This document shows positions 1 through 64,000 of a stretch of 64,000 nucleotides of DNA, piece after piece. Position 1 is the first letter of the stretch, and the number at the start of each line of letters is the position of its first letter. Position numbers and translations under genes: made by a program. The DNA is taken from IMG/VR virus record IMGVR_UViG_3300022935_000005, positions 186,001-250,000 of that record, one strand, 5' to 3'. Under the pieces are notes generated by a model, which made no database searches, had not been told where the DNA came from, and was given only the letters and a program-made list of their open reading frames with translations.

Positions 1-234
1 TAGAACGATTTATGGACGAATTAGAGTTAATGTTGATAGCTGCTCCTCCCAACGTGGAGAAGGCTCTTTTCTGGATTAGGGAAACTCCGTGGGATGCTTT
101 TAATGGCACGAAAATGCCACACGAGATTTACGGCATTCTTGATCGGGAGATTAGAAATCAACAGAAGGTCTTTACACAGATGACTGAACTCTCTAGAATG
201 ACTAGACTACCTCCAGACGAAGAGTGGAATTGAT

Positions 235-606
235 ATGAGAAATCTCAAGGCGTATCTAAACCGCCGCCGCATAAAAGACTTAAAGAGTTGGGCTTTACAA
301 AACAACATATTCAATGAAGAAGATCTAAACAGCTTCTGTGCAAGTAAAGAGTTGATGGTTGGAAATGCTATCTCTGAGTTCACGTTCTTTAAAGAGTTGT
401 CTAAAGAAGAGAAGCCCAGCAAAGTTAGTCCAACAAACGAAACCACAGAGAACGCTTCTGATGCTAAGAGAACGTCGGAAAGCTGGCATACCCCTGCCGC
501 TCTTCGTCCTTTAAGAAAAGCAACTCCTGAAGTTACTTCTAGCTCTGCTAGAAAGAAGACAAGAAAGCCGAGATCACGTAAGGGAACTGTTAAGGCAGAA
601 GAATGA
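235..606 (+). CDS. hypothetical protein with basic C-terminus
   Basis: 123 aa ORF in a plus-strand run; no recognisable motif. Confidence 0.5.
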   Translation: MRNLKAYLNRRRIKDLKSWALQNNIFNEEDLNSFCASKELMVGNAISEFTFFKELSKEEKPSKVSPTNETTENASDAKRTSESWHTPAALRPLRKATPEVTSSSARKKTRKPRSRKGTVKAEE

Positions 607-778
607 TACCAAAGTCAGCAAAAGGGTGGTTGTTCCTAGCATTGACTTTTGTGAATGCAACTTTAACGACACATTTTTTGCTAGAGTCTTTGGTGACTCA
701 ATCTGTCATCAGCGCGATATCGTGCTTTTTATGCGCGATTGTTTGGTCGACTGAAACAGAAACAAAGAAGGGATAAAA

Positions 779-1444
779 GTGTACAGAAAGCCTTTAACGG
801 TGTTGGAGAATAGACTGACACTAAAAAAGAAGTCGCTACCGTTTCCTCCAACCTCAGAGATGGGTGACCAAGACTGGGCCGAGATCCAAGATCTGCAAGA
901 TACCTTCAACGTCCTAGAAGGGTATGGTCTTGCACTACCACAATTGGGTATTTTAAAGCGCGCCGTTATCGTAAATTTTAACGCATTGGGTTTATCTGAT
1001 ATGCCTGCTGCAGAGGTGATGGTGAATCCTGAGATAGAAGCGTGGGGTGAAGACCAGCGCAACGAGGAAGCATGCTTCTCGGTACCCCATATCTCTGCTT
1101 TTGTTCGCCGACCCATTTCTTGTCGTGTCAAGTATACCAACTTACAGGGAGAGCTTAAAACGATAGAACTAGAGGGTTTTCCCGCTGCTTGTTTACAGCA
1201 TGAGATCGACCACCTTGATGGTACACTATATATCGATAAGTCGGGCCGAGTATACGCTGGGATGTTGTTAAAGAAGTGTCTGAAAGCAGAAAAGAAGCTC
1301 CAGAAAGAAAAAGAAGCTGCGCGTCTGGAGTTCGAGAATGAACATAGGGAGCTTATGGGCTTTACGAAGACTAAAACGACTAGTACTCGAAAGCGCGCCT
1401 CAAAGAAGAGAAAAAAACGTCCAAACCGCTCCAAGAAGAAGTGA
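779..1444 (+). CDS. def: peptide deformylase with long basic C-terminal tail
   Basis: Three PDF motifs: GYGLALPQLG, EEACFSVP, QHEIDHLDG. Confidence 0.92.
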   Translation: MYRKPLTVLENRLTLKKKSLPFPPTSEMGDQDWAEIQDLQDTFNVLEGYGLALPQLGILKRAVIVNFNALGLSDMPAAEVMVNPEIEAWGEDQRNEEACFSVPHISAFVRRPISCRVKYTNLQGELKTIELEGFPAACLQHEIDHLDGTLYIDKSGRVYAGMLLKKCLKAEKKLQKEKEAARLEFENEHRELMGFTKTKTTSTRKRASKKRKKRPNRSKKK

Positions 1445-1753
1445 GTTCTTTCTGTATAATCTTTACTCGCTCTCTACTATTACTAGACTGGAGCTACAAA
1501 TGATTAATCGAATTAAGCTAGAGGAAGGATATATCGTAAGAGTGTCAGAGTTGGGTGAGAGAGGCTTCTTTTATCCTTCCTCTCGCAAGATTAGGATAAC
1601 TTCACGCTGCGTCGGTAACCCGGTCCCGGGCTGGCTCACTCAAGAAGACCTGATACCCATCTCAATACCTTCAAGCTGCGTAGAAGATGACAACAGGTAT
1701 GATGAGAAGCCTTACATGGTCGTGTGGTGCTCTAAATAAGAAAGGATGTAGAT

Positions 1754-2083
1754 TTGGCAAAGCGAAAAAACGTAAGAGTCAGAAAAGTAAACACAACTAA
1801 CTGGGGTCAGCGTGGTGTCTCGATACCTCTAGCAGCGACGATACTAGTTCCATCAGGTCAATGTCCTTTTGTGATAGATGAATACTCAAGAGAAAATGTG
1901 ATCGATTGGATTATTGACCTGACTGAAGAGAAGCATGAAGTAATCACGTACGATAGGAATGTGTACACTTATTGGTTGCGACATTCATTTAGCCCTTTTT
2001 CACAAGACTATAACGACGCTAAAGAGATTGTGGAAGAGATTGTGCCAGACAGAGTTAAGGGAGTAAAAGACTTAATGCTATGA
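1754..2083 (+). CDS. hypothetical protein
   Basis: ORF with upstream AAGGA; coupled to the next ORF by ATGA overlap. Confidence 0.5.
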   Translation: MAKRKNVRVRKVNTTNWGQRGVSIPLAATILVPSGQCPFVIDEYSRENVIDWIIDLTEEKHEVITYDRNVYTYWLRHSFSPFSQDYNDAKEIVEEIVPDRVKGVKDLML

Positions 2084-2422
2084 TTGGGCACTTGTTCAGA
2101 TATAGGCCAAACCAGCAATTAGATCTTTTTCAACACCTCTCTTTACCAGAGCCCTTGCTAGACGAATCAGTTTTGTTTGTTAGTATGCTAGGGCAACATA
2201 CTTGTCTGGTACTTGCTGCTTGCGGTACTTGCGTAGTTCCCGCGGCATACTTAGAGACATGGCAGGTAACCACAAAAAAGGAGATGTTGTAAGACTCAGA
2301 ACGGGTGAGAGTTGTCTCATTACTGAAATCCTCATTCTAAAGGGAATCGGTACTTTTTACGAAGTGTTATTACCAGATGGAGATCAACTTCTTATCGATG
2401 AGTCTGATATTGTTGTGAAATT

Positions 2423-2770
2423 ATGAGTATTAACGCGAATCTTTTTTATTGTTTTATCTGTTTTGTATTACTACAGGTTGGAGCGTGGTTTAGCACGAAC
2501 TTGCAACTTGCGGGACACTCTCAAGTAAAGACTTTGACACTGGCAGTATTATTATCGATACCAACTACTTTGCTGGCTTATTTCGGGACCAAATTTGGAT
2601 ACCAATCTCTTGGAGCCGCGTGGAGCGTCCGGTTTTTCGTTTTTGCAGTGTCTTACCTTGTTTTTCCAGCATTAACTTGGTGGTTCCTTGGAGAGTCAAT
2701 GTTCACCGTTAAAACGATGTCGTGTATTGTTTTATCGATTATCATCATGCTAATTCAAATATATTTGTAA
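2423..2770 (+). CDS. small multi-pass membrane protein (DMT/SMR-like size)
   Basis: About four hydrophobic segments in 115 aa. Confidence 0.5.
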   Translation: MSINANLFYCFICFVLLQVGAWFSTNLQLAGHSQVKTLTLAVLLSIPTTLLAYFGTKFGYQSLGAAWSVRFFVFAVSYLVFPALTWWFLGESMFTVKTMSCIVLSIIIMLIQIYL

Positions 2771-2783
2771 TAAAGGAGGCAAT

Positions 2784-3467
2784 ATGCGCTTTAGAAGAAG
2801 TAACAGGCTAAAATCTTTACCTTTGAAGAGGTACGGGTTGAATGAGCAAGAAGCCGTCGAGCTCGAACAACAGGAGCTATCAGAACAGCAGGCACTTGCT
2901 CTTCTTATGAGCGAAGAAAAGTCTCCAACTACGGGAGTCGATGCAGATGAGAATCATGTATATTTTTACTCTCCCGTGACAGAAAAGTCTTCTCTGGAGC
3001 TGATTAGATTGATTAGACGGCTAGATATAGAGATGAGTTATCTCGCATCCCGGATCGGCTTACCAAAAAACCCGCCGATACACTTATATATTCAAAGTCC
3101 TGGAGGCGACGTCTTTTCCGGTCTTAACATATGCGATGCGATCGATAGATGCAAGACCGATGTATACACCTACATAGAGGGATCTGCCGCCTCAGCGGCC
3201 ACTCTAATTTCCTCTATGGGCAAAAAGAGATTCATGGCCAAGAGGTCATTTATGCTTGTACATCAACCACAGATCTTGTGGCATGGCAAGCATGATGAGT
3301 TTATAGACGAAATTGAGAACCAGAAGCACATCTTTCGAGCAGTCAAAGACATATATCTACAAAAGTGCACTATAGACGAAGAAGAGCTCGAAGAGTTATT
3401 GAAGCATGAACTTTGGCTGCCTGCCGAGAAGTGCTTAGAGCTTGGTTTGGTGGACAAAATCATTTAG
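2784..3467 (+). CDS. clpP: ClpP-family serine protease
   Basis: IHLYIQSPGGDV, GSAASAATLI (catalytic Ser), MLVHQP (His), WLPAEKCLELGLVDKI; AGGAGG RBS. Confidence 0.9.
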   Translation: MRFRRSNRLKSLPLKRYGLNEQEAVELEQQELSEQQALALLMSEEKSPTTGVDADENHVYFYSPVTEKSSLELIRLIRRLDIEMSYLASRIGLPKNPPIHLYIQSPGGDVFSGLNICDAIDRCKTDVYTYIEGSAASAATLISSMGKKRFMAKRSFMLVHQPQILWHGKHDEFIDEIENQKHIFRAVKDIYLQKCTIDEEELEELLKHELWLPAEKCLELGLVDKII

Positions 3468-3485
3468 AATATTCTGCGGTGAGTC

Positions 3486-4040
3486 TTGAATTTATTCGTA
3501 TTAGACACTGATCCTGATGTAGCAGCTTCGTACCATTGTGATAAACACGTGCTAAAGATGATCATCGAAACTGGTCAACTTTTGTGCACTGCTCATTGGG
3601 TTCTTTGGCTTAAGCATCTTGGGAAAAATCGAGATGACTTTCGTCTTTTGCGCGATGTGAATGATTTCCTACTACAGAGTATACCAGTTGACGAACAGCC
3701 ACCCTGGAAAATGACACATGTTAATCACCCTTGTGCGATATGGGTTAGGGAAACTGTGTCGAACTATAGTTGGGCCCTTCGACTAATGAAGGCGCTTCTT
3801 TTACAATACAAAATTCGTTATAAGAAAGCTCATAAATCTCAAGCTGTCTATAGGTGGCTACATCAAAACATTCCACCCGGCATAAAAGACGAGTCTCTTA
3901 CGGACTTCCCGATATGCATGCCTGAAGACTGCAAAGTAAATGAAGATCCAGTTTTGTCATATCAAAAATACTACTTGGAAAAAAAGTCATACATGGCGAA
4001 GTGGAAGACCGGTAAAGTTCCCCCATGGTGGCGGGATTAG
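3486..4040 (+). CDS. pyrimidine-dimer DNA glycosylase / endonuclease V-like protein
   Basis: MNLFVLD..DKHVLKMIIETGQLLCTAH and THVNHPCAIW pattern of this phage family. Confidence 0.75.
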   Translation: MNLFVLDTDPDVAASYHCDKHVLKMIIETGQLLCTAHWVLWLKHLGKNRDDFRLLRDVNDFLLQSIPVDEQPPWKMTHVNHPCAIWVRETVSNYSWALRLMKALLLQYKIRYKKAHKSQAVYRWLHQNIPPGIKDESLTDFPICMPEDCKVNEDPVLSYQKYYLEKKSYMAKWKTGKVPPWWRD

Positions 4041-4182
4041 GAATATTTCTGTGCTATTCCATATTTAATAGGGGAAAAGGTTTAATAATTTGGCTTCTAC
4101 TATACTAAGATCTTATCATGGTTTATACGACACAAGAAGCCCAAAAGAGAACAGCTTACAAAACTTAAGTGAGGAAGAACAT

Positions 4183-5265
4183 ATGTCAAGTAACAACAAA
4201 GATGATCAATACATTAACACACCTCAGGCGGATGACGATTTTGATTTCGTCATGGCATACGATGATGATCCTGCGGAGGGAGATGAAAGGCTCTTGCCTG
4301 AAAACTCTGCACGTTCCGCTATAAGCTGTGGTTTCATCGGAGTCGGGGGCGGAGGTGGAAAGCTTGCTAGCGCCTTTCTTGATGTAGGATTCAATAAGAC
4401 TCTACTAGTTAATACAACAGAGAAAGACCAGCCTGGCGGACTTGATGCAAACCACTTCCTATTAGTACCAGGCGCTGATGGTGTAGGTAAAGATGTCGAG
4501 TTGGGTAAGCAGGTTCTCGGTGAGAATTCAGCCATGGTTGAAGACGCTGTACGAACGCGTATTGGTCAGGTGGATTGGCTTTTCGTACTCGCTGGCGGCG
4601 GCGGAGGTACGGGTTCAGCTTGTCACGAGCTTCATTCTTCTCTATCACGTTATCTCGGGTCGGTAGAAGCTTCTGGCAATGTCGTCTATATAATTTCAAA
4701 GCCGACAGCTCAAGAGCTACTAAATCCAGCTATTAAGAAGAATTACTCTACCCTCATGTCGGATGTTGCCGATCACCCGCATATTGTGATCGACAATGAA
4801 AAACAGCTCCAGCTTCTGCGAGGCAAAGTTGGTATGCTTAATATGTTCCCTGCTGCTAATAAGAACTTTGCTAAGCTCTTTAGTCAAGTTCTCAAGCTTG
4901 CTGACGAGCACACCGAGATCCAGACTTTCGATAGTAAAGACCTAGAGCGTTGTCTAAAAGCTCCTGGTCGAATTGTTATTGGCTCTACGATCATCAAGGA
5001 TGTTAATAGAAATGACCTTGGGTCACTCGTCTATCAAGGATGCTTGCGTTCATCACCTTGCCCGACACCATCTGGTACTGCTACAACGGGTACACTACTT
5101 TTGATCGTCGACGGAAACATGGCTGCAGATCCTGATGTTAGTAGACGACTCGAATCAGCGTTCTCATATGTCGGTGGTAGAGCGGACGTCTTATTCTCGG
5201 GAGTTTATATGAAGGAAGGAATCCCTGGTTTAATTGGTCTAACGATGTTAGGTGGTTTGAAGTAA
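4183..5265 (+). CDS. tubulin/FtsZ-family GTPase (PhuZ-like)
   Basis: IGVGGGGGK, GADGVGKD, signature AGGGGGTGS, IVIDNEK; ATG 4183 follows GAGGAAG RBS. Confidence 0.88.
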   Translation: MSSNNKDDQYINTPQADDDFDFVMAYDDDPAEGDERLLPENSARSAISCGFIGVGGGGGKLASAFLDVGFNKTLLVNTTEKDQPGGLDANHFLLVPGADGVGKDVELGKQVLGENSAMVEDAVRTRIGQVDWLFVLAGGGGGTGSACHELHSSLSRYLGSVEASGNVVYIISKPTAQELLNPAIKKNYSTLMSDVADHPHIVIDNEKQLQLLRGKVGMLNMFPAANKNFAKLFSQVLKLADEHTEIQTFDSKDLERCLKAPGRIVIGSTIIKDVNRNDLGSLVYQGCLRSSPCPTPSGTATTGTLLLIVDGNMAADPDVSRRLESAFSYVGGRADVLFSGVYMKEGIPGLIGLTMLGGLK

Positions 5266-5838
5266 TAGAACTTCTCTAACAAGCTTTCGAAGCCCTGATA
5301 TTTCTTTACTTTCTGTAAGAGATGTCAGGGCTTCCCAATGTTTGGGGCTTATACCCTTCGGTATTCCACCGGCCACGTCCGATATTTGGTCTATCGCATT
5401 TGCGTATTTCTGCTTCTGGCGAGGTGTGGGAGTAGAGCTTAGATTGTGTACCATGTCAGCAAGCTTTACTCTTAGAGCAAGCTGGTTGTTCAATAGCCCA
5501 ACCACATACTCGCTGTAAGGCGCGCCCTTCTCGTGCGTTAACGCTTTCACTGCGTCTATCACAACCTGACCAGCTTGTGGGTCTCGGATCGAACCTCTTA
5601 TAAATTGTTCCATCTCTTCGACACTATCAACAGTCAACCCTGGTGCGTCTTCGATACTATCATGCAAGAGTGCGACCATCTGTGCAGCGTGATCTCTAGG
5701 GTAGAATTTTCTTATTATGTTACGAACTTCTGACGGGTGAGTGAAATAATCTTCGCCTGACCTACGTTTTTGTCCTGTATGTGCCATTCGTGCAGTCGCA
5801 TATACATCTCTGAAGTCATCTCTAGTAAATTGCATCAA
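5248..5838 (-). CDS. HD-domain (p)ppGpp hydrolase-like protein (RelA/SpoT hydrolase, small alarmone hydrolase type)
   Basis: AHTGQKRRSGEDYFTHP, ALLHDSIED, VKLADMVHN; no synthetase domain. Confidence 0.85.
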   Translation of the reverse strand: MMQFTRDDFRDVYATARMAHTGQKRRSGEDYFTHPSEVRNIIRKFYPRDHAAQMVALLHDSIEDAPGLTVDSVEEMEQFIRGSIRDPQAGQVVIDAVKALTHEKGAPYSEYVVGLLNNQLALRVKLADMVHNLSSTPTPRQKQKYANAIDQISDVAGGIPKGISPKHWEALTSLTESKEISGLRKLVREVLLLQTT

Positions 5839-6425
5839 GTTGTCCCTTCGTAGTACCCTTGTACTTGAAACAACTGCTTCTTTATGAAGAGAGCTCCACC
5901 GCTATTACCACTGAAGTCATCGTTCAGCACTATCTCAAGACGTTCGTTATTCGCACCAACAAGTCGTAGTGGGTACCCAGAACGAGAGAACGTCCACCTA
6001 ACCCTAAGGTAGCTATCAACGTTACCATTGCTTGACGGATAAACTTCTGCATCGAAGCACAAGCCGCCCCAGTCTGCATTAGTTTTAATTGGTATACCGT
6101 CGGTGAGTTCTAAGAGCGTTCCAGAATCGTTTTGTATTCTGACTGTTATACCGTTAGTCAGACCGCCGGCGATCCCACCATAAGAGTCTGTATAGAATTC
6201 GTTCTTCCTACCACCTACGAGAACTAACATACGTTCTAGTCTAATAATCTCGCTGGGGCCTGGTTGTATATAGAAGATTTCTGGAGTTACAGAGTAATTG
6301 CCGTTCGCGTTTGATGTCCCTGTACCATCGCCGTCCGTATCTAAATAGCGATATAAGGCAGTTGGGACAGGCCCATACCCGCCTGAGCTCGGTCCGCCAC
6401 CACCGTTAAGATCTGTAAATCCCAT
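5835..6425 (-). CDS. hypothetical, probable virion beta-rich protein
   Basis: Gly/Thr/Asn-rich 196 aa ORF in a minus-strand operon. Confidence 0.45.
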   Translation of the reverse strand: MGFTDLNGGGGPSSGGYGPVPTALYRYLDTDGDGTGTSNANGNYSVTPEIFYIQPGPSEIIRLERMLVLVGGRKNEFYTDSYGGIAGGLTNGITVRIQNDSGTLLELTDGIPIKTNADWGGLCFDAEVYPSSNGNVDSYLRVRWTFSRSGYPLRLVGANNERLEIVLNDDFSGNSGGALFIKKQLFQVQGYYEGTT

Positions 6426-6426
6426 C

Positions 6427-6837
6427 TTAGCCGACTCCTGCTGATCCTGAGTAGTTATTTATTAGCATATTCGATTCGATTCCAGTAAGTCCGGCCACAA
6501 CTGAAGCAGTAACTCCAGTCGTCGAATCGCTGAGCAAGAAAACACTGGAGACCCTAAGTTCTCCCTCAAAGCTTTCTTGATTATTCAAGATGAAGTAGTT
6601 GTTGTTCACGACACCTTTGACACCGTTAGCGGAGAACCCTACTCTTAGCGGTACATTTCCGCTCGAGCCGGCGAGGTTATTCGTTACCATTATGAATCTT
6701 GTGATGTTCGGGAATTCTACTTCTATAGGTTCTTCGCTAGAGGCAGGCACGGCCAGAGATGAAGTAACATACGGCACCGCACTAATGGCGTACGAAGACA
6801 CATCACCAAGTCCTCTTTTCGGCCACGAACTGCTCAA
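6427..6837 (-). CDS. hypothetical, probable virion structural protein
   Basis: Ser/Val/Gly-rich; GAGGAGG RBS on the minus strand at about 6844-6850. Confidence 0.5.
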   Translation of the reverse strand: MSSSWPKRGLGDVSSYAISAVPYVTSSLAVPASSEEPIEVEFPNITRFIMVTNNLAGSSGNVPLRVGFSANGVKGVVNNNYFILNNQESFEGELRVSSVFLLSDSTTGVTASVVAGLTGIESNMLINNYSGSAGVG

Positions 6838-6878
6838 CAGGTACCTCCTCTTACAACACTTTTATTAAATATTCTTTG

Positions 6879-7136
6879 CTACCCATTAATAACAATCAAT
6901 TTTGAGCATTTTGCTGGACCGAAATGACAGCACAAGCCACAAGAGACACAGTACTCACTAATCTCTTCCTCTGTGTTCAAGACTAGTTGCTCTTCCATAG
7001 TACGTAACTTCTTGTTCTCCACATCGATAAAGATACATTTTTCGAAGTGAGAATTAGCGAAGTTCCAAGGGTATTCTATACACGAGATAGGTCTATCTTT
7101 ATAGACGCTACAAACATATTTCAATTTCTTTTCCAT
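6879..7136 (-). CDS. small Cys-cluster protein resembling a permuted YkgJ-type metal-binding domain
   Basis: CSVYKDRPISCIEYP followed by CVSCGLCC; start moved to ATG 7136 because the longer ORF overlaps the tmRNA. Confidence 0.5.
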   Translation of the reverse strand: MEKKLKYVCSVYKDRPISCIEYPWNFANSHFEKCIFIDVENKKLRTMEEQLVLNTEEEISEYCVSCGLCCHFGPAKCSKLIVING

Positions 7137-7169
7137 ACTGCATTCTATATACAGCGGAAAGAAGATAAA

Positions 7170-7509
7170 TGGTGGACCCGTCCGGTACTGCCCCGGAGTC
7201 CAAAACAACATTAGATTAAAGTCATTCACAAGCTTGTCTGGTCATTTCTCCGGCCAGAAGGATATTCACCATAGCTTTTCGCCTCCGTTGTGAAGTGGGA
7301 GGACTGGCGGCTTTTTATTTCTTGGCAGAACCACCTGCTAAAGTCTAAATTGGATAGATGGTTTTAGACAACCACCCGACTAAGCTGCTAGAGCAACGTT
7401 GTCGTAGTGATAATTGTTATTGGCAATTATAATTGTTGAACTTTTAAGGATGTATCTTTCCTGCTTGCACTCAAACCCTCCGTCGCCCTGTCGAAACTAG
7501 TTCGGGCCC
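7170..7509 (-). ncRNA. ssrA: tmRNA (one-piece, about 340 nt), tag ANNNYHYDNVALAA
   Basis: Minus strand begins GGGCCCGAACTAGTTTCGAC and ends GGACTCCGGGGCAGTACCGGACGGGTCCACCA; acceptor stem with G3-U70 pair; tag ORF 7424-7380 ends ALAA-stop. Confidence 0.95.
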
Positions 7510-7594
7510 ATGTTCATTTTAAGTATATTATGTAGAATAAAGTCGTAATACATGAGATATTTAAGATAGCGTGGTATAACAATAGGAGCCGCTT

Positions 7595-8470
7595 TTGAAG
7601 AATTTGCAAGACAAGCTTTTTGAAGCAGTACTTAAACGTCTGGTGTCTTCTCGTCTTGAAGAGTGTATCATCGTCGCCGGCGAGACGCAGGGTAAAAATA
7701 TCTTAGCTAAGTCTCGAGACAGAAACTATCATGCGCGTGTCGAGATAATCAGAGACCTATTAGATGACGGGACAGAAGTCGTTTACTTTGAGGATCTTGA
7801 TACTGGGTACGCTGAAGGTATGAACTCCCACGGCTTGGGAGTGGTGAATGCTGCCCTATCCATCAGCGATGACGAGAATGCAGTGAAAGGTAAAGTGAGA
7901 TCAGACGATGGTCCCAGAATGATTCAAGCCTTAAAGCATTCCAGCATAGACGATGCTGTCAAGTCTCTTGTCGGTTATAAGGGCGGCATTAAAGGTCATA
8001 CTTTCGTAGGGACTCCAGACGCAGTTTACAGTATAGAAATGTCATCCGAACACACGCCTGTCATTAATAAGCTTGACCCAACAACAGGTTTCGACGTTCG
8101 AACCAACCACGGTAAAGATCACCATGGTGCTGGGTACACTCCTGACAGACGCCCAAAAGATTACATGTCTTCTAAGATTAGAAAGGCTCAAGCAGAAGTG
8201 GAGCTAGCTGGAGTCAATGATTTTGATGAAGTCGCTCCTGCTTTAGCGAAGCAACACTTTGATCACGACTCAAATGATAACATGCTTCGTAGAGTACCAG
8301 ACAAAGCCGGGATGGTAACGACGAGTCAAGTGGCGATGCATCTTCCAAAAAGAGAGTTCGTATTCTACTACTTCCCAAACGAATGCGATTTTGAGGGCAT
8401 CGTCGATAAAACACCTGATGATTATGAACCCAAGATCAACGTTCGTGTCGTTCGCCGCGACGAGAAGTAG
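7595..8470 (+). CDS. Ntn-hydrolase (Cys nucleophile, C45/linear amide C-N hydrolase-like) with N-terminal leader
   Basis: CIIVAG..ILAKSRDRNY, EGMNSHGLGVVNAAL, VRTNH. Confidence 0.65.
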   Translation: MKNLQDKLFEAVLKRLVSSRLEECIIVAGETQGKNILAKSRDRNYHARVEIIRDLLDDGTEVVYFEDLDTGYAEGMNSHGLGVVNAALSISDDENAVKGKVRSDDGPRMIQALKHSSIDDAVKSLVGYKGGIKGHTFVGTPDAVYSIEMSSEHTPVINKLDPTTGFDVRTNHGKDHHGAGYTPDRRPKDYMSSKIRKAQAEVELAGVNDFDEVAPALAKQHFDHDSNDNMLRRVPDKAGMVTTSQVAMHLPKREFVFYYFPNECDFEGIVDKTPDDYEPKINVRVVRRDEK

Positions 8471-8514
8471 AAGCGTAAAGTACATCTGGATGATTCTTCT
8501 TATAATACTAAAGG

Positions 8515-9258
8515 ATGGAAAAGAAGATTAAGAAAGTGGTGGCGTTTGATTTTGACGACACCTTGGCCGTTACGAACTCACACGTAGGGATAAGGTCTAA
8601 TTTACTCGAGAATGCTTTCACCATTGCATCTCGTCTCGGATTAGATATCGCCTCCCGAGACGAAGACTGGATCTGGGTTAACTCGACCAACTACGAGACT
8701 TTTCTGTCTTTTTCTAGTGTGTCGATATCTGATTTTGAATATGATTATTCAGAAACAATGGCAGTAGATTTAGATTCAGTGTCCCCAATCCCTTCAATGA
8801 TTATACAGTTGAAGGAATATCTCGCAGATCCCGATTGTTTGGTAATAATCTTGACGGCAAGGGCAGGCTACACTGACGTCTGGAGTCCTGTGAATAAGTG
8901 TGTAATTCCCTCCACAAACAGAGAGGGTATCGCTTCGTTCCTTAATTCACAAGGAATTATCATTCCTGATCACCACATCCATACCGTAGGTGATGTAGCT
9001 GCTGAAGGTGGTCTTACATCAGTGGCTAAGGCGAATGTTTTATCTCATTATGCGATCGCCTACCAACCTGAGGAAATCATATTTTATGATGACAGCGAGA
9101 GAAATATCGCTCGCGCGTCCAAGATACACTTGAGAGAAGGTGTAAATTCCAGGATCACGCTAAACTACGTAAAAGACGGTCATGTCGCACGTTCCGTCCA
9201 GAGCAATAAAGGGTTAAAACAGTGGTTGTACCGCATATTTAAGACTATGCTGGAGTAA
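8515..9258 (+). CDS. HAD-superfamily phosphatase
   Basis: VAFDFDDTL, ILTAR, K, FYDDSERN motifs I-IV. Confidence 0.75.
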   Translation: MEKKIKKVVAFDFDDTLAVTNSHVGIRSNLLENAFTIASRLGLDIASRDEDWIWVNSTNYETFLSFSSVSISDFEYDYSETMAVDLDSVSPIPSMIIQLKEYLADPDCLVIILTARAGYTDVWSPVNKCVIPSTNREGIASFLNSQGIIIPDHHIHTVGDVAAEGGLTSVAKANVLSHYAIAYQPEEIIFYDDSERNIARASKIHLREGVNSRITLNYVKDGHVARSVQSNKGLKQWLYRIFKTMLE

Positions 9259-10067
9259 TGCCTGTGAAAGACCTGAGAAAACTAGTTTCCCTGCTTTTAG
9301 AAGAAGGGTACCAAAGCCATACTTTCGAGCCCGTAGTTGGTGATATTGTTGCCAATGATAACCCAAACTGTAAGCATCGAGGATCGATTGGCAGAGTCCT
9401 AACCATCCAAGCTCTGGATAATGACCAGGGAAAGACGGCGTCTTACGAATGCTTAAACTCTGGAGATGAGTGGGAAGAAGGTGATGTTTTAACAAAGACG
9501 CTCGATCAGTTGGTACCTGCTGTCTCAAAAGACTTCGCGTATCATATGACGAATGGTCTAGGCATGACTGAATCGATATATCGCCCCGGTTCCAGAGCTT
9601 TTTTTGACCTCGTAAGAGAGTTTCGAGTTTTGTCTCACAGAGGAGCCTACTCACCCTCCTACTTCGAGTCGTACTATCTTTTTGAGACTGACTTGGGCGA
9701 ATATGGTATGTATGATGGTCACCCGGTACCGCTTGACTGGCCAATGCCAGATGAAGACCTTTTCGAAGCAGAATATAAGGGCCGGGATGTCGACCTGAAT
9801 TCTCCTATGAGATCTTCTGGGCCTAAGAAGTACAAGGTCTACACCAAGAATGATAAGGGTAACGTTATCCAAGTTAACTTTGGAGACGCCAAGGGTGGGT
9901 TATCAGCAAAGATGGACGATGATGATGCCCGAGCGAACTTTGCTTCTCGGCACAATTGTGATAGTAAAGCAAAGGAAGATAAGACCAAGCCAGGCTACTG
10001 GTCCTGTCGGCTGCCCAGGTACTGGAAAGAGCTTGGGTTTAAGAAGAATAGTTATAGATTTTGGTAG
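9258..10067 (+). CDS. multidomain phage protein with leader-like N-terminus
   Basis: KDLRKLVSLLLEE N-terminus; C-terminal KKYKVY..VNFGD..RANFASRHNC..PGYWSCR domain. Confidence 0.6.
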   Translation: MPVKDLRKLVSLLLEEGYQSHTFEPVVGDIVANDNPNCKHRGSIGRVLTIQALDNDQGKTASYECLNSGDEWEEGDVLTKTLDQLVPAVSKDFAYHMTNGLGMTESIYRPGSRAFFDLVREFRVLSHRGAYSPSYFESYYLFETDLGEYGMYDGHPVPLDWPMPDEDLFEAEYKGRDVDLNSPMRSSGPKKYKVYTKNDKGNVIQVNFGDAKGGLSAKMDDDDARANFASRHNCDSKAKEDKTKPGYWSCRLPRYWKELGFKKNSYRFW

Positions 10068-10073
10068 GGGATT

Positions 10074-10856
10074 ATGAGACCATTTAAACAAGTCACGATA
10101 TCAGAGGGCGTTTTTGTTAGGGAGTTTTCTGGCGATGTAGACTCAGAAGAGCTCGTCTGGCACCGTGATCAAGAAGACAGACTTATTACGGTGACCGAGT
10201 CTGCTGGCTGGAAGATTCAGCGTGATAATGAGATGCCCGTGGAGATGAAGTCTGGAGATCAATTCTTTATTCCTGCCCTCGAGTGGCACAGGGTCATCAA
10301 GGGCACCGGAAGTTTGTTGATTGAAGTCGACACCAAGGCCGCGCATCCAAGACAGTACGGGGCATCTCAGGGCTCGAAGCGTGATAAACAGCTTGACCAG
10401 ACCAAGAAGGATCTAGAGAAAGCAAAGCAACTTCGTAAGGACGGAAAATCAAAGCAAGCTGATGAGCTTGAGAAAAGAGCATATGCCCGCCGGGACCGCA
10501 TGGAAAAGCAACAAAGAGAAAAGAAAGGGTTCGAAAACACTCCTCGTTCCGATACCAAGAAAGAGTCAATCGATAACGACGATGCAGTTTTAAGAGCTTT
10601 TGTGGAAGAGCTTCTTCTTTCTGAGAAGAAGACGAAAATGTCTAAGAAGACAGAAAAGGCTTTGGAGAAAAAAGCGAAAGAAAAGGGATACACTCTTGGA
10701 TCTGTCAAACAGGAATACAGGAAGGGTCTCGGCGCTTATTATAGCAGCGGGTCTCGAAAAGGAATGACTGCACATCAGTGGGCCATGGCAAGAGTCAATT
10801 CAGCGACTCCCTCTAAGTCTTGGGCTGTTGTTAAGAAATCGAAGGCAAAGAAATGA
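10074..10856 (+). CDS. multidomain protein (cupin-like N-domain, basic C-domains)
   Basis: WHRDQEDR..FIPALEWHRVIKG cupin-like; internal VLRAFVEELLLSE; C-terminal QWAMARVNS domain. Confidence 0.55.
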   Translation: MRPFKQVTISEGVFVREFSGDVDSEELVWHRDQEDRLITVTESAGWKIQRDNEMPVEMKSGDQFFIPALEWHRVIKGTGSLLIEVDTKAAHPRQYGASQGSKRDKQLDQTKKDLEKAKQLRKDGKSKQADELEKRAYARRDRMEKQQREKKGFENTPRSDTKKESIDNDDAVLRAFVEELLLSEKKTKMSKKTEKALEKKAKEKGYTLGSVKQEYRKGLGAYYSSGSRKGMTAHQWAMARVNSATPSKSWAVVKKSKAKK

Positions 10857-11221
10857 AAGTTACAAAAACACATTTGAAGCAGCTGATTGAAACAGCGGTT
10901 TTAAAGGAACAAGTTAGGGGATTGCTCATAGAGCGGATGTCTGTGGCAACAGTTAGTGACATCACAAGATTTAGACCATCGATAGAAGAGTGGGCTGAAG
11001 TTCTTGTGGATGAACTACAGAAAAAAGCTGAGAGGATGAAGGGGCTTGATGATAAAAGGCGGAATAGCATTATTACTATGCTGGTTGATGCAGTCGCCAA
11101 GTCTTTGATCAGCTCGACAGGTTCGATGACGGTCTCTAGTCTTGAGCGACAGAAAAAAGACAAAGAAGAAGAACAATACAAAAAGATGAGAGACTCAAGG
11201 CGTTACGGATATAGCGGATAA
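10853..11221 (+). CDS. MKITK-type leader protein
   Basis: MKVTKTHLKQLIETAVLKE. Confidence 0.6.
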   Translation: MKVTKTHLKQLIETAVLKEQVRGLLIERMSVATVSDITRFRPSIEEWAEVLVDELQKKAERMKGLDDKRRNSIITMLVDAVAKSLISSTGSMTVSSLERQKKDKEEEQYKKMRDSRRYGYSG

Positions 11222-11227
11222 AAGACA

Positions 11228-11497
11228 ATGAGAATCACAAGACGACAACTTAGAGACATTATCCGTGAAGCTCTCGAGCTTGATGAAGACGTCCGCAAGC
11301 GCGGAGACGAGTGGTGTGCTTATGTCGATGACAAGCTGACCAAGGCAGAGAAAGAAAACAACCCCAAGAAATATAAGGGTAAGAAGGTCGGAAGTGTCCA
11401 GCGAACCAAGTCAGGCAAAATCAGGATGAAGGCTCGTGCTTGCTACAAATCAAAGAAAAAGGCCAACAATGCAATGGCCGCAGCAATGATGGGATAA
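11228..11497 (+). CDS. MKITK-type leader protein, basic
   Basis: MRITRRQLRDIIREALELDE. Confidence 0.6.
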   Translation: MRITRRQLRDIIREALELDEDVRKRGDEWCAYVDDKLTKAEKENNPKKYKGKKVGSVQRTKSGKIRMKARACYKSKKKANNAMAAAMMG

Positions 11498-11500
11498 CAA

Positions 11501-11845
11501 ATGTCTACTAGCCCGGAGCTTTACACATATCGAGCGTTCGTTAGGAAAGTGTACGATGGGGATACGGTCACAGTTGACGTCGATCTCGGGTGGTCAGTTG
11601 TGCTCAAAGCTCAAAAGATCCGCCTCGTCCGCATTAATGCTCCAGAAGTTCGTGGAGAACAGCGCACGGAAGGTCTAAAATCTAGAGACGCTTTACGAGA
11701 CAAAATCGGAAACAAGTGGGTAAAGATCAAAACTGAAAAGGATAAGAAGGGTAAATTCGGCCGATGGCTCGGAGAGATCTGGCTTGAAGACGAGTGCGTC
11801 AATGATTGGCTTCTCAAGGAAGGTCATGCTGAGGAGTATAAATGA
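11501..11845 (+). CDS. thermonuclease (SNase-like)
   Basis: VYDGDTV, IRLVRINAPE, GKFGRWLG, NDWLLKEGHA. Confidence 0.9.
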   Translation: MSTSPELYTYRAFVRKVYDGDTVTVDVDLGWSVVLKAQKIRLVRINAPEVRGEQRTEGLKSRDALRDKIGNKWVKIKTEKDKKGKFGRWLGEIWLEDECVNDWLLKEGHAEEYK

Positions 11846-13137
11846 GTCTACTGCTAGAATACAGTAAGTACAATCCTGTGATAAGGGATAGAAGCTATAT
11901 CACTGAAGTTTTAGGGATTAAAGTCCCTCTGTACGAGTCGTATGAGTACTATACTCCAGAGCTACAGTCAAGGATTATTCGAGAGCACTTGCTTCTTGAG
12001 GGCTTCTTTGACGGTTTAAAGAGACTGAAGGATGACGCTCTATTATTCGGTAAATCTCTTAAGCAGATAATCACTAAACCTGACCTCATTGGATCGTTTG
12101 TGGCGGCCCTCAATAAGATGGTACTTAACAAGATGATTAGACCGATAGGGTCTTTTCTTAAGATGGTCAAGGAGAAGCTTACTGAGTTGGGGGCGGACAA
12201 GTTTCCGACGTTCATAAAGTTTGCAGACGGCTTGCTTACAAGCCTCAATAAGATCTTAGAAAAAGTGAATGGTCTAGATGGGTGGAAGAAAGCTGTGGGA
12301 GCGATGAGCTTAGCATTATCCATGAAATACATCTGGAACGAGATCGGTGAGCTGATCGAAGAAGGTCAAAAGAAGATTGGAGAAGTGGTACCAGCTTTTG
12401 ACATAATCAAAGCAGCAGCGGAAGGAGCTGCTGAGGCCGCAGGCGATAAACTGGAGAAAGCCAAGGAGGCTGTAAAGGGTCTTTTGAGCTGGCTGAAAGA
12501 GCAGATAGTAGAGAAAGCCGGTGAATTTATAAAAGAGAAGCTTAAGGGTCTAGCTACGTCTGTTTTAGGGTCTGCGATATCAGGTGGTGTTAAAAAAGTC
12601 TGGGACACCCTTACAGCTCTTTACGGAGGAGCGAAATTTGTTATGGATACGTTAAATCCAGCGTTCAAGCGTTTTACACACAAAGTGACTGCCGAAAGTA
12701 CACTTCGTGAATACGTAAGAGAGCTTTTATCTGAGCAAGCCAGTTACGGGTCAGCAGACGGCCAGTCTCGGATTGTCAAAGTCAATAACATGAAGATTCG
12801 TATAGACTTAGAAGATCTAGACTACAGAGCCACTCAGCACTCTAGAGAGCGTCAGCACCGACATAAGGATTCTTCCGGCCGCGGATTCAAGATATCGGGT
12901 GATTCCATCCAGAGAGCTATTGACGCTGCAATTGGTAACATCATAAACGACTATGCCAATGGCGAACTCAGGAACAACGAGCGGTTCTTGATCGCCGCGA
13001 AAACAGGGAAAGGTGACCCGCTGAATATTGTTGGCGCTCTGAATATGCAGAAGGGTCCTGACGATTTTGCAGTTATTACAGTAATGAGAAAGCAGAATTT
13101 TATGTCTGATCTGCCGACGTACGAGGTGAGTCTATGA
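11842..13137 (+). CDS. multidomain protein: helical domain plus possible RelE/DUF4258-like C-domain, with internal leader motifs
   Basis: RIIREHLLLE and ESTLREYVRELLSE motifs; C-domain HSRERQHR..VITVMRK. Confidence 0.5.
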   Translation: MSLLLEYSKYNPVIRDRSYITEVLGIKVPLYESYEYYTPELQSRIIREHLLLEGFFDGLKRLKDDALLFGKSLKQIITKPDLIGSFVAALNKMVLNKMIRPIGSFLKMVKEKLTELGADKFPTFIKFADGLLTSLNKILEKVNGLDGWKKAVGAMSLALSMKYIWNEIGELIEEGQKKIGEVVPAFDIIKAAAEGAAEAAGDKLEKAKEAVKGLLSWLKEQIVEKAGEFIKEKLKGLATSVLGSAISGGVKKVWDTLTALYGGAKFVMDTLNPAFKRFTHKVTAESTLREYVRELLSEQASYGSADGQSRIVKVNNMKIRIDLEDLDYRATQHSRERQHRHKDSSGRGFKISGDSIQRAIDAAIGNIINDYANGELRNNERFLIAAKTGKGDPLNIVGALNMQKGPDDFAVITVMRKQNFMSDLPTYEVSL

Positions 13138-13442
13138 AGCTGTTATCATGGCTCAAACATCGATTAAGCCACAAACTAGAACATTTCTCCCTAGAAAATC
13201 TTAAACGTTTCCTGAAAGAAAACGGTCTCGCGTTTGTTGTTATATTTCTAGCGTGGGAGATTATCGAGGATGTACTTTTCCCGATCCTCTTTACCGTTTT
13301 AGGAACATACGTCCACCCTGTGTTTTACGCAGGTGTTCCAGCAGCTTGGCTCCTTTGTTTACACTGGCTAGCAGTACCACTGATGTGGGGTGCATGGGTA
13401 AAGATTAGAGGAAAAAGGAAAGACAATGAGCCTTCTTCGTGA
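13134..13442 (+). CDS. small membrane protein
   Basis: Two to three hydrophobic segments. Confidence 0.55.
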   Translation: MKLLSWLKHRLSHKLEHFSLENLKRFLKENGLAFVVIFLAWEIIEDVLFPILFTVLGTYVHPVFYAGVPAAWLLCLHWLAVPLMWGAWVKIRGKRKDNEPSS

Positions 13443-13950
13443 ATACATCAAAGAGATCCTAAATGAGGGTGTTGAGTTCCATGAGCTTGATTCGCCCTTA
13501 ACCTATAATAGATCACGTAACGTGAAGCGCTTGGCATATTGTGATACATCAGTCACCGAACCGCCAGAAGGTCATGACACATATTTCACGGAATATCAGA
13601 GGATGGAAAGATATGGAAAAACCGGCCGGCGTCTGAAGAAGCCACGAAAAGGTGAGCTAATCCCAGGAGTTTCGAATGTTTGTGTTATCGGCTTTCTTGA
13701 CTATCACCACTACGGTAAAACTGCAGAAGGAAAGGACATGTGGTACATTGACTACATGAAGACCCGGGGTGATTCAACAGGTCAAGGCGTTGCCAGTAAA
13801 CTCATAGATGAATTCTTTGAGAGGTACGTCGATCCAGACGGTGGGTACGTTCACTTCGGCAAGATGATGAGAAAAGAGATCGGGCATCTTAAAGACAAGA
13901 TGGCCGAGAAGTACCCTAATGCAGAAGTAATCGGGGCTGTGAATTATTGA
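13426..13950 (+). CDS. LLREYI-leader protein, GNAT-like acetyltransferase
   Basis: MSLLREYIKEILNE; YIDYMKTRGDSTGQGVASKLID resembles GNAT motif A. Confidence 0.6.
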   Translation: MSLLREYIKEILNEGVEFHELDSPLTYNRSRNVKRLAYCDTSVTEPPEGHDTYFTEYQRMERYGKTGRRLKKPRKGELIPGVSNVCVIGFLDYHHYGKTAEGKDMWYIDYMKTRGDSTGQGVASKLIDEFFERYVDPDGGYVHFGKMMRKEIGHLKDKMAEKYPNAEVIGAVNY

Positions 13951-14528
13951 TGAGACTACTTCGCGAATACATAAGAGAGCTGCTGAAAGAATCTGTTGAT
14001 CCCAAGATCATGTCAATGATCGATCGTGCAGAAAAGGCTGGCTTCAAGGTCGTTGTTAGGAGTGGTTATACGGCTGTGTACGACCCTAATATCGATGTTT
14101 CAGACTGGTATGAGGGCTATATTGGTCCAGCAAACAGGGTAGCAGGTATATCTTGGAACCCAAGTCCGGGAGCACATGGGCAACCTTGTTCTGGCGCCAA
14201 GGAAGTATCAGTTTCCGGCGCCAAAGAATTCGGGATGGGTCCATTAGCTTATGACGTTGCGATCGAAGCTTCGGGTGGTCTAATGTCTGACAGGCTGGAG
14301 GTTTCGAAAGACGCAAGAAATGTGTGGAAACATTACATGAAGAAGCGACCTGACGTGATAATCCAACAACTTGACAACCTGAAAAACGAGCTCACCCCAG
14401 AAAGAGAAGACAACTGTGATCATCCAGATGGATTTTCGGTTAGCTCACCACTTACAAAAATGTACTCTAAGATTGGAACGCCAGTCATGGATGAGCTGCG
14501 ACGACGAGGGATGTTGGAAGAACAATGA
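13950..14528 (+). CDS. LLREYI-leader protein, GNAT-like paralog 1
   Basis: MRLLREYIRELLKESVDPKIMSM; FGMGPLAYDVAIE..SDRLEVSKDARNVW. Confidence 0.6.
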   Translation: MRLLREYIRELLKESVDPKIMSMIDRAEKAGFKVVVRSGYTAVYDPNIDVSDWYEGYIGPANRVAGISWNPSPGAHGQPCSGAKEVSVSGAKEFGMGPLAYDVAIEASGGLMSDRLEVSKDARNVWKHYMKKRPDVIIQQLDNLKNELTPEREDNCDHPDGFSVSSPLTKMYSKIGTPVMDELRRRGMLEEQ

Positions 14529-15073
14529 GACTACTTCGTGAGTATATAAGGGAAATCTTGAGTGAGAACAAGCTGCGTGTCTTCGATTTTGATGACACAC
14601 TTGCTGTCACTGATTCCATGATTATACTTACTAAAGCGACGGGTGAGCAGATAAAGCAGACTCCTGGAGAGTGGGCCATATACATACCTGAACCCGGCGA
14701 TGAGTTCGATTACAGCGAGTTCGGCGGCGAGTTAATGAACCCTCGAGAAATCAAAGACTACATGAATATCCTCCGCCGCGTTTTGGGAGCAGGTACAGAC
14801 GGTCGCAAAGCTGTGATCTTAACTGCTCGTGCTGAAGTTGCTCGACAGGGCATCATTAACTTTTTACAAGACATTGGTCTCAACGTAAACGACATTGAGA
14901 TTGTAACGCTTGGTGAATCCGACCCACAATTTAAGGCGCGATGGATTGAAGACAAGATAAATAGCGGTTATGACGATGTGTATTTTGTCGATGACTCTGA
15001 TAAAAATATAGCGGCTGTGCAAGCGCTAGCTGTGAAATATCCCAATATAAAGTTGAGGACACAACTGGTATGA
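14525..15073 (+). CDS. LLREYI-leader protein, HAD-superfamily phosphatase
   Basis: MRLLREYIREILSE; VFDFDDTL, ILTAR, FVDDSDKN. Confidence 0.75.
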   Translation: MRLLREYIREILSENKLRVFDFDDTLAVTDSMIILTKATGEQIKQTPGEWAIYIPEPGDEFDYSEFGGELMNPREIKDYMNILRRVLGAGTDGRKAVILTARAEVARQGIINFLQDIGLNVNDIEIVTLGESDPQFKARWIEDKINSGYDDVYFVDDSDKNIAAVQALAVKYPNIKLRTQLV

Positions 15074-15687
15074 AACTATTGCGCGAATACATAAGAGAGC
15101 TACTGAAAGAATCTGTTGACCCCAAGATCATGTCAATGATTGACAGAGCTGAAGCTGCAGGTTACAAAGTCAGACTGTTTGTGGTCCCAAAGCAGGGAGG
15201 ATCTGTCAGGTTGGTTGAACCCGGTGACAAACCTCTACGACTGGACGGCAAAAACGCAATAGGTTCGGTTGAATGGAGAAAACCAAAGTTCAGCGATCAT
15301 GGCAATTGCTCAGGCGGACAAAGCGTAGGTTGGTCTGAAGCTGATGGTGGATTCGGGCCGCTGTTATATGATGTTGCGATCGAAGCATCAGGCGGTTTAA
15401 TGCCCGATAGATTCGAAGTATCCGGTGAGGCAGAGGCAGTGTGGGATAGATACATGAACTCTCGTTCTGATGTTATTGTTCGCCAGCTGGATATCTTACC
15501 TGACTACGAAGAACCACAGATCACCCCCGACAATCCCAACGATGATTGCAGCCAAGTTCCAGCGCACGACATGCTGAAGGACAAGTGGCATACATCTTCC
15601 CTCAGCAAGATATACAGCAAGTCAGGTACTCCCGTTATTGATGAACTGATCAAGCGCGGCATGTTGATAGATAATAGGACAGTGTGA
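15070..15687 (+). CDS. LLREYI-leader protein, GNAT-like paralog 2
   Basis: MKLLREYIRELLKESVDPKIMSM; GGFGPLLYDVAIE..PDRFEVSGEAEAVW. Confidence 0.6.
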   Translation: MKLLREYIRELLKESVDPKIMSMIDRAEAAGYKVRLFVVPKQGGSVRLVEPGDKPLRLDGKNAIGSVEWRKPKFSDHGNCSGGQSVGWSEADGGFGPLLYDVAIEASGGLMPDRFEVSGEAEAVWDRYMNSRSDVIVRQLDILPDYEEPQITPDNPNDDCSQVPAHDMLKDKWHTSSLSKIYSKSGTPVIDELIKRGMLIDNRTV

Positions 15688-16049
15688 TGAATCTACTGCG
15701 CGAGTACGTAAGGGCTTTGCTTACTGAAAAGACTATCGCCATTGGCCAATGTTATCCCCATGCGATCAAGATGGCTCAACAGTCATCTGATGAAGAGTGG
15801 GATGATCTAGACAAGTTCAAGGTGGTCCACGGAAAAGTGACGAACAAATGGAATGATGAGTCATATGAGCATGCTTGGGTTGAAAAGGGTGACATGATAT
15901 TCGACTGGCAAACACACGTAACAAAGCCAGAAGGGATTCCAAAAGCTGTGTACTACGATAACTTCCAACCTGAAGCTTATGAAGAATACACTGCTGAAGA
16001 AGCTATAATCAATTGTACTAAGTCAGGGCAAGCGGGGCCTTGGAGATGA
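15687..16049 (+). CDS. LLREYI-leader protein, possible papain/transglutaminase-like Cys-His-Asp domain
   Basis: MNLLREYVRALLTE; GQCYPHA..VVHG..HAWVE..IFDW. Confidence 0.5.
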   Translation: MNLLREYVRALLTEKTIAIGQCYPHAIKMAQQSSDEEWDDLDKFKVVHGKVTNKWNDESYEHAWVEKGDMIFDWQTHVTKPEGIPKAVYYDNFQPEAYEEYTAEEAIINCTKSGQAGPWR

Positions 16050-16552
16050 ACCTGCTTCGCGAATACATAAGAGAGTTACTGACCGAGGAATCTACTACTG
16101 TTTCTCTACACAGAGGGTCAACTGAAGATTACTTCAGAGTGAATTTCAGCGTGGACGGTAGAATGGTTGGTTATGCAGAGGTCAACTCAACTCGTAGGTA
16201 CTCGAACTGCCAAGAAAATGTTATGGAACTTGAACAATCTCCAGAGTACATTGAAGCCAAAGAACGGCACGAGGCGACAAGCAAGTGGAGCTGGTCACCA
16301 AAGATGTACGTTACGAATAACGTCTGGATCCCCAACGAAGCTGACAGAGGGAAAGGTTACGGTAAGTTGATATATCAGGCAGCCATTGACCAGGCAATTC
16401 AATACGCAAGGTCTAGCGGTGGTGTGTTTATCGGTTCGGACGCATGCGATTCTGCCGGTTCCACCTCAGCTGATGCGGGCCGTGTATGGAGTTCACTGGG
16501 ACAACAGTTCGGTGCTAGCTCAGGCCAACTGATATTCGTGAGGACAAACTAA
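16046..16552 (+). CDS. LLREYI-leader protein, GNAT-like acetyltransferase
   Basis: MNLLREYIRELLTE; DRGKGYGKLIYQAAI (motif A)..SADAGRVW. Confidence 0.65.
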   Translation: MNLLREYIRELLTEESTTVSLHRGSTEDYFRVNFSVDGRMVGYAEVNSTRRYSNCQENVMELEQSPEYIEAKERHEATSKWSWSPKMYVTNNVWIPNEADRGKGYGKLIYQAAIDQAIQYARSSGGVFIGSDACDSAGSTSADAGRVWSSLGQQFGASSGQLIFVRTN

Positions 16553-17511
16553 TGAACCTACTCCGCGAGTACATAAGAGAGCTGCTGTTAAAAGAAGTCA
16601 AGTCCTCTGAACTTCCATGGGCAGAACTGTCTGATATTTTACGTAAAAAATTTCCTGGGTTTGGCGAAGAAGTAGAGATGCCGGCAGGAGGGAAACGTAA
16701 GCCTTTCGAGATAGAGCAGAGGACGGTGGCAGATAGGGGTCCCCAGAGATTGGCTAGCTTTACCATCGGATATGGTGACTTCTCCTACGATAAGCCTGCC
16801 ACTAAATTCTCTGACGCTGATTTAGACGCTGTCGTTGATGAGATCGATAAGTGGGCTGCTAATTTTGGATTACATGTGGCAAGAGACCAACTCGCCATGA
16901 ATAGCAATATCGCAATGCTCAAAGTCGGGCTGATGGATCTGGAGACAGACGAAGTCGAGAAACCAGCGAAACTATATCATGTAACAGATCCTGTGACAGC
17001 TGAGACGATTCTCTCGCAAGGTTTAGAACCTCAGTCAGCTAGACGGCGAGGCAAGGCTGGAAAAGCAGGTGATATGATGGGTGCAGCAGGGAGAAGTTAC
17101 CCTGGCAGAATATTCATGTTCACAGATGCACAGACTGCCCTCGCTAGAGCTTCGAAGACTGCAAAGATTATGCATAGGCTTTCCTTTGTTAGGGATGTCT
17201 TAGAAGACGAAGCAGAGTACGAGAAGGGCGCCTCTCAAACAATCGGTAAGTCAGAAACCCCAGTTGTTTTAGAGATTGACGGATCTGCTGTCGGTAAAGT
17301 AATGGCAGATCCAGATTTTGAGATGGGTAAGGGTGCCGTATTCTCAACAGATGCAGTTCCACCATCTGCGATATCGAAGTATAAAGATGTAGACAGGGGC
17401 AGCTTCGAATACGATTGGCGAGATAACTATAAAGTAAGAGAGATGCTCAGAAGTGATTATGGCGGCACAATGTCAAAAATCAAAGCATGGGAGCAGAGCC
17501 AAGGATTATGA
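16552..17511 (+). CDS. LLREYI-leader protein with Tpt1/KptA / ADP-ribosyltransferase-like domain
   Basis: KLYHVTDPVTAETILSQGLEP, GRIFMFTD, VVLEID, VFSTDAVPPSAI. Confidence 0.6.
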   Translation: MNLLREYIRELLLKEVKSSELPWAELSDILRKKFPGFGEEVEMPAGGKRKPFEIEQRTVADRGPQRLASFTIGYGDFSYDKPATKFSDADLDAVVDEIDKWAANFGLHVARDQLAMNSNIAMLKVGLMDLETDEVEKPAKLYHVTDPVTAETILSQGLEPQSARRRGKAGKAGDMMGAAGRSYPGRIFMFTDAQTALARASKTAKIMHRLSFVRDVLEDEAEYEKGASQTIGKSETPVVLEIDGSAVGKVMADPDFEMGKGAVFSTDAVPPSAISKYKDVDRGSFEYDWRDNYKVREMLRSDYGGTMSKIKAWEQSQGL

Positions 17512-18059
17512 AACTACTACGCGAATACATAAGAGAGCTACTGAAAGAATCTGTTGATCCCAAGATCATGTCAATGGTTGATAGACTCGAAGCGGACGGG
17601 GGATATGTTAGAATTAGCAAGAACGCTGCAAGAGTTATTATTGATGGACACAATGTCGCGTTTGTCCAATTCGAAACACCGGGAGTTTGGTCCAAAGGTG
17701 AGTGTTCGGGCGCGAAAATAGTATCTTACTCTGAAGCGGAAAGAAGTTACGGTCCTTTAGCATATGATATCGCCATTGAAGCAACAGGCGGACTTGCACC
17801 AGATCGCGAAGAAGTTTCAGGAGATGCAAAAAACGTTTGGTCTTACTACGAAAAGAATAGACCTGATGTAACAATCGCCCAGCTAGATGATGAAAACAAT
17901 ATGTTGACCCCTGACGGTGGAGACAATTGCAATCAGAAGTCTGCCATGCTGGATGCAGAAAGTTACCACTTTGATAGATCACCGCTCAGTAAGGTATACA
18001 GGAAGTCAGGTACGCCCGTTATAGATGAGTTGCGGAAACGAGGGATGTTGAAGGAATGA
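17508..18059 (+). CDS. LLREYI-leader protein, GNAT-like paralog 3
   Basis: MKLLREYIRELLKESVDPKIMSM; SYGPLAYDIAIE..PDREEVSGDAKNVW. Confidence 0.6.
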   Translation: MKLLREYIRELLKESVDPKIMSMVDRLEADGGYVRISKNAARVIIDGHNVAFVQFETPGVWSKGECSGAKIVSYSEAERSYGPLAYDIAIEATGGLAPDREEVSGDAKNVWSYYEKNRPDVTIAQLDDENNMLTPDGGDNCNQKSAMLDAESYHFDRSPLSKVYRKSGTPVIDELRKRGMLKE

Positions 18060-18904
18060 ATCTACTTCGTGAATACATAAAAGAGGTATTAAGCGAGGTA
18101 ACAGCTCTTCCTCAGGAATACTTCACTGCAATCGATGCCGCTGTGTCTTCTTCAAATTTTTGGGAAGAGCCGAATTCTCAAGATGATATAGACTACTATG
18201 AGTCTAAGGCAGGAGGGGTCATGGCTACTCCTGCCGCAGAGGCTCTTTCTGAGGCTCTAGAAGGGGCTATGGAAGAGGTTGGTCTAGACATGGACATATT
18301 GGTTAGGTCACACGATACAGATGATCTGATGGGAATGTCTCTACATCCCGAGCATCCTGCTTGGCCTAATAGATGGCTCATCGACGCGAAGTGGTACGTC
18401 TCAAAAGAACGCCCGGGAAGAAGCACTATTGACATAGAGATGATGACATCAGAGGATGAAGACAACATTTCTCAAGCTCTGAACACCAGTGAGCTAGTCC
18501 GTCATATTACAGCAACAGTGAGACACGAGCTAGTACATTATCGACAGATGAAAAAACAGGCTGCCCATAAGGGGCTGGATGACACCGCCGCTTTTGAGGA
18601 AATGCTGAAAGATCCCCGCCAGATTCCGCCGGGCTCCGCGGATGATCCGGAGTGGCAGAAGAAGTACTTGAGTTCTCATATAGAGATCGATGCTCACGCT
18701 CACGATGCCGCCGAAGACTTGATCGCTGTATACTCCGCTAAAGAGATTGACGCAATACTCAGTAAAAAGGTTGATCTGTCTGATGATAGACTGCCCAACG
18801 CTGTTAAGCACTATATCGAGGTTCTTGGGCCCGACGATAAATCAACTCGTAAGTTCATGAGTAAGCTTTATACACAAGTCGAAAAGATGAAAAGTAGAAG
18901 ATAA
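18056..18904 (+). CDS. LLREYI-leader protein, HExxH zinc-metallopeptidase-like
   Basis: MNLLREYIKEVLSE; VRHELVHYRQ..YLSSHIEIDAHA. Confidence 0.65.
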   Translation: MNLLREYIKEVLSEVTALPQEYFTAIDAAVSSSNFWEEPNSQDDIDYYESKAGGVMATPAAEALSEALEGAMEEVGLDMDILVRSHDTDDLMGMSLHPEHPAWPNRWLIDAKWYVSKERPGRSTIDIEMMTSEDEDNISQALNTSELVRHITATVRHELVHYRQMKKQAAHKGLDDTAAFEEMLKDPRQIPPGSADDPEWQKKYLSSHIEIDAHAHDAAEDLIAVYSAKEIDAILSKKVDLSDDRLPNAVKHYIEVLGPDDKSTRKFMSKLYTQVEKMKSRR

Positions 18905-18933
18905 CAGGAATACTTAACACTAAAGGTAGTACA

Positions 18934-19572
18934 ATGGACGTTCTAAGACAGTTTATAAGACAAATAATTCTTGAGCAAATAGAGCAACCCGCTCCTGAAG
19001 CCTCTTTACCAAAGGGTGAATGGGTTTCTGTTGAGGCAGGAGACCCTATGAGATCTGTTATCGTTGACGACCTTTATGATATGCTGCAGTCGACATACGC
19101 TCCAATTGGTGGTCACTTTAAAGTCAAGAAGCCGTCCGACCTTGAAAGGTACAGGTTCTGGGTAGTTGCAGACATCGACGAAGATCCTGAACCTGACGTC
19201 GCTTTATTTGCGAAGCCTGATATCGGTGGTACGAAGATGGGCGCCGCCGCGAATGATGGTACAGCTGCAGCAGCTAACGCTTACAAAGACAAATCTTCTG
19301 AGTTGAGAGCTGGCGGCTCTATTGGCTCTGGCTCGAACTGGTGGGGTGAAGTTAGCGGCAAGCCCGCTTATGCGATGCTTAAGCGTGGTGCGCCAGCAGT
19401 CGAGGATGAAGCTGTAGTAATGCAGTTACTTGCTGGGGATGATATTATCTTTCACGGAGCTCATCCTGACCCGAATGCTCCAGCCCTTTTTAAGAGCGTG
19501 AACGGGTGGTATACCAAGAAGTTCGGAGCAAAGTCATCTACCAAGATTATTCTTGGGTCTCCGAGTTTGTAG
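18934..19572 (+). CDS. leader-bearing hypothetical protein
   Basis: MDVLRQFIRQIILEQ. Confidence 0.6.
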   Translation: MDVLRQFIRQIILEQIEQPAPEASLPKGEWVSVEAGDPMRSVIVDDLYDMLQSTYAPIGGHFKVKKPSDLERYRFWVVADIDEDPEPDVALFAKPDIGGTKMGAAANDGTAAAANAYKDKSSELRAGGSIGSGSNWWGEVSGKPAYAMLKRGAPAVEDEAVVMQLLAGDDIIFHGAHPDPNAPALFKSVNGWYTKKFGAKSSTKIILGSPSL

Positions 19573-19684
19573 AAACGCGTTCCAGGTGACTAAAAATTAA
19601 ATTTTAGATTGTAACCGAAAACCAGTACTATTTCATGATCTAATTTACGGTTCTCCCTACTATATGTTTGTAAGGAGGTTAAGC

Positions 19685-20080
19685 ATGAAAAAAGCAGTTG
19701 TAACTATAGTCTGTGGGTTGCTCTTAGGCGGGTGTGAATTCGGAGCAGCTCCCGTTGTATACTACCCGGCTCATCATCACGAGCCCCCTGTTGTTGTGGT
19801 AGAAGAATCGACCGACGTACCACAGGTAATTGAAGAGCAAGTTACCGTAGTAGAGACGTATACATACACGAGCTGTGATCCGTATTTTGAAACCCTAGAG
19901 GCACCTTTCTATCATCAGCCTGTTACATGTACTGACTATGGGTACGAAGTTGGCTATTGTTGCACTTGGGAATACCTCAATGGTGACTATGCTGGATGCT
20001 CTCATGAATCTTGCTTTTGGGAAGATATTTGCGAATGGGAGTTCGTAATTGAAGAATGTGTTTATGACGATTACTACTAG
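19685..20080 (+). CDS. predicted lipoprotein, Cys/Tyr/Glu-rich
   Basis: MKKAVVTIVCGLLLGGC signal and lipobox-like site; AGGAGG RBS. Confidence 0.6.
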   Translation: MKKAVVTIVCGLLLGGCEFGAAPVVYYPAHHHEPPVVVVEESTDVPQVIEEQVTVVETYTYTSCDPYFETLEAPFYHQPVTCTDYGYEVGYCCTWEYLNGDYAGCSHESCFWEDICEWEFVIEECVYDDYY

Positions 20081-20100
20081 AGAAAGGAGGTAAGTAAAGT

Positions 20101-20412
20101 ATGAAATACATCGCGTTTTTGTCTGTTTTATTTTTTTCGACTGTAGGCTGCGCCGCCACGTTTCACTCACCATACTATGTTTATGATGACTGTGAGTACG
20201 AGTACGTGTATGTGCCCGCAAAAAAGATTGTGACTGTGTACGGTCCTGGCTATCACCATGGTTACAGTCACCACCACAAAAGCAGCTATAGAGTTGTGAA
20301 ACATGGACCTTCCTATCACAAGCATAAGAAGCACAAGGGTTACAAGAAATATAAGACCCATCCACACAAAAAAGTATACAAGAAGAAAGTATACAGTCAC
20401 AAGCATCACTGA
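20101..20412 (+). CDS. predicted lipoprotein with His/Lys/Tyr-rich tail
   Basis: MKYIAFLSVLFFSTVGC; tail HKHKKHKGYKKYKTHPHKK; AGGAGG RBS. Confidence 0.6.
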   Translation: MKYIAFLSVLFFSTVGCAATFHSPYYVYDDCEYEYVYVPAKKIVTVYGPGYHHGYSHHHKSSYRVVKHGPSYHKHKKHKGYKKYKTHPHKKVYKKKVYSHKHH

Positions 20413-20456
20413 TACAGTTTAACCTGTAATCCTCCACCTGGTCCGCATATTTATTA

Positions 20457-21305
20457 TTGTTGTTTGATCTTAAGGATTGTCTTGTGAACGAATCTACAAT
20501 AAGAACCTACGTACGTGAGTGTCTTCTAGAGTCCAAAGAGAAAGTACGCGGTTATGTGAAACCAGACTCTAGTTTCTTTACTCTTGACGAGTGGCAGCTG
20601 GCTGTTGAGATGCTCCTAGAACTCCAGAAAGAAGGTGTCGATACCAGAGGTGGACAGTATACAGACCCAAGACTCATAGCGATCGTAGAGAGATATTTCG
20701 GATACCAACTAAACGATGAGGTCGAGAGATGGGACCTTCTAACAAAGAAGAACGTCCTTGATTTTGTGGAGGACTTTGTCAATCACCGCTTTTGGGGGTT
20801 GAGGAAAGAGTTTGGTCACTACTTTAAGGACATAAATCGCTTGCGATTTGCGTATTTCTACTCTCGAGGAGATCTAGAGCCATATGTCCTGATGGATGAT
20901 GAGTTCACTACTCAATTGTACGGTTCCACCAACAACCCAAAAGAACTTCTCCACTACACAACAATCAGAGGTGTTGAGAGGATTCAAAAAGCCATTGATT
21001 CTGGTTCTGCGTTTGATATATCAACGTTTACAGTCGCAGAGAGACCGTTTTTTCGTCCCGATTCGAATATCATCATAAAGCTTTTGGGAAATGTTCGGGC
21101 TGGCTTCAGAAGCGACATAAAATCTATGGCTGTTGATACCGGCCGCCGTGCTTGTAATCTTTATCGTCTAGAGTACCCTGGCGAAGACTTCAATAACATC
21201 TGTTACGAGTTAGAAACCTGTGACGGTGAGCTAAGGACGTCTTTGTGGAATGAATATATTGCTACTCCAATCGAGATATTGGAAGTTTTGAAGGTGAAAG
21301 TATGA
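20457..21305 (+). CDS. leader-bearing protein with possible ART-like C-domain
   Basis: NESTIRTYVRECLLE; ELLHYTTIRG..ISTFT..WNEYI (H-S-E-like pattern). Confidence 0.45.
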   Translation: MLFDLKDCLVNESTIRTYVRECLLESKEKVRGYVKPDSSFFTLDEWQLAVEMLLELQKEGVDTRGGQYTDPRLIAIVERYFGYQLNDEVERWDLLTKKNVLDFVEDFVNHRFWGLRKEFGHYFKDINRLRFAYFYSRGDLEPYVLMDDEFTTQLYGSTNNPKELLHYTTIRGVERIQKAIDSGSAFDISTFTVAERPFFRPDSNIIIKLLGNVRAGFRSDIKSMAVDTGRRACNLYRLEYPGEDFNNICYELETCDGELRTSLWNEYIATPIEILEVLKVKV

Positions 21306-22168
21306 ACGAATGTATGGTGCTATGCGGAAACACGCCCTTGGTTAAAATAGCTGATCATTTGTACGCAAAGCTAGAGACATACAACCCTTCTGGATCTGTC
21401 AAGGACAGGATGATAACCTACGTTGTGGGTTCTGCCTTGAAAAGAGGCGAGATTAATGACAAGACTGTGCTTTGCGATGCGACTAGTGGAAACACAGGCA
21501 TAGCTTTAAGCATGGTAGCTGCTTCTTTAGGCCTCCGCTGCGTGATATTTATGCCTCGTAACATGTCTGAAGAAAGAAAGCAGATGATGCGTGTTTACGG
21601 AGCTGAAATAATTGACGCTCCAGATGATGACTTCACTGGAGCGATAGAGATGCGCGATGAGTTTATAGCTCGTAATGATAATGTGTGGTCGCCGAAGCAA
21701 TTTAGTAATAAAGAGAACGTTCAATGTCATTTTACTACAACAGGACCAGAGATCTACAACGACGTATCATCTCGGGGCCTAAAGCTATCCGCCTTCATCC
21801 ACGGTTCAGGTACAGGCGGTACTATAGAGGGTGTCCGTAGGTTTCTAAAGGACTCCTCTGTAGATGCCAAGGTAATCATGGTCCAGCCTGAAGAGTCGCC
21901 TCATGGGATTCAAGGGATTGCTGATGGGAAAGAATTTCTAGCATTAGACAATGATATGGACGAGATCATAAAGGTTCGTACTGCTGATGCAATAGAGAGA
22001 GCGGAAAGATTAGCGAAAGAATCAGGACTTTTGGTCGGTATCAGTGCTGGTGCTAATATTGTTGCTAGCGAAGCCTGGATAGAAAAAAACAACCCAGAAG
22101 GTGTTGTTGTTACTATGCTCTGTGACCGAGGCGAACGCTATATGTCGATTTATGGAGAGCACGAGTGA
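21302..22168 (+). CDS. cysK: cysteine synthase family PLP enzyme
   Basis: GNTPLV, KLETYNPSGSVKDR, ATSGNTGIAL, GSGTGGT, GISAGAN, CDRGERY. Confidence 0.9.
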   Translation: MNECMVLCGNTPLVKIADHLYAKLETYNPSGSVKDRMITYVVGSALKRGEINDKTVLCDATSGNTGIALSMVAASLGLRCVIFMPRNMSEERKQMMRVYGAEIIDAPDDDFTGAIEMRDEFIARNDNVWSPKQFSNKENVQCHFTTTGPEIYNDVSSRGLKLSAFIHGSGTGGTIEGVRRFLKDSSVDAKVIMVQPEESPHGIQGIADGKEFLALDNDMDEIIKVRTADAIERAERLAKESGLLVGISAGANIVASEAWIEKNNPEGVVVTMLCDRGERYMSIYGEHE

Positions 22169-23235
22169 ACGTTTCGATAAAAGGCGTCCCGCTTGTAGTC
22201 CATGCAGCGGATGATGACGCTTCTAGAGCAAAAGGCCTTATGTACGCCGCAGATCTAGAAGAAAATTCTGGAATGCTGTTCAGGTGGCCCACATCTGAGC
22301 CTCGATCATTCTGGATGAAAGATACAGGGATCCCGCTTGATATTGCATTCATATCTGACACCGGCGAAATTATGAGCATACAAGAAATGGAACCCTTTAG
22401 TTTAAAGTCTGTCGTTTCGCCAGGTCCTGCTTCCTGTGCTCTAGAAGTTAACCGAGGATGGTTCAAAAAAAATGGGCTTCAAGCCGGCGATTTTGTAAAT
22501 GGAGTATTCAACGACATGCCTAAGCTTAGTGAAGCAGTTGACTTACAAGAGCAGTCAGAATATAGACTTTCAGACGCCGACTTCTATTATAACGATGTCA
22601 TAGATGATGTGATTAACGATGTCATGAGCCTCTTACCTGATGAAATGGGTGACGAGGAGATTGAAGTAGATGAAGTCTTCGACTATAGTTGGCCGTACCC
22701 TATAGATTCTGATGCATGGGCTGAGAATTACGATGATGATTCTACACCTTTTTTCGAAGTAAACGTAGAGATCGTGCCAGTAGACTTTGAAGAGTCGCAT
22801 CCGGGTTGGAACGTCGACGCTCATGCTGGCTGGGGTGGGGAAAGTGGTAGTGTGGAGATTACGATCAGTTTAAGACCCGGGTTCCAGGTTACAACTAAAG
22901 AGATAATGACCCTTGAGCGTGAGCTAGCCAATGTTGTCGCACATGAGGTACACCACCTGACCCAAGAAGGCGGCCCCTTTGAGAGACCGAGTTGTGCTAG
23001 GCTCCCGCCAGCCGAAGGCGATTCTTACTACGATTATTTCACTAGCGCTTGCGAGGTACCAGCGTTCCTAATCGGTTTCCGAGCTGAGGCTTCCAGAACT
23101 GGTCGCAGCGTTGATGATTTAATCAGAGGTTATTTAGAAAATCAAGTTGGCGCGAAGCTTATTGATTTATCACAAGCGGATGATATAGCCAGCAGGTGGC
23201 TAAGTCACAGTAAGTGGAATAGAGAGGAAGAGTAA
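22165..23235 (+). CDS. DUF192-like domain fused to HExxH metallopeptidase-like domain
   Basis: RAKGLM..GMLF..FWMKDTGIPLDIAFI..ALEVNRG; then AHEVHHLTQ..YFTSACEVPA. Confidence 0.7.
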   Translation: MNVSIKGVPLVVHAADDDASRAKGLMYAADLEENSGMLFRWPTSEPRSFWMKDTGIPLDIAFISDTGEIMSIQEMEPFSLKSVVSPGPASCALEVNRGWFKKNGLQAGDFVNGVFNDMPKLSEAVDLQEQSEYRLSDADFYYNDVIDDVINDVMSLLPDEMGDEEIEVDEVFDYSWPYPIDSDAWAENYDDDSTPFFEVNVEIVPVDFEESHPGWNVDAHAGWGGESGSVEITISLRPGFQVTTKEIMTLERELANVVAHEVHHLTQEGGPFERPSCARLPPAEGDSYYDYFTSACEVPAFLIGFRAEASRTGRSVDDLIRGYLENQVGAKLIDLSQADDIASRWLSHSKWNREEE

Positions 23236-23237
23236 GT

Positions 23238-23603
23238 ATGTTTCCAATTTTTATAGAGAATTCCAGACTCCCAGTGTGGTTGTCCAAGATCGCACCCATC
23301 GATGTCTATGCATTTTCTTTTGCATTCCTTGTTGTCTGTCGTGGTGTGATGAGCGAGAAGACAAAGAATCATGAGACGATACATTACCGCCAACAGCTAG
23401 AGATGCTTTTTGTGTTTCAATGGCTGATGTACGGGCTGTTTCATATCATAGGGTTGTTTAGATACAGGGACGGTAAGACCGCGTATTACGAGAACCCGTT
23501 TGAACGTGAAGCATATGACAATGATCAAAATCTCGATTACCTAAAGACGCGTAAACACTACGCCTGGGTGCCTTATATTTGGAAAAGAGCCGAACAGGAG
23601 TAG
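23238..23603 (+). CDS. small HExxH metallopeptidase-like membrane protein
   Basis: NHETIHYRQ..NPFEREAY. Confidence 0.55.
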   Translation: MFPIFIENSRLPVWLSKIAPIDVYAFSFAFLVVCRGVMSEKTKNHETIHYRQQLEMLFVFQWLMYGLFHIIGLFRYRDGKTAYYENPFEREAYDNDQNLDYLKTRKHYAWVPYIWKRAEQE

Positions 23604-24283
23604 ATATGAACAAGTTTAGAGTTGGGATGCCAGTGTACCACTTTATGCAGATGAATAGAGTAGGGACGATCGTTGCTATTGAAGATGTGCCGCTTCAACA
23701 CATGCACTATTCGACAGAGGGTACACCTTCCGTAGCTCGAAAAGCCAGAGTCAGATACCCTGACGGCACAGAAGTGCTTCATAGTTTTTCTGACTTGATG
23801 AGAGCAGACCTAGATTAAATTTGTAAACTGATATCCCCAAACATAAAATAGCATATGAGCATTAGACAAGCAGCTTACCGCAAGATGTCTAAAGTAGCCA
23901 TTAAGCTGCTGGTTTTATATTGCGGTGTCTGTGTTGTCATAGGTGACGCTTTATCAAGGGAGTCAGATGCTAATTAAAGAGTGTCAGCCCGGAGACTTTG
24001 TTGAAGCTCTTGGGTGGGATGTTGCAGTCAGTCGTAAGACAAAATCAGATATCCCTGTAGGCTGGCTGATTCCCCATGAGATGAATCACAAGAAAGCTCG
24101 AGAGCGTGGGTTCAAATCTACGTTGTTTTATGTCGGTCCAGTTTCGATCCACATTGACGACGTCAAGAGAAAGATGCATCACTTCTTAACATCGGATGGA
24201 GAGTCTGTTTGTTTAGAGGGTAATGAATTTAGACTACTTTCTCTCTGTACAAATTAGCTCGCTTTTATACTATATCATCATGA

Positions 24284-24361
24284 GGGGCTATAGCTCAATC
24301 AGGTCAGAGCAACCGGCTCATAACCGGCAGGTTGTAGGTTCAAATCCTACTAGCCCTACCA
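24284..24361 (+). tRNA. tRNA with CAT anticodon, probably Ile2 (copy 1)
   Basis: GGGGCTA/TAGCCCT acceptor, CCGG-CTCATAA-CCGG anticodon arm, GGTTCAAATCC, CCA end; adjacent to tilS. Confidence 0.92.
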
Positions 24362-24386
24362 AATGTTTAATCGGAGAAATGAATCA

Positions 24387-25040
24387 ATGATCCGACTTTC
24401 TTTTAAGCTTCCTTCTGAGATTGCAGTTGCCGTTTCTGGAGGGGCTGATTCTATGGCAGCCCTTGACTTTTTGCGACAGAATAGAAGGGTCAAGGTCCTC
24501 CACTTTAATCACGGCACCCACGGCGCCTCCGCCGCCGAGAGGGTAGTAACGAAGTATTGTGATCTACACAATCTAGAATTGGTGGTAGGCCATCTTGATG
24601 AATCCCCTGATTCGGGACAGTCACTTGAAGATTTCTGGCGTCAAGCTCGTTATTCTTTTTTTAGTGACAGTTGCGGTGGTCTTCCTGTAGTCACATGTCA
24701 TCACCTTGACGATGTGGCTGAGACATGGCTGTTCACCTCTTTGAATGGAAACCCTAAGCTTATTCCTTCTAAGAGAGACAATTACTTGAGACCCTTTCTG
24801 CAAACCCGGAAAGCCGTCTTTGAAGATTGGTGTGACAGGAAAGACGTGGTGTATCACTACGATGAGAGTAACAACGACACGAGGTTTAATAGAAACTTCA
24901 TCCGACATGAGATCATGCCTCGCGCGCTAAGGGTGAATCCGGGACTACATAAAGTTCTCCGTAAGAAGATCCAGCAAGATGTTGACGCTCATAGTTCTAT
25001 CCACCAAGAAATGCGGATGATGTGGGCAAGCCTCACATAG
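24387..25040 (+). CDS. tilS: tRNA(Ile)-lysidine synthetase, catalytic domain only
   Basis: AVSGGADSM PP-loop, HFNHG, RQARY, HHLDDVAETWL, LRPFL, DESN..RNFIRH. Confidence 0.88.
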   Translation: MIRLSFKLPSEIAVAVSGGADSMAALDFLRQNRRVKVLHFNHGTHGASAAERVVTKYCDLHNLELVVGHLDESPDSGQSLEDFWRQARYSFFSDSCGGLPVVTCHHLDDVAETWLFTSLNGNPKLIPSKRDNYLRPFLQTRKAVFEDWCDRKDVVYHYDESNNDTRFNRNFIRHEIMPRALRVNPGLHKVLRKKIQQDVDAHSSIHQEMRMMWASLT

Positions 25041-25318
25041 TAACAGAGTTTAAGAATGCTTAGTATTAAGACGGGTGATATTGTCAAGTTTAAACCAAAG
25101 TACTATGGCCCTAACCAACCTGACCAGTGGGTAGGTGTCACAGGTATAGTACTTGAGGTGATTGATGCCGACGGCTCGAACACTGGATTAGAAGTGCTAG
25201 TTCAGCATCCTGATGAGCCAGCACCGATACCTGTTTTTGCTTTTGTTTCTGACGTAGAAAAGGTCAACTGTGAAGTCTGTGATTGTTATCCTTGTGATTG
25301 CCACCCTTGGGACTAAAG

Positions 25319-25867
25319 ATGATTACGTATGATTTCCCTCCTTCTACTCGTTCAATGACACGTAGAGAGAGGTATGCTGAAAAGCAGAAGACAGCAGAGT
25401 ATCTACCAGTCATTATCGGCTGTGTTAATTTCGAGCATGATGGAAACCTTGCTTTCGTGATGCGTGCCGCTGCATGTTTTGGCGTGAAAGAGGTCCATGT
25501 TGTCGGATCTGTGCCCCACCGCGCAGAGCTAAAGAAGCTTTCTGGATCAATGTGCGATCTCGTAGAGATTGTTCAGCATAAGAGTCCTCGTTCATTTATC
25601 GAGTGGTGTACAGATAACCACGTGAAGATCGTAGCTGCTGAGCTTTGCGAAAAGTCTGAAAAGCTTCGTGATTATAATTTCATGTTTGAGGGTCTTACAT
25701 GCATCTTTACCGGACATGAAACATCTGGAGTCCCTGGAGAGATTATTCATGTTGCCGACTGCGTAGAGATCGATATGAGAGGCCCAGGCTTTTGCTTGAA
25801 CACCGCTCAGACGGCGAATATCATGTTGTATGAAGCATCAAAGCAGTACATCGGAGGTGCAGCTTGA
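25319..25867 (+). CDS. SpoU/TrmH-family RNA methyltransferase
   Basis: GNLAFVMRAAACFG, FTGHETSGVP, IDMRGPGFCLNTA. Confidence 0.85.
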   Translation: MITYDFPPSTRSMTRRERYAEKQKTAEYLPVIIGCVNFEHDGNLAFVMRAAACFGVKEVHVVGSVPHRAELKKLSGSMCDLVEIVQHKSPRSFIEWCTDNHVKIVAAELCEKSEKLRDYNFMFEGLTCIFTGHETSGVPGEIIHVADCVEIDMRGPGFCLNTAQTANIMLYEASKQYIGGAA

Positions 25868-26776
25868 AAGTAAAAGATCTTATCAAAATGTTAGAGCTCC
25901 AAGACCCTGAAGAGCGAGTCGTGATGAAGAACCTGCAGGCAGACCCTCGTGAGCGACCTCATGTATATGAACAGTTCAGAGTATATGAGCGTGACGGAGA
26001 CGTCGTGGTCGACGCTTACAGGAAGGTCTATAAGTGATTCGTAGCTGCGAATTCATAGAAGCGCACAATGTCGATGCGCTCGGAAATAAGATCAAGTCAA
26101 TATGGGTCCCTCGCCCGACAAGCTGGCTGGGAGGCTGGGCTCGACATCAGTGGCTTAAGAAACACTTCGGTCAAGAGTGCTCGATTGCGAGCCCTGAGTG
26201 GTGGAAAGTTTTGACAGACCGACACGGTCCACCAAAGGTACTTATCGAAGAAGACGGAGTTTACAGAGTGGAGAGCAAAGAATGAAGTGGGAAGTTAGAC
26301 CCCTCGAGCCCGACGGCTGGGGAATTTTTTTGATGCAGAAATTTTGCAAGACCGATGAACCTGTCTGTTATGCGAGGTCAGCCTCGAAAGAAGCAGCCGA
26401 GCGTATGGTCAAGCGGATGAACGAAGGATGAGGTGCCACAAGTGTGACGAGGGTGTCCTGCAGATAACAGCACTAACCCCGCCAGACGAAGGGTGGGCTA
26501 TTGGCTGTAATCGGTGTGATTATTCCAGTTGGATCCCAACAGCAGACCAAATGGTAACAGCACAGCCTATGATTGCGCCAACAAAGATCAAGTGGAAAAT
26601 CAAATGGATTCCTCAAAGGGAAAGCTCTTATCAAGGGCTATCTGAGCATCCACTAGATTGCCCTTGGCATAAAGATTGGCACGCTTGTAATTGTGGTTTA
26701 TATAATACAAAGGAAGACGAAGAATGAAAGTCGTCACCTAAGTCTAAACAAGAAGTCATAAATAATCTTCTAAAGC

Positions 26777-26805
26777 GTGTAAACGAACGGCCACTGTGAT
26801 ATAAT
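26777..26805 (+). promoter_or_regulatory. sigma70-like promoter of tRNA-Arg unit
   Basis: GTGTAA-17 nt-TATAAT. Confidence 0.7.
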
Positions 26806-26884
26806 CTAAATGTTGGTGGGGATGGAAACTAACCACCGCGACCTTTGAAAACTTAATAGCGAAAAGCATTTAGTTATTGTGAAT

Positions 26885-27166
26885 GCGCTCATAGCTCAGC
26901 TGGATAGAGCAACGGCCTTTAAGCAATAGGAGCCTCATATTGGAAACAGTATGTTGCGTACACTCTCAAATTCGGGGAAACCTTTAAAATGGCAATCCCG
27001 AGCCAAGCCTCGAAAGAGGAAGGTGTAGAGACTAAACGGGAGTGGCCTAAGTCCCAATGGGATATGGTTGAGAGATAGTCCAGACCACAAACACTTCGGT
27101 GGTAGCGAAAGCTATAGTGGTAAGCTAAGCCGTGGGTCCCAGGTTCGAGTCCTGGTGAGCGCGCCA
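26885..27166 (+). tRNA. tRNA-Arg(UCU) interrupted by a group I intron
   Basis: Exon 1 26885-26919 ends ACGGC-CTT; exon 2 27125-27166 begins CTAA-GCCGT and ends CCA; spliced loop CT-TCT-AA. Confidence 0.9.
26920..27124 (+). mobile_element. group I intron (205 nt, IC3-like, no ORF) in tRNA-Arg
   Basis: Core CAAATTCGGGGAAACC / GGCAATCCCGAGCCAAG / GTAGAGACTA / GATAGTCC; upstream exon U, terminal G; guide UAGGAG pairs with ligated CUU|CUA. Confidence 0.9.
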
Positions 27167-27316
27167 TTTATGTGGGGGACACAGACCAGAGAGAAACAGG
27201 TGATGCTGGCTCGTGGTTGCGTAAGCGTGGTCGAAGTACTGACCTTACAGGCTGTGTCTAGATGAGGAAGCTGGGAACCTCATCACTTTTTCTTCAAAAA
27301 ATATATCGCTGAAGTC

Positions 27317-27345
27317 TTGTAAACACAGGTCCTTGGAGATATAAT
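27317..27345 (+). promoter_or_regulatory. sigma70-like promoter of tRNA operon
   Basis: TTGTAA-17 nt-TATAAT. Confidence 0.7.
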
Positions 27346-27389
27346 CTAAAAGTAAAAGTTGGTGGAAATACCACACAACTTCAAAATAC

Positions 27390-27467
27390 GGGGCTATAGC
27401 TCAATCAGGTCAGAGCGTCCGGCTCATAACCGGCAGGTTGTAGGTTCAAATCCTACTAGCCCTACCA
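27390..27467 (+). tRNA. tRNA with CAT anticodon, probably Ile2 (copy 2)
   Basis: Identical to 24284-24361 except two bases (GAGC-GT-CCGG vs GAGC-AA-CCGG). Confidence 0.92.
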
Positions 27468-27472
27468 ATTTT

Positions 27473-27796
27473 GGCTGAATGGTGGAATCGGTATACACAG
27501 GAGACTTCGCGGGATCAAGGTAAAAACTTGATCAAATATTGAGCACCTTGGGAGAAATCCCATGAGTGAATCTGGTCAAATTCGGGGAAACCTTAACAGA
27601 TAAAGCTGATGGCAATCCCGAGCCAAGCCCGAAAGGGAAGGTGTAGAGACTTGACGGCCAGCCCTTAACAGGTAATGCTGAAGGTGAAGAGAAAGTCCAG
27701 ACCACAAACAACTTCGGTTGGCAGTGAAAACTGTAGAGGGTAAGAAAATCTCCCGGTCACATGACCTTGCGGGTTCGAGTCCCGCTTCAGCTACCA
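27473..27796 (+). tRNA. tRNA-Leu(UAA) interrupted by a group I intron
   Basis: Exon 1 27473-27507 ends GGAGA-CTT; exon 2 27745-27796 begins AAAA-TCTCC, long variable arm, CCA. Confidence 0.92.
27508..27744 (+). mobile_element. group I intron (237 nt) in tRNA-Leu(UAA)
   Basis: Same core motifs; guide TTGAG; terminal G; extra GATCAAG/CTTGATC hairpin near the 5' end. Confidence 0.9.
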
Positions 27797-27952
27797 ATCA
27801 TCGATATATTTATCAACAACAAAATCGTCATTGGGTGTTTCGGTGACGTTGCAACGCCGCTGGCGCCATAGTACATTATACCTAGTACATGTGAACCCAG
27901 GAGAAACACCCTCCTGGTAGTAACATCATTCCGACATATTCATAACACATAT

Positions 27953-28027
27953 TGGGGAGTAACTCAGTGGTAGAGTGCGCGGCTGTTAACCGCTCGGTCG
28001 TGGGTTCGAATCCCACCTTCCCAGCCA
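27953..28027 (+). tRNA. tRNA-Asn(GUU)
   Basis: GCGG-CTGTTAA-CCGC, GGTTCGAATCC, CCA. Confidence 0.93.
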
Positions 28028-28033
28028 TCTTTC

Positions 28034-28108
28034 GCTCCCATAGTTTAACGGTAAGAATTCGGCGTTTTCACCGCTGCGGTAGGGGTTCGATTCCCCTTGG
28101 GAGTACCA
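28034..28108 (+). tRNA. tRNA-Glu(UUC)
   Basis: CGGCG-TTTTCAC-CGCTG, GGTTCGATTCC, CCA. Confidence 0.9.
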
Positions 28109-28143
28109 AAACTTTTCGCTATTTCAAATATTGATATAATTTA

Positions 28144-28417
28144 GGGCCTATAGCTCAACAGGTAGAGCATCGGACTTTCAATGGGAGCTTCATCAGGTAA
28201 CTGATGTCGAATAACTGCTCAAATTCGGGGAACTCTTAACAGGTAATGCTGATGACAATCCCGAGCCAAGCTTCGAAAGAAGAAGGTGTAGAGACTAGAC
28301 GGGCAGCACCCCACGTGGGTGAAGGGATAGTCCAGACCACAAACACTTCGGTGGTAGCGAAAGCTATAGTGGTACGTAATCCGCAGGTTCAGGGTTCGAG
28401 TCCCTGTGGGCCCACCA
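28144..28417 (+). tRNA. tRNA-Lys(UUU) interrupted by a group I intron
   Basis: Exon 1 28144-28178 ends CGGA-CTTT; exon 2 28377-28417 begins TAA-TCCG and ends CCA; spliced loop CT-TTT-AA. Confidence 0.87.
28179..28376 (+). mobile_element. group I intron (198 nt) in tRNA-Lys, inserted after anticodon position 35
   Basis: Core CAAATTCGGGGAA / CAATCCCGAGCCAAG / GTAGAGACTA / GATAGTCC; 3' end nearly identical to the Arg intron; terminal G. Confidence 0.87.
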
Positions 28418-28630
28418 TTCTACTTCAAGGAACACCACTATGTTAGTTACAAGACTGTCAGCGCCTTCGCCGGGTATGCCAGATTACTTTGAACTGTACT
28501 CTAAGTGGTGGGCTGTAGCTGTTCGCACTGGAGAAAATCATGCGCTACAGGAAGCTCATCGCTTTGCGAGACTAGCTGAAGAGTTCGGTCAAGCGATTAT
28601 TCATGATGACGAAACACAAGAAGATTTTTA

Positions 28631-28716
28631 GCCTGAGTGATGGAATGGTAGACATGAAGCACTCAAAATGCTTTGCTCTTAAGAGCGTGTGAGTTCGAAT
28701 CTCACCTCAGGCACCA
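28631..28716 (+). tRNA. tRNA-Leu(CAA)
   Basis: AAGCA-CTCAAAA-TGCTT, long variable arm, CCA. Confidence 0.93.
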
Positions 28717-28734
28717 GTTTATTTTTTATTTTGT

Positions 28735-28810
28735 TGGGGTATGGCGCAATAGGTAGCGCAGCGGCCTTTGACTCCGCAGGTTCTAGGTTCGAGTCCTAGT
28801 GCCCCAGCCA
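28735..28810 (+). tRNA. tRNA-Gln(UUG)
   Basis: TGGGGTA/TGCCCCA acceptor, CT-TTG-AC loop, GGTTCGAGTCC, CCA. Confidence 0.9.
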
Positions 28811-29056
28811 GTTTCTATAAGAGAGTGTGATATGGATACAGCAACTTTCATTCTAGGTCTTGGTGTAATTATTATAGGAGTTTTGTCCCTGATCGTGGTC
28901 AAGCTGCCTAAGTTCCCAGGACCGCCCACCGACGTAGAAGATGAAGATCCAGGACGTGAAGTATGAAGTTTCGACCTGAACTTCCTGACGTTTTTGGCTT
29001 TTTTGTTATCATTCTTTACGCTGTTTTTATTGTGAAGCTTTTTTGTGGTTAGCGCG

Positions 29057-29085
29057 GTGTAAATGATCTTGGGGTTTCCTATAAT
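29057..29085 (+). promoter_or_regulatory. sigma70-like promoter
   Basis: GTGTAA-17 nt-TATAAT. Confidence 0.7.
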
Positions 29086-29147
29086 CCTATAGATAGATTA
29101 AAGGATAGAAAAAACTGATGAACAAAAGTGTTTAATACCTTCTTATC

Positions 29148-29314
29148 GGGGGTAGGCTTCAGAAGCTTAGGGTCCTGCGGTTTCTGGTGACATTCGGGAA
29201 GCTTTTTGCTGTGTATGTGAAACATGTCAAGGCCCCTTGGCATGAAGTAACTTTGGAAAAGTTGTTCTTTTGCGTTTAAATGAAGAAGGTTATGCCTTCC
29301 CGATTCTACCCCCA
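29148..29314 (+). ncRNA. candidate structured non-coding RNA of unknown family
   Basis: Closing stem GGGGGTAG/CTACCCCC with four internal helices; lies between a promoter and tRNA-Thr. Confidence 0.5.
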
Positions 29315-29320
29315 CTTTTT

Positions 29321-29396
29321 GCCGCCGTAGCTCAGTTGGTAGAGCCATCGATTTGTAATCGATCTGTCGGAGGTTCGAGTCCTCTCGGCGGCTCCA
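29321..29396 (+). tRNA. tRNA-Thr(UGU)
   Basis: ATCGA-TTTGTAA-TCGAT, GGTTCGAGTCC, CCA. Confidence 0.93.
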
Positions 29397-29428
29397 TTTT
29401 GTTAGCAAGAGCAGGAGCTATATAAGAA

Positions 29429-30097
29429 TTGATGCCCGAAGTACTAGATCAAGCGATATACCTTTTAGCAGCCGCCTCTCTCGGTTCTATGATCGGACTA
29501 GAGAGAGAAGTGCATGGCCAACCTGCTGGTCTTAGGACACACATGATCCTCTCCACTGGGGCTGCGCTAGCTGCAATACTATCCATATCATATTCTCAAT
29601 TTCTGTCAAATCCAGACTTGCCGTCTGACCCTGGTCGCATTGTAGCTCAAGTAGTCAGCGGAGTGGGTTTTCTCGGCGCCGGCGCGATTATGAAGATGGG
29701 CGTTACTGTTAAGGGGCTAACAACGGCTAGCTCACTTTGGACGACTGCTATCGTAGGTATTGCGTGCGGTAGCGGCTATTTAGAGCTTGGGGCTATAACG
29801 ACGGTCCTCGTGTTTGTGATCTTGACAATTATTAATAAGGTTGAGAAAGCCTTGTTGACGACGTACAAAACTCACACTCTTAAAATTACTCTAGATGATA
29901 GACCTGGGATCGTGAAAGACGTCAAGACTTGCCTCGAGGAAAATAACGTCAAGCTTGTGTCTTTAAGCGCTGGTATGCCTGATAGAGAGAGTCTAAATCT
30001 TTCCATGGTGATCAGGAAACCTGAAGATCTTGGCATGGACAGTCTAATAAATACTTTGAACGGGTTCGCCGAGACTCGGTCGATGGATTTAAAATGA
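29429..30097 (+). CDS. MgtC/SapB-family membrane protein with ACT-like C-domain
   Basis: IGLERE..PAGLRTH, DPGRIVAQVVSGVGFLGAG, GLTTASSLW. Confidence 0.9.
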   Translation: MMPEVLDQAIYLLAAASLGSMIGLEREVHGQPAGLRTHMILSTGAALAAILSISYSQFLSNPDLPSDPGRIVAQVVSGVGFLGAGAIMKMGVTVKGLTTASSLWTTAIVGIACGSGYLELGAITTVLVFVILTIINKVEKALLTTYKTHTLKITLDDRPGIVKDVKTCLEENNVKLVSLSAGMPDRESLNLSMVIRKPEDLGMDSLINTLNGFAETRSMDLK

Positions 30098-30160
30098 ACC
30101 ATGTAAATCTTCACCGACATTTCTATTATCTAATATAAAACCAGGAGGTAACTGTGCCAA

Positions 30161-30526
30161 GTGTACTATCAAGCTAAGCAGCTAGCAATGAACAATGGTC
30201 GTCCTTACCATCTAGCAGCTATTCTGAGAAGGAATGGTCGAGTCGTTAAGGTCGGCGAAAATACTAATAAGACACACCCACGGTTCAAGCGCCAATATAA
30301 AGACGGTACGTGGGGATCCCATATGCATGCTGAAATGAACGTTCTACGTTTCGCTCAGCCTGGCGATGAGATTGAGGTGATGCGCTTTACCAAGTGTAGT
30401 GATCATCCGACGATGGCAAAGCCTTGTTCCATTTGTGAGTCAGAGATTCGTAAGTCTGGAATCAAGCGTGTCAAGTACACAAACTGGGATGGTGACTGGG
30501 AAGTGCTTGAAGTATCGAATACTTAA
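30161..30526 (+). CDS. zinc-dependent nucleoside/nucleotide deaminase
   Basis: HAE..KPCSIC zinc motif. Confidence 0.75.
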   Translation: MYYQAKQLAMNNGRPYHLAAILRRNGRVVKVGENTNKTHPRFKRQYKDGTWGSHMHAEMNVLRFAQPGDEIEVMRFTKCSDHPTMAKPCSICESEIRKSGIKRVKYTNWDGDWEVLEVSNT

Positions 30527-30550
30527 TCTCGAAAAAGAGGTAACATCTTA

Positions 30551-32023
30551 ATGATGCATTATAACACAGACTCAAAAATTCTCGCTGAGATATCAGTGAA
30601 TAAGGGGGAGAGCGTAAAGCTAAAGACAGGTGCTATCTGTACTGAGACTGGCACCTACAAGGGTCGAGCTCCTTCTGCTAAATCTTACGCTATAGATGAG
30701 ATTACGAGGGACAAAATTGACTGGTCTGCCAATAGAGGGATATCAGAAGATGAATTCGCGGAAGAGCTTTCTGCGTTCCAAGATTATAAGGGTACAATAG
30801 TTCCCTTATTTTGTCAAGAGCTGCAAGCGGTTAGAGATACAGGTCATAGAACTGACATTGTCGTTTTTACGGAAATGGCTCACCACGCATTGTTCGCCAG
30901 GAACATGTTCATTACGGATGTCGTGGGATTCGGGAAAACACAGCAGCCATGGCGGATTTATCACTTCCCAAAAAAAGAGGAAGAAGCTAAAGTACTAATA
31001 TCTTTCAAGAAGAAAGCGATTCTGATCACTGGGACATTTTATTCGGGAGAGATCAAGAAGAGTATTTTTTCGGTACTAAATTTCGAGTTTCCTCAATCTG
31101 GCCACTTGCCGATGCATTGCTCAGTGAATGTAGACAAAGAGCGAAGGAACCCTGCTGTTTTCTTCGGTCTGTCAGGAACAGGAAAGACAACTCTTTCTTC
31201 TGACGAAAATCGCATTTTGATCGGTGACGACGAGCATGGGTGGACCGATAGCGGCTTGACTAATTTCGAAGGCGGTTGCTATGCGAAGACGATTCGACTA
31301 TCTAAAGAAGCTGAACCCCAGATCTGGGATGCGTGCAATAAGCCTGGAACAATATTGGAGAATGTTGCCTTTAATGAAGACCTGATGCCGGATTTTGATG
31401 ACGGCACTCTTACCGAGAACAGCAGAGCTTCATACGCATGTTCTAGTGTTCCCGGCGCTGATCATAAAGGGTATGTCAATGAACACCCTGAGAACGTTAT
31501 CATGCTTACCTGTGACGCATTTGGTGTGCTACCTCCAGTGATGAAACTGTCACCTGACGAGGCTGTTACACAATTTTTGCTTGGTTATACCGCGAAAGTA
31601 GCCGGTACTGAAGCTGGTGTCGTAGAACCGCAAGCAACATTCTCTGCATGCTTTGGCGCTCCCTTCATGCCTCTGCACCCTCGAGAGTATGCTGCTATCT
31701 TAAGGGAAAAGTTGGTAAAACACGGCACCTCGTGTTGGCTGGTGAATACTGGCTGGACGGGAGGCTCTTACGGAGTGGGAAGAAGAATGCCGATATCTAC
31801 TACGAGAGAGATTATCCAGAAGATTCATACCGGTGAGTTACGAGACTGCGCTACATTCGTTCATGAACCAACAGGCTTTACAGTACCGGACTGCGATAGT
31901 ATTGAAGAAACAATTCTTTACCCAGAAAAGGGCTGGAGCTCTAGAGAAGATTATGATTCCAAGTCTGCTGAGCTAATGTCTTTGTTCCGGGAACAGATGA
32001 AAAACATTGGGATCTCTAGTTAA
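30551..32023 (+). CDS. pckA: phosphoenolpyruvate carboxykinase (ATP)
   Basis: YSGEIKKSIF, MHCS, FFGLSGTGKTTLS, IGDDEHGW, NFEGGCYAK, TENSRASY, FSACFGAPF. Confidence 0.93.
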   Translation: MMHYNTDSKILAEISVNKGESVKLKTGAICTETGTYKGRAPSAKSYAIDEITRDKIDWSANRGISEDEFAEELSAFQDYKGTIVPLFCQELQAVRDTGHRTDIVVFTEMAHHALFARNMFITDVVGFGKTQQPWRIYHFPKKEEEAKVLISFKKKAILITGTFYSGEIKKSIFSVLNFEFPQSGHLPMHCSVNVDKERRNPAVFFGLSGTGKTTLSSDENRILIGDDEHGWTDSGLTNFEGGCYAKTIRLSKEAEPQIWDACNKPGTILENVAFNEDLMPDFDDGTLTENSRASYACSSVPGADHKGYVNEHPENVIMLTCDAFGVLPPVMKLSPDEAVTQFLLGYTAKVAGTEAGVVEPQATFSACFGAPFMPLHPREYAAILREKLVKHGTSCWLVNTGWTGGSYGVGRRMPISTTREIIQKIHTGELRDCATFVHEPTGFTVPDCDSIEETILYPEKGWSSREDYDSKSAELMSLFREQMKNIGISS

Positions 32024-32121
32024 CTGGCTGTTTTTCACTATTATATTTTCACATAATGAGACAAGTTCAGAGGTGAAAAGAGTTCGCTTCTAGTAACCGT
32101 TAATTAGTCTGAAAAGACATG

Positions 32122-32143
32122 AGAGGGAACCACGGTTCCCTCT
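32122..32143 (+). terminator. perfect inverted repeat between pckA and the ZorB-like gene
   Basis: AGAGGGAACC-AC-GGTTCCCTCT; weak U-tract. Confidence 0.35.
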
Positions 32144-32168
32144 TACCATCTACAAAAAGGGTCTAGAC

Positions 32169-32873
32169 TTGAGTAACAGAAATTTGCAAATTCCTTGGGC
32201 AAATATCTCTGATATGATGTCTGCCTTGATGATGGTGTTTTTGCTGATCAGCGTTACATACAGCTCTCAAGTGAAAAACAAGTCTGAGCAGCTAGAAGAG
32301 AAAAATAAGAAGATCCACAAGATTACGGCGGATTTCTCAGACAGCAGGTATGAGATATACGCTAGTTTGAATGAAGCTTTTTCTCATAAGTTTGAAGAGT
32401 GGCACGCTACGCTAGACAGAGAAACTCTGACTTTACGCTTTAACAATCCTGCTATCTTATTCGAGCCGGGTAGCGACAGGTTGACGCCAGCTTTTGAAAA
32501 GATACTTGCTGACTTGTGGACAAATTACATAGAAGTGCTTCGTAGATACCCAGAAGATGTGGCTGAGGTCAAAATACAAGGTCATACTTCTTCTGAATGG
32601 TCTGATTCCACCATCGAAGAGTCTTATTTCAACAACATGAAACTGTCTCAAGAAAGGACTCGCTCTACGCTTATCTTCTGCTATAACTTGACCCCTATGG
32701 ACAAAAGGGATTGGGTGATAGAGAATGTTACTGCTAACGGTATGTCTTTTGCTAGAACAATTAAGGCACCTGACGGCTCTGAAGACGTGGTGAGGTCAAG
32801 AAGAGTAGAGTTTACAGTCGTTGTCAATTCACATATCGCTCTAGAAAAGATAGGAGAAGCTTTAGATGATTGA
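32169..32873 (+). CDS. ZorB/MotB-like membrane protein with OmpA-type peptidoglycan-binding domain
   Basis: PWANISDMMSALMMVFLLI TM with conserved Asp; ILFEPGS, IQGHTSSEW, NMKLSQER, SRRVEF. Confidence 0.8.
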   Translation: MSNRNLQIPWANISDMMSALMMVFLLISVTYSSQVKNKSEQLEEKNKKIHKITADFSDSRYEIYASLNEAFSHKFEEWHATLDRETLTLRFNNPAILFEPGSDRLTPAFEKILADLWTNYIEVLRRYPEDVAEVKIQGHTSSEWSDSTIEESYFNNMKLSQERTRSTLIFCYNLTPMDKRDWVIENVTANGMSFARTIKAPDGSEDVVRSRRVEFTVVVNSHIALEKIGEALDD

Positions 32874-33597
32874 GCACATCACATGGACCACTTTTCTTCC
32901 ATTGATATTCTTGGTTCCGCTCATACCACCCTTAAATCGCGTATTTTCTTTCATTGACCCCTCGAAGATGTCATATGGAGCCGCGACTTCTGGGGTTCTT
33001 CTGACTTTTTTTGGCGTTTGGCAGGGTCTAATAGGCTTTGACATTACTAACACTTCTGAGAGTCTTCCTTTTTTGATCGAGGGCTTGAAGATTGCGTTTG
33101 GTTCGTCGGTGGTTGGCCTCGGCACGAGCATGGTCATTAATCTCATTTTCGTTACTAATGATTTATCTGAGGCTGACAGCACCGCTAAAATTGTGGAGCA
33201 TCTGGAAGAGGTAAGGGTGAGCTTAGAGAAGTTCTCTGAAACTTCCACACAGTTGCAGACCACAGCGCTTGTATCTGCTATCGAAACTCTTATAACAGAT
33301 CTAGAGATGGGAATTAATACGGAGACAAGGGAAGTGATGTCACGTTTTCGAACATCTGTTGAGTTTTTGAGAGAATGGCAAGAAAAATACGTCGATGAAA
33401 TCAAAAATGTTACTGAAGCTATGGATAAAAACGCGATTGTTACGCAGGCGACATCAGCACAGCTAGATAGGACTAATGAAGTGCTAGCAGAGCTAGCGCC
33501 CGTTACAGAAACCATAGCGGATAGCATTGGTTGGGTCCGGACAGCGCTTCCAGCGATGAGAAAGAGAAACAACACTGGAGATAAAAGTGAAGAATGA
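32866..33597 (+). CDS. ZorA/MotA-like proton-channel subunit with short helical tail
   Basis: TSGVLLTFFGVWQGLIGFD..LIEGLKIAFGSSVVGL TM pair followed by a coiled-coil-like tail. Confidence 0.72.
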   Translation: MIEHITWTTFLPLIFLVPLIPPLNRVFSFIDPSKMSYGAATSGVLLTFFGVWQGLIGFDITNTSESLPFLIEGLKIAFGSSVVGLGTSMVINLIFVTNDLSEADSTAKIVEHLEEVRVSLEKFSETSTQLQTTALVSAIETLITDLEMGINTETREVMSRFRTSVEFLREWQEKYVDEIKNVTEAMDKNAIVTQATSAQLDRTNEVLAELAPVTETIADSIGWVRTALPAMRKRNNTGDKSEE

Positions 33598-34147
33598 GTT
33601 CGTGATTTTTGTTGGTCCGATGTTCGGTGGCAAAACAACAAAGCTGTTAAGCGCGATTGACCGATACAAATACCAGGGCAGAGATATCCATGTCTTTAAG
33701 CCTATTGTTGACGAAAGATATTCTGCTTCTGAAGTGGTTACCCATTGGGGTGCAAAAATACCTGCGACCCGGATTAACTCCGAGTCGATGTACGATACAT
33801 TACAACCCTTTTTCTATCAGGCGTCTGACAAAGACAGGGCTGTTATCGCTGTTGATGAAGCTTTTATGATAGGTGGCATCGGTGATGCTTTGGTTCAGCT
33901 ATTTAAGAATGGTCACACAATATTGGCGTCGTCTTTACAGCTGTCCTCTGACTTCACACCATATAAGGAGCTTGCAGCCATGCTGCCTTACGCCACGAAG
34001 GTAGAAGTCTGTCCAGCTGTCTGTTCTATATGCGGGGCGGATGCATACTACACGGAAAAGATCGGAGGCAGATCTGACCACGGTATCGAGGTCGGCGGTG
34101 CAGATATGTATCAGCCGAGATGTTTTAATCATTTTTTGAAGGAGTAA
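33587..34147 (+). CDS. tdk: thymidine kinase
   Basis: GPMFGGKTTKL, VDEAF, AVCSICG, IEVGGADMYQPRC. Confidence 0.92.
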   Translation: MKNEFVIFVGPMFGGKTTKLLSAIDRYKYQGRDIHVFKPIVDERYSASEVVTHWGAKIPATRINSESMYDTLQPFFYQASDKDRAVIAVDEAFMIGGIGDALVQLFKNGHTILASSLQLSSDFTPYKELAAMLPYATKVEVCPAVCSICGADAYYTEKIGGRSDHGIEVGGADMYQPRCFNHFLKE

Positions 34148-34151
34148 ATAC

Positions 34152-34577
34152 ATGAGGAAAGGGATAATTGCCGGTAATTTTGACGTGATCCATCCGGGGT
34201 ACGTTCGCTTTTTCAAAGATGCGAAAGAGAACGCATGCGATTGGCTCATAGTCGCTCTTCACGTTGATCCGACAATCGAACGTCCACTTAAGGCAAAGCC
34301 GATACTTTCGGCGGATGAGCGAACAGAGATCTTACTTTCCCTAAAGTACGTAGATGAAGTCTTATATTACAACACTGAGAAAGAGCTTACACAGGTCTTG
34401 TCGAGCGTACCAGACCATGTAAGAGTGATAGGATCAGATTACCTCGGGAAAGAATTCACTGGTAAGTCTCTCGCAGGTGATATTTATTACCATAAGCGCG
34501 ACCACAATTGGTCAACCACGAGGTTCAAGACTGAAATAGCACAGCAATGTATGAGACAGGGTTACATAGACAGATAG
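34152..34577 (+). CDS. HIGH-family cytidylyltransferase (TagD/RfaE-like)
   Basis: GNFDVIHPGY, LKYVDEV, IGSDY, WSTT. Confidence 0.8.
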   Translation: MRKGIIAGNFDVIHPGYVRFFKDAKENACDWLIVALHVDPTIERPLKAKPILSADERTEILLSLKYVDEVLYYNTEKELTQVLSSVPDHVRVIGSDYLGKEFTGKSLAGDIYYHKRDHNWSTTRFKTEIAQQCMRQGYIDR

Positions 34578-34864
34578 GCCACCAAGTCTTTTTTGTTATT
34601 TTAAATCTTCTCGATTATCTAACAACTCATACCTTGATCTCGACTGACGGGCAAGAGTTGATGCCTGTCGGTAACGCTGTTATAGAAAATTATGGTCTTA
34701 TCGGGCTCTTGGTATTTAAGCTGTCATTGACATTTTTAGTCATTCTACTGGGTAAGGTATTCAGGTTCAAAGATTCACTGTGGGAACTATTGAACGGCTT
34801 CCTGACAGCGGTCGTTGTTTGGAACAGCACAGGGATATTTCTGTCAATGTTCTTCCCCGTCTAG
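34547..34864 (+). CDS. small membrane protein
   Basis: NLLDYLTT..ELMP and three hydrophobic segments. Confidence 0.5.
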   Translation: MYETGLHRQIGHQVFFVILNLLDYLTTHTLISTDGQELMPVGNAVIENYGLIGLLVFKLSLTFLVILLGKVFRFKDSLWELLNGFLTAVVVWNSTGIFLSMFFPV

Positions 34865-36759
34865 GCGGTGGGATCTTCGTACCATTCTTCCATGAATGAT
34901 TCACCGGTGATTTCTTCTAGTCTTCTGATCATTTTTTCCATATTGATTTTTACAACTTTACCAGTTTTGACATTTCTAGAAAAATACTGCCACTCACCTT
35001 CTTCGTTGTGAGGGGATATTTGCGTAACATTGCCTGCTTCGTCTCTTACAAAAACTTCAGCAGAAGAAGCAACGTCTTTGGAGTAAATGTGAGCGTAATT
35101 GGTTACAGTGCTAGGATCACTTGTTGCTTGCATCGCAATTCTGCCATCAATCTCTAAATCTCCTAAAAACCTAGAATTACCTTTTACATCTAGTTCAGCA
35201 CTTGGGTTGCTAGTTCCAATTCCCACACTTCCGGAAGTGTTAAAATGAATAGTACTCGACACATCACTTCCTAGTGTTGCTTCAGACACAATCGATGCAT
35301 CACCACCTAAAGTGCCATGATATCCTCCGACATAATCTTTTATTCCATCTTGACCTGTGGTGTCAATGTGGTCTCCCATTTTCCACCAGTGGACTAAATC
35401 ACTGTATGCAGAGTACTCTTCCATGTTCTTTACATTTCCGTCGTTGTAAAGTTCTTGAACTTCTGTGGGAGTAAGTACGCGATTAAACCTACACACATCT
35501 GCTAATTTACCAGCGAGCGCATTACTTGTTGAGTCGTTAACATCGATGCCGCCTAAAGTTGTTGGTATTGAGGTTTGAGGCATCCCGGAATAGTTCGTTG
35601 AGGTTTGTGTTGTGAAATATATTAGGTTGGGTACGTTCAAATCATTATTGATTGATGATCCACCGCCTCCCTCATAAATACTTCCATTCCCAACTGGATG
35701 TGAGTTCTTATAAACTCTTATTCCGGACGTCGCTTTGCTTCCATCGTAAGTAACACAAAGATGAAACCAAGTATTTTCTGCGTGGAAAAATTTACTATTT
35801 GCAGAGGTTTGGGCTACCGCTATCCTGTTTGATGTACTAAAGGTTCCAACACCGTTTTGATCTGGGTCTGCATATAAAATAATTTGTAGCAGACCGCTTC
35901 CAACCCCAATATAAATTTCGCCATCATTAGGTGAAGTAGACCTTTTTGTATATAACCCACCTGCATGCTTCCCGTTTGTTCCATCGTAGTCTATCTCTTC
36001 TAGATTGACCCACATAGAAATAGTGAATGCTTTGTCAGTGCCCTGGCCAGAACTAAATGAAGTGTCTGTTGTAGCATCAGAAATAGTTACTTCATCAAAC
36101 GGAGAGAGTCCGTCGAGCTGAATTGCCTTCTGGTTTACTAATGAGTCTGATTTTATTTGCACAGACCCAGTGACGCTAAAACTTCCTGTCACAAATGTAT
36201 TACCTTGAAGTTTTGAAGTACCTTCTACATGAAGCACGTCAGTTGGCGTTGACGTTCCAATTCCGACTTTATCGTTCGCACCATCAACATAAAGCATATG
36301 TGTGTTGTTGTCTGACTCAACTCGAAAGTTAACTAGCGAGTCTGATGTTTGGTTAACGACAACCTCTGGAACAGCACCATCCAATCGCAATCCTTCACGG
36401 GAAGTTCCTGCGTCACTTGCTTTAAAAACGATATGTTTGTTTGAGTATAGGTTTTCAATTAGGATATTATTTGATGAATTGATCCCAATCAGAGCTCGAT
36501 CACTATCATCTTCGGTAAATCTAATGAACGTTTCGTCACTCTGTCCTTCAACTCCGTTTATAGTGAGTTTCTCTGACGGAGTCTCGGTACCGATGCCTAC
36601 ATTCCCATGATCGTCGATGATAGCTCTTTCCGAACCGTTCGTTGAGAATCTAATTTTATTTTCATTAGGGTTCTGTTCAACTTCTACCTTCGTGTCTCCA
36701 TCTTTATCTTCTAGGGTGTCCTCAGTGATGGCACCGGCTCTAATTTTGGTAATTGGCAT
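34861..36759 (-). CDS. tail fibre / receptor-binding-like protein with LamG (concanavalin-like) domain
   Basis: Repeated GNVGIGT-x-P motifs; FTISMWV..WFHLCVTYDG..GKLADVCRFNRVLTPTEVQELYN. Confidence 0.75.
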   Translation of the reverse strand: MPITKIRAGAITEDTLEDKDGDTKVEVEQNPNENKIRFSTNGSERAIIDDHGNVGIGTETPSEKLTINGVEGQSDETFIRFTEDDSDRALIGINSSNNILIENLYSNKHIVFKASDAGTSREGLRLDGAVPEVVVNQTSDSLVNFRVESDNNTHMLYVDGANDKVGIGTSTPTDVLHVEGTSKLQGNTFVTGSFSVTGSVQIKSDSLVNQKAIQLDGLSPFDEVTISDATTDTSFSSGQGTDKAFTISMWVNLEEIDYDGTNGKHAGGLYTKRSTSPNDGEIYIGVGSGLLQIILYADPDQNGVGTFSTSNRIAVAQTSANSKFFHAENTWFHLCVTYDGSKATSGIRVYKNSHPVGNGSIYEGGGGSSINNDLNVPNLIYFTTQTSTNYSGMPQTSIPTTLGGIDVNDSTSNALAGKLADVCRFNRVLTPTEVQELYNDGNVKNMEEYSAYSDLVHWWKMGDHIDTTGQDGIKDYVGGYHGTLGGDASIVSEATLGSDVSSTIHFNTSGSVGIGTSNPSAELDVKGNSRFLGDLEIDGRIAMQATSDPSTVTNYAHIYSKDVASSAEVFVRDEAGNVTQISPHNEEGEWQYFSRNVKTGKVVKINMEKMIRRLEEITGESFMEEWYEDPTA

Positions 36760-36803
36760 CTTAAAATCCTCCTGGCTTTAGTGTTTAAATATCTTCAACA
36801 ATC

Positions 36804-36832
36804 GTGCAAAACTAAACCACGCTTGATATAAT
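36804..36832 (+). promoter_or_regulatory. sigma70-like promoter, AATCGTGCAA class
   Basis: GTGCAA-17 nt-TATAAT. Confidence 0.65.
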
Positions 36833-36865
36833 ACTTACATCATAGGATTAGAAACAGGAGAAAAA

Positions 36866-38803
36866 ATGGGAGCACTTGGCGGCCACATGGCTCATCTTCA
36901 TGAGTCATTAGAACTTACGTTTGATGAACTTTCGACTATTCTTGATAGTGTAGCAAACGCTGACATATCGGCGACTGAAAAGGTTGATGGTCAAAACCTG
37001 TTTTTGACAGTGAAGAGTGACGGGTCTATCAACACTGCCCGTAATGGCGGGGACCTAAAGAAGGGTGGAATGACTCCTAATGAGTTTGCTGCTAAGTGGA
37101 AGGGTCACCCCGCGGAGAGCGCTTTCACTAAGGGGTTCGAGGCAATCTCTCAAGCTATTAAATCCCTTGACCAGTCGACTTTAAATGACTTGTTTGCCAA
37201 TGGGACGAGATACGTTAATATGGAAGTCATGTACCCAGGCAATCCGAACATGATCGTGTATGATGCCGGCAACGTGGTACTTCATAACTTCCAAACGTTC
37301 GATTCTTCTGGCGCTCCCGTCGATGATCCAGACGCCCGCACCGCATTTCAACAGCTTGTTTCTGCTGTCGATGAAGCTGAGTCTGATGTCGATGGTGAAG
37401 CTTGGCTAGTGAAGGGTCCTGTAATCGCCCAGCTGCAGAGGCTAGCAGATGGGACAGCGCTCAAGGAAGTTCAAGCAGCGATCCAGAGGATTGCTTCGCC
37501 AGTGGGGATGTCTGCGACACTTGGGGATCTCGCAGAGTTGCGCTTGAGAGCCACGGCAATTCAGGCCGGTATACCAGAAAATAAGGTCGACCAGATGATG
37601 GACGCTGCGTTCGAGCGTGAGGGCGCTGCGTCTGTTAGGGACATCAAGAAAGGTTTGACGAAAGAACAGCAGGGCGTTGTTTCGAAGTTGGCAACTAAAG
37701 CCAACGCCAGGAAAGCGGTTGGTGCAGCCATGAAGCCGCTTGAATTAGCGATTACTGACTTTGCGATTGAAGTCCTCAGAGGGATGGAGAGCTACTTTGT
37801 TTCTGATACTGATAAGGAATTGGCCCGACAACGGAATGAGCTTTCTAGGGCCATTGACTACCTCGAGGGACTAGCTACATCAGGTGACGAGGAGGTCGGT
37901 AAGATGGTCGACCGCCAGCTTGAGAAGTTGACTGACATCGAGAATCAGATTAATAGTACGATGGAGGGTATCGTCTTTGAATATCCACCTGGATCGGGAG
38001 AACTTAAGAAGCTTACCGGATCATTTGCGATGATGAATCAATTGGTTGGGAGAGCAAAGCGAGCAGGTATGCCTTCTGGTAGTGCGGTCGAGGAATCGTA
38101 TGGTCGAGCTGCGTTCTCTTCTAGTGAATCAGCTTCGATTTACGACTTGATCTTGAATGAGCAAGCCTTCGTCGATAAGGGAAAGAGGGTCGGGTTGATT
38201 CCTGTCTCTGGAAAGCCGTATCACGCAGGACATCATTATCTTGTAGAGCAGGCAGCTGCCGATAATGACGAAGTTGTGCTTTTCGTTTCTACCTCTGATA
38301 GGAAAAGGAAAGGTGAAATGTCTATCTTGGGTGTAGACATGCTTCAAGTCTGGAAGCAAGAGCTAGAGAAGATTATGCCTACAAATGTCCGGGTAGAGTA
38401 CGGAGGATCTCCTGTTCGTAAAGTCTATGACACCATTGGGAAAGCGTGTGAAGCGGGTGACGCTGAGGAAACCTACGTCATCTATTCAGATCCCACAGAC
38501 ACGATGCAGAACTACCCGCAAGTGAATAGAGACAAATACATGCAGCCTATGTGTCGAATGGGACAAGTGGTTTTTGCGGCAGAAGAAGACCCGACAAGGT
38601 TTGAGAGAGGGGAGGGTTCACCAGATGTAAGCGGTACGAAAATGCGCGCCGCCATGGCAGCTGGAGATTTTGAAACCTTTGCAGCTGGTATGCCCGCAGG
38701 GGTTAACTCAAGAAATGTCTGGAGCATCTTGACTCACGATGAACCTTCTCCCACGTCGGAATCCAAGAAGTACTCTCTGGTATCAGCCCTTTACGGAAGT
38801 TAG
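36866..38803 (+). CDS. fusion of ligase-like nucleotidyltransferase domain and HIGH-family nucleotidyltransferase
   Basis: TEKVDGQNL (KxDG), MEGIVF, KLTG; then GKPYHAGH..VSGTKMR. Confidence 0.65.
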   Translation: MGALGGHMAHLHESLELTFDELSTILDSVANADISATEKVDGQNLFLTVKSDGSINTARNGGDLKKGGMTPNEFAAKWKGHPAESAFTKGFEAISQAIKSLDQSTLNDLFANGTRYVNMEVMYPGNPNMIVYDAGNVVLHNFQTFDSSGAPVDDPDARTAFQQLVSAVDEAESDVDGEAWLVKGPVIAQLQRLADGTALKEVQAAIQRIASPVGMSATLGDLAELRLRATAIQAGIPENKVDQMMDAAFEREGAASVRDIKKGLTKEQQGVVSKLATKANARKAVGAAMKPLELAITDFAIEVLRGMESYFVSDTDKELARQRNELSRAIDYLEGLATSGDEEVGKMVDRQLEKLTDIENQINSTMEGIVFEYPPGSGELKKLTGSFAMMNQLVGRAKRAGMPSGSAVEESYGRAAFSSSESASIYDLILNEQAFVDKGKRVGLIPVSGKPYHAGHHYLVEQAAADNDEVVLFVSTSDRKRKGEMSILGVDMLQVWKQELEKIMPTNVRVEYGGSPVRKVYDTIGKACEAGDAEETYVIYSDPTDTMQNYPQVNRDKYMQPMCRMGQVVFAAEEDPTRFERGEGSPDVSGTKMRAAMAAGDFETFAAGMPAGVNSRNVWSILTHDEPSPTSESKKYSLVSALYGS

Positions 38804-38867
38804 TGAACAAGCACGGTTATTTTCTTATACTTGTTATGGCTTAAGCCGCAAGCAAAAGGAGAAAAAC

Positions 38868-39875
38868 TTGTTCCGTAAAGCCCTATCTTTTGACGACGTC
38901 TTACTCGTACCGAAGTATTCTGGCGTTCACTCACGTTCTGATATCGATCTCACTCTTGAGATTATGACAGACGAATCCATGAAGCTGCCGGTATTTGCAG
39001 CTCCAATGGATACCATCATGAATGCAGAGATGGCTAGAGTTTTATTCGAAGCTGGAGCTCGCGGTGTTATGCATAGATACTGCAGTATCGAAGAGCAGGT
39101 CGCAGTTGTCAAGGAGGTAACTGATCAGGCTGAAATATTCGCTGCAGTAGGTATAACAGGAGATTATTATGATAGAGCAGGAGCCCTTATCGATGCAGGA
39201 GCTGTTGGGATTTGTGTGGACGTGGCTCATGGACATCACCGATCTGCAATTGATGCTATTCGAAACCTTAGTCGCACTTACAGAAATACTCATATAATGG
39301 CAGGCAACGTTGCCACCCTACGGGCTTTTGATGATTTAGCGGAAGCTGGAGCCAACTCTATCCGTGTTGGTGTCGGAGGTGGTTCCATCTGTAGTACCAG
39401 GATTATGACCGGTCACGGTGTACCGACATTACAGAGTGTTCTGGACTGCGCGTTGTCAGAGTCGGATGCTTTGCTTATCGCTGATGGTGGTATTAAGAAC
39501 ACTGGAGATATGGTGAAAGCGTTGGCTGCAGGTGCTGATGCAGTAATGGTTGGTAGAATGCTGGCTGGAACCACCGAGACCCCTGGACAGGTTATTGTTA
39601 ACCCTGGAGAGAGGCCCACGAAAGTGTACAGGGGTATGGCAAGCCCGGAGGCTCAAGTTGCTTGGAGAGGTCGATATTCATCAAATGAAGGTGTAAGTAG
39701 GACTGTACCACTAAGAGGTTCTGCAAGAGCTGTGCTGTTTGAGATTGATAAGGGAATTCGTAGTGGTATATCTTATTCTGGAGCATTTTCTGTGAGAGAG
39801 CTACAGGCAAGGGCTGAGTTTATTGAGCAGTCTGCTGCTGGAGCTCGCGAGAGTTCGACGCATATTGACAACTAG
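38868..39875 (+). CDS. guaB: IMP dehydrogenase / GMP reductase family (no CBS domains)
   Basis: LSFDDVLLVP, APMDT, DVAHGH, GVGGGSICSTR, IADGGI, YRGMAS; TTG start after AGGAG. Confidence 0.88.
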   Translation: MFRKALSFDDVLLVPKYSGVHSRSDIDLTLEIMTDESMKLPVFAAPMDTIMNAEMARVLFEAGARGVMHRYCSIEEQVAVVKEVTDQAEIFAAVGITGDYYDRAGALIDAGAVGICVDVAHGHHRSAIDAIRNLSRTYRNTHIMAGNVATLRAFDDLAEAGANSIRVGVGGGSICSTRIMTGHGVPTLQSVLDCALSESDALLIADGGIKNTGDMVKALAAGADAVMVGRMLAGTTETPGQVIVNPGERPTKVYRGMASPEAQVAWRGRYSSNEGVSRTVPLRGSARAVLFEIDKGIRSGISYSGAFSVRELQARAEFIEQSAAGARESSTHIDN

Positions 39876-39938
39876 GGGATAATAAACCTCGTTAACTCAA
39901 TATTTAGATTTGAACACCAACGTGGAGAAGATTGAGAT

Positions 39939-40391
39939 ATGGCGAGCACAATCAGTACAGCTACTCTACAAGTCCAGATACTTGAAGACATTGAGCTTAA
40001 TGGAGTCAAGAGGGGGTCTAGGGCGTACCACACATTTGCTAATATTAAGCAAATCGATGAGAGAATTCTAACGGTACCTACATATGAGGTAGATATTCTG
40101 CTTCTTAGCTCTTCAGCTGCTGCTGGTACTTATGCTACCAATAGCTTTAAGTACGCGAGGCTTACCAATCTAGATGATACTAATTATGTTTCGATCACCC
40201 TGCTGTCTGGTTCGCAGGGCTCGAAGTCAGTCCAGAAATTGCTTCCTAAGACGAGTATGATGATAACAGACCTTGCTCTATCAGGGTCATCAGCGGGTGT
40301 TTCTTTCGGGTCATTCAACGATATCACAGCTGTAAAGGCTAGCGCTAATTCTGCTAATGTTGATTTGTCGCTTTTTGTGGCTACAACTTAG
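39939..40391 (+). CDS. hypothetical, probable virion protein
   Basis: Ser/Thr/Ala-rich beta-type; YARLTNLDDTNYV; preceded by ATATTTA. Confidence 0.5.
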   Translation: MASTISTATLQVQILEDIELNGVKRGSRAYHTFANIKQIDERILTVPTYEVDILLLSSSAAAGTYATNSFKYARLTNLDDTNYVSITLLSGSQGSKSVQKLLPKTSMMITDLALSGSSAGVSFGSFNDITAVKASANSANVDLSLFVATT

Positions 40392-40753
40392 TGTCTAACG
40401 AATATAATCCAAGGTGAGATTCATATGAACAGTAACCAAAGAACTGACAGAGGCAAGAATGGTTGATCTTGAATTGAGCTTAAAGGCACTACAAGCGGGT
40501 ATTTTACCTGCCTTCTCCGGTGATGAGGTTGCCAAGCTGCTTGAGACATGTGATCCAGAAGAGGCTCATCGTCTTAAGCGGAGGTTTCGTAAGCTGTGGC
40601 GGAAAGAAATGAAAGCTCAACTTCGTGATTGTTCTTCTGATATTGAGATTAAGCGCACTGCCGCTACATTTTCGACGCCTGCTTCGAAAAGAGCAACTGT
40701 TAAGTTCAAGCTATTAAGCGAGATTTTAGGAAAAAAAGAAGAGTAAGAAAGCT

Positions 40754-42301
40754 ATGCCTTATAATAAAAGAAAGCAAAAGTGCACACAGTCAGACGGTGA
40801 CAAAGGAAACTATGTCCTTTCTTATACTGACAAGAAAGGGAAAAAGCACCGTGCCTGTCATACCAGTAAGAAGAACATGCAAGGTCAGATCGCTGCGATA
40901 GAAGCTGAAGCTGACACGTCTGAATCTGACATGCTCGAAGAAATTAGAGCTTTAGTAAGAGAAGAGGTGATGAGGCTTGGGGGATCTTCAGCAGAGGTTG
41001 GTCCAATCAAGCAAGATATGGATCTTATGTCTGTAGCTAAGGATATGTTGGAAGCAGGCGACTCTGAAGGACTTGAGGATCTAGTTGACCTTAACAACGC
41101 TATCTATACTTCTATCGATAAGCGGGACGCTTGGGAGTCTATTGGCGAACAGCTATTAACCGCTTGGGGCTTTGACGCTCCAGCTCAAGGTAAGAAGGCT
41201 GCTGCTGCTTCCGAGGGTGGTAGCGACGGCTCTGTCGCGACTTTTTGGGACGTGAGAAAAGAAGGTGTGCTATATTCTGTGAAGACGAGTTTTAAGACTC
41301 CAACGAAGCCGACTAACTACAAGCAAGCAACTCAAAGCTCCAATATAAAGTTGTCAGCACTTTTTTCTGCAATAAAAGAAAATCCGCCAGGAACAAAGCT
41401 GGGAAATATTGGCTGTATTTACTCTGAGGAAGAAAACTCTCGTGTTATTGGGTGGGGAAACGTGACAGCACCAATATCGTCTGACGATCTTAGTCAAAAA
41501 ATAAGGAGCATCATCCAGAAAAATGTTGCCCCTGAAAATGTTGAAATCATTTTAAGCTCGTACGATTCTTTAGTGGGAACTGCTACTGGCAAAAAAATGT
41601 CTAAAGACGAGACAGTTACAACAAAGCTTATCATTCGTGCACTCTCTTCAGCCGGACTATCGACCTCAGATGGAAGGCTTACAGGTAAGGCTGAACAATT
41701 TTTAGGCAGCTACTCTGAAGGAACACCGATAGCATCTCTCGCTGTTTATGAACCGTCATATTTCTTTAAGGAGACGATGGGTAAATTAGGTGACGTTGAT
41801 GATAACCAATTGTCTCTCTTTGATTTGCCAAAGGCAGATAAAGAATTTGCTTCTGACGGAGAAAGAAATGACGTTGTTAAGAGGCTTGGGACGCTAGCAA
41901 GAGGAATGTCTACGACACAGCTTGACAAGCTATTGTCAGCAGCCAGAGAAATTATGAATGAGTCATTAATACGTGAGTACATTAGTGAGGCCACACTAAT
42001 CAATGAAGAGTTAACGGGCTCTGATAAGTCTGAAATCAAGCGGATGATAAAGAAAGAGATCGAAGGTGCCACCAACCGTAAAGAGATCGATAAGGCTTTT
42101 AAGAAAGCTTTCGATTCAGAGCTCAAGAAATCCCTTAGCTCAAAGTCTGTTGTAGACGAGATCCAGAAAGAAGTTGAGAAGAGCATGGGCTCATCTGCGA
42201 ACCGAGAAGTGGTGGTCCGGATTTGCAAAGACGTTTTAGTCAAGCTGTACAGAGAGCTTAGTTTCTCGTATAAGCCAGTTATTGACAGAATGAAAGTGTA
42301 A
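40754..42301 (+). CDS. multidomain protein with internal leader motifs and possible PD-(D/E)xK-like domain
   Basis: LEEIRALVREE and ESLIREYISE motifs; ESIGEQ..WDV..YSVKTS. Confidence 0.5.
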   Translation: MPYNKRKQKCTQSDGDKGNYVLSYTDKKGKKHRACHTSKKNMQGQIAAIEAEADTSESDMLEEIRALVREEVMRLGGSSAEVGPIKQDMDLMSVAKDMLEAGDSEGLEDLVDLNNAIYTSIDKRDAWESIGEQLLTAWGFDAPAQGKKAAAASEGGSDGSVATFWDVRKEGVLYSVKTSFKTPTKPTNYKQATQSSNIKLSALFSAIKENPPGTKLGNIGCIYSEEENSRVIGWGNVTAPISSDDLSQKIRSIIQKNVAPENVEIILSSYDSLVGTATGKKMSKDETVTTKLIIRALSSAGLSTSDGRLTGKAEQFLGSYSEGTPIASLAVYEPSYFFKETMGKLGDVDDNQLSLFDLPKADKEFASDGERNDVVKRLGTLARGMSTTQLDKLLSAAREIMNESLIREYISEATLINEELTGSDKSEIKRMIKKEIEGATNRKEIDKAFKKAFDSELKKSLSSKSVVDEIQKEVEKSMGSSANREVVVRICKDVLVKLYRELSFSYKPVIDRMKV

Positions 42302-43276
42302 ACTATTTCTTCGTCTGCTATAATCTCTGTATGTATGGCAGAATCCCAAATGAAGAGAAGATGTTTGAGCCAGGTGATACTTTCTTGTATCAGGGTTCTC
42401 AAGTGACAGTAGATCGTCTTATACCCCACACGGTATACTACGAACATCGCCCCATCGCTAGCTACCAAGCTTATTATTACGTCGTGACGTTACCTGATGG
42501 TTCTTCAAGGTCGCTGAGCTTGCAAGACATCAAGCCGGAGGAGCAGTGAGTGAATCCTACAAAATTGGCGAAGTTGTGTATGTGACTCAATACTACGACG
42601 ACATGATAGTCAAGGAAAGGTCTATCGGCTTGATAACTGACATAGATAGATATTCTTGGCTGAATGTCCACGGGGGTAAGACGGAGTTTGAGATTTACAA
42701 AATACTAGACTCTAGAACTAACACAACCGTGACAGCTGAGAAATTTGCAATTAGCAAGCTCGAGGAGTATGTGTAATGAGAGATTTCCTAATAAGCGCAG
42801 TTTCTTTTGCAATTATCGCAACAATTCTCTGGGGCTCTTTTTTACTGCTTTGTGTGGTGATCGACTTTTTATCTGGAATGGGCATATCTGCTGGCTTTTT
42901 GTGGTTTACGTCTGGTCTAGCTGTGGCTTACTGTAAGCCTGCCGCGGCCCTGCTAAAGTTGTGTGAGTCAGTTTATATTAAGGTTCACGATATATTCTGG
43001 AGACTTGATTGAAGGTCACACCATCACCAAGCCTGATGAGACACCATCAGAGAGAGTACTATGACCCATCTCGTCTGATTCAGATCATCGACGAGCTGAT
43101 AATAACATCACCTGATATTCCAAATTCTTACAGATTTATGACCTCGACAGGACTAATCATACATGAGAAGTGTAGGTCTTTAGAGGAGTTTCTTAAAAAT
43201 AAGACTGATGCGAGGAGCTTGCGAGTCAAGAATCTTCTGTCCAGACTTCTAAGGCTTAATCAGGAGGTCTGATAAG

Positions 43277-44032
43277 ATGGACCCGTACGCTGTCTTAGGA
43301 GTGCAAAAGTCTGCATCACAAGATGAGATAAAGAAGTCATATCGAAAGTTAGCCCTTAAGTACCATCCTGACAGAAATACAGCCCCCGAAGCATCAGAAC
43401 AATTTAAGAAAGTCTCTGAAGCTTATTCCATGATAGGTGATCCGCAAGCTAGGAAAGACTACGAGTTGAAGTCTGGAAACCCGCGAAGCCGAGACTTTGA
43501 AGAGTTCTTCCGCGGAAGCCAGTGGGGATCATGGGATGAGATGTTCGGGACAAGATATCAAAAGACGCGACCTTACATTATAAAGGTGAAAATAGACTTC
43601 TCTCTGGAAGAGCTGAACAGCAGGCCCATGAAAAGCTTCCACTTGGATGGTCAGAGGATCGACTTTCGAGTCCCTCGTGGCGTTCGTCCAGGAGAAATCT
43701 TCAACGTCGAGTTAGGTGGTGGTCAGGAATTACATATAACTGCGGGAGTACTAAAGAATAAGCTGTTTGAGCTTAAGGGTGATGACCTGCATACACAAGT
43801 GAGTGTCCCTATTGACATTGCGCTGAAGGGTGGCGAGTTAAAGGTCCCGACGTTGTCAGGAACAATTAGTCTAAAGATTCCCGCGAGAACAAGTTCACAC
43901 ACAAAGCTAAGAGTGAAGTCATCTGGCCTACCTTTGAAAATTGCAGGTTTCGGATCTATAATCTATGAAGTGAGGTTGGATCTGAAGAAAATAAGTCCTG
44001 AATTATTATCATGGTCTTCTTCTTTCAATTAA
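43277..44032 (+). CDS. DnaJ/CbpA-like co-chaperone (J domain plus C-domain, no zinc finger)
   Basis: [25 protein letters not shown]; [17 protein letters not shown]. Confidence 0.9.
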
Positions 44033-44555
44033 TTTGTACTTTACATTTTTGTTCGTATAATATCAATAGTGGAGTTAAAGGAGTTTTAGCCATGGGAGAA
44101 GTTGTGGACCTTCTTGAGTACAAACGGCTCAAGAAGACAGAGGAGGAAGAAGAGATAGAAAAGCTGAAGGCTGAACTACGTTCTCTCATTGGCGAGATAG
44201 GCGGGATTCATGTTGTACCTCTGGCGATGTCACGAGATATGACTGATCTTACGCACTTAGGTTTCGGATATTCTTTCGACCCGGGTGTGTACATGAGCTC
44301 TTCCTGTCCGTTCTACACGGTGAGTACATCAGGGGACAAAAGAGAAGATGAATAGCGAACATTCTCTAAATACTGGAGATATTCTAGAAGATAGATATGG
44401 CAACAAAATGGTGATCGTAGATGTTTTGGCGCCTGAGAATACAGGTGCTGATTGTTTAGAATGCTTTGTTTTAGTTAACGGAAGAATCAAGAGGGTGAAC
44501 GCCAATAGTCCCTCTATTATCAAGTCTTATAAAAAAGAGAAAAGGAGCTTAAAAA

Positions 44556-44789
44556 ATGGCTAATCAGGAAATTGTTACAGAGTTCGTAGAGAAAGTACTT
44601 GCTTTCGAGTCTGAAAAGCGTGAGCTAGCAGAGGCAGAGAAGGAGCTGTACGCAGATTACAAGGACAAGCTTGACGTAAAGGCTTTCAAGATTGCCCTCC
44701 GGATTGCAAAGATGCGTGCAAAACTAGACTCCTCAGAAGATGCCGAAGTAGATCAAATTCTTGGTGTCGTTTCCACCCGCGTGCCATAA
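44556..44789 (+). CDS. GapR/DUF2312-like small DNA-binding protein
   Basis: FVEKVLAFESEKRELAEAEKELYADYKDKLDVKAFKIALRIAK pattern. Confidence 0.5.
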   Translation: MANQEIVTEFVEKVLAFESEKRELAEAEKELYADYKDKLDVKAFKIALRIAKMRAKLDSSEDAEVDQILGVVSTRVP

Positions 44790-45170
44790 TTAACTGCGAC
44801 TTATTTATCACACTTTTTGGAGTTAATGTCCCATGTTAGATATTAGAAATGATATGTATAAGGTCGGGCTGATTGGTGGAATAGTACTTTTATACGCCGC
44901 CTCAGCCTATAGTTATCTAAGCTCAACCGGTGATCGACAAACGTCTGGTGAATACTTGGCTACGCCTTCGACAGACAAAACGATGATCAGGGTTTTGGAA
45001 ACAGCGCGAGCTCATGGCGATCACAAGATACCTCACAAAAGCCTCCAGTCTGCGAATGTCATTGTACCGGGATCTACTTGCGTTATAACTAGTGAAAATC
45101 TAGACTTCAGTGGCGACTTTGTCGAGGTATCTGCCGACTGTTTTGCCGTGGGAAGCTCACAGGAAGCAGA

Positions 45171-46067
45171 GTGAAATTTGCTGCCGGCCTGCTTACGCTA
45201 TTTCTACTATCCAGTAGCACCGCTGCTGATGAAAAGGCGTCTGAGTATATACTCTACAAGCATGAGCTACCAGACTGGGATGAAAGGTTTCAGTTAGCAG
45301 CTGGTACAGCGAAGGATAGATGCCAGCTCCATGAATGCTTGTGCTCTGTTTCTCGCCCGGTATCCTCTTCGCAATCGACCTTTGGCACAGGCACAGACCG
45401 CAGACATTCTCTCTATTTTTCAGAGGCAGGTTATGTCCCGAAAGAGAGTCAGAAAAGAAGTCTGGAGAACTGGATCAAGAAGCATTCTTTTAGTACGTCT
45501 ATCACACTCATCGGATACACAGATAGTTGCGGTACCCACGATTATAATGAGAAGCTGGTAAGAAACAGAGTCTCTGAAGTACGGCAAACGCTAACGGGCA
45601 TGGGATACCCGAAGGCTAGTTCTATCATTTTTAGGGCGGAAGCTAGTTACGGTCATGATCCTTCTTCCCGAAGGGTCGATGTGATAGTTCACCGAACAAG
45701 CCGGTTAACAACCATGATTGAAAAGGTACAAGCAGATGTCTACTTAATAGATGCCTCTGGTTCGATGTGGGGTAGCTGGAGAAAATGGTCTGATATAGTC
45801 GCTGTTTCTTTTAAACCCGGTTCGAGGATATACCTTTCGAAGTCTGAAGACTGCTATTCTGGACAATCACTTGACAAGGTGTCTCCGTCAGGCGCAACAG
45901 AAATATGGTACTCTTACTGGAAGGTATTGGATAAGATGAAGGCAGGAGAGACTCTAGTGGTGATATCAGACTTTCGATCAACTGTTCCACTTACTCGTAG
46001 AGAGGCGGAAATGATTGAAGAGAAAGTCAGGTCGAAGGGCATAAAGGTTATAGCTCTGAAGCCTTAA
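45171..46067 (+). CDS. secreted OmpA-like peptidoglycan-binding domain plus vWA-like domain
   Basis: Signal peptide; IGYTDSCGTHDYNEKLVRNR..SRRVDV; YLIDASGSM..VISD. Confidence 0.7.
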   Translation: MKFAAGLLTLFLLSSSTAADEKASEYILYKHELPDWDERFQLAAGTAKDRCQLHECLCSVSRPVSSSQSTFGTGTDRRHSLYFSEAGYVPKESQKRSLENWIKKHSFSTSITLIGYTDSCGTHDYNEKLVRNRVSEVRQTLTGMGYPKASSIIFRAEASYGHDPSSRRVDVIVHRTSRLTTMIEKVQADVYLIDASGSMWGSWRKWSDIVAVSFKPGSRIYLSKSEDCYSGQSLDKVSPSGATEIWYSYWKVLDKMKAGETLVVISDFRSTVPLTRREAEMIEEKVRSKGIKVIALKP

Positions 46068-46832
46068 CGTTACGCTTTTCCTTAATATGATATGAGGGTA
46101 AGGGATACAACATCAGGAGGGATCCTCAAATGGCAAGAATGCAATCAGAAGACGTACAAGCTCTTCTAAACTTAAGGGCAAATTTAATCAACGATCACAT
46201 CCGGATGCTCGACGGCGCGACTAGCCCTCACACCGCGATGGTGAAGCAGGCCGATGTAGCTCGTTGCTTGTCAACAGCCATTCGAAATTTAGAGGAAATT
46301 CTAGCCACCGCCGGCGGCGTAGAATTTAATAAGTAGCTTTGTAAACTCCTCTTTCTAGAGTTATTATAGAAATAGTTCTAGCAATCAAATAGGAGAACTT
46401 ATGAAGCAGTATCGTAACAACTATAAGAATATGCACCCACAGTCAGCAAGGCACATCGGCCGAGAGATTGTGCTAGCCACTCTTTCTGACTCTAATGCTG
46501 AGAATGTTAATCGACGTCTAAAGTCTGCCGGAGTTACCAATCCTGACGGTACAGACGTTGTGTTTTCAGAGCCACACTTGGATCAGATGAAGACAGGACT
46601 AGCTTCTATTATTGAGATGGTTCAGGATAGGGCTCCACATCGATTCGAGGAAGCTCTTGACCTTGTAATCAATATGCACACAGGTGGATCTTACGGCCCA
46701 TGGTATCGTAAGTGGTACATCCCATACGCTTTAGAGACCGGAGCTCCTCTTTGGGTATCTTCATCTGAAGCTCATGAAGTTGTAGACCGACTACGCAGCG
46801 CAGCGTAACAACATTTCTTATATGAGTATATG

Positions 46833-46854
46833 GGGGGGCTTTGCTCCCCTTTTT
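46833..46854 (+). terminator. rho-independent terminator
   Basis: GGGGGGC-TTT-GCTCCCC followed by TTTTT. Confidence 0.7.
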
Positions 46855-48150
46855 ACTTTTTCGCTCTATTTATCTATAGATAACTTTGTTGTAAAGGGTA
46901 CAACGCCGTGAGCGGAAAAAACAATAAGGAAGAAGAGACTTTATTTGTAAAGGGTAACTATGTTGCCGTAATGAATGGTAAGGTCGACGCTAGCGGTCTT
47001 GTATCAACCTCTGTGACAGTATGTACCATTTTGCACGTAGGCTGTGATGACGTGTTTGTGCAGTCTACATCCAGCCAGTTTTCTAATCCAGTAAGGTATA
47101 TCGTTTCTAAACAAGCGTGCGTTCCTCTCTCCATAGATCCCGGGAATGTCGTTGGTTGTGTGCCTGCCCAGCCCTCAATCGGAGATATGGTTTTGTTTCA
47201 TGATAAGCTGACGTGGTCGAGTAAAGAGCTTGAACTTATAGTTGGTACTGTATATGAAATATCTTTTATGAAGGGACGTCCGTCAACCGCGACTGTAATG
47301 AGAGGCACTGACATGATCGAGCTACCGTACGCCAGTTTGCTGGTTTTACAGAAGGCACATTCGGTAGTGTAATTGTTCGACCAAACGCTTATAGTATAGC
47401 CATGAGCAAAGAAAGCAGCAAACCAACAAGTAAGAAAGCATCGGCACGGGGCGCACGTAAGTCTCTCGTCGCGGAATATAAGGCGAAAGCAAGGGGCAAA
47501 AAAACTTCTAGCGTTTCCTCAAAGAAAAGTGCCGATAAGAGTAAGCCAGTTCGACGAACGCCCACGAAGATTACATACAACCCTATCACGGAAATGGAAG
47601 TGGCCGGAGAAGTTTATCGCACCGGTGACATCGCACACTTCGTTTTAGAGGGCCGGATGGAGTCCAAGAAGCCTCACACCGGTGAGATCAAGGAATGTTA
47701 TCCCAACGATCGGATGGAGCCGAGCGTGGCAGTTTGGGACCAGACCGACGGCAAATACAGAACAATCAGAGCCAGATTGGTTGGATGGACAGCCACAGAA
47801 GCAAAGAAGAAATGGCAGGAGTTCCTCGGTGACAACCCGGAAAAAGATTACTACTAATAAAGAGAGTGATGTGATTCAATCGTCACGCCGTAAGCGTGCC
47901 TCTAGAATCGACCCCCTCTCAGAGCACTGGTTCCACCCCAGAACCCCTTTCGCTCCCGGAGACATAGTTGCCATCAAGTGGGCAGATGATGCGCTTTCTC
48001 ACCTCATGAATGAGGGTCCTCGGAGAACAGGAGTTGTCCTGACCGTGCTTGACGATACCACACCTGAGGGTGTTGAAGTCATGTGGGACTCGGGGGATAT
48101 TGATTGGGATTACGCCGATGACCTCCGACACGTTGAGGAGAGTCCACGAC

Positions 48151-48981
48151 ATGAGTAAAGAGAGAAAACACATACTTCACATTCACGTTCCCAAGACAGG
48201 CGGGACTTGGTTCAACAGAGTCATGCACGAGCACCTGGGTACCGCATTTACTAGTGCCGATCACAACGCTGTCGAGTGGGCCGTCGAGGGCACGATGAAG
48301 GTCCCGTTCTGGATCACAAGCGGAGCTGAGCACGTCGCTATAACGCTGCAAGGCATCGATGCCGAGGGTAACCGCGTCCCAAACCTCCTCCGCCCGGAGA
48401 TTTACACGCGAGTCGGCATCTGCCGGAATCCGTTCGAGCTGCTTGTGAGTCACTGGAGCCACGACCACCCCGCTGACCGCGAGCGTGCCGCTCGCTGGGG
48501 CGCGCTGCCAGCCGGCCCGGTCGGTTGGGACTGCACCAACGCGGTTCACGGCATCTCAAGTTTTGACGGCTTCATCAAACGCCTGACAGATCCTGAGTTT
48601 CCCTGGGCTCACGCAACGTTGCAGCAGTCGCTGCACTACCAGTTACTGACGACAAAACGCCCACCCCGGGTCACTGTTGACTATGTGCTGAGGAACGAGC
48701 GGTTGACGGAGGCAACGCGAGAGCTCTTGGGCTTTCTGGGCATTGAACCCAATGAGACCACGCTCGCGAGCGATCGCGCCAGCAACAGCAGCCGCCACCG
48801 AGACTACCGGAGCTACTATACCGACGAGTTGCGCGAGCTTGTGGAGACCCACTATGCCCGAGACCTGGACACGCTTGGGTACGATTTTGACGGGTCAACG
48901 ATCGACGCGGCGTGGTTTGCCATGGACCCTGCTGAAGAGCTGCCCGAGACCGCCATTGACACATATGTGTTAAAGGTGTAA
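48151..48981 (+). CDS. sulfotransferase family 2-like protein
   Basis: LHIHVPKTGGT, CRNPFELLVS, LRNERL, YRSYYTDELRELV..YARDL..GYDF; visibly GC-rich. Confidence 0.8.
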   Translation: MSKERKHILHIHVPKTGGTWFNRVMHEHLGTAFTSADHNAVEWAVEGTMKVPFWITSGAEHVAITLQGIDAEGNRVPNLLRPEIYTRVGICRNPFELLVSHWSHDHPADRERAARWGALPAGPVGWDCTNAVHGISSFDGFIKRLTDPEFPWAHATLQQSLHYQLLTTKRPPRVTVDYVLRNERLTEATRELLGFLGIEPNETTLASDRASNSSRHRDYRSYYTDELRELVETHYARDLDTLGYDFDGSTIDAAWFAMDPAEELPETAIDTYVLKV

Positions 48982-48994
48982 TTGCTCGACAATC

Positions 48995-49024
48995 GTGCAA
49001 AGGTGCACCCACTTAGTGTATAAT
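48995..49024 (+). promoter_or_regulatory. sigma70-like promoter, AATCGTGCAA class
   Basis: GTGCAA-18 nt-TATAAT then ATGTTGGTGGGG hairpin. Confidence 0.65.
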
Positions 49025-49466
49025 ATAGATGTTGGTGGGGCTGATCCCCCAACACTGGAGAGTGCTCATGGACATCATCGTTACCGACAAGATCACCGCC
49101 GTCTGGGGCCGCGATGTTACCGGCGTCAAGTACGTCCTCAACATCATTGAGACCGAAAACCTGACTCTGCCCCGCACCGCCGCCACCGGTCTCACCGGTG
49201 CCGACCTGGGCTGGACTGCCTACCCCACGGCGCGGGTGACCCTCGACCGTCGGGCGCGATGACGCGCTATGATGATACCACCGGGCCTGCGCCGGGCACG
49301 CTTGTCGCTAACTGCAACGAGTTCAGCGCTTGTTACGGGAGTGTTGGCCTTGTCATTGAGGAAAACCGGTCGACGCTCGCCGCTCTCGTTTACTTTTTTG
49401 TTGACCAGAAAATGCGACCTGAACGCTGGGTGTACTGGCGACACTTGTGCGATGTGGAGGATGTAG

Positions 49467-49928
49467 ATGACGCGCAACTCACTTGACTTTTTCTCTGGTC
49501 GATCACAGGATGGGTTTGACCGCTTTGATCCGGATCCCTATGTGACCCAAACCCGGGACCACTTCCTGGCGCTGGTCGGCGGCGAGTTTGATTACTACGG
49601 TGCTGACGGTGCCGAGCATGAGTTCAAGATTGACGGCATTGTCTTCAGGGTCCTTGAGGATCCCCAAGACGGGTACCGAAGCTGCCTGGGCGTGATCGAG
49701 TACAGCCCCGACCAGAGCCGCGGGATCTTCTTCACTCAACCTCTGGCGCGAGTCCGGCTGGAACAGTACGACTTGTACAAGGGCGATGACGTCTACAACG
49801 AGGCGTGTCAAGGGTACCGGTTGGTCGACGTTGATGACGCTCACGTCTGGCTTGAGTTCGGGACTGACAACTACAATGACTACTACCCGATATTCATCTT
49901 CCGGCACTGGGCAAAACCGCCGGCATAG
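49467..49928 (+). CDS. conserved-looking phage hypothetical protein
   Basis: VLEDPQDGYRS..LEFGTDNYNDYYPIF. Confidence 0.55.
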   Translation: MTRNSLDFFSGRSQDGFDRFDPDPYVTQTRDHFLALVGGEFDYYGADGAEHEFKIDGIVFRVLEDPQDGYRSCLGVIEYSPDQSRGIFFTQPLARVRLEQYDLYKGDDVYNEACQGYRLVDVDDAHVWLEFGTDNYNDYYPIFIFRHWAKPPA

Positions 49929-50953
49929 TTTTGAAAATCGTGCAAAACGCACTCGCTCTATGGTATTATAATGATGTTGGTGGGGATTGGACCCCACTCA
50001 CGAAACAAGAGGTGACAATGCGTTGCAACTACAATTGGGTTCAGGTTCGCCGGCGTGGCGAGTGGGTTGACAACGATGAGGGGTATAACTACCGTTACTG
50101 CCCGTGCTGCGCTCGGACCACCGAGCATGATCTCGACAAGTGCGTTCCCTGTGACGACCGGCGCGCCCGCGCCCGGCGGCGCTAGGGGGTGGTGATGAAG
50201 ACTGCTGAGGTTCACGTTTCTTTTGACGGCTCTGACTGGCGCAACCGGTTCACGATGCGGAGCCCGACAGGTCGTGTTGTCACTCTGCATTGCAACGGCA
50301 AGTGGAGCAAGATGAGCCGGGAGCTGCGGCGCCTCGTCAATAAGTACCAGTTCGCAGACGCGGCAGACATTCCCTGGGGTAGTACACGGAAAGAAACTGT
50401 TACTTACGACGTGATGGCTGAGATCCTGAGCCTCAGCAAGGTGTACTAATGGAGCTCAACGTCGGAGACATCGTCACCTGCAACTGCGAGGCGAAGACGT
50501 GGTACCAGGGAATCCCTGGCATCATTGTCGAGATTGACGCGCTCAAGGACGTTCATGTCCTCTATGACAACGGTCGGGTCATTCGCCTTGCCCGTTCTGG
50601 GTTGGTGCTGGCATGAAGGTCGGTGATGTTGTTCTCATGATCGGTGTTCGGGGCATGGGGGTCGAAGTCACAGCTGTTGTGGGAGTCATCATGGCACCCT
50701 GGAAGATTGATGACTGGTGGGAGGTCATGACACCGCATCACGGTATCATTCACTGGCCTGAGAGTCAGATGCAGAGAGTGGAGATGGGCGATGATGAAAC
50801 CCGGTGATCTTGTGTACGATCATGACCTGGATATGATGGGCCTTGTGATCAATGAGTGGGCAAAGGGGGAGAAGTCAACACTGTTCCAGGTCATGTTCAG
50901 CACCAGCTTCCTCACCATCTGCTCAAGTTCGGACCCAAGCACGGAGGTGATTA

Positions 50954-51292
50954 GTGAAAATCAGAACTAGCGCGCTTGACGGCGAGACGCTCGTCATTGA
51001 GATCGAAGAGGGAGACGACAACGAGCTTGTTCGGCTGCTTGACGGACCTCGTCCCAACGGCTTTGCTGTGTTCGGTCCTGAGGTCCCGGCACCTATTGCC
51101 GTCATTGACGGTCGGATCCTCAACACGGGTCTGACACCCGATCATTTGCTTGCCGTCGAGGCTCACGAGCTCGGGCACATCCACGAAAATACGATTGTTG
51201 AGCGCGTTGCAGAACAGTTCGCTGTCGACTTGCTTGAAGAGCTGGGTTTGGTGGAGGCTCGGCAGATCTTGCTCGCGAGGGGTATTGTCTAG
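50954..51292 (+). CDS. small HExxH metallopeptidase-like protein
   Basis: AVEAHELGHI..ERVAEQFA. Confidence 0.55.
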   Translation: MKIRTSALDGETLVIEIEEGDDNELVRLLDGPRPNGFAVFGPEVPAPIAVIDGRILNTGLTPDHLLAVEAHELGHIHENTIVERVAEQFAVDLLEELGLVEARQILLARGIV

Positions 51293-51636
51293 AATGCTCT
51301 CTGTACACACTTACACGATCCGTTAATATTATCCAAGGAGAACAGCAATGCGTATCACAGTACCTTACACAGCCATCTTCCGCAACCCTGATGGGACCTA
51401 TGAGTTCGAATACATCGAGCTCCCACAAGGGATTCGAGCAGCTCGACAGTGGTTGGACACTGACTTGCACTTGAACCTGCAGGGCGATGTTGAAGTCGCG
51501 GCCCTGATCCCTGGAGTTCACACGACAGATCTTCCAAAGAGAATGGAGAAAAACTGCGCGTAACCTGTATAAGAGACTGCTGAGAGTGCTATATTAGATA
51601 TAAGGGCGCGCCCTACTCTTCTTAGGACACTCATCA

Positions 51637-52128
51637 ATGATACTCACACTACAGTTACTTCTCTTTGTGGGAGGGCACGCTATTAGCGCCCTCCTTTTTT
51701 ATTTTTTCCACAGGGTGATCTTTCACGGACCCTTGGCACGCTATCCAGTTTTCAAACAGTGGGCTGCCATTCACACTCGGCATCACGCTCGTCCCGGCGA
51801 ACCCGGAGCATTTTTCTTCACATGGTGGGCGAATGCTGCGATCTGGGCACTCACAGCATCAGCACTTTACGCTGCCCCCGCTTTCGGAGCCGGGATGATC
51901 AGCTTCTTCTGTGTGTATGCCTACAATCACATCTCGGCGCATGCTGGCTCTCCATCACGCCAGTCCCATCACCACCTGAGCCACCACTATGTTGCTCCAA
52001 AGGCGAACTTTTCAGTATCATATCCAGCGCTCGATAAGCTCTTTGGATCATACCACCGCGTAAGCCCGGATGCGTTAGCAGCGAAAATAATAAGAGTTCA
52101 GAGAAGTGAAAAGAAAAAATGTGATTGA
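51637..52128 (+). CDS. fatty acid hydroxylase / sterol desaturase-like membrane protein
   Basis: His boxes HRVIFH, HTRHH, HISAH, HHLSHH; NFSV..DKLFGS. Confidence 0.75.
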   Translation: MILTLQLLLFVGGHAISALLFYFFHRVIFHGPLARYPVFKQWAAIHTRHHARPGEPGAFFFTWWANAAIWALTASALYAAPAFGAGMISFFCVYAYNHISAHAGSPSRQSHHHLSHHYVAPKANFSVSYPALDKLFGSYHRVSPDALAAKIIRVQRSEKKKCD

Positions 52129-52298
52129 AGCCGTGGACTTCCGTTAACTTTGCGCGGAGTCCATTATATTTAAAAGCATGGTGGGATTGCATGGTCTGAG
52201 CCCACCGTAAAATAAAATGAGACTGGACATAAGCACTTGCCTACGCATCCTGTTGAGCCCAGTCAGATTTTCGATGATTTAGACTTAGGAGTTCCAGA

Positions 52299-52526
52299 AT
52301 GAAAATCACAAAGAACCAACTTAGAAGAATTATCCGGGAAGAGCGCGCTAAGCTTGCACGTGGCAGAGCTGTTAACGAACAGTACTCACCGGGTCCCGAG
52401 GAGCGCCGCGCACGGTCCGCGATCGACCAGATTGTCACAGACTTTCTAGAGAGCGATGAGGGTGATCCGGCGTTAATTGCAGAGATTCTGAGAGAGATTG
52501 CCAACGACGTCGACGAAGAAATGTAG
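52299..52526 (+). CDS. MKITK-leader small acidic protein
   Basis: MKITKNQLRRIIREERAKL. Confidence 0.7.
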   Translation: MKITKNQLRRIIREERAKLARGRAVNEQYSPGPEERRARSAIDQIVTDFLESDEGDPALIAEILREIANDVDEEM

Positions 52527-52541
52527 TGGTCTGGGGGCGGC

Positions 52542-53078
52542 ATGAGAATCACAAAGAGACAACTTAGAAGAATTATCCGAGAAGCGATTGATGTTGTTGA
52601 TAGAGACACTGGCGAAGTTATGCGCTTTTCTGATGATAGTAGCGACAGCATGGCAGATCTTCCTGAAAAAGCCTGGCCTGACCTGGTAAAGCGGCTTGGG
52701 TTGAGCCCTAAAGACGTGGGTCTTGATGCTGCCGGTAATCAAGGATTTGAGCTAGACCAGAATGAGTTTATACGCCTTGACAACGAGACTCGTGAAAAAG
52801 CCTACAACCGTAAGATGAAAAAACAGGCAGCTGCCTACAAGGCTGATCGGGAAAGATTGGATATCGACAATCTCCTCGAGAGACTCCGCTATTGGGCACA
52901 AGACGCAGCGTCTGATTACATGGCTGACAATCCAGACACCGACCTGCAGGATATCGCCTATGACCTTGCGGACGCTTGGCAATTCGCGTTCGAAGAAGAT
53001 GAACGAGAAGAACTGTTGTGGCACTTTGACGGTGACCTTAACGACCTTAAGATTTTCGCAGCGGAGAGTATGGGATGA
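52542..53078 (+). CDS. MKITK-leader acidic protein
   Basis: MRITKRQLRRIIREA. Confidence 0.7.
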   Translation: MRITKRQLRRIIREAIDVVDRDTGEVMRFSDDSSDSMADLPEKAWPDLVKRLGLSPKDVGLDAAGNQGFELDQNEFIRLDNETREKAYNRKMKKQAAAYKADRERLDIDNLLERLRYWAQDAASDYMADNPDTDLQDIAYDLADAWQFAFEEDEREELLWHFDGDLNDLKIFAAESMG

Positions 53079-53371
53079 AAATCACAAAACGTCAACTACG
53101 AAGAATCATTAAGGAAGAGAAAGCTCGCATTTTGGCTGAGCAACAACTTGATCCTCAAGTTGCCGCCCAAGCTCTTGCGGAGCTAAAGAACGATGGGTGG
53201 TTTAGTATGATACAAACAGCGGCTACTGACGCAGCTGGTGACCTTGAGCAGCTCAGTGATCAGGTTGATGTCAAGTTAATGGACGCCGGCCTGAACGAGC
53301 TTGCCGTAGATATCAGAAGTGTTGTTGAGCTATTGGACAAGATTAGACAAGCAGCGTACGGTCAGAGGTAA
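53075..53371 (+). CDS. MKITK-leader small acidic protein
   Basis: MKITKRQLRRIIKEEKARILAE. Confidence 0.7.
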   Translation: MKITKRQLRRIIKEEKARILAEQQLDPQVAAQALAELKNDGWFSMIQTAATDAAGDLEQLSDQVDVKLMDAGLNELAVDIRSVVELLDKIRQAAYGQR

Positions 53372-53476
53372 CATGATGAAAAAAAAGCTAATGGAGCTGC
53401 AAAAGCTCGCTAGAGATATTCGCGTGAATGTCCAACCGACAGCTGAGCAATCAGCAAGCAAACGAGGGAGTTTCGA

Positions 53477-53932
53477 ATGAAAATTACAAAGACGCAACTA
53501 AGACAGATTGTTAGAGAAAGCGCAGCGATGGACGATGCTGTTTATGAGGCTGGCTACAAAGACGCGATGCAAGATCGCCCACATGGTGCTAATGCAGATA
53601 TGCGTGATATGGATCCAAGATCATATGACTACGGTTTCGATAAGGGTACCGCTGACCGCATGGACATGCAGCGACCGCTTGGAACCAGAGGGTTTTACGA
53701 AGGTAAGGTGAGAATCAAAAAGAGCGACCTTCAAAGAATCGTCAAGGAAGAGCTTATGTCTGAAGTCCGGACCGACGCGGACCTTGAAATGGACGCTATG
53801 TGGGACGAACTGTTTCAGGCACTAAAGAACAAAAGCTTCGGACTTGACCACGGTCTAGAAAGAGATGAAATTTACATCATGACAGGTGCTGCTGAGGGCA
53901 TCACGGTCAAGATAATGCGAAGAGGTCGATAA
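53477..53932 (+). CDS. protein with two MKITK-type leaders
   Basis: MKITKTQLRQIVRE and internal VRIKKSDLQRIVKEELMSE. Confidence 0.7.
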   Translation: MKITKTQLRQIVRESAAMDDAVYEAGYKDAMQDRPHGANADMRDMDPRSYDYGFDKGTADRMDMQRPLGTRGFYEGKVRIKKSDLQRIVKEELMSEVRTDADLEMDAMWDELFQALKNKSFGLDHGLERDEIYIMTGAAEGITVKIMRRGR

Positions 53933-54159
53933 TGCGTATTGCAAAGTCAGAGCTTAGAAGAATTATTGCAGAAGAGAGAGCAAAGCTTCAAGAACAGCGC
54001 CGCGGCCCAAGCGAAGCGCAAATAGAAGACGCCGTCTCTGGGATCGAGTTTGAGTTAAACAGACTGTATGACCAAGGGATGGATAACGCTGGCTTGCACA
54101 AAGTGCTCGACCAGATTAAGATTGACATTGACCGTGGATTTGTAGGAGAGCCAAGATGA
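53932..54159 (+). CDS. MKITK-leader small protein
   Basis: MRIAKSELRRIIAEERAKLQE. Confidence 0.7.
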   Translation: MRIAKSELRRIIAEERAKLQEQRRGPSEAQIEDAVSGIEFELNRLYDQGMDNAGLHKVLDQIKIDIDRGFVGEPR

Positions 54160-54416
54160 AAATCACAAAGAACCAATTACGAAGAATCATCAAAGAAGAG
54201 CGTGCTAAGCTGCTCAAAGAAGGTGGATATCGTCACCCGAAAACCGGTGAGGATCTGCTTCTTATGTTAAATGACGTCGTCGACAAACTCATGGACGCTG
54301 GTATGGATTTCTACGAGCTTGCTGATGAACTTCGAGGTTTGGCTGATGATGTGGAAAACAGCCAGCCTGAAGAGTCTCCGAAATTTATCGACATGACAGA
54401 TCCAAGGGAGTTGTAA
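54156..54416 (+). CDS. MKITK-leader small acidic protein
   Basis: MKITKNQLRRIIKEERAKLLKE. Confidence 0.7.
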   Translation: MKITKNQLRRIIKEERAKLLKEGGYRHPKTGEDLLLMLNDVVDKLMDAGMDFYELADELRGLADDVENSQPEESPKFIDMTDPREL

Positions 54417-54805
54417 TGAAAATCACGAAGAGCCAACTAAGAAGAATCATTAAGGAAGAGAAGGCGAAGCTGCTCAAAGAGTATGGCGCTATGAACATGG
54501 AAGCCCTGAGCCCGCTGGTTCAGTTTGGACAGGCGTATGTTGGTCTCGGCGATGCAGTTCAGTCACAGCTGATTGATCTTGTCAATGCACACATCGAAGG
54601 ACGCATCGAAGACGCAGTATATGAGATGAATCCAAATGCACTTGACATGGCGTTCCAGAGATTACAGCAACCCTTATCTGCTCTAGCAAGAGCAGGTAGC
54701 GAAGACGCCGAGGAAGTGATGGATGCCATGGAGGCAGCTGCTGAAATATTCGCAGAGGGCGACGCAGAAGTGGACGCCGATGCACGAGCTGCAGGAGATA
54801 TATAA
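54416..54805 (+). CDS. MKITK-leader acidic protein
   Basis: MKITKSQLRRIIKEEKAKLLKE. Confidence 0.7.
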   Translation: MKITKSQLRRIIKEEKAKLLKEYGAMNMEALSPLVQFGQAYVGLGDAVQSQLIDLVNAHIEGRIEDAVYEMNPNALDMAFQRLQQPLSALARAGSEDAEEVMDAMEAAAEIFAEGDAEVDADARAAGDI

Positions 54806-54806
54806 A

Positions 54807-55124
54807 ATGAAAATCACAAAGAACCAACTTAGAAGAATTATCAAAGAAGAGAAGACAAAACTTCTCGTTGAGATGAACGCTGTGGCAGACGCCGAGCGCT
54901 CCCTGGGTTTGTACGCTAACGCATCCACAGTCGACAAGCTGTCTAGCGCCCTACAAAGTCTTTTGATGGAAGTCGAAACAGGTGCGATTGAAGACGGTCT
55001 TGAAGAAGATGAAGCTGAAGACATGGCAGCGAACGCTGGACTCATGGCAGTCGCTAACGCATTCCAGTCAGTGGGTATGATTGCTGAATACGACGCACTA
55101 TACAGATTACTACAGCGGGGTTAA
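54807..55124 (+). CDS. MKITK-leader acidic protein
   Basis: MKITKNQLRRIIKEEKTKLLVE; start moved to ATG 54807 after AGGAG. Confidence 0.7.
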   Translation: MKITKNQLRRIIKEEKTKLLVEMNAVADAERSLGLYANASTVDKLSSALQSLLMEVETGAIEDGLEEDEAEDMAANAGLMAVANAFQSVGMIAEYDALYRLLQRG

Positions 55125-55130
55125 GACAAG

Positions 55131-55424
55131 ATGAAAATCACAAAGAACCAACTGCGAAGAATTATCAAGGAAGAGAAAGCGAAGCTTATGAACGAGCAGT
55201 TCAATTTTGCTGCTGCCGATCAAGAGATGATTAAGTGCGCTACACAGATGGGAGCTCTATTGGCAGGCCGGCCTGACGTTGCCACGGCAGTCCGTGATGC
55301 TCTAGCTGCAGGTCCTTTTAAGAAGGGAGCCGAGGCTCTTTTTAAAGCGTATGAGTCTGCACAAGCTGCTGCCGACACAGAGTACATGAGCTTTGGTGCC
55401 GGATACGATGACGACGATTTTTAG
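55131..55424 (+). CDS. MKITK-leader small protein
   Basis: MKITKNQLRRIIKEEKAKLMNE. Confidence 0.7.
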   Translation: MKITKNQLRRIIKEEKAKLMNEQFNFAAADQEMIKCATQMGALLAGRPDVATAVRDALAAGPFKKGAEALFKAYESAQAAADTEYMSFGAGYDDDDF

Positions 55425-55439
55425 GACTAGGAGAACAAA

Positions 55440-55901
55440 ATGAAAATCACAAAAAGACAATTACTTAGAATAATCAGAGAAGAAAAGGCCCGCATCGCTG
55501 AGCAGACTGTAGGTGTTGAAGACGTTTCTCAGTCAGAGGATGCGTTCGGTGGTGGAGACGTCGAGGAGGAGATCTTTGTCGATGCAGATGCCGATTCTTT
55601 ACTGAACCAGAACGATGATCCCGGTGAGGTTACCGACATCGAGGTCATACCTGAGCGTGTACGTTTGAAGAGACACCTCCGCAAGATTGTGTCAGAAGTT
55701 GCTGGCGGTGGTGGAGCGCTTCCTCCCGTTGATGACCTCGCTACTAAGCTTGCTAGTGTTGGATCTGAAGAAGCTCTTGACTTTATCCAGCGTGTTCTTG
55801 CCGCTATGTCGCGTAAAGCTGGCGCCTCGGCGGCTCCCGCTGAAGATGCAGTGGTAGAACCACCGGCTCCAATGCCCCCGGTTCCTGACGAAGAAGTTTA
55901 A
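55440..55901 (+). CDS. MKITK-leader very acidic protein with second internal motif
   Basis: MKITKRQLLRIIREEKARIAE; internal LKRHLRKIVSE. Confidence 0.7.
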   Translation: MKITKRQLLRIIREEKARIAEQTVGVEDVSQSEDAFGGGDVEEEIFVDADADSLLNQNDDPGEVTDIEVIPERVRLKRHLRKIVSEVAGGGGALPPVDDLATKLASVGSEEALDFIQRVLAAMSRKAGASAAPAEDAVVEPPAPMPPVPDEEV

Positions 55902-55925
55902 TTAGCTAGAAGAGGAGGATGCCTC

Positions 55926-56690
55926 ATGGAAAGCAAAAGCTTACGTCTTATAAGACAACTTATACGCGAATCTCTCCTCGCTGAAGGTGTCTATGATCCG
56001 GGGGTCCTGAAAGCTGTTTTTATGGCTGGCGGACCAGGAAGTGGAAAAAGCTTCACTGCTAAGAAGATCTTTGGTGTACCGAGAGAAGTTGCAGCATACG
56101 CGACAGGTACTGCTAGCGGCTTGAAGCTTGTCAATTCAGATCCAGCATTTGAACATTTCCTCAAGAAAGCGGGTATCGATCCTGCTAGCCTTGGAAAGAT
56201 GTCAAAAGAGGAGTTCGAAGCTGTAACAGTCGGACCCGATAGTCCACGTGGTAAGGCAAAGACTCTCAGGGGCCAAGCTCAAGAACTATATCAGGGCGGC
56301 CGACTAGGGCTAGTCATCGACGGCACTGGAGACGACTTTGAAAAGATTAGTCGGAAGAAAGGTGAGCTTGAAAAGCTTGGGTACGATACCTACATGATTT
56401 TCGTCAACACCTCAGAAGAAGTGGCACTACAAAGAAACAGAGATCGTGAACGCAAGCTTCCTGACGAACTCGTATCTCAGATCTGGGGTGATGTCCAAAA
56501 GAACCTCGGCGCGTTTCAACAACTCTTCGGTTCTGACCGCATCGCGATTATTGACAATACAGAGTACGGTCCAGTTCCAGAAAAAGTCCAGAAAGCCGTT
56601 GACAAGTTCATCTCTCAACCAGTTAAGAATATCATCGGTAAGAAGTGGATTGAGAACGAGCTTCGTATGAAAGACCGCTCTGACAAATAA
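55926..56690 (+). CDS. leader-bearing P-loop kinase (zeta-toxin/AAA_33-like)
   Basis: LRLIRQLIRESLLAE; AVFMAGGPGSGKS, VNSD, LVIDGTG, ALQRNRDRER. Confidence 0.75.
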   Translation: MESKSLRLIRQLIRESLLAEGVYDPGVLKAVFMAGGPGSGKSFTAKKIFGVPREVAAYATGTASGLKLVNSDPAFEHFLKKAGIDPASLGKMSKEEFEAVTVGPDSPRGKAKTLRGQAQELYQGGRLGLVIDGTGDDFEKISRKKGELEKLGYDTYMIFVNTSEEVALQRNRDRERKLPDELVSQIWGDVQKNLGAFQQLFGSDRIAIIDNTEYGPVPEKVQKAVDKFISQPVKNIIGKKWIENELRMKDRSDK

Positions 56691-56712
56691 ATAACCAATA
56701 ATTTTGAAAATC

Positions 56713-56741
56713 GTGCAATTGACTGCTCCCTGTGGTATAAT
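56713..56741 (+). promoter_or_regulatory. sigma70-like promoter, AATCGTGCAA class
   Basis: GTGCAA-17 nt-TATAAT. Confidence 0.65.
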
Positions 56742-56794
56742 AAGAATGTAAGAGGGTAGGGGAAATGGTTCCCCACCTAACCATAGGAGTCAAC

Positions 56795-57610
56795 ATGCCC
56801 CGTAAGTCCCGCACTCTTCGTCTTCAGCAGGCTCAAGCCCTCGAGGCTGCGTGGGCAAAGTCTCCCTTCATCAACGACTACCGCCACCGGTTCATCCGTG
56901 ATATGATCGCTCGGCTCGAGCGTGATCGCGGTACATCCACCAAGCAGCGAAACTGGCTGGACACTCTCATCGAGGAGGGCGTCCCGGTTGTCGAGAACAA
57001 GAACCCCGAGCTCACGGCGCAGATTGATGCTGCCATTGCGGCTTTCGCCGCAGCTGGCACTTCCTACGACTGGGAGCACAACGTCCTCGTCGACATGCGA
57101 CCTCGAGTTCTTCTCGGTAAGTCGATGTCGGAAAAGCAGATGGGCCTTCTTACTCGGCTCTGCTTTGACGGCGAGCAGCTCGCGAAGGGTAACGTCTGGA
57201 CACCAGACGAAGAAACAATCGAACAACTCAAGAACGCCGTACGCCTCTACAAGGGTTACGCCGTGCAGTGGCGGGCAGAGCGCCCAGCGGTTTTCCGAGC
57301 TGTCACCGATGTCGAAAACTTCCTAAACCTGGGTGATCAGCTCAAAGCAGCCGCGGCCGATAAGCTCCTCAATGCTGTTTCTGGCAAGCTCAAGAAGGTC
57401 AATAAGCCTCGCTTCAAGACTGGAGACGTTGGCAAGAAAACCGTGACCAAATGGAACCCGTCCACCCACCGCCACGAAGCTGTTGAAACCCAGCGCCTTG
57501 TCTGCGTGAGTGATGTGTATGTCACTAAAGACGGGTTGATCGTCAATGACTGGCTACTCCCCACTGGTGAGTTCAAGACTATTGCTGCTGAGCAGGTGGC
57601 AAAGCGATGA
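56795..57610 (+). CDS. hypothetical protein, GC-rich
   Basis: ATG 56795 after AGGAG; repeated S-x-KQ motifs. Confidence 0.55.
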   Translation: MPRKSRTLRLQQAQALEAAWAKSPFINDYRHRFIRDMIARLERDRGTSTKQRNWLDTLIEEGVPVVENKNPELTAQIDAAIAAFAAAGTSYDWEHNVLVDMRPRVLLGKSMSEKQMGLLTRLCFDGEQLAKGNVWTPDEETIEQLKNAVRLYKGYAVQWRAERPAVFRAVTDVENFLNLGDQLKAAAADKLLNAVSGKLKKVNKPRFKTGDVGKKTVTKWNPSTHRHEAVETQRLVCVSDVYVTKDGLIVNDWLLPTGEFKTIAAEQVAKR

Positions 57611-57986
57611 ATAAAAGCCAGCTCAATTGGTATGTCGGCAAAGTTGTCTATGATCACGCGTACTTCAAGACTGGTCTTGTGATTCGTACTCCCGCTAGCT
57701 GGACAGATACTGATGGTCAAGACCATGCTTGGGATTTCGATATCTTGTACGAAGATGGTGAACTCGGGCAAGCTGATCTAGATGAGCTAGAGGTGGTAAA
57801 TGCCGAAACTCAAGAAGGGTGATCTGGTCCGGCTTAAAGGCGATTGGACACCTGAAGATGAATACTACAAACCAATGCTCGTTGTTGGTACATTCACTCG
57901 AAACAAGAGAGAAGGACAATGGGTTGTGTGCTTACGAGGCGAAGAAACCATATCGTATACTGCGCTGATGCTGGATAAAGTAGGAG

Positions 57987-58202
57987 ATGACAATGACTGA
58001 CAAGTGGCCACAATGCTGGGACTGCGGCGACGAGTTCAATCCGAAGAGAAAAGCTCTTGGATACGAGCACTGCCTTAGCTGTGGAGACGATTACGCTCAG
58101 AAAGAGGCGATCAGAAAAAGTAAGTGCACGGCCCCAGCTTATAATAAAGGTAACTATGTGTACATCAGTTCTAAAGCTGACGCTAGAGATATTGGGAGGT
58201 AG
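57987..58202 (+). CDS. TraR/DksA-type C4 zinc-finger protein
   Basis: CWDCGDEFNPKRKALGYEHCLSC. Confidence 0.55.
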   Translation: MTMTDKWPQCWDCGDEFNPKRKALGYEHCLSCGDDYAQKEAIRKSKCTAPAYNKGNYVYISSKADARDIGR

Positions 58203-58445
58203 AAATGGGATTTGAAGTCGGTGATACAGTCATGTGGACAGACACAGAGTCACCCTACTCTAAGTGGTTCTATAGCCAGATAGGTGTAATTAAGAACATC
58301 ACCAACGGTCACTGTAGGGTAAACTGGCTCTTTCCAGTGAAGTATTACAACACATACGTAAAGTCTAGCGATTTTGGGTTAGTGCACTTTTCAAAGCCGC
58401 AGATGAAAAGCTAGTACTTCGAAACTATTATTTTAAGGGGGCGTC

Positions 58446-58595
58446 ATGAAAACAAAGAACCAGAAAAAGTTGTTTAAGACACGGAACTGGCTTGCTGTCA
58501 CCGCGCACTTTAAGACCGGTGCTGGTCATCATGGCGACAAGAACAAGTACAGCCGTAAGAAGAAGCATAAGAAATCACTAGCAGGAGATGAATAA
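58446..58595 (+). CDS. 49 aa basic protein, weakly ArfA-like
   Basis: Translated by hand: MKTKNQKKLFKTRNWLAVTAHFKTGAGHHGDKNKYSRKKKHKKSLAGDE. Confidence 0.45.
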   Translation: MKTKNQKKLFKTRNWLAVTAHFKTGAGHHGDKNKYSRKKKHKKSLAGDE

Positions 58596-59960
58596 ATGTA
58601 CGTTACTGAAATCATACGTATTGAGTCTTGTCGGTCCATTGGACCTATTTTTTTCTCTGGAGAACTTGCGTCATCGCAGTTTAGGGAAGTAAGTGATGCT
58701 CGAAAAGCCGCTAGAGACTGGTGCGAAAAGAATAGTGTTGATATGGATACGATCAAGATCGTCAGTAGCATCGTGGGGTGCTTATGATCGAACTGATACC
58801 TGTCGTAGCAATCACCGCTCTCGTTTACATCATAGCTCGTACTGTTAGTTACGCTGAAGCAAGTCACAAAGCTGCGCAAAAAGAAAAGCTGGAACAAGAG
58901 CGAAAAAAGCGAATCGCTGAGCTTTACGGAAGATAATCGTGCAAGCACAGGTCAAACTGTTGTATAATATAAATGTTGGTAAGGAGGTCAATTGGAAAAC
59001 TTGACGAACATTGAGAACTGGATTATCGTTGGAAAAGCAATGATTCAGATCACTTACAACTTTTGGCCCTGTGTTGCTCTGTTCATGGGGTATTGTGTGT
59101 ACGAAACTTTTTTTATGAAGGAAGAGCGATAATGAAGTACGAGACTTTGGTAAAGAAACTTAAGAAACGACTTGGTGAAGACATCGATATTCAAGTTGGT
59201 GAATACAAGGATTTCCTTGTCTACGGGGGTAGAGTCCTCTCTTGGCGGAAGGACATCGATGGTCAAGTCCGAGGGTTTCACACAAAAGGCGTCGGCCAGG
59301 AGTCTTGTCCACACACTGATTATTATCCGGGAACGTGGTGGGATAACGCAACACAGATGATCGACAGCGTCTGCCCACCACCTCCGAAGTTTGTTCCAGG
59401 ACAGTACGTCCGATTCAAAGACAACAAGCGAAATCAACGCGCAGGTCTAGTCGGTAAGTCAGACTTGGTGGTTGAAGCTAAAAGTAAGTATTCAGTCACT
59501 TTGATGAATATGTCTACTAGCACCCATCCAGTCTGGGGTCAGCAAACAATCGTTTTCAATGAAAGAGATCTAGAGCTAGTAAGCTAGAAGGGAAAATAAT
59601 GGCCTTCGCGGTTAAGAACAACAAGGGTGATATCGACAAACGGAAGACAAACACTCTTGCGAAACAACTAGAAAAGTCTTGCAAGAATATTAATAAGACA
59701 GTCTTGAAAGAGGTTACTACATTCAAGAAGATGGCCGAAGAGTTCGAGGTTGATGATTCTTTCTGGCGTGCGGCAGCTCACCGAGCGATGCTTACGCTAC
59801 ACAAAGACAATATGGATGTCTGGCTGTCTGCCGAGTTTGGTGATCTCTTTGGTAATGCAGATTTGCATAATCCAACCAACATTAACAGCTGGGTCGACAT
59901 CGAGAGGCTAGAAAGCGCTCGACAGAAATGGGAAGAAAAACAAAAGAAGAAGGAGAACAA

Positions 59961-60323
59961 ATGAAGAAGTATCACACGTATTTTTTTGATATCGATGGAA
60001 CGATTTTCGTATATCGAAAGTTTGAGACATACGGAGATTCGCCTGCGGTGCTGACCCCAGGAGCCCTTGAGAAGCTTCGAGAGATCAAGGATGCTGGTCA
60101 CACCATCATTCTTACTACAGCCCGGCCAGAAGAGCTCCGCGACCTTACAGTGGTAGAGTTGAGAGGTGCCGGAGTTCCTTACGACCAGCTGGTAATGGGA
60201 CTAGCTCGAGGGCCCCGCCATCTTGTGAATGATATGTCGCCGAATGAACCGGGTGAGAGGGCCACTGGCTGGAACCTAACCAGAGATGAAGGTCTTGAAA
60301 AAATTGAAGTTGTTAGAGTCTAA
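59961..60323 (+). CDS. small HAD-superfamily phosphatase
   Basis: FFDIDGTI, ILTTARP, YDQLVMGL..LVND. Confidence 0.75.
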   Translation: MKKYHTYFFDIDGTIFVYRKFETYGDSPAVLTPGALEKLREIKDAGHTIILTTARPEELRDLTVVELRGAGVPYDQLVMGLARGPRHLVNDMSPNEPGERATGWNLTRDEGLEKIEVVRV

Positions 60324-61282
60324 CTGCTGACCACGTAGCCGACTTCAACTAGAGCACCGCCACTGGGTATGACTGTGAAAAGCACAGTGTTAGTTGCGAC
60401 GTCGAACGTCCAATCAAGATATTCTGACCCGTCGACAAATACTCTTATTGTCTGTTCTATCGGAGTGTATGACAACGTGATGGATTCATAGGGTTCTATT
60501 TGATCGGTCGCCGCACTGACTCCGGGGGTCCAGTCTTCAGAACATATATCAACGATCGTACCGAACATCAGGTTAGTTGCATCCATGTATCGTACACCAA
60601 CGTCTGAGCTCCCTACGGGAACCTCACACACTGACTGGTCTTCTTCTTGCATAACAATGCTTGCAAGAAAAACGTTCCCGAACCGTCTAGAGGTATACCA
60701 CATCACAAACTCATTAGCTGTAGCGAATGTAGTGCTTTGATCATCTTCATCGCTAACGAAAACAACGAGAAGCGCAGCATCATGTCTCATCCAAGACGCA
60801 GCGTATGGATTATATTGCATATAGTGATATAACGCGTCAAAACCCTCTTCGTCAGCTCCCGTGCCCATCGCCGCGTACATGTCCTCTGCGTCAGTTATTG
60901 TATCACCCGGTACCAGAGGGAACTGCTGTTCCACCTCTGCTTCTTCCGGGTCTGTTGGTATCATTATCAACCGCCAACCAGTTGGGGGTAAAGATAGCAT
61001 CATTTGCTCAATGCCTACCAACAATCGATCTTGGAATTGCTGCATTGATCCGCTAGTATCAATAACCCATATGATATCGACACCATCGACAGCAGAAACC
61101 TGTACAAATGAATCAATCCAAATGTCTGCTTCCTCGATCGGTGTCTCGACTTCGACTGGCACTTCGACGACGACTTCGACTTCGACTGGTACTTCAACAA
61201 CTTTTTCGTATACTAGAGTCTGATCAGAGCCACAGCCGGCGAGCAGTGATATTGATAGGATGATGTGTGGGAAGAGCTTCAT
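60320..61282 (-). CDS. lipoprotein with vWA domain
   Basis: LLAGC lipobox; VDIIWVIDTSGSM (MIDAS), LVVFVSDEDD. Confidence 0.75.
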   Translation of the reverse strand: MKLFPHIILSISLLAGCGSDQTLVYEKVVEVPVEVEVVVEVPVEVETPIEEADIWIDSFVQVSAVDGVDIIWVIDTSGSMQQFQDRLLVGIEQMMLSLPPTGWRLIMIPTDPEEAEVEQQFPLVPGDTITDAEDMYAAMGTGADEEGFDALYHYMQYNPYAASWMRHDAALLVVFVSDEDDQSTTFATANEFVMWYTSRRFGNVFLASIVMQEEDQSVCEVPVGSSDVGVRYMDATNLMFGTIVDICSEDWTPGVSAATDQIEPYESITLSYTPIEQTIRVFVDGSEYLDWTFDVATNTVLFTVIPSGGALVEVGYVVSS

Positions 61283-61374
61283 TGTGGTCCCTTATTTGTA
61301 ACTATACAGAAGAGAGCTATTTGTGTTTACCTAACACTCAAAGGCGTATATTTATATCTGCAAGGAGTTTGACT

Positions 61375-61764
61375 ATGAAAATAACAGAAAGCAACATCAG
61401 AAAGATAATCAGAGAAGAGCTCTCCTCACTTATGGAGCAGGACGAGGCGAAGCCAAAGAAGCTCGATGATCTTGACTTTAAGTCTGATGACCGAATGGAG
61501 TATGAGAGATGGGCTCGTTCTGCTGGTCACGTTTCTCCTGAAGTCCAATCAACTCTAGTTTCGTATTTCTTAAACCAAAATCTACAGAATGCTCATGACT
61601 TGCACCAGAGGCTCTGTGACGAACTCGGTTTAGACCATGATGCAGTGATGGCGGCTATGGAAAACCGACTAGAAAAAGAAGAAGATCCAGCTGCAGAGGA
61701 ATCTGCTCGAGAGCTCGATCTAGCACGCGTCGCAGAAGCAGTATCTGCAATCTCTAAGCTGTAA
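61375..61764 (+). CDS. MKITK-leader acidic protein (isolated copy)
   Basis: MKITESNIRKIIREELSSLMEQ; ATG 61375 after AAGGAG and ATATTTA. Confidence 0.7.
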   Translation: MKITESNIRKIIREELSSLMEQDEAKPKKLDDLDFKSDDRMEYERWARSAGHVSPEVQSTLVSYFLNQNLQNAHDLHQRLCDELGLDHDAVMAAMENRLEKEEDPAAEESARELDLARVAEAVSAISKL

Positions 61765-62661
61765 CATCTCATCAGGTTCCTGAAGAAAGAATACTTATAG
61801 AGTAAGGAACTGGAGATAGCGATGAAAATTGAAGAGCTTGCGCCCGGAATGCTACTCAAGCCGATCCCGGGTTATGTCTGGGTAGAAATACCGTGGAAGG
61901 GCAGCTCTGGTAAAGTGGTCGGGTCGTACATCAAGGTTTGTACCGATAGGTATAACCCTGCTCCAGAAGAGATGGTTCGTTGCGAAAGAGTCTTGTACCT
62001 CGGAGATTCAAGCTTAACAGGTGTTATGCCCACTCCCGGTAAGCAGGTAGTCCTTGCATGGGGATCAAAAATGACGATCGATCCGACGAGCTGGCGTTTC
62101 ATCTGTCAAGTTACCTAAAATTGTACATTGATTGTACAGAAGCATATTTCCCTATAGAATAAATGGTGTACAGTATTACTCGGTGGGAAATATTACTCAG
62201 ATGAAGAATATAGACATTAAACTTAGCTCTGGTGAAGGCGCGATAGTGTTTCGCGGTGAAGGAGTGGAGTTCTATTATCCAGATGGCGGGCCCATCGATC
62301 TTCGAGAAACGTTTGAGTTTTTAACTTTCGCGCTTATGAAGCACGAGTGGTTAGCTGAGTGGTACGAGTATCTCGCATCTGCCGAAGCGCTTAGAGACCT
62401 TGCTGGTGAAAATGATAAGCCGCATCTTAGGTTGATAGTTGGAGGAAAATCAGACGATGAAATTGAGTCATAGCACACAGAGAGCTATCGTTCTTGCTAC
62501 TTTTGTAGCTGGACTTTTAGTTATACTATACCCATTCTTAGAAGGTGTCGTCCTCGCTCCTTCTTCACAAGAGTTTCTTGCAAAACCAACGCAAGCTCCT
62601 GAAGAAAACCCAGCCTTCACCCCATTATATCCTGAGGGCTCTGGAGAGAGGGTTCCAGCAA

Positions 62662-63174
62662 TTGGAAAACAGTAACATCAAGATTGCTTTTTATAAAGGG
62701 AGCCACGACAGTCGTCTTCATCAGTTCATAAAGTGGTACACGAAAAGCAAATACAGCCACGCTGAGTTGGTACTACCTGATGGGAAAACGTGGGTCAGTA
62801 TTAGTCCTTTCCTTTCATCTACGGTAGAGACCAGGATCGTCGATCATCCAAACCCAGAAAATTGGGACTACCTGACTCTTAAGTTACACTGGCGCGAGCC
62901 TGTGAGGAAATACCAGCTTGAACAATTAGGGAAGTTCATAGGAATGACCGAAGGTTCTGGGTATGACTGGGTTGGAATGATTCTTTCTCAGCTTTGTCCG
63001 TTTGTAATAAAGCACAAAAAGAAGTGGTATTGCTCAGAGTGGATTGCATATGCATTGGTACATTCTAGGATCGTGATGTGGGACGATATAAAGCTATATA
63101 GGACACCTGATCTTCACCCTGGAAAGCTGTATAACATCCTGAGTAGTATTGACGAAAATGCGATGTACAAATAG
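62662..63174 (+). CDS. permuted papain-like (NlpC/P60) amidase
   Basis: YSHAELV before YDW and WYCSEWIAYAL (His before Cys). Confidence 0.7.
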   Translation: MENSNIKIAFYKGSHDSRLHQFIKWYTKSKYSHAELVLPDGKTWVSISPFLSSTVETRIVDHPNPENWDYLTLKLHWREPVRKYQLEQLGKFIGMTEGSGYDWVGMILSQLCPFVIKHKKKWYCSEWIAYALVHSRIVMWDDIKLYRTPDLHPGKLYNILSSIDENAMYK

Positions 63175-63250
63175 ACAGCTTTTCTTATATTGACACATCA
63201 AATAATTTAGCGACTCAGGAACACGCTAACGAAGTCAAGGAGATGAAATA

Positions 63251-63688
63251 ATGAGTCAAGTTGTAGAGAATGGTAACACGATTGCCGTAAATTATGTTGG
63301 TACCCTCGAGGACGGTTCAGAGTTTGATAACTCATATGAGCGTGGAGAGCCGATCGGCTTTGAAGTCGGGGGAGCGCAGGTGATCAAAGGTTTCAGCAAT
63401 GCCGTCTTGGGTATGCAGGTCGGTGAGAAGAAATCTGTTACCATTGCACCTGAAGACGCCTACGGTGAACGTCAACTTGAGGCAGTACAAGTATTTCCTC
63501 GTGAAGCTTTTCCTGAAGATATGGAGCTAGCTCCAGGGATGCAAGTTACCGGGGCTGGACCCGAGGGGCAAGAGTTCCCTGCAATTGTTACAGCTATCGC
63601 ATTCAATGGTGTTATTCTTGATATGAACCACCCTCTTGCTGGTAGAACCTTAAACTTCGATATCGAAGTTGTAAGTATTGAGCAGTAA
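63251..63688 (+). CDS. FKBP-type peptidyl-prolyl isomerase (SlyD/SlpA-like)
   Basis: YVGTLEDGSEFDNS, VIKGF, APEDAYG, DMNHPLAGRTLNFDIEV. Confidence 0.92.
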   Translation: MSQVVENGNTIAVNYVGTLEDGSEFDNSYERGEPIGFEVGGAQVIKGFSNAVLGMQVGEKKSVTIAPEDAYGERQLEAVQVFPREAFPEDMELAPGMQVTGAGPEGQEFPAIVTAIAFNGVILDMNHPLAGRTLNFDIEVVSIEQ

Positions 63689-63777
63689 ACTTGTACAATC
63701 AGAAGTGCTCTGATAATATCTGATGGATTCACAGGTTGTGAACATCTTTATTGTTTAAAAAGAAAGGAGGAAAATCA

Positions 63778-64000
63778 ATGAAGAACATTATTTTGACGCT
63801 GCTCGCCGGAGTTGCTATCTATGGTTTTGGTGGATTCATGGTCGGTTGCGGTGATGGTGAAGATGAGACTGTAGAGACTGGAACTGAAGCAGAGACTGAT
63901 GCTGGAACTGAAGCAGAAGCAGAAGCAGAAGCTGGAACTGAAGCAGAAGCTGGAACTGAAGCAGAAGCTGGAACTGAAGCAGAAGCTGGAACTGAAGCAG
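63778..64000 (+). CDS. predicted lipoprotein with AGTEAE repeats (runs off window)
   Basis: MKNIILTLLAGVAIYGFGGFMVGC; AGGAGG RBS. Confidence 0.65.
   Translation, partial: MKNIILTLLAGVAIYGFGGFMVGCGDGEDETVETGTEAETDAGTEAEAEAEAGTEAEAGTEAEAGTEAEAGTEA
63877..64000 (+). repeat. 18-nt coding tandem repeat GCTGGAACTGAAGCAGAA
   Basis: At least five units visible, truncated by the window end. Confidence 0.9.

What the first reader, a model, noticed from the sequence alone, without database searches (positions are those of the whole stretch)
4061..61797. Candidate late-promoter motif ATA(T/C)TTA upstream of tag-bearing and structural units
Seen: ATATTTA or ATACTTA lies shortly upstream of transcription-unit starts, on the matching strand. 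Plus-strand sites are 4061 (tubulin), 7557, 9235, 18910, 20447, 27806, 36831, 39900, 52166 (MKITK array), 61348 and 61791. Minus-strand sites are 6866-6872, 7520-7526 (10 nt before the tmRNA) and 36786-36792 (tail fibre). Known: T4 late promoters are a single -10-type element (TATAAATA) read by a phage sigma factor. Inference: an analogous late promoter, which independently supports the tagged proteins being late/virion products. An AT-rich 7-mer also occurs by chance, and I did not count background hits.
Basis: partly seen in the sequence, partly recalled or inferred. Interest (0 to 1): 0.6.

Follow-up and report, generated by a model that had tools for sequence, protein, structure and literature searches.

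The report
T4-type late promoter variant ATAnTTA
The short AT-rich word is a real, strand-specific promoter-like signal in an uncultured 281-kb salt-marsh phage: a variant of the single-element late promoter of phage T4. The phage also encodes a distant relative of T4's late sigma factor, so this is a new variant of a known system, not a new kind.

Summary
All 14 sites exist at the stated coordinates. The raw count in the window is only marginal (22 against 14.65 expected). Placement is far from chance: 14 of 22 hits lie in the 15.6% of the window that is intergenic (P 5e-7). Genome-wide, the broader word ATAnTTA occurs 44 times on the coding strand of intergenic DNA against 10.3 expected, and 7 times on the other strand.

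Sites lie 15-40 nt before start codons and have no -35 element. An ATG follows at exactly 5 nt in 10 of 50 sites, which places the start point 6 nt downstream and the motif at -12 to -6. That is T4's register.

The motif precedes the terminase, portal, capsid operon, adaptor, sheath, tube, tail fibre and baseplate genes, and also the tmRNA. It is conserved in otherwise diverged intergenic DNA of relatives, including cultured Microcystis phage Mel-JY01.

The genome encodes a gp55-family sigma and shows no detectable phage RNA polymerase.

A separate sigma70-like promoter class precedes clusters of small genes and the phage's SigA-like sigma. Site 36831 overlaps one of these.

Timing and start sites were not measurable here. 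Verdict: new variant of a known kind.

The parts
2247..2253 (+). An ATG of a 55-aa ORF follows at exactly 5 nt (2259), so a leaderless start is predicted.
4061..4067 (+). ATATTTA upstream of the tubulin-like gene. It lies 22 nt before TTG 4090 or 115 nt before ATG 4183. Predicted start point 4073.
   Evidence: Pfam Tubulin 23.7 bits, below the cut-off
6866..6872 (-). ATATTTA 28 nt before the 136-aa gene 6427-6837 (minus strand). Predicted start point 6860.
7520..7526 (-). ATACTTA 10 nt before the 5' end of the tmRNA. Predicted start point 7514, which gives a 5-nt leader.
   Evidence: ATAnnTA lies 12-13 nt before the tmRNA in 3 of 5 relatives
7170..7509 (-). tmRNA gene driven by the 7520-7526 element
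   Evidence: Rfam RF00023, 77.8 bits, full-length model; present in 5 of 5 relatives
7557..7563 (+). ATATTTA 31 nt before the 291-aa gene at 7595, divergent from the tmRNA element. The ATATTTA is conserved on this strand in 4 of 5 relatives.
9235..9241 (+). ATATTTA inside the end of the preceding gene and 22 nt before the gene at 9264. An ATG follows at 5 nt, opening a 3-codon mini-ORF.
   Evidence: read directly from the sequence
10048..10054 (+).
18910..18916 (+). ATACTTA 17 nt before the 212-aa gene at 18934
20447..20453 (+). ATATTTA 30 nt before the gene at 20484 (or 3 nt before TTG 20457)
27806..27812 (+). ATATTTA in the tRNA region, about 10 nt after a tRNA-like 3' end with CCA and 140 nt before tRNA-Asn (27953). 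Uncertain member.
30519..30525 (+).
36786..36792 (-). ATATTTA 26 nt before the tail-fibre gene 34861-36759 (minus strand). Predicted start point 36780.
   Evidence: tail fibre PHROGs, 4e-13
36831..36837 (+). ATACTTA that overlaps the TATAAT of a sigma70-type promoter (CGTGCAA at 36803, then 17 nt, then TATAAT at 36827). Its class is ambiguous. It precedes the 645-aa cytidylyltransferase-like gene.
39900..39906 (+). ATATTTA 32 nt before the 150-aa gene at 39939. The ortholog in a relative (43% identity) has ATAATTA 17 nt upstream in otherwise unrelated flanks.
44786..44792 (+).
52166..52172 (+). ATATTTA 126 nt before the first gene (52299) of the MKITK array 52299-55901. An ATG follows at 5 nt, then a hairpin.
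61299..61305 (-).
61348..61354 (+). ATATTTA 20 nt before the 129-aa gene at 61375 (starts MKITES)
61791..61797 (+). ATACTTA 24 nt before the 98-aa gene at 61822

Best explanation
ATAnTTA is the core of a single-element, -35-independent promoter of the T4 late type. Host RNA polymerase core is redirected by a phage-encoded gp55-family sigma factor (genome 54037-54771, 244 aa, outside the window). The factor recognises the motif at about -12 to -6, and transcription starts about 6 nt downstream, usually at a purine. These promoters drive the virion genes and a set of other non-early genes, including the tmRNA and PEP carboxykinase. A separate sigma70-like class (an ATCGTGCAAA box, about 15 nt, then TGTGGTATAAT) drives the clusters of small early-type genes. 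Shown here: the non-random placement, the strand specificity, the missing -35, the association with structural genes, the conservation in relatives and the presence of the sigma gene. Inferred: the start point, the late timing and which sigma reads the motif.
For: Statistics: intergenic + strand 44 against 10.3 expected, - strand 7 against 10.3. ATATTTA is the top non-SD upstream 7-mer. The motif occurs at 3% of genes with an upstream gap under 15 nt and at about 26% of genes with larger gaps.

Anatomy: no conserved base upstream of the motif and no enriched -35-like word. Position 13 is a purine in 33 of 43 sites. An ATG lies exactly 5 nt after the motif in 10 of 50 sites against about 0.9 expected, and in 5 sites it is the called ORF start (in a sixth it is in frame with it). 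This puts the motif at -12..-6. In T4, TATAAATA has flipped adenines at -12, -9 and -8 (PMC7892883), so its ATAAATA core has the same register. Five of seven positions are identical.

Genes downstream: portal, head-tail adaptor and sheath, the putative tube gene, the unit with the major head protein and the unit with large terminase, the tail fibre and the baseplate wedge unit.

Conservation: ATAGTTA is invariant before the sheath gene in relatives of 65-80% identity. At about 50% identity the same place usually reads ATAnnTA. Across 76 related loci ATAnnTA is the top gapped word upstream of ORFs (50 against 5.9, and 107 against 14.7). The elements before the tmRNA and before gene 39939 are conserved. 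In Mel-JY01, 11 of 26 + strand ATATTTA lie in the 3.2% intergenic DNA, against 2 of 22 on the - strand.

Sigma: the phrog_234 hit is E 2.5e-6 and unique in the genome, and T4 gp55 hits the same family at 2.9e-69. The sigma-2 domain matches sigmaE region 2 bound to -10 DNA with Z 9.3 and rmsd 2.8 A over 91 residues, and all 50 best entries are sigma factors. T4 Y97, which stacks on A-12, aligns with an invariant Y102. The pocket residues for A-9 and A-8 (H95, T99) are replaced by F and N, which matches the changed -9 and -8 bases. T4's C-terminal LDFL clamp-binding motif aligns with an invariant internal LDFL.

Mel-JY01 has this sigma but no homolog of the SigA-like sigma. No phage RNA polymerase was detected.
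Against: No start site or time course could be obtained. The metatranscriptomes are kept only as contigs and showed nothing decisive. The pairwise profile comparison with T4 gp55 alone is not significant (E 0.68), so the residue correspondences rest on a weak alignment, although two methods reproduce it. The sigma has a sigma-4-like C-terminal domain that T4 gp55 lacks, yet no -35 element is seen. No gp45 clamp or gp44 loader was found, and gp33 was not found in the two neighbouring genes scanned. A second phage sigma that lacks region 4.2 is an equally plausible reader on mechanistic grounds. The motif also precedes non-structural genes, so the label 'late' may really mean 'everything after early'.
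Confidence: 0.65

Rival explanations
1. ATAnTTA is a promoter of the same kind, but it is read by the phage's other sigma. This is the SigA/RpoD-like 252-aa protein at genome 184883-185641. It keeps regions 1.2-4.1 and lacks the region 4.2 helix-turn-helix, so it cannot use a -35 element.
For: It matches SigA at 7e-53, and the alignments stop just before region 4.2. Only the first half of Pfam Sigma70_r4 matches. The sequence keeps the melting residues of region 2.3 (the YAVWWIRQ stretch) but changes the -12-reading positions, which fits a motif with no conserved base at -12 in the sigma70 register. ATAnT fits A-11...T-7. The gene sits behind a sigma70-like early promoter, as expected for a factor that switches on the next class. 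It is conserved in 5 of 5 relatives.
Against: Mel-JY01 shows the same motif enrichment before its structural genes. It has no homolog of this sigma at E<=1 in its complete genome, but it does have the gp55-like one. In T4-like phages generally, late promoters of the ATAAATA type go with gp55 (PMC2984593).
Confidence: 0.2
2. The word acts at the RNA level, as an A/U-rich translational enhancer or a processing site in 5' leaders, and is not a promoter.
For: It is strand-specific and lies 15-40 nt before start codons, upstream of the Shine-Dalgarno sequence. An mRNA element would show the same pattern.
Against: It precedes a non-coding tmRNA at a fixed 10-13 nt in several relatives. It is rare inside tightly packed operons: 3% of genes with a gap under 15 nt. 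It occurs in back-to-back pairs between divergent genes (7520/7557, 36786/36831, 61299/61348). In five genes the start codon lies only 5 nt after it, which leaves no room for a leader.
Confidence: 0.07
3. It is the AT-rich early promoter of a phiKZ-like jumbo phage, read by a virion-packaged multisubunit RNA polymerase. The tubulin-like gene prompts this idea.
For: In jumbo phages that encode RNA polymerases, the one motif that can be found bioinformatically is an AT-rich element of about 10 nt at -10 of early genes (PMC7598289). The genome is 281 kb and has a weak tubulin-like gene.
Against: There are no matches to the RNA polymerase beta or beta' Pfam domains. The capsid protein is T4-like, with 2589 T4-like phage records hit. 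The motif precedes structural genes, not early clusters. A distinct sigma70-like class covers the small-gene clusters.
Confidence: 0.03
4. The sites are chance occurrences of an AT-rich 7-mer in AT-rich spacers.
For: The window-wide count is only 22 against 14.65 expected. Six of the 22 hits are inside genes.
Against: Intergenic GC is 43% against 45% overall. Markov models trained on intergenic DNA expect 10.3 per strand, and 44 are seen on one strand only. The motif is also conserved in relatives.
Confidence: 0.02

Closest known systems
Bacteriophage T4 late promoter (TATAAATA) read by gp55, with gp33 and the gp45 clamp
   Same: A single -10-type element with no -35. The inferred register is the same (-12..-6). 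Five of seven core positions are identical (A-12, T-11, A-10, T-7, A-6). It lies upstream of head, tail and packaging genes. A gp55-family sigma is encoded, with a conserved Tyr at the A-12 pocket position and an LDFL motif.
   Different: Position -9 is free and -8 is T instead of A. The leading T of TATAAATA is absent. The sigma is 244 aa and has an extra sigma-4-like domain after the LDFL motif. No gp45 or gp44 was detected, and gp33 was not properly searched. About a fifth of the sites carry an ATG at the predicted start point.
Late promoter NATAAATA of T4-like cyanophages (S-PM2, Syn9)
   Same: A relaxed form of the T4 element found bioinformatically upstream of T4-like late genes in marine phages that lack MotA/AsiA. 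Those phages show the same two-class picture of sigma70-like early promoters plus a late element (PMC2984593).
   Different: The cyanophage core keeps AAA at -10..-8, whereas here it is A-n-T. Cyanophages keep g33 and g45. This clade also has an additional SigA-like sigma.
phiKZ / AR9 jumbo-phage promoters (AT-rich early element; late TATG or AACA-N6-TW)
   Same: The host genome is a jumbo phage. The element is AT-rich and lies near -10. There is a frequent TATG-like sequence at the predicted start.
   Different: Those promoters are read by phage multisubunit RNA polymerases, and none was detected here. The AT-rich element in those phages marks early genes, whereas here it marks structural genes.
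Bacterial sigma70 extended -10 promoters
   Same: The ATAnT part can be laid on A-11..T-7 of TATAAT.
   Different: There is no T-12, no TG extension and no -35, and TA is invariant at the next two positions. The phage's own sigma70-type promoters (TGTGGTATAAT with an upstream CGTGCAA box) form a clearly separate class.

Membership tests
T4-type late transcription (late promoter + gp55 + gp33 + gp45) | Single -10-region element without a conserved -35 | tested here: met
   No information content upstream of the motif in 43 aligned sites, and no enriched 4-6-mer at -40..-9
T4-type late transcription (late promoter + gp55 + gp33 + gp45) | Consensus TATAAATA | tested here: not met
   The core is ATAnTTA. 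Five of seven positions of ATAAATA are shared, and -9 and -8 differ. Distant relatives show ATAnnTA, including ATAAATA
T4-type late transcription (late promoter + gp55 + gp33 + gp45) | Element at about -13..-6 relative to the start site | tested here: inconclusive
   The register -12..-6 is inferred from ATG at +6 in 10 of 50 sites, from 5 leaderless ORF starts and from the purine preference. No measured 5' ends were available
T4-type late transcription (late promoter + gp55 + gp33 + gp45) | Phage-encoded gp55-family sigma | tested here: met
   phrog_234 at E 2.5e-6 and 1.6e-7, the only hit in the genome. T4 gp55 hits the same family at 2.9e-69. The fold matches sigma factors. The comparison with T4 gp55 alone is not significant
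T4-type late transcription (late promoter + gp55 + gp33 + gp45) | Sliding clamp gp45 and loader gp44/62 as activator | tested here: not met
   No match to PF02916, PF09116, T4 gp45 or T4 gp44 in the genome. Divergent or host clamps are not excluded. An LDFL motif is conserved in the sigma
T4-type late transcription (late promoter + gp55 + gp33 + gp45) | Co-activator gp33 | tested here: inconclusive
   The two small genes next to the sigma gene have no PHROG hit. No dedicated gp33 profile was run
T4-type late transcription (late promoter + gp55 + gp33 + gp45) | Drives virion structural genes late in infection | tested here: inconclusive
   The association with structural genes is met. Timing cannot be tested with these tools
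phiKZ-like virion-RNA-polymerase early promoter | Phage-encoded multisubunit RNA polymerase | tested here: not met
   No PF04998 or PF00562 match. The caveat is that phiKZ-type subunits are very divergent
phiKZ-like virion-RNA-polymerase early promoter | Motif upstream of early operons of small genes | tested here: not met
   The motif heads the structural units. The small-gene clusters carry the sigma70-like class instead
Host sigma70 promoter | -35 hexamer or TG extension plus TATAAT | tested here: not met
   Both are absent at ATAnTTA sites and present at the separate class of about 20-25 sites

The most novel reading that the evidence does not exclude
Late transcription in this widespread aquatic phage clade uses a gp55 descendant that kept the clamp-binding-like LDFL peptide internally and gained a sigma-4-like domain. 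The genome has no detectable gp45, gp44 or gp33. Activation would then be clamp-independent or would use the host beta clamp. A sizeable share of late transcripts would start at an AUG (leaderless).
Probability: 0.2. Interest if true: 0.6.

Novelty: new variant of a known kind. Interest (0 to 1): 0.4.

Why it matters
The motif gives a usable promoter model (ATAnTTA or ATAnnTA, with the start 6 nt downstream) for a large uncultured clade of aquatic T4-related phages. The sigma has at least 2453 homologues in metagenomes, and 361 related viral contigs were found through the sheath gene. The model lets transcription units and likely late genes be annotated in genomes where most proteins have no known family.

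The motif also shows how the T4 late element and its sigma have co-varied: positions -9 and -8 changed together with the pocket residues. It raises a testable question about late activation without a phage clamp. A cultured relative, Microcystis phage Mel-JY01, carries the same signal, so experiments are possible.

Tried and rejected
- blastn of 7 kb of the window against cultured phages found nothing.
- Metatranscriptome evidence: four RNA runs from salt marshes hold the region, but only as assembled contigs. One contig begins 14 nt after the predicted start at 39912, and another run's contig crosses the 36760-36865 divergent promoter region. Neither tests a start site.
- A sequence profile of the sigma family against PDB sequences gave no hit, and phmmer of the single protein gave none. 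Foldseek E-values were weak (0.014 and above). The domain-level VIA alignment was clearer.
- The search for a -35 box with variable spacing found nothing.
- A possible third motif (GAATTTAGA..CTTATA) occurs only twice and was dropped.
- My strict hairpin plus T-run scan found too few terminators (18 in the genome) to test a terminator-then-promoter arrangement.
- PHROG scans of ten 200-260-aa proteins found no sliding clamp.
- The 'moraphage' paper (PMC12619734) describes large aquatic T4-related phages with a sigma factor but says nothing about promoters. I could not test whether this genome belongs to that lineage.
- No other genetic code was needed.


Full report
**Source**

The window is bases 186001-250000 of a single 280,913-bp IMG/VR virus record (GC 44.9%, CheckV completeness 92%). 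Near-identical DNA occurs in many salt-marsh metagenomes. blastn found no cultured relative. I made a crude gene map of 367 genes, 91% coding, almost all on the + strand. I also fetched the rest of the genome as loci.

**Observation**

The count in the window is unremarkable: 22 against 14.65 +/- 3.5. The placement is not.
- In the window, 14 of 22 hits lie in the 15.6% intergenic DNA (P 4.7e-7).
- Genome-wide, 40 of 76 hits lie in the 8.9% intergenic DNA.
- Intergenic DNA is hardly more AT-rich than the whole genome (43% against 45% GC).
- Markov models of order 1-3 trained only on intergenic DNA expect 10.3 ATAnTTA per strand. The + strand has 44 and the - strand has 7.
- ATATTTA is the most enriched upstream 7-mer apart from Shine-Dalgarno words. 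ATACTTA, ATAGTTA and ATAATTA follow, so the fourth base is free.
- The motif is rare at genes packed inside operons (3%) and is found at about a quarter of genes with an upstream gap of 15 nt or more.

**Anatomy**

In 43 aligned sites nothing upstream of the motif is conserved, and no -35-like word is enriched. Downstream there is an A at position 8, a T at position 12 and a purine at position 13 in 33 of 43 sites.

An ATG begins exactly 5 nt after the motif in 10 of 50 promoter-like sites, against about 0.9 expected per position. In five of these it is the called ORF start (for example 2247 to 2259), and in a sixth it is in frame with the called start. A leaderless start codon must sit at the 5' end of its mRNA. 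This places the start point 6 nt after the motif and the motif at -12..-6.

The cryo-EM study of the T4 late complex reports flipped adenines at -12, -9 and -8 of TATAAATA (PMC7892883). The T4 core ATAAATA therefore occupies the same -12..-6. Five of seven positions are identical. The difference lies at -9 (free here) and -8 (T here).

**Genes downstream**

By PHROG or Pfam the motif directly precedes:
- the portal, head-tail adaptor and tail sheath genes, and the 162-aa gene after the sheath, taken as the tube by position and by synteny with Mel-JY01;
- the tail fibre gene in the window.

It also heads the units that hold the major head protein, the large terminase and a baseplate wedge protein.

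It further precedes the tmRNA, PEP carboxykinase, a tubulin-like gene (weak Pfam match), and the units that hold all three arrays of proteins starting MKITKxQLRRIIKE.

**A second promoter class**

About 20-25 sites read ATCGTGCAAA, then about 15 nt, then TGTGGTATAAT, often followed by ATG(T/A)TGGTGGGG and a hairpin. They cluster at genome 0.8-6.4 kb and 235-275 kb, in front of runs of small genes. They also precede the large 1204-aa gene at 158 kb and the phage's SigA-like sigma gene. These are sigma70-type extended -10 promoters and are the natural early class.

**Conservation**

The sheath protein finds 361 related viral contigs.
- ATAGTTA is invariant before the sheath gene at 65-80% protein identity. 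At about 50% identity the same place usually reads ATAnnTA.
- Over 76 related loci ATAnnTA is by far the top gapped word upstream of ORFs.
- All five long relatives have the tmRNA. Three have ATAnnTA 12-13 nt before it, and four keep the divergent ATATTTA.
- The cultured Microcystis phage Mel-JY01 is syntenic from terminase to tube. In it, 11 of 26 + strand ATATTTA lie in the 3.2% intergenic DNA against 2 of 22 on the other strand. The extended word ATATTTAT..TATG occurs five times, always intergenic and on the + strand.

**Machinery**

No RNA polymerase beta, beta' or T7-type domains were found. The capsid protein is T4-like. Two sigma factors are encoded outside the window.

1. Genome 54037-54771 (244 aa). 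It is the only genomic hit to phrog_234, which is T4 gp55's family.
 - Its model (pLDDT 80.5) matches sigma factors throughout. The N-terminal domain superposes on sigmaE region 2 bound to -10 DNA (Z 9.3, 2.8 A), and the whole model superposes on two-domain ECF sigmas.
 - hhalign and MAFFT give the same register with T4 gp55. Y97, which contacts A-12, aligns with an invariant Y102. H95 and T99, the pocket residues for A-9 and A-8, become F and N.
 - T4's C-terminal LDFL clamp-binding peptide aligns with an invariant internal LDFL. The pairwise score itself is not significant, so these correspondences are leads.
2. Genome 184883-185641 (252 aa). It is SigA-like (7e-53) but ends before the region 4.2 helix-turn-helix.

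Both are conserved in relatives. Mel-JY01 has only the gp55-like one, which tips the balance towards it as the reader of the motif. No gp45 or gp44 was found, and the two genes beside the sigma gene show no gp33-like hit.

**Not shown**

Start sites and timing were not measured. The RNA runs are held only as contigs and gave no usable ends.

**Left out on instruction**

A group I intron at 27520-27718 is followed by a tRNA-like 3' end.

**Verdict**

The interpretation as a T4-type late promoter is supported. It is a new variant of a known kind and of moderate interest.

Noticed in passing
window 36803-36832, 48994, 49939, 56712, 58938 (CGTGCAA box starts); genome 789-6360, 184798, 252381-255397, 267801, 273800: A second promoter class reads ATCGTGCAAA, about 15 nt, then TGTGGTATAAT (sigma70-like with an extended -10). 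It is often followed by ATG(T/A)TGGTGGGG and a hairpin at the predicted 5' end. It sits before clusters of small genes and before the SigA-like sigma gene.
   Followed up: partly
genome 184883-185641 (359-1117 nt before the window start): A phage-encoded SigA/RpoD-like sigma of 252 aa keeps regions 1.2-4.1 and lacks the region 4.2 helix-turn-helix. It is conserved in 5 of 5 relatives and absent from Mel-JY01.
   Followed up: partly
window 30551-32023 (+): A full-length ATP-dependent phosphoenolpyruvate carboxykinase (Pfam PEPCK_ATP, 2.6e-162). This is an unusual auxiliary metabolic gene for a phage, and ATACTTA precedes it.
   Followed up: no
window 7170-7509 (-): A phage-encoded tmRNA (Rfam 77.8 bits) that ARAGORN did not report. 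It is present in all five long relatives searched.
   Followed up: partly
window 26910-27100 and 27520-27718 (+): Two group I introns lie in the tRNA region. The second is followed by a tRNA-like T-arm and acceptor end with CCA (about 27770-27797), which suggests an intron-split tRNA. The exons were not joined.
   Followed up: no
window 52299-55901; also genome 12976-13980 and 277791-278295: Fourteen small proteins share the N-terminus MKITKxQLRRIIKE. It ends in I-x-E, which resembles the T4 prohead-protease cleavage context and capsid-targeting sequences (from my own knowledge, not tested). Every array lies in a unit headed by ATATTTA.
   Followed up: partly
window 48000-52000: A GC-rich stretch (0.54-0.57 against 0.45 elsewhere) with poorly defined genes. 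It may be a foreign insert.
   Followed up: no
window 4090/4183-5265 (+): The 'tubulin' call rests on a Pfam Tubulin match of 23.7 bits, below the 33-bit cut-off (E 6.7e-5). No chimallin or phiKZ-type RNA polymerase search supports a nucleus-forming lifestyle.
   Followed up: partly
genome 54037-54771, residues 196-203 of the protein: An invariant internal LDFL motif in the gp55-like sigma aligns with T4 gp55's C-terminal sliding-clamp-binding peptide, yet no phage clamp or loader was detected.
   Followed up: partly
window 36866-38803 (+): A 645-aa protein with a C-terminal cytidylyltransferase-like domain. A cytidylyltransferase-like protein of about the same size (639 aa) lies upstream of the terminase gene in Mel-JY01.
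   Followed up: no

What the first reader, a model, noticed from the sequence alone, without database searches (positions are those of the whole stretch)
9258..42301. The same tag recurs between domains, suggesting protease-processed polyproteins
Seen: the motif sits at apparent domain junctions. Examples are VLRAFVEELLLSE (about 10587-10625), RIIREHLLLE (about 11971-12000), ESTLREYVRELLSE (about 12694-12735), LEEIRALVREE (about 40934) and ESLIREYISE..LINEE (about 41960). Related L-x-E linkers lie in 22165 (PKLSE) and 36866 (IYDLILNE), and outside this span in 53477 and 55440. Inference: these are gene fusions of tagged cassettes, or polyproteins cut into separate enzymes during head maturation.
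Basis: partly seen in the sequence, partly recalled or inferred. Interest (0 to 1): 0.65.

Follow-up and report, generated by a model that had tools for sequence, protein, structure and literature searches.

The report
Capsid-targeting-like tags joining fused phage genes
A 281-kb T4-like phage from salt marshes puts the same short helical tag, ending in Leu-x-Glu, at the start of about 27 unrelated genes, and where such genes have fused the tag survives between the modules, which probably marks proteins loaded into the capsid and cut by the head protease, though cutting is not shown.

Summary
The motif is real and lies at the stated coordinates. It is foremost an N-terminal tag. About 27 of 370 putative genes of this 280,913-bp T4-like phage start with it, in two arrays inside the window. 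A tag profile gave 32 hits against 1 in reversed proteins.

Internal copies were tested by comparing architectures:
- For ORFs 10074, 11842 (second copy) and 40754 (second copy), the downstream module exists elsewhere as a stand-alone gene. That gene starts with the tag exactly where the internal copy aligns.
- The first copy in 40754 is supported by one homologue.
- AlphaFold2 places the 11842 tag as a lone helix between two confident domains.
- RIIREHLLLE lies inside a conserved module.
- PKLSE and IYDLILNE are no better than chance.

Fusion of tagged cassettes is therefore well supported. Cleavage is only inferred, from four observations:
- The genome encodes a gp21-type (S77) prohead protease.
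- Every tag ends in [LIVM]-x-E.
- The capsid protein aligns VLRE with T4 gp23's cut site.
- Type A tags match the T4 IPII/IPIII targeting sequence at I8 and E10.

No proteomic evidence exists. This is a new variant of the T4 capsid-targeting principle.

The parts
13426..18904 (+). Array of nine consecutive genes, each starting with the type A tag M-x-LLREYIRELL-x-E. Tag starts: 13426, 13950, 14525, 15070, 15687, 16046, 16552, 17508, 18056. Cargo is varied: weak GNAT, HAD-like, an HExxH domain, and unknowns.
   Evidence: for the tags. for weak Pfam hits. Codons vary synonymously inside the tag.
52299..55901 (+). Array of about eleven small genes, each starting with the type B tag MKITKxQLRRIIKEE(K/R)AKLLxE.
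12694..12735 (+). Internal type A tag (ESTLREYVRELLSE, aa 285-298 of ORF 11842-13137). It lies between a helical N-module and a DUF4258-like C-module.
   Evidence: Nine stand-alone homologues of the C-module (144-154 aa, 64-90% identical) start with a tag at this aligned position. The modules occur separately in 186 relatives. AlphaFold2 shows a lone helix at 284-300 (pLDDT about 60), then a disordered stretch at 300-325. The two differences seen here in other populations are synonymous.
10587..10625 (+). Internal tag (VLRAFVEELLLSE, aa 172-184 of ORF 10074-10856). It precedes the DUF5824 core. A cupin-like domain and a basic stretch lie upstream.
   Evidence: Many stand-alone DUF5824 proteins of about 80-165 aa begin with tag variants directly before the same core. 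Pelagiphage HTVC111P has the core without a tag.
41954..42007 (+). Internal tag (MNESLIREYISEATLINE, aa 401-418 of ORF 40754-42301). It starts with an in-frame ATG and precedes the C-terminal module DLTGSDKSEIKRMIKKE...
   Evidence: The module stands alone behind an N-terminal tag (P0165, P0171, P0175). It also follows other modules through a tag (P0166, P0167, P0169). One search shows the ATG. The AlphaFold2 model is too weak to use.
40931..40966 (+). Tag-like helix (MLEEIRALVREE, aa 60-71 of ORF 40754). It starts with an in-frame ATG, after a basic N-terminal module.
   Evidence: P0166 has the same N-terminal module joined directly to the C-terminal module without the middle domain, so a module boundary lies here. 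This rests on one homologue only.
11971..12000 (+). RIIREHLLLE: a conserved helix inside the N-module of ORF 11842, not a junction between separable domains. It could still be a conserved L-x-E site.
   Evidence: It is conserved in the N-module homologues shown (consensus). The segment before it co-occurs with the module, 106 against 111 hits. It lies in helix 39-55 with pLDDT above 90.
11842..11862 (+). Degenerate type A tag (MSLLLEY) at the N-terminus of ORF 11842.
   Evidence: Homologue P0020 begins MSLLREYIR at the same place.
9258..9305 (+). N-terminal tag variant (MPVKDLRKLVSLLLEE) of ORF 9258-10067.
   Evidence: Homologue P0167 has a type B tag directly before the same domain.
10853..10909 (+). 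Type B-like N-terminal tag of ORF 10853-11221.
   Evidence: read directly. It is below the profile threshold.
11228..11278 (+). Type B tag of ORF 11228-11497.
   Evidence: 16.7 bits.
20487..20531 (+). Type A-like tag (NESTIRTYVRECLLE) near the start of ORF 20457-21305. The true start codon is uncertain.
   Evidence: 6.1 bits. The homologue in L008 starts with the tag.
53708..53764 (+). Second, internal type B tag of ORF 53477. It begins with GTG, four bases after GAAGGT. It is a fossil gene start that may still be used.
   Evidence: (7.1 bits). The same pattern, EGK or GES followed by M or V, occurs in relatives.
55659..55697 (+). Decayed second type B tag of ORF 55440 (VRLKRHLRKIVSE). There is no start codon here.
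55926..55985 (+). Tag variant on a zeta-toxin / AAA_33 kinase-like protein.
   Evidence: 9.3 bits.
61375..61419 (+). Type B variant (MKITESNIRKIIREE), the probable true start of ORF 61267-61764.
5251..5295 (-). Orphan tag (GLRKLVREVLLLQTT) at the C-terminus of an HD_4 (RelA/SpoT-type HD) protein, with no cargo behind it.
   Evidence: In L005 the same position is an internal tag of a 739-aa three-cassette protein.
22519..22533 (+). PKLSE in ORF 22165: not distinguishable from a chance L-x-E.
   Evidence: Only identical relatives were found.
38138..38161 (+). IYDLILNE in ORF 36866. It lies after a Ser-rich stretch and before a cytidylyltransferase-like domain, but is not supported as a tag.
   Evidence: Only identical relatives were found.

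Best explanation
The tag is a 12-20-residue amphipathic helix ending in [LIVM]-x-Glu. It works like the T4 capsid-targeting sequence.

Proposed mechanism:
- Placed at the N-terminus of otherwise unrelated proteins, it docks them into the scaffolding core of the prohead.
- The phage's gp21-type (Peptidase S77) prohead protease then cuts after the Glu and frees the cargo inside the head. The cargo is presumably delivered with the DNA.
- Because every cassette carries the same tag, neighbouring cassettes are easily shuffled and fused.
- Where the stop codon between two cassettes is lost, the second tag ends up between the modules. It would then act as a built-in cleavage site, so one translation product yields several packaged proteins.

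Shown here:
- The tag exists, and selection acts on its protein sequence.
- Internal copies sit where stand-alone homologues have their N-terminal tag.
- The fused frames are conserved in separate populations.
- The protease gene is present, and L-x-E sites occupy the expected places in the capsid protein and the protease.

Inferred: packaging into the capsid and cleavage at the tags.
For: Tag census: (32 hits against 1 reversed).

Selection on the protein, not the DNA: synonymous codon variation within tags.

Module independence and tag position:
- ORF 11842.
- ORF 40754.
- ORF 10074 / DUF5824.

Structure: the 11842 tag is a lone helix between two confident domains, followed by 25 disordered residues.

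Fossil starts: an in-frame ATG or GTG at internal tags. Relatives keep the Met and the translated ribosome-binding site.

Multi-cassette proteins in relatives: 739 aa in L005 and 881 aa in L024.

The fused frames are real. They are identical in three other IMG/VR assemblies. In estuary and freshwater populations 26 of the 30 differences listed (29 more were not shown) are synonymous, with no stop codon or indel.

Link to head maturation:
- Peptidase_S77 scores 90.6 bits, and PHROG 'head maturation protease' 6.6e-49.
- The His and Ser motifs and an N-terminal LLTE align with T4 gp21.
- The capsid protein aligns VLRE with T4 gp23's FLTE-65 cut site.
- 27 of 27 tagged genes have [LIVM]-x-E ending at aa 8-26, against 103 of 339 untagged genes. 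This is partly by construction, because the seed pattern ends in [LIV][RKSE]E.
- Type A MKLLREYIRE matches T4 IPII/IPIII MKTYQEFIAE at 4-5 of 10 positions in register. These include I8 and E10, the residues reported to govern processing.
- 11 of 13 large tag-bearing IMG/VR records, and 3 of 3 that are at least 90% complete, encode S77.
- [LIVM]-x-E is slightly under-represented in the mature parts of tagged proteins (46 against 53.6 expected). It is over-represented in untagged proteins (1222 against 1089).
Against: - No virion proteome, and no direct evidence of packaging or cleavage.
- The co-fold of protease with tag gave no answer.
- No T4-type late promoter lies upstream of the arrays.
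- With its own seed removed, the tag profile gives the conserved head-module proteins 3.4 bits at most. Their visible resemblance to the tag is therefore not statistically supported.
- Similarity to T4 gp67 is not significant.
- Some internal or C-terminal tags lack the final Glu or are decayed (5251-5295, 55659-55697).
- Some N-module proteins end in a tag with no cargo, which a purely N-terminal propeptide model does not predict.
- A ribosome-binding-site-like GAAGGT plus GTG is retained in ORF 53477. It offers separate translation as another route to separate proteins.
- Co-occurrence with S77 is confounded by shared ancestry.
Confidence: 0.6

Rival explanations
1. Fusion fossils without processing. 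The internal tags are leftovers of former gene starts. The fused proteins act as multidomain proteins, or the downstream module is also made separately from the retained internal start codon. No protease cut occurs at internal tags. The N-terminal tags may still be targeting signals.
For: In-frame ATG or GTG at internal tags, and GAAGGT four bases before the GTG in ORF 53477. Relatives keep a translated ribosome-binding site plus Met or Val before internal type B tags. Decayed copies exist at 55659-55697 and 5251-5295.
Against: Internal type A tags behind the N-module stay well conserved, including the final Glu, across homologues only 25-50% identical and with different cargo. The two differences seen in the 11842 internal tag in other populations are synonymous. 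The tag is followed by a disordered stretch, which would be accessible to a protease.
Confidence: 0.25
2. The tag is a docking or oligomerisation helix for a partner other than the prohead core. The partner could be a phage hub protein, a chaperone or a host complex. The L-x-E ending is then incidental.
For: The tag works in any position: N-terminal, internal and C-terminal copies all occur. No direct link to the capsid was obtained.
Against: The ending [LIVM]-x-E is kept in all 27 N-terminal copies, partly by construction of the seed pattern. The tags resemble the T4 targeting sequence in register. All three complete tag-bearing genomes encode S77. The tag has no hydrophobic core or twin-arginine signal structure, read directly.
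Confidence: 0.1
3. The repeated sequence acts at the DNA level as a recombination or cassette-exchange site. The peptide is a by-product.
For: Type B tags are nearly identical at the DNA level within the genome. Close homologues of one cargo carry different tag types, which points to exchange at the tag.
Against: Abundant synonymous variation with conserved residues. The tag is always in frame and always at protein starts or junctions. Distant relatives keep the peptide pattern with different codons and sequence variants. Recombination is better seen as a consequence of the shared tag.
Confidence: 0.04

Closest known systems
T4 capsid targeting sequence (CTS) of internal proteins IPI, IPII, IPIII and Alt, processed by prohead protease gp21 (Mullaney and Black 1996, as reviewed in PMC9026906, PMC9958956, PMC5694885)
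   Same: - A short N-terminal peptide (10-19 aa in T4, about 14-20 here) sits on otherwise unrelated proteins.
- It ends in (L/I)-x-E.
- A gp21-type S77 protease is in the same genome.
- Type A shares M1, (K2), E6, an aromatic residue at 7, I8 and E10 with T4 IPII/IPIII.
- T-even phages also have variable internal proteins with CTS-like starts.
   Different: - About 27 tagged genes per genome instead of a handful, and two tag types.
- The helix is longer, with a second L-x-E.
- The cargo includes enzyme-like domains.
- Natural multi-cassette fusions have the tag at each junction, and C-terminal copies exist.
- No experimental proof of targeting or cleavage here.
Propeptides of inner-body and ejection proteins of phiKZ, 201phi2-1 and SPN3US, cut by gp175 / gp245
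   Same: Jumbo phages with many head-internal proteins processed after Glu by a gp21-related protease. Multiple cleavage sites occur within one protein.
   Different: Those propeptides are mostly longer than 100 residues and are not one shared short tag. Their motif is S/A/G-x-E. They have no arrays of cassette genes with an identical leader.
Encapsulin cargo-loading peptides
   Same: A short, transferable peptide that loads diverse enzymes into an HK97-fold shell. It can sit at either terminus and works on fusions.
   Different: A different sequence and a non-viral compartment. The peptide is not removed by a maturation protease. This is an analogy only and was not tested.
Polymorphic toxin / effector cassettes with a conserved N-terminal trafficking region
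   Same: A constant leader joined to variable C-terminal modules, arranged in arrays, with frequent swapping and fusion of cassettes.
   Different: Those are bacterial secretion systems. Here the presumed vehicle is a phage capsid. This is an analogy only.
Pfam DUF5824 (PF19141)
   Same: The C-terminal module of ORF 10074 belongs to it. Pfam scores 22.1 bits against a cut-off of 25, and homologues up to 83% identical carry PF19141.
   Different: The family has no described function. One search shows that many members start with the tag, and a pelagiphage member has none. No paper mentions the family.

Membership tests
T4-type capsid targeting sequence / S77-processed propeptide | Short peptide at the extreme N-terminus, shared by otherwise unrelated proteins | tested here: met
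   27 N-terminal copies in 370 putative genes, with cargo unrelated by BLAST and Pfam.
T4-type capsid targeting sequence / S77-processed propeptide | Ends in a (L/I)-x-E site as cut by gp21 | tested here: met
   27 of 27 tagged genes have [LIVM]-x-E ending at aa 8-26, against 103 of 339 untagged genes. This is partly by construction, because the seed pattern ends in [LIV][RKSE]E.
T4-type capsid targeting sequence / S77-processed propeptide | A gp21-type prohead protease is encoded by the same phage | tested here: met
   PF03420 scores 90.6 bits against a cut-off of 27. The match to phrog_207 is 6.6e-49. The protein aligns with T4 gp21.
T4-type capsid targeting sequence / S77-processed propeptide | Sequence relationship to the T4 IPII/IPIII CTS | tested here: inconclusive
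   4-5 of 10 residues are identical in register, including I8 and E10. Only 11 of the 370 genes reach 4 identities, about half of them type A genes (so about 6 of 361 others), and none but a type A gene reaches 5. The tag profile itself does not score T4 IPs.
T4-type capsid targeting sequence / S77-processed propeptide | The tag directs the protein into the prohead | not testable with these tools
   Needs virion proteomics or a reporter fusion.
T4-type capsid targeting sequence / S77-processed propeptide | The tag is removed by the protease | not testable with these tools
   The co-fold of protease and tag gave no answer.
Protease-processed polyprotein | One reading frame holds several modules that also exist as independent proteins | tested here: met
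   ORFs 11842, 40754 and 10074.
Protease-processed polyprotein | A recognisable protease site at each module junction | tested here: met
   The tags at 12694-12735, 10587-10625 and 41954-42007 all end in L-x-E or I-x-E. The 11842 site lies next to a disordered stretch.
Protease-processed polyprotein | The products are actually separated by cleavage | not testable with these tools
   No proteomic data are available.
DUF5824 (PF19141), C-terminal module of ORF 10074 | Match to the family model | tested here: inconclusive
   22.1 bits, below the 25-bit cut-off. Homologues 60-83% identical are precomputed as PF19141.

The most novel reading that the evidence does not exclude
A widespread clade of jumbo T4-like phages, about 250-290 kb and found in salt marsh, estuary and fresh water, uses one transferable, position-independent helix as a universal cargo-loading and cleavage signal. 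Each phage packs dozens of host-takeover enzymes into its capsid. Some are made as natural effector polyproteins that the head protease cuts apart. The tag would then let the injected protein set of uncultured phages be read straight from sequence.
Probability: 0.35. Interest if true: 0.8.

Novelty: new variant of a known kind. Interest (0 to 1): 0.62.

Why it matters
If the tag is a capsid-loading signal, it gives a sequence-only way to list the proteins that an uncultured jumbo phage carries in its head and injects with its DNA. Here that is about 27 proteins. They include domains resembling acetyltransferases, phosphatases, kinases, a RelA/SpoT-type HD hydrolase, metallopeptidases and DUF4258.

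It would also show that the T4 targeting principle has been scaled up in nature into tagged gene arrays and tag-linked multi-cargo proteins. That is the natural counterpart of the engineered CTS fusions used to load foreign proteins into T4.

It also gives context to Pfam DUF5824 and to hundreds of unnamed metagenomic proteins.

Tried and rejected
- BLAST of the fused proteins and their segments against the phage's own ORFs found no paralogues beyond the tags.
- tblastn of ORF 11842 and of its C-module against GenBank phages found nothing.
- Single-protein scans of IMG/VR found only 100% identical contigs for ORFs 11842, 36866 and 22165. The PKLSE and IYDLILNE junctions therefore could not be tested by architecture.
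- The C-terminal domain of ORF 22165 against the tagged HExxH protein 18056: not significant.
- Foldseek of the ORF 11842 model against the PDB: no match at E of 0.001 or better, only generic long helical bundles.
- A PDB sequence search of the ORF 36866 N-domain found nothing.
- The AlphaFold2 model of ORF 40754 was too weak to use (pLDDT 53).
- Co-fold of the protease with the first 45 residues of ORF 18056: no answer, neither support nor evidence against.
- The T4 late promoter TATAAATA is not found upstream of genes. There are 3 copies in the genome against about 10 expected.
- T4 gp67 and gp68 against this genome gave only low-complexity matches.
- The tag profile without its own seed does not significantly score the conserved head-module proteins.
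- PF03420 is absent from the 70-kb record that holds L024. That record is only 21% complete, so this says nothing.
- A loose amphipathic regular expression was rejected as non-specific.
The seeds were then taken from the ORF file instead.
- Literature searches for the motif strings and for DUF5824 found nothing relevant.

Full report
**What the window is.** The window is bases 186001-250000 of a 280,913-bp IMG/VR virus record that is 92% complete.
- The genome has a T4-type head module: terminase, portal, a Peptidase_S77 prohead protease (PF03420, 90.6 bits; PHROG head maturation protease, 6.6e-49), scaffold-like acidic coiled-coil proteins and a gp23-like major head protein.
- Cultured phages share almost nothing with it at the DNA level.
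- The same DNA occurs in at least 14 salt-marsh metagenomes. More diverged forms occur in estuary and freshwater runs.

**The observation.** The motif is first of all an N-terminal tag.
- Nine consecutive genes at 13426-18904 begin M-x-LLREYIRELL-x-E (type A).
- About eleven small genes at 52299-55901, plus 11228, begin MKITKxQLRRIIKEE (type B).
- More copies lie elsewhere in the genome.
- A 12-column profile built from N-terminal copies taken from the ORF file gave 25 hits of 10 bits or more, against 0-1 in shuffles.
- It gave 32 hits of 5 bits or more in 370 putative genes, against 1 in the reversed proteins.
- Within the tags the codons vary freely (CTT/CTA/CTG/TTG, CGT/CGC, AGA/AGG, GAA/GAG) while the residues stay the same. 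Selection therefore acts on the peptide.
- Several apparently internal hits (17487, 54723, 61267, 277734) have a Met directly before the tag. They are start-codon overcalls of the longest-ORF rule.

**Are internal copies at module junctions? ORF 11842.** This ORF (431 aa) gave the clearest answer.
- The word search with residues 280-431 found nine proteins of 144-154 aa, 64-90% identical.
- In the alignment each begins with a tag, type A-like or type B, exactly where ESTLREYVRELLSE lies in the window protein.
- The exhaustive search found 186 relatives.
- The N-module (about aa 3-299) occurs alone, for example in P0013 (313 aa).
- The C-module (about aa 285-431) occurs alone in proteins of roughly 125-155 aa.
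- The C-module also sits at the end of proteins of 546-1061 aa with other cargo. A few relatives carry both modules fused.
- AlphaFold2 with a 102-sequence alignment (mean pLDDT 86.6) gives an all-helical domain at 1-279. The tag is a lone helix at 284-300 with pLDDT about 60. A disordered stretch follows at 300-325, then an alpha/beta domain at 326-431.
- By contrast RIIREHLLLE (aa 44-53) is conserved in the N-module homologues shown. It sits in a helix with pLDDT above 90. It is part of the module, not a junction. The conserved L-x-E-G-F there could still be a processing site.

**ORF 40754.**
- The last module (from about aa 419) stands alone behind an N-terminal tag in P0165, P0171 and P0175.
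- It follows other modules through a tag in P0166, P0167 and P0169.
- P0166 joins the window protein's basic N-terminal module straight to this C-terminal module, without the middle domain. That places a boundary at the first motif as well.
- Both motifs begin with an in-frame ATG.
- The AlphaFold2 model was too weak to use.

**ORF 10074.**
- The module after VLRAFVEELLLSE is the DUF5824 core. The search returned 500 proteins.
- Many of the 120 listed are 80-165 aa long and start with tag variants directly before the same core.
- The member in pelagiphage HTVC111P, a podovirus, has the core without a tag.

**The small proteins and the weak linkers.**
- ORFs 53477 and 55440 each carry a second type B tag.
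- In 53477 the second tag starts with GTG four bases after GAAGGT.
- PKLSE and IYDLILNE do not score with any profile. Bare [LIVM]-x-E occurs about 1.7 times per 100 residues. A loose amphipathic pattern is as common in reversed proteins, 165 against 212.

**Fusion signatures in relatives.**
- L008 has ten consecutive tagged genes.
- L005 has a 739-aa protein made of homologues of window genes 18056 and 5248(-) plus a third part, with tag-like helices between them.
- L024 has an 881-aa protein with tags at its junctions.
- The window's HD_4 gene at 5248-5838(-) ends in an orphan tag with nothing behind it.
- A back-translated type B pattern matched 89 stretches of IMG/VR contigs.
- In 80 such loci the profile gave 413 hits of 8 bits or more, against 0 reversed. 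Of these, 305 were N-terminal.
- Internal copies are often preceded by Met or Val and by EGK or GES, which is the translated ribosome-binding site of a former separate gene.

**The fused frames are genuine.**
- They are identical in three other assemblies.
- Contigs from estuary and freshwater populations span the junctions without indels.
- 26 of the 30 differences listed there (29 more were not shown) are synonymous, including both that fall in the 11842 internal tag.

**Link to head maturation.** In T4, N-terminal targeting sequences of 10-19 residues load IPI-III and Alt into the core. gp21 removes them after Glu. Residues 8 and 10 of the IPIII sequence govern processing. Here:
- The protease aligns with gp21, including the His and Ser motifs and an N-terminal LLTE opposite gp21's LIE-9.
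- The capsid protein has VLRE opposite gp23's FLTE-65 cut site.
- All 27 tagged genes have [LIVM]-x-E ending at aa 8-26, against 30% of untagged genes. This is partly by construction, because the seed pattern ends in [LIV][RKSE]E.
- Type A MKLLREYIRE matches T4 IPII/IPIII MKTYQEFIAE at 4-5 of 10 positions in register, including I8 and E10.
- 11 of 13 large tag-bearing records, and all three complete ones (284-293 kb), encode S77.

These points are consistent with the model but indirect. The resemblance of the tags to the N-termini of two conserved small head-module proteins, and to a conserved h-h-K-E-Y-V-F segment of the protein between portal and protease, is visible by eye. It is not significant once the self-seed is removed.

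**Mechanism and rivals.**
- The best reading is a CTS-like cargo-loading and cleavage tag. Internal copies arose by fusion of tagged cassettes and probably serve as cleavage sites (confidence 0.6 overall). Fusion alone is about 0.9, and cleavage at internal tags about 0.5.
- The main rival is that internal tags are uncut fossils, with separate translation from retained starts in some cases.
- A non-capsid docking role and a DNA-level role are less likely, for the reasons given under rival explanations.

**Comparison and novelty.**
- The principle is known from T4. Reviews already suggest the CTS lets T4-like phages pack varied proteins.
- New here are the scale (about 27 tagged genes per genome), the two tag types in arrays, the enzyme-like cargo, and the natural tag-linked multi-cargo proteins and C-terminal copies.
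- Also new is the spread across a clade of uncultured jumbo phages and into Pfam DUF5824.
- No paper in the searchable library mentions these motifs or DUF5824.

Noticed in passing
window 7170-7509 (-): A phage-encoded tmRNA (Rfam RF00023, 77.8 bits). An overlapping permuted-tmRNA model also matches at 7380-7637.
   Followed up: no
window 24284-29396 (+): A cluster of seven tRNA genes (Met twice, Asn, Glu, Leu, Gln, Thr). Two group I introns lie at 26910-27100 and 27520-27718.
   Followed up: no
window 48001-52000: GC content rises to 0.56 against about 0.45 elsewhere, just upstream of the type B array.
   Followed up: no
window 5248-5838 (-): A RelA/SpoT-type HD_4 domain protein, possibly a (p)ppGpp hydrolase, lies on the opposite strand. 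It has no N-terminal tag but has an orphan C-terminal tag. Relatives carry an N-terminal tag (L008) or sit inside a three-cassette fusion (L005).
   Followed up: partly
L024 1269-3914 and L005 5755-7974: Relatives encode 881-aa and 739-aa proteins made of three or more cassettes with tag-like helices at the junctions. Two HExxH metallopeptidase-like modules are among them.
   Followed up: partly
window 11842-12003 (aa 1-54 of ORF 11842): The N-module family keeps a conserved leader of about 50 residues ending in L-x-E-G-F. This may be a longer propeptide with its own cleavage site.
   Followed up: no
genome 105864-106706 (L001 575-1414) and L116-L120: The protein between portal and protease has a conserved segment (QMSLLREYVF here; TLIKEYIF, KIIKEYVF in relatives) that resembles the core of the type A tag. 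It holds the only LLREY in the genome outside the tags.
   Followed up: partly
window 36866-38803: A 645-aa protein with a ligase-like KxDG motif (EKVDGQN) in its N-terminal part. A cytidylyltransferase-like HxGH domain follows from about aa 436.
   Followed up: partly
L058 and L080: Type B tag pattern on contigs labelled as giant-virus MAG (GVMAG-S-1030632-100) in IMG/VR. These are possibly phage contigs binned with a giant virus.
   Followed up: no
window 10074-13130: One 5,676-base contig in a salt-marsh metatranscriptome library covers the fused genes with no differences. DNA carry-over cannot be excluded.
   Followed up: no

Follow-up and report, generated by a model that had tools for sequence, protein, structure and literature searches.

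The analysed window, a 64,000-nucleotide stretch of DNA from an uncultured marine giant phage, encodes many proteins that begin with one of two 14-residue tags. The class-1 tag reads M-[N/K]-LLREYIRELL-x-E, and the class-2 tag reads MKITKxQLRRIIKE. Taken together, the data suggest that these tags are cleavable capsid (prohead-core) targeting propeptides of the T4 capsid-targeting sequence (CTS) type, forming a much expanded T4-like cargo system. We place the probability of this reading at roughly 70%. If the class-1 tag is such a propeptide, then the array at 13.4–19.6 kb would be a variable collection of enzymes, internal to the head or ejected from it. The principle is not new, as tag-based capsid loading is established in T-even phages (PMC3012670, PMC9026906).

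The class-1 array comprises the following genes, each beginning with M-x-LLREY(I/V)(R/K)x(L/I/V)L-x-E or, in the last case, a variant of it:
13426–13950, + strand: tagged gene, 174 aa, weak GNAT-like body, family F4 (ORF, HMM, sub-threshold Pfam match)
13950–14528, + strand: tagged gene, 192 aa, paralogue family F0 (ORF, HMM, pattern)
14525–15073, + strand: tagged gene, 182 aa, HAD / polynucleotide-kinase-phosphatase-like body (Pfam, motif)
15070–15687, + strand: tagged gene, 205 aa, family F0 (ORF, AF2 model)
15687–16049, + strand: tagged gene, 120 aa, candidate Cys peptidase (invariant Cys22, His48 and His62 plus acidic residues)
16046–16552, + strand: tagged gene, 168 aa, weak GNAT-like body (sub-threshold Pfam match)
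16552–17511, + strand: tagged gene, 319 aa, C-terminal Tpt1/KptA-like ADP-ribosyltransferase-fold domain (sub-threshold Pfam match and fold match)
17508–18059, + strand: tagged gene, 183 aa, family F0 paralogue (ORF, pattern)
18056–18904, + strand: tagged gene, 282 aa, HExxH motif, weak zincin-like match (motif, sub-threshold Pfam match)
18934–19572, + strand: class-1 tag variant MDVLRQFIRQIILE, 212 aa, family F5 (F5 homologues carry the canonical tag)

A degenerate DNA pattern of the tag matches exactly the first nine of these starts, all on the + strand, where 0.00 matches are expected (100 shuffles). These are the nine tagged ORFs that a preliminary description of the window had listed. A 14-residue HMM scores these nine at 19.5–24.4 bits and finds nothing comparable in the other five frames. 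The overlapping junctions also described for the nine are confirmed by the coordinates: neighbours share 1 or 4 nt at junctions of ATGA or TGATG type, apart from a 29-nt gap in front of 18934.

What follows the tag had been described as unrelated from gene to gene, and this holds in part. The class-1 tag heads at least 31 body families, spread over some 25 contigs from related uncultured marine jumbo phages, but "all unrelated" is an overstatement because three of the ten array bodies (ORFs 13950, 15070 and 17508, family F0) are paralogues with 52–54% identity. The body assignments likewise stand in part. The HAD body of ORF 14525 matches DUF2608 above the Pfam cut-off and carries a DxDxT motif 5 residues past Glu14, whereas the GNAT-like, HExxH and Tpt1 calls are below the Pfam threshold; among these, the Tpt1/ART call alone has fold-level support. 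The AF2 model of ORF 15070 (pLDDT 89.5) has no match among PDB folds, and its tag helix, residues 4–13, is modelled at low confidence.

Conservation of the tag ends abruptly. Across 90 distinct class-1 proteins, information content is high over residues 1–14 and collapses at residue 15, where Ser is commonest. The most constant positions are R5 (90/90), L4 (88/90), Y7 and I8 (87/90 each) and E14 (84/90). Met stands directly before the tag in 182 of 208 matches, and several of the remainder are GTG starts. The tag closes with L12-x-E14, an L-L-x-E context that matches in sequence the (L/I)-x-Glu site of gp21-type proteases.

The residues within this boundary also bear on what the tag could be. 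Hydrophobic side chains fall at positions 3, 4, 7, 8, 11 and 12, the spacing of an amphipathic helix, and in two AF2 models the tag forms a separate N-terminal helix of low pLDDT, detached from the body. Charged residues occupy five of the 14 positions (5, 6, 9, 10 and 14), and no hydrophobic run is present. An N-terminal element conserved across unrelated proteins might be a secretion or membrane-insertion signal, yet with no hydrophobic core (Sec signals need one of 10 or more residues, Tat signals one plus a twin-arginine motif) and no twin-arginine or lipobox pattern, this explanation is scarcely credible.

The tag behaves as a module. Array content and order vary between genomes, in other genomes some fusions of neighbouring cassettes yield multi-domain proteins as long as 688 aa (the family of ORF 15687 is joined there to further domains), and the tagged HAD protein aligns to an untagged paralogue from its residue 16 onward. 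Homologous bodies can also carry different tags, being class 1 in another genome and class 2 or diverged in the window (families F21, F16, F15 and F22). The modular character proposed for the tag is therefore borne out by the breadth of body families, by this exchange of tag class and by the untagged paralogue. Variant tags that had been noted at 18934, 9258, 20484 and 55926 prove to be real but diverged, since their homologues (F5, F16, F15 and F22, respectively) carry the canonical form. Those outside the array are:
9258–10067, + strand: gene whose tag is degenerate; the tag is canonical in the family F16 homologue from L017
20484–21305, + strand: gene with a diverged tag and a probable GTG start at 20484; a family F15 homologue in a related contig has the canonical tag
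55926–56690, + strand: P-loop kinase (Zeta_toxin/AAA_33-like) with a diverged tag; its family F22 homologue has the class-1 tag

The class-2 tag heads ten consecutive ORFs and two further genes:
52299–55901, + strand: second array, 10 class-2 tagged ORFs of 75–178 aa with body pI 4.05–4.98, starting at 52299, 52542, 53075, 53477, 53932, 54156, 54416, 54807, 55131 and 55440
11228–11497, + strand: class-2 tagged gene, 89 aa, basic; a homologue elsewhere (family F21) has a class-1-like tag
61375–61764, + strand: isolated class-2 tagged gene, 129 aa

At the level of sequence this tag obeys the same rules as class 1, with a length of 14 and a terminal Glu14. Among 432 distinct proteins, Glu14 is found in 428 of 430, and the tag ends I12-[KR]-E14. 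The class-2 proteins match a 91-aa protein of the head module described below (small-database E 6e-5 to 5e-3). Each genome holds at least 29 tagged genes. The tagged bodies are acidic, with a median pI of 5.2 for class 1 and 4.7 for class 2.

Could the conserved 42 nt act mainly as nucleic acid, as a translation-initiation region or a patch of recombination homology, with the peptide as by-product? Certain codons are more fixed than genome usage would give: Ile8 is ATA in 82 of 87 class-1 tags, Arg5 is CGY in 78 of 90 and Arg9 is AGR in 77 of 79. The Ile8 bias indicates a nucleotide- or codon-level constraint beyond peptide function, and the shuffling and fusion of cassettes between genomes would suit recombination. 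Set against this, all six Leu codons are in use at positions 3, 4, 11 and 12 and both Glu codons occur, near saturation with synonymous change; synonymous variation in the class-2 tag is free at nearly every position; and the peptide stays conserved between genomes even where body identity is only ~45–70%. The tag could serve recombination secondarily without owing its existence to it, and a primarily nucleic-acid role is very unlikely. Because nine exact-pattern matches stand against 0.00 expected, with all six Leu and both Glu codons used, the class-1 tag is, on this codon evidence, under selection as a peptide.

A capsid-targeting propeptide calls for a head protease. The window is identical, with 0 mismatches, to JGI and IMG/VR contigs, and the head module can be assigned to the same genome because the contigs bearing it are identical to the window. 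This module is of T4 type (Terminase_6N, Portal_T4, Peptidase_S77, Gp23) and lies ~93 kb upstream of the arrays, which themselves belong to an extended run of same-strand genes that includes metabolic and tRNA genes. It includes a head protease of the Glu-cutting S77 family, whereas the absence of any Glu-specific head protease had been named as evidence against capsid loading:
L052:5514–6128: gp21-family (S77) prohead protease (PF03420 match; phrog_207 at 8.7e-49)

The protease has 28% identity to T4 gp21 (E 9e-22) and also matches PDB 5JBL. Its catalytic His (GECDHP) and Ser (GISSRG) align with T4 GELNHP and GVSSRG, so that by sequence the enzyme looks functional. The S77 proteases of T4, phiKZ, 201phi2-1 and SPN3US cut after Glu, as do all characterised ones (PMC5694885).

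The predicted capsid maturation site suggests what this protease would cut. Maturation of T4 gp23 removes 65 residues (PMC9958956), and gp23 residues 60–65 align with G-Q-V-L-R-E|S-S of the capsid protein of this phage. Across 31 distinct capsid proteins from the clade, this position always reads Q-[VIL]-L-[RK]-E. The predicted site, V-L-R-E|S, thus has the same ending as the class-1 tag. T4 gp24 loses its first 10 residues (PMC9958956), which end L-L-R-E and are followed by S. Directly upstream of the capsid gene is a 505-aa acidic protein with no profile match, a putative gp22-like scaffold by position and N-terminal likeness to T4 gp22 only.

If the tags are capsid-targeting propeptides, loading likely involves: a short helix with a hydrophobic face of L3, L4, Y7, I8, L11 and L12; docking of this helix, with its attached protein, onto the scaffolding core during prohead assembly; and cleavage by the gp21-family (S77) prohead protease after Glu14, in a phi-L-x-E context. 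The mature protein would then be free inside the head and could leave it with the DNA at the next infection. The cargo of the class-1 array would include GNAT-like, HAD phosphatase-like, Cys-peptidase-like, Tpt1/ADP-ribosyltransferase-like and HExxH proteins and the threefold-duplicated F0. For the small acidic proteins of the second array, the class-2 tag may act likewise. What we infer from these features is docking, cleavage, packaging and ejection, together with any role of the cargo as effectors.

The same helix could instead serve in the infected cell, docking or oligomerising so that enzymes gather on a hub such as a phage compartment, an FtsZ/tubulin-like filament or a membrane site. 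The amphipathic spacing and the detached tag in the models would suit this, as would the acidic, enzyme-like cargo, the placement of the arrays among non-structural genes and the divergent FtsZ/tubulin homologue in the genome. Such a helix leaves unexplained why Glu14 is invariant and conservation stops there abruptly, why the tag end coincides with the predicted capsid maturation site and why the tag resembles the T4 CTS, and no hub protein was identified; we regard it as unlikely. An N-terminal degron for timed, Clp-type destruction of early proteins is highly improbable. Two ClpP-like genes are present (window 2784–3467 and on L048), among many proteostasis genes (deformylase, GroEL, DnaJ, HSP20, FKBP), but neither is linked to the arrays, and ClpX, ClpA and an adaptor were not seen in the parts examined. 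A degron requires neither a fixed length nor a terminal Glu, and the head-module parallels would be coincidence.

Capsid targeting, in contrast, has a direct precedent in T4. The T-even internal proteins are a diverse set with only the CTS in common (PMC3012670). In the T4 CTS, targeting depends on residues 4 and 7 and processing on residues 8 and 10 (PMC9026906). Compared with the N-terminus of T4 IPII/IPIII (AF158101), the class-1 tag is the same or alike at 6 of 10 positions (M1, K2, E6, an aromatic F/Y at 7, I8 and E10), a stretch too short for statistics, and the likeness could be convergent. Like the CTS of IPI, IPII, IPIII and Alt, which gp21 removes, the tag is a short N-terminal propeptide by this reading (10–19 residues in T4, 14 here), ends phi-x-Glu and heads otherwise unrelated, fast-changing proteins. 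As in T4, the genome encodes a gp21-family protease, a T4-type portal and a gp23-type capsid protein. One tagged cargo has the ADP-ribosyltransferase fold, the activity of T4 Alt, which is packaged and gp21-processed (PMC9958956; PMC9026906). The T4-type capsid-targeting tag proposed in the preliminary description is consistent with the sharp Glu14 boundary, the L-L-x-E ending and these common positions; its capsid-loading interpretation is supported, every part testable from sequence having come out in favour.

The differences from T4 are also clear. The lineage is an uncultured marine phage with a genome of at least 281 kb and a DnaE-type polymerase, DNA and protein searches of GenBank phages gave no match, and a search for the T4 late-promoter motif found none. 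The tag has 14 residues rather than 10 and comes in two classes. Where T4 has a handful of scattered genes, here at least 29 per genome include tandem, translationally coupled arrays. The T4 internal proteins are described as basic (PMC9026906) and are small, whereas the cargo here, known from sequence alone, is mostly acidic and enzyme-like. The distance between arrays and head module, the missing late-promoter motif, the acidic bodies, the number of tagged genes and the Ile8 codon bias all count against the capsid-targeting reading.

Two other phage systems resemble this one in part. The jumbo myophages phiKZ, 201phi2-1 and SPN3US also have a gp21-type protease and hold many head-internal proteins, and their paralogous ejection proteins can have identical N-termini (PMC5694885). 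Their cleavage motif is A/S/G-x-E as opposed to L/I-x-E here, their propeptides are mostly >100 residues, and no single short tag is common to dozens of unrelated families. With Leu/Ile at P3 (motif: PMC5694885) and a 14-residue propeptide, the tagged proteins fall outside this type. Polyvalent proteins, multi-domain and injected with the DNA, have a similar domain repertoire of ART, GNAT, metallopeptidase and nucleotide-acting enzymes (PMC7824862), and the fused cassettes of related genomes recall them. Here, however, domains are mostly separate genes with one tag each; all ten array proteins are single-domain, with no MuF-type match in Pfam, which places them outside the polyvalent class.

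Outside phages, encapsulin cargo-loading peptides illustrate that a short terminal peptide suffices to load diverse enzymes into an HK97-fold shell. These are usually C-terminal and uncleaved, unlike the tag here, and the shell is a cellular nanocompartment and not a virion.

The presence of two tags with the same length and the same terminal Glu raises the tentative and rather doubtful idea of a two-address cargo code sorting proteins to different head fates. Class 1 would carry enzymes ejected into the host, its tag imitating a conserved LL(R/K)(E/Q)Y(V/I)F helix of a 280-aa protein whose gene lies between those for portal and protease. Class 2 would be the address of small acidic proteins with a relative in the head core, which could serve as dispensable filler of the core or as DNA-mimic-like cargo against restriction. 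The conserved tag DNA would have a second use in recombination, as a handle by which cassettes are shuffled from genome to genome. Were such a code true, sequence alone could reveal which proteins uncultured phages inject.

One further class-1 copy is internal to a gene:
12697–12738 (approx.), + strand: internal class-1 tag copy in ORF 11842–13137 (431 aa), HMM 18.7 bits

The N-terminal part of the protein, before this copy, is tape-measure-like; the C-terminal part after it has 146 aa.

Considered as a whole, the sequence evidence argues, at a probability of about 0.7, that two N-terminal tags in this genome are cleavable propeptides which direct proteins to the capsid, in the manner of the capsid targeting sequence (CTS) of the T4 internal proteins. 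The best explanation is an expanded form of such a system, in an uncultured lineage whose genomes each carry the two tag classes on at least 29 genes. The CTS principle is already known from T-even phages (PMC3012670), and the tag system here is a new variant of it; a literature search on both motifs, and on CTS in marine or jumbo phages, found no paper describing such tags.

The class-1 tag, a 14-residue peptide M-x-LLREY(I/V)(R/K)x(L/I/V)L-x-E, heads the following array:

Starts 13426, 13950, 14525, 15070, 15687, 16046, 16552, 17508, 18056 and 18934, + strand: ten consecutive class-1 tagged ORFs

The ORF list, six-frame motif scan and codon view are concordant on these ORFs, including the nine tagged starts of the preliminary description. 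A degenerate DNA pattern of the tag matches exactly those nine starts in the window, on the + strand only, and has no match in 100 dinucleotide-preserving shuffles. The HMM that had been proposed as a check, a 14-residue model, gives the ten ORFs 19.5-24.4 bits and an internal copy within ORF 11842-13137 18.7 bits; the remaining frames of the window hold no comparable match. The described chain of overlaps is present as junctions of 1 or 4 nt, but is broken by a 29-nt gap before 18934. The bodies behind the tag had been called unrelated, but 13950, 15070 and 17508 (the F0 family) are paralogues with 52-54% identity.

Judged from sequence, the class-1 tag is a peptide under selection, is fixed in length and is modular. 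The 90 distinct genes with the tag use every one of the six Leu codons at positions 3, 4, 11 and 12, and both Glu codons occur. Information content is high over residues 1-14 and collapses at residue 15, with R5 in 90/90, L4 in 88/90, Y7 and I8 each in 87/90 and E14 in 84/90. Met directly precedes 182 of 208 matches, and several of the remainder have a GTG start. Across ~25 related contigs, the tag heads 31 body families that BLAST does not join, and arrays vary between genomes in both content and order. Alignment of the tagged HAD protein 14525 with its untagged paralogue 8515 begins at residue 16 of the former. The window genes 9258, 20484, 55926 and 11228 themselves bear diverged tags or the class-2 tag; homologues of their bodies bear the canonical class-1 tag in other contigs, which bears out the variant tags previously read at the first three. 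Two AF2 models place the tag as a low-confidence N-terminal helix apart from the body, which is confident in the F0 family (pLDDT 89.5) and moderately confident in 16552. Some homologues of 15070 (P0079, P0102) carry a 50-100-residue insertion between tag and body, lysine-rich in P0102.

The end of the tag can be compared with known maturation sites. T4 maturation removes 65 N-terminal residues from gp23 and 10 from gp24 (PMC9958956). By BLAST alignment, gp23 residues 60-65 align with G-Q-V-L-R-E of the phage capsid protein, followed by S-S, and in the wider clade Q-[VIL]-L-[RK]-E is invariant over 31 distinct capsid proteins. The ten-residue segment lost from gp24 ends in L-L-R-E, then S (AF158101). 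The class-1 tag ends in L-L-x-E, after which S is the most frequent residue, and because this parallels the capsid and gp24 sites, its end looks like the apparent maturation site of this phage family. The tag also shares M1, K2, E6, an aromatic residue 7, I8 and E10 with the N-terminus of T4 IPII/IPIII (AF158101). Residues 4 and 7 of the T4 CTS drive targeting, and 8 and 10 drive processing (PMC9026906); positions 4, 7 and 8 of the class-1 tag hardly vary. A stretch of ten residues is too short to separate homology from convergence in this likeness.

A T4-type morphogenesis block, found by a stepwise walk of nine steps upstream along the JGI contig, lies ~93 kb upstream of the class-1 array on the same contig and is also present on the window-bearing IMG/VR contigs. 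Its first part comprises Terminase_6N, Portal_T4, a 280-aa protein, Peptidase_S77 and five small ORFs; the remainder comprises a 505-aa acidic protein, a Gp23-type capsid protein, gp13, two sheath genes and a T4_baseplate protein. In the loci compared outside this module, T4 head proteins gave no match. The S77 protease (5514-6128 of upstream stretch L052) matches phrog_207 (8.7e-49), T4 gp21 (28% identity, E 9e-22) and the gp21 structure 5JBL, and its His (GECDHP) and Ser (GISSRG) align with GELNHP and GVSSRG of T4. The characterised enzymes of the S77 family all cleave after Glu (PMC5694885). The preliminary description had held that the lack of a Glu-specific head protease would speak against packaging; this objection fails, because the head module encodes a gp21-family S77 protease and the characterised members of the family cut after Glu. 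Other genes considered alongside the head module are:

Window 2784-3467: ClpP-like gene (phrog_94)
Stretch L048, 9390-9992: second ClpP-like gene, in the replication block
Window 6427-6837, - strand: small protein, 31% identical (E 4e-11) to its paralogue, a 119-aa protein whose gene (L052 6128-6487) directly follows that of the prohead protease
L052 4672-5514: 280-aa protein, between portal and protease, containing M-S-L-L-R-E-Y-V-F

The window ClpP-like copy is extended N-terminally by 90 residues and is similar to the ClpP-type head-maturation proteases of small phages. It was set aside as the head protease: its neighbours are a deformylase and an FtsZ-like gene, no head genes adjoin it, the replication block holds a second ClpP and the true S77 enzyme lies in the head module. 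The 6427-6837 product is possibly, from its paralogy, an extra head protein encoded outside the module. The 280-aa protein showed no similarity to T4 gp67, gp68, gp22 or gp21 by hhalign. Conservation of its LL(R/K)(E/Q)Y(V/I)F segment extends over 67 homologues, and in this clade the segment resembles the first eight residues of the class-1 tag. One speculation would be that the tag may imitate a core-protein contact.

Other roles for the tag would be a cytoplasmic docking helix, a degron, a secretion signal or an element acting at the nucleic-acid level; all of them leave unaccounted for its constant length, its final Glu and its match to the site of capsid maturation. The main weaknesses of the capsid-targeting reading are the acidic cargo, the absence of the T4 late promoter TATAAATA, which was looked for, and a codon preference that it leaves unexplained: ATA encodes Ile8 in 82/87 class-1 tagged genes versus 26% ATA genome-wide, and is avoided at the Ile positions of the class-2 tag. 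Two genes concern ATA decoding:

Window 24284-24361: tRNA with CAT anticodon
Window 24363-25040: TilS (lysidine synthetase)

Because this tRNA lies directly upstream of TilS, ATA decoding is probably supplied by the phage itself. Five gene starts are preceded, at a distance of 24-49 nt, by the motif GAATACTTA:

Window 18908, 30517 and 61789; L052 6946 and 12406: GAATACTTA

The genes so preceded include tagged 18934, PEPCK and two head-module genes. With four copies in the window versus 0.63 expected, the motif may act as a phage promoter or regulatory site.

The class-2 tag, MKITKxQLRRIIKE, heads a second array and is the more widespread, occurring in 98 IMG/VR stretches, with as many as 11 copies to an array:

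Window 52299-55901: ten consecutive class-2 tagged ORFs
Window 11228 and 61375: further class-2 tagged ORFs

In other parts of the genome it heads at least four further genes. It is exactly 14 residues long (432 distinct proteins), with E14 in 428/430, free synonymous variation and a collapse of conservation after about residue 15. The bodies are small and acidic (median pI 4.7) and resemble a 91-aa protein encoded between the protease and capsid genes, at pairwise BLAST E values of 6e-5 to 5e-3. The class-2 HMM did not find the N-termini of the head-module 91-aa and 138-aa proteins, and the suggested link to these proteins is weak, because only pairwise BLAST in a tiny database found it.

The enzymatic assignments proposed for the class-1 bodies hold for the HAD (DUF2608, with phrog_415 support), the sole Pfam match over the cut-off; most others are weak, and every other Pfam match is sub-threshold. 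Foldseek identifies in 16552 a Tpt1/KptA-like ADP-ribosyltransferase-fold domain (probability 1.0, E 7e-5, TM ~0.4), with other ART-fold enzymes placed lower, and some homologues are named Tpt1/KptA by JGI. Cys and His residues are invariant in 15687, which in relatives forms part of fusion proteins, up to 688 aa long, with other cassettes. Foldseek of the F0 family against the PDB gave no significant match, with faint GNAT-like hints only, and PADLOC gave no match on tagged proteins. The tagged enzymes are candidates for a host-takeover or counter-defence role.

Should the tags prove to be capsid-loading signals, sequence alone would suffice to list the packaged, co-injected proteins of a whole uncultured ocean jumbo-phage clade: dozens for each genome, and several hundred different ones over the sampled contigs. 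This would yield a catalogue of candidate host-takeover or counter-defence enzymes (ADP-ribosyltransferase-fold, phosphatase, peptidase-like, kinase) and new, naturally diversified tags for putting foreign proteins into phage heads. The T4 CTS principle would then be ancient and scalable, not peculiar to T-even coliphages.

The window has 0 mismatches to IMG/VR contig 3300022935_000005 (280,913 bp) and JGI contig Ga0255766_10000004 (248,183 bp). DNA and protein searches with the array, three tagged proteins and one class-2 protein found no relative among GenBank phages. The gene repertoire marks the genome as a huge phage of marine bacteria and includes deformylase, two ClpP-like genes, an FtsZ/tubulin-like gene, TilS, seven tRNAs, PEPCK, IMPDH, DnaJ, GroEL, sigma factors and a DnaE-type polymerase.

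Window 4183-5265: divergent FtsZ/tubulin-family protein, GGGGGTGS signature, best PDB sequence matches FtsZ (E ~1e-7)

This tubulin-like gene raised the idea of a phage-nucleus import signal, which was rejected, there being no sign of a nucleus system in the genome parts examined. In the genome collection, only three MAGs held the class-1 tag; they gave no pointer to a host, and their large contigs resemble mis-binned phage. The strict class-1 pattern occurs in 22 IMG/VR contigs of 20-293 kb. Marine metagenomes hold at least 479 F0-family homologues, and the tag is kept in all 11 examined, once with Met-Ala in front and once, in a 5'-truncated copy, in variant form. Window positions 48000-52000 form a GC-rich island (0.54-0.57 versus ~0.45 elsewhere) that contains a sulfotransferase-like gene and is possibly a recent acquisition.
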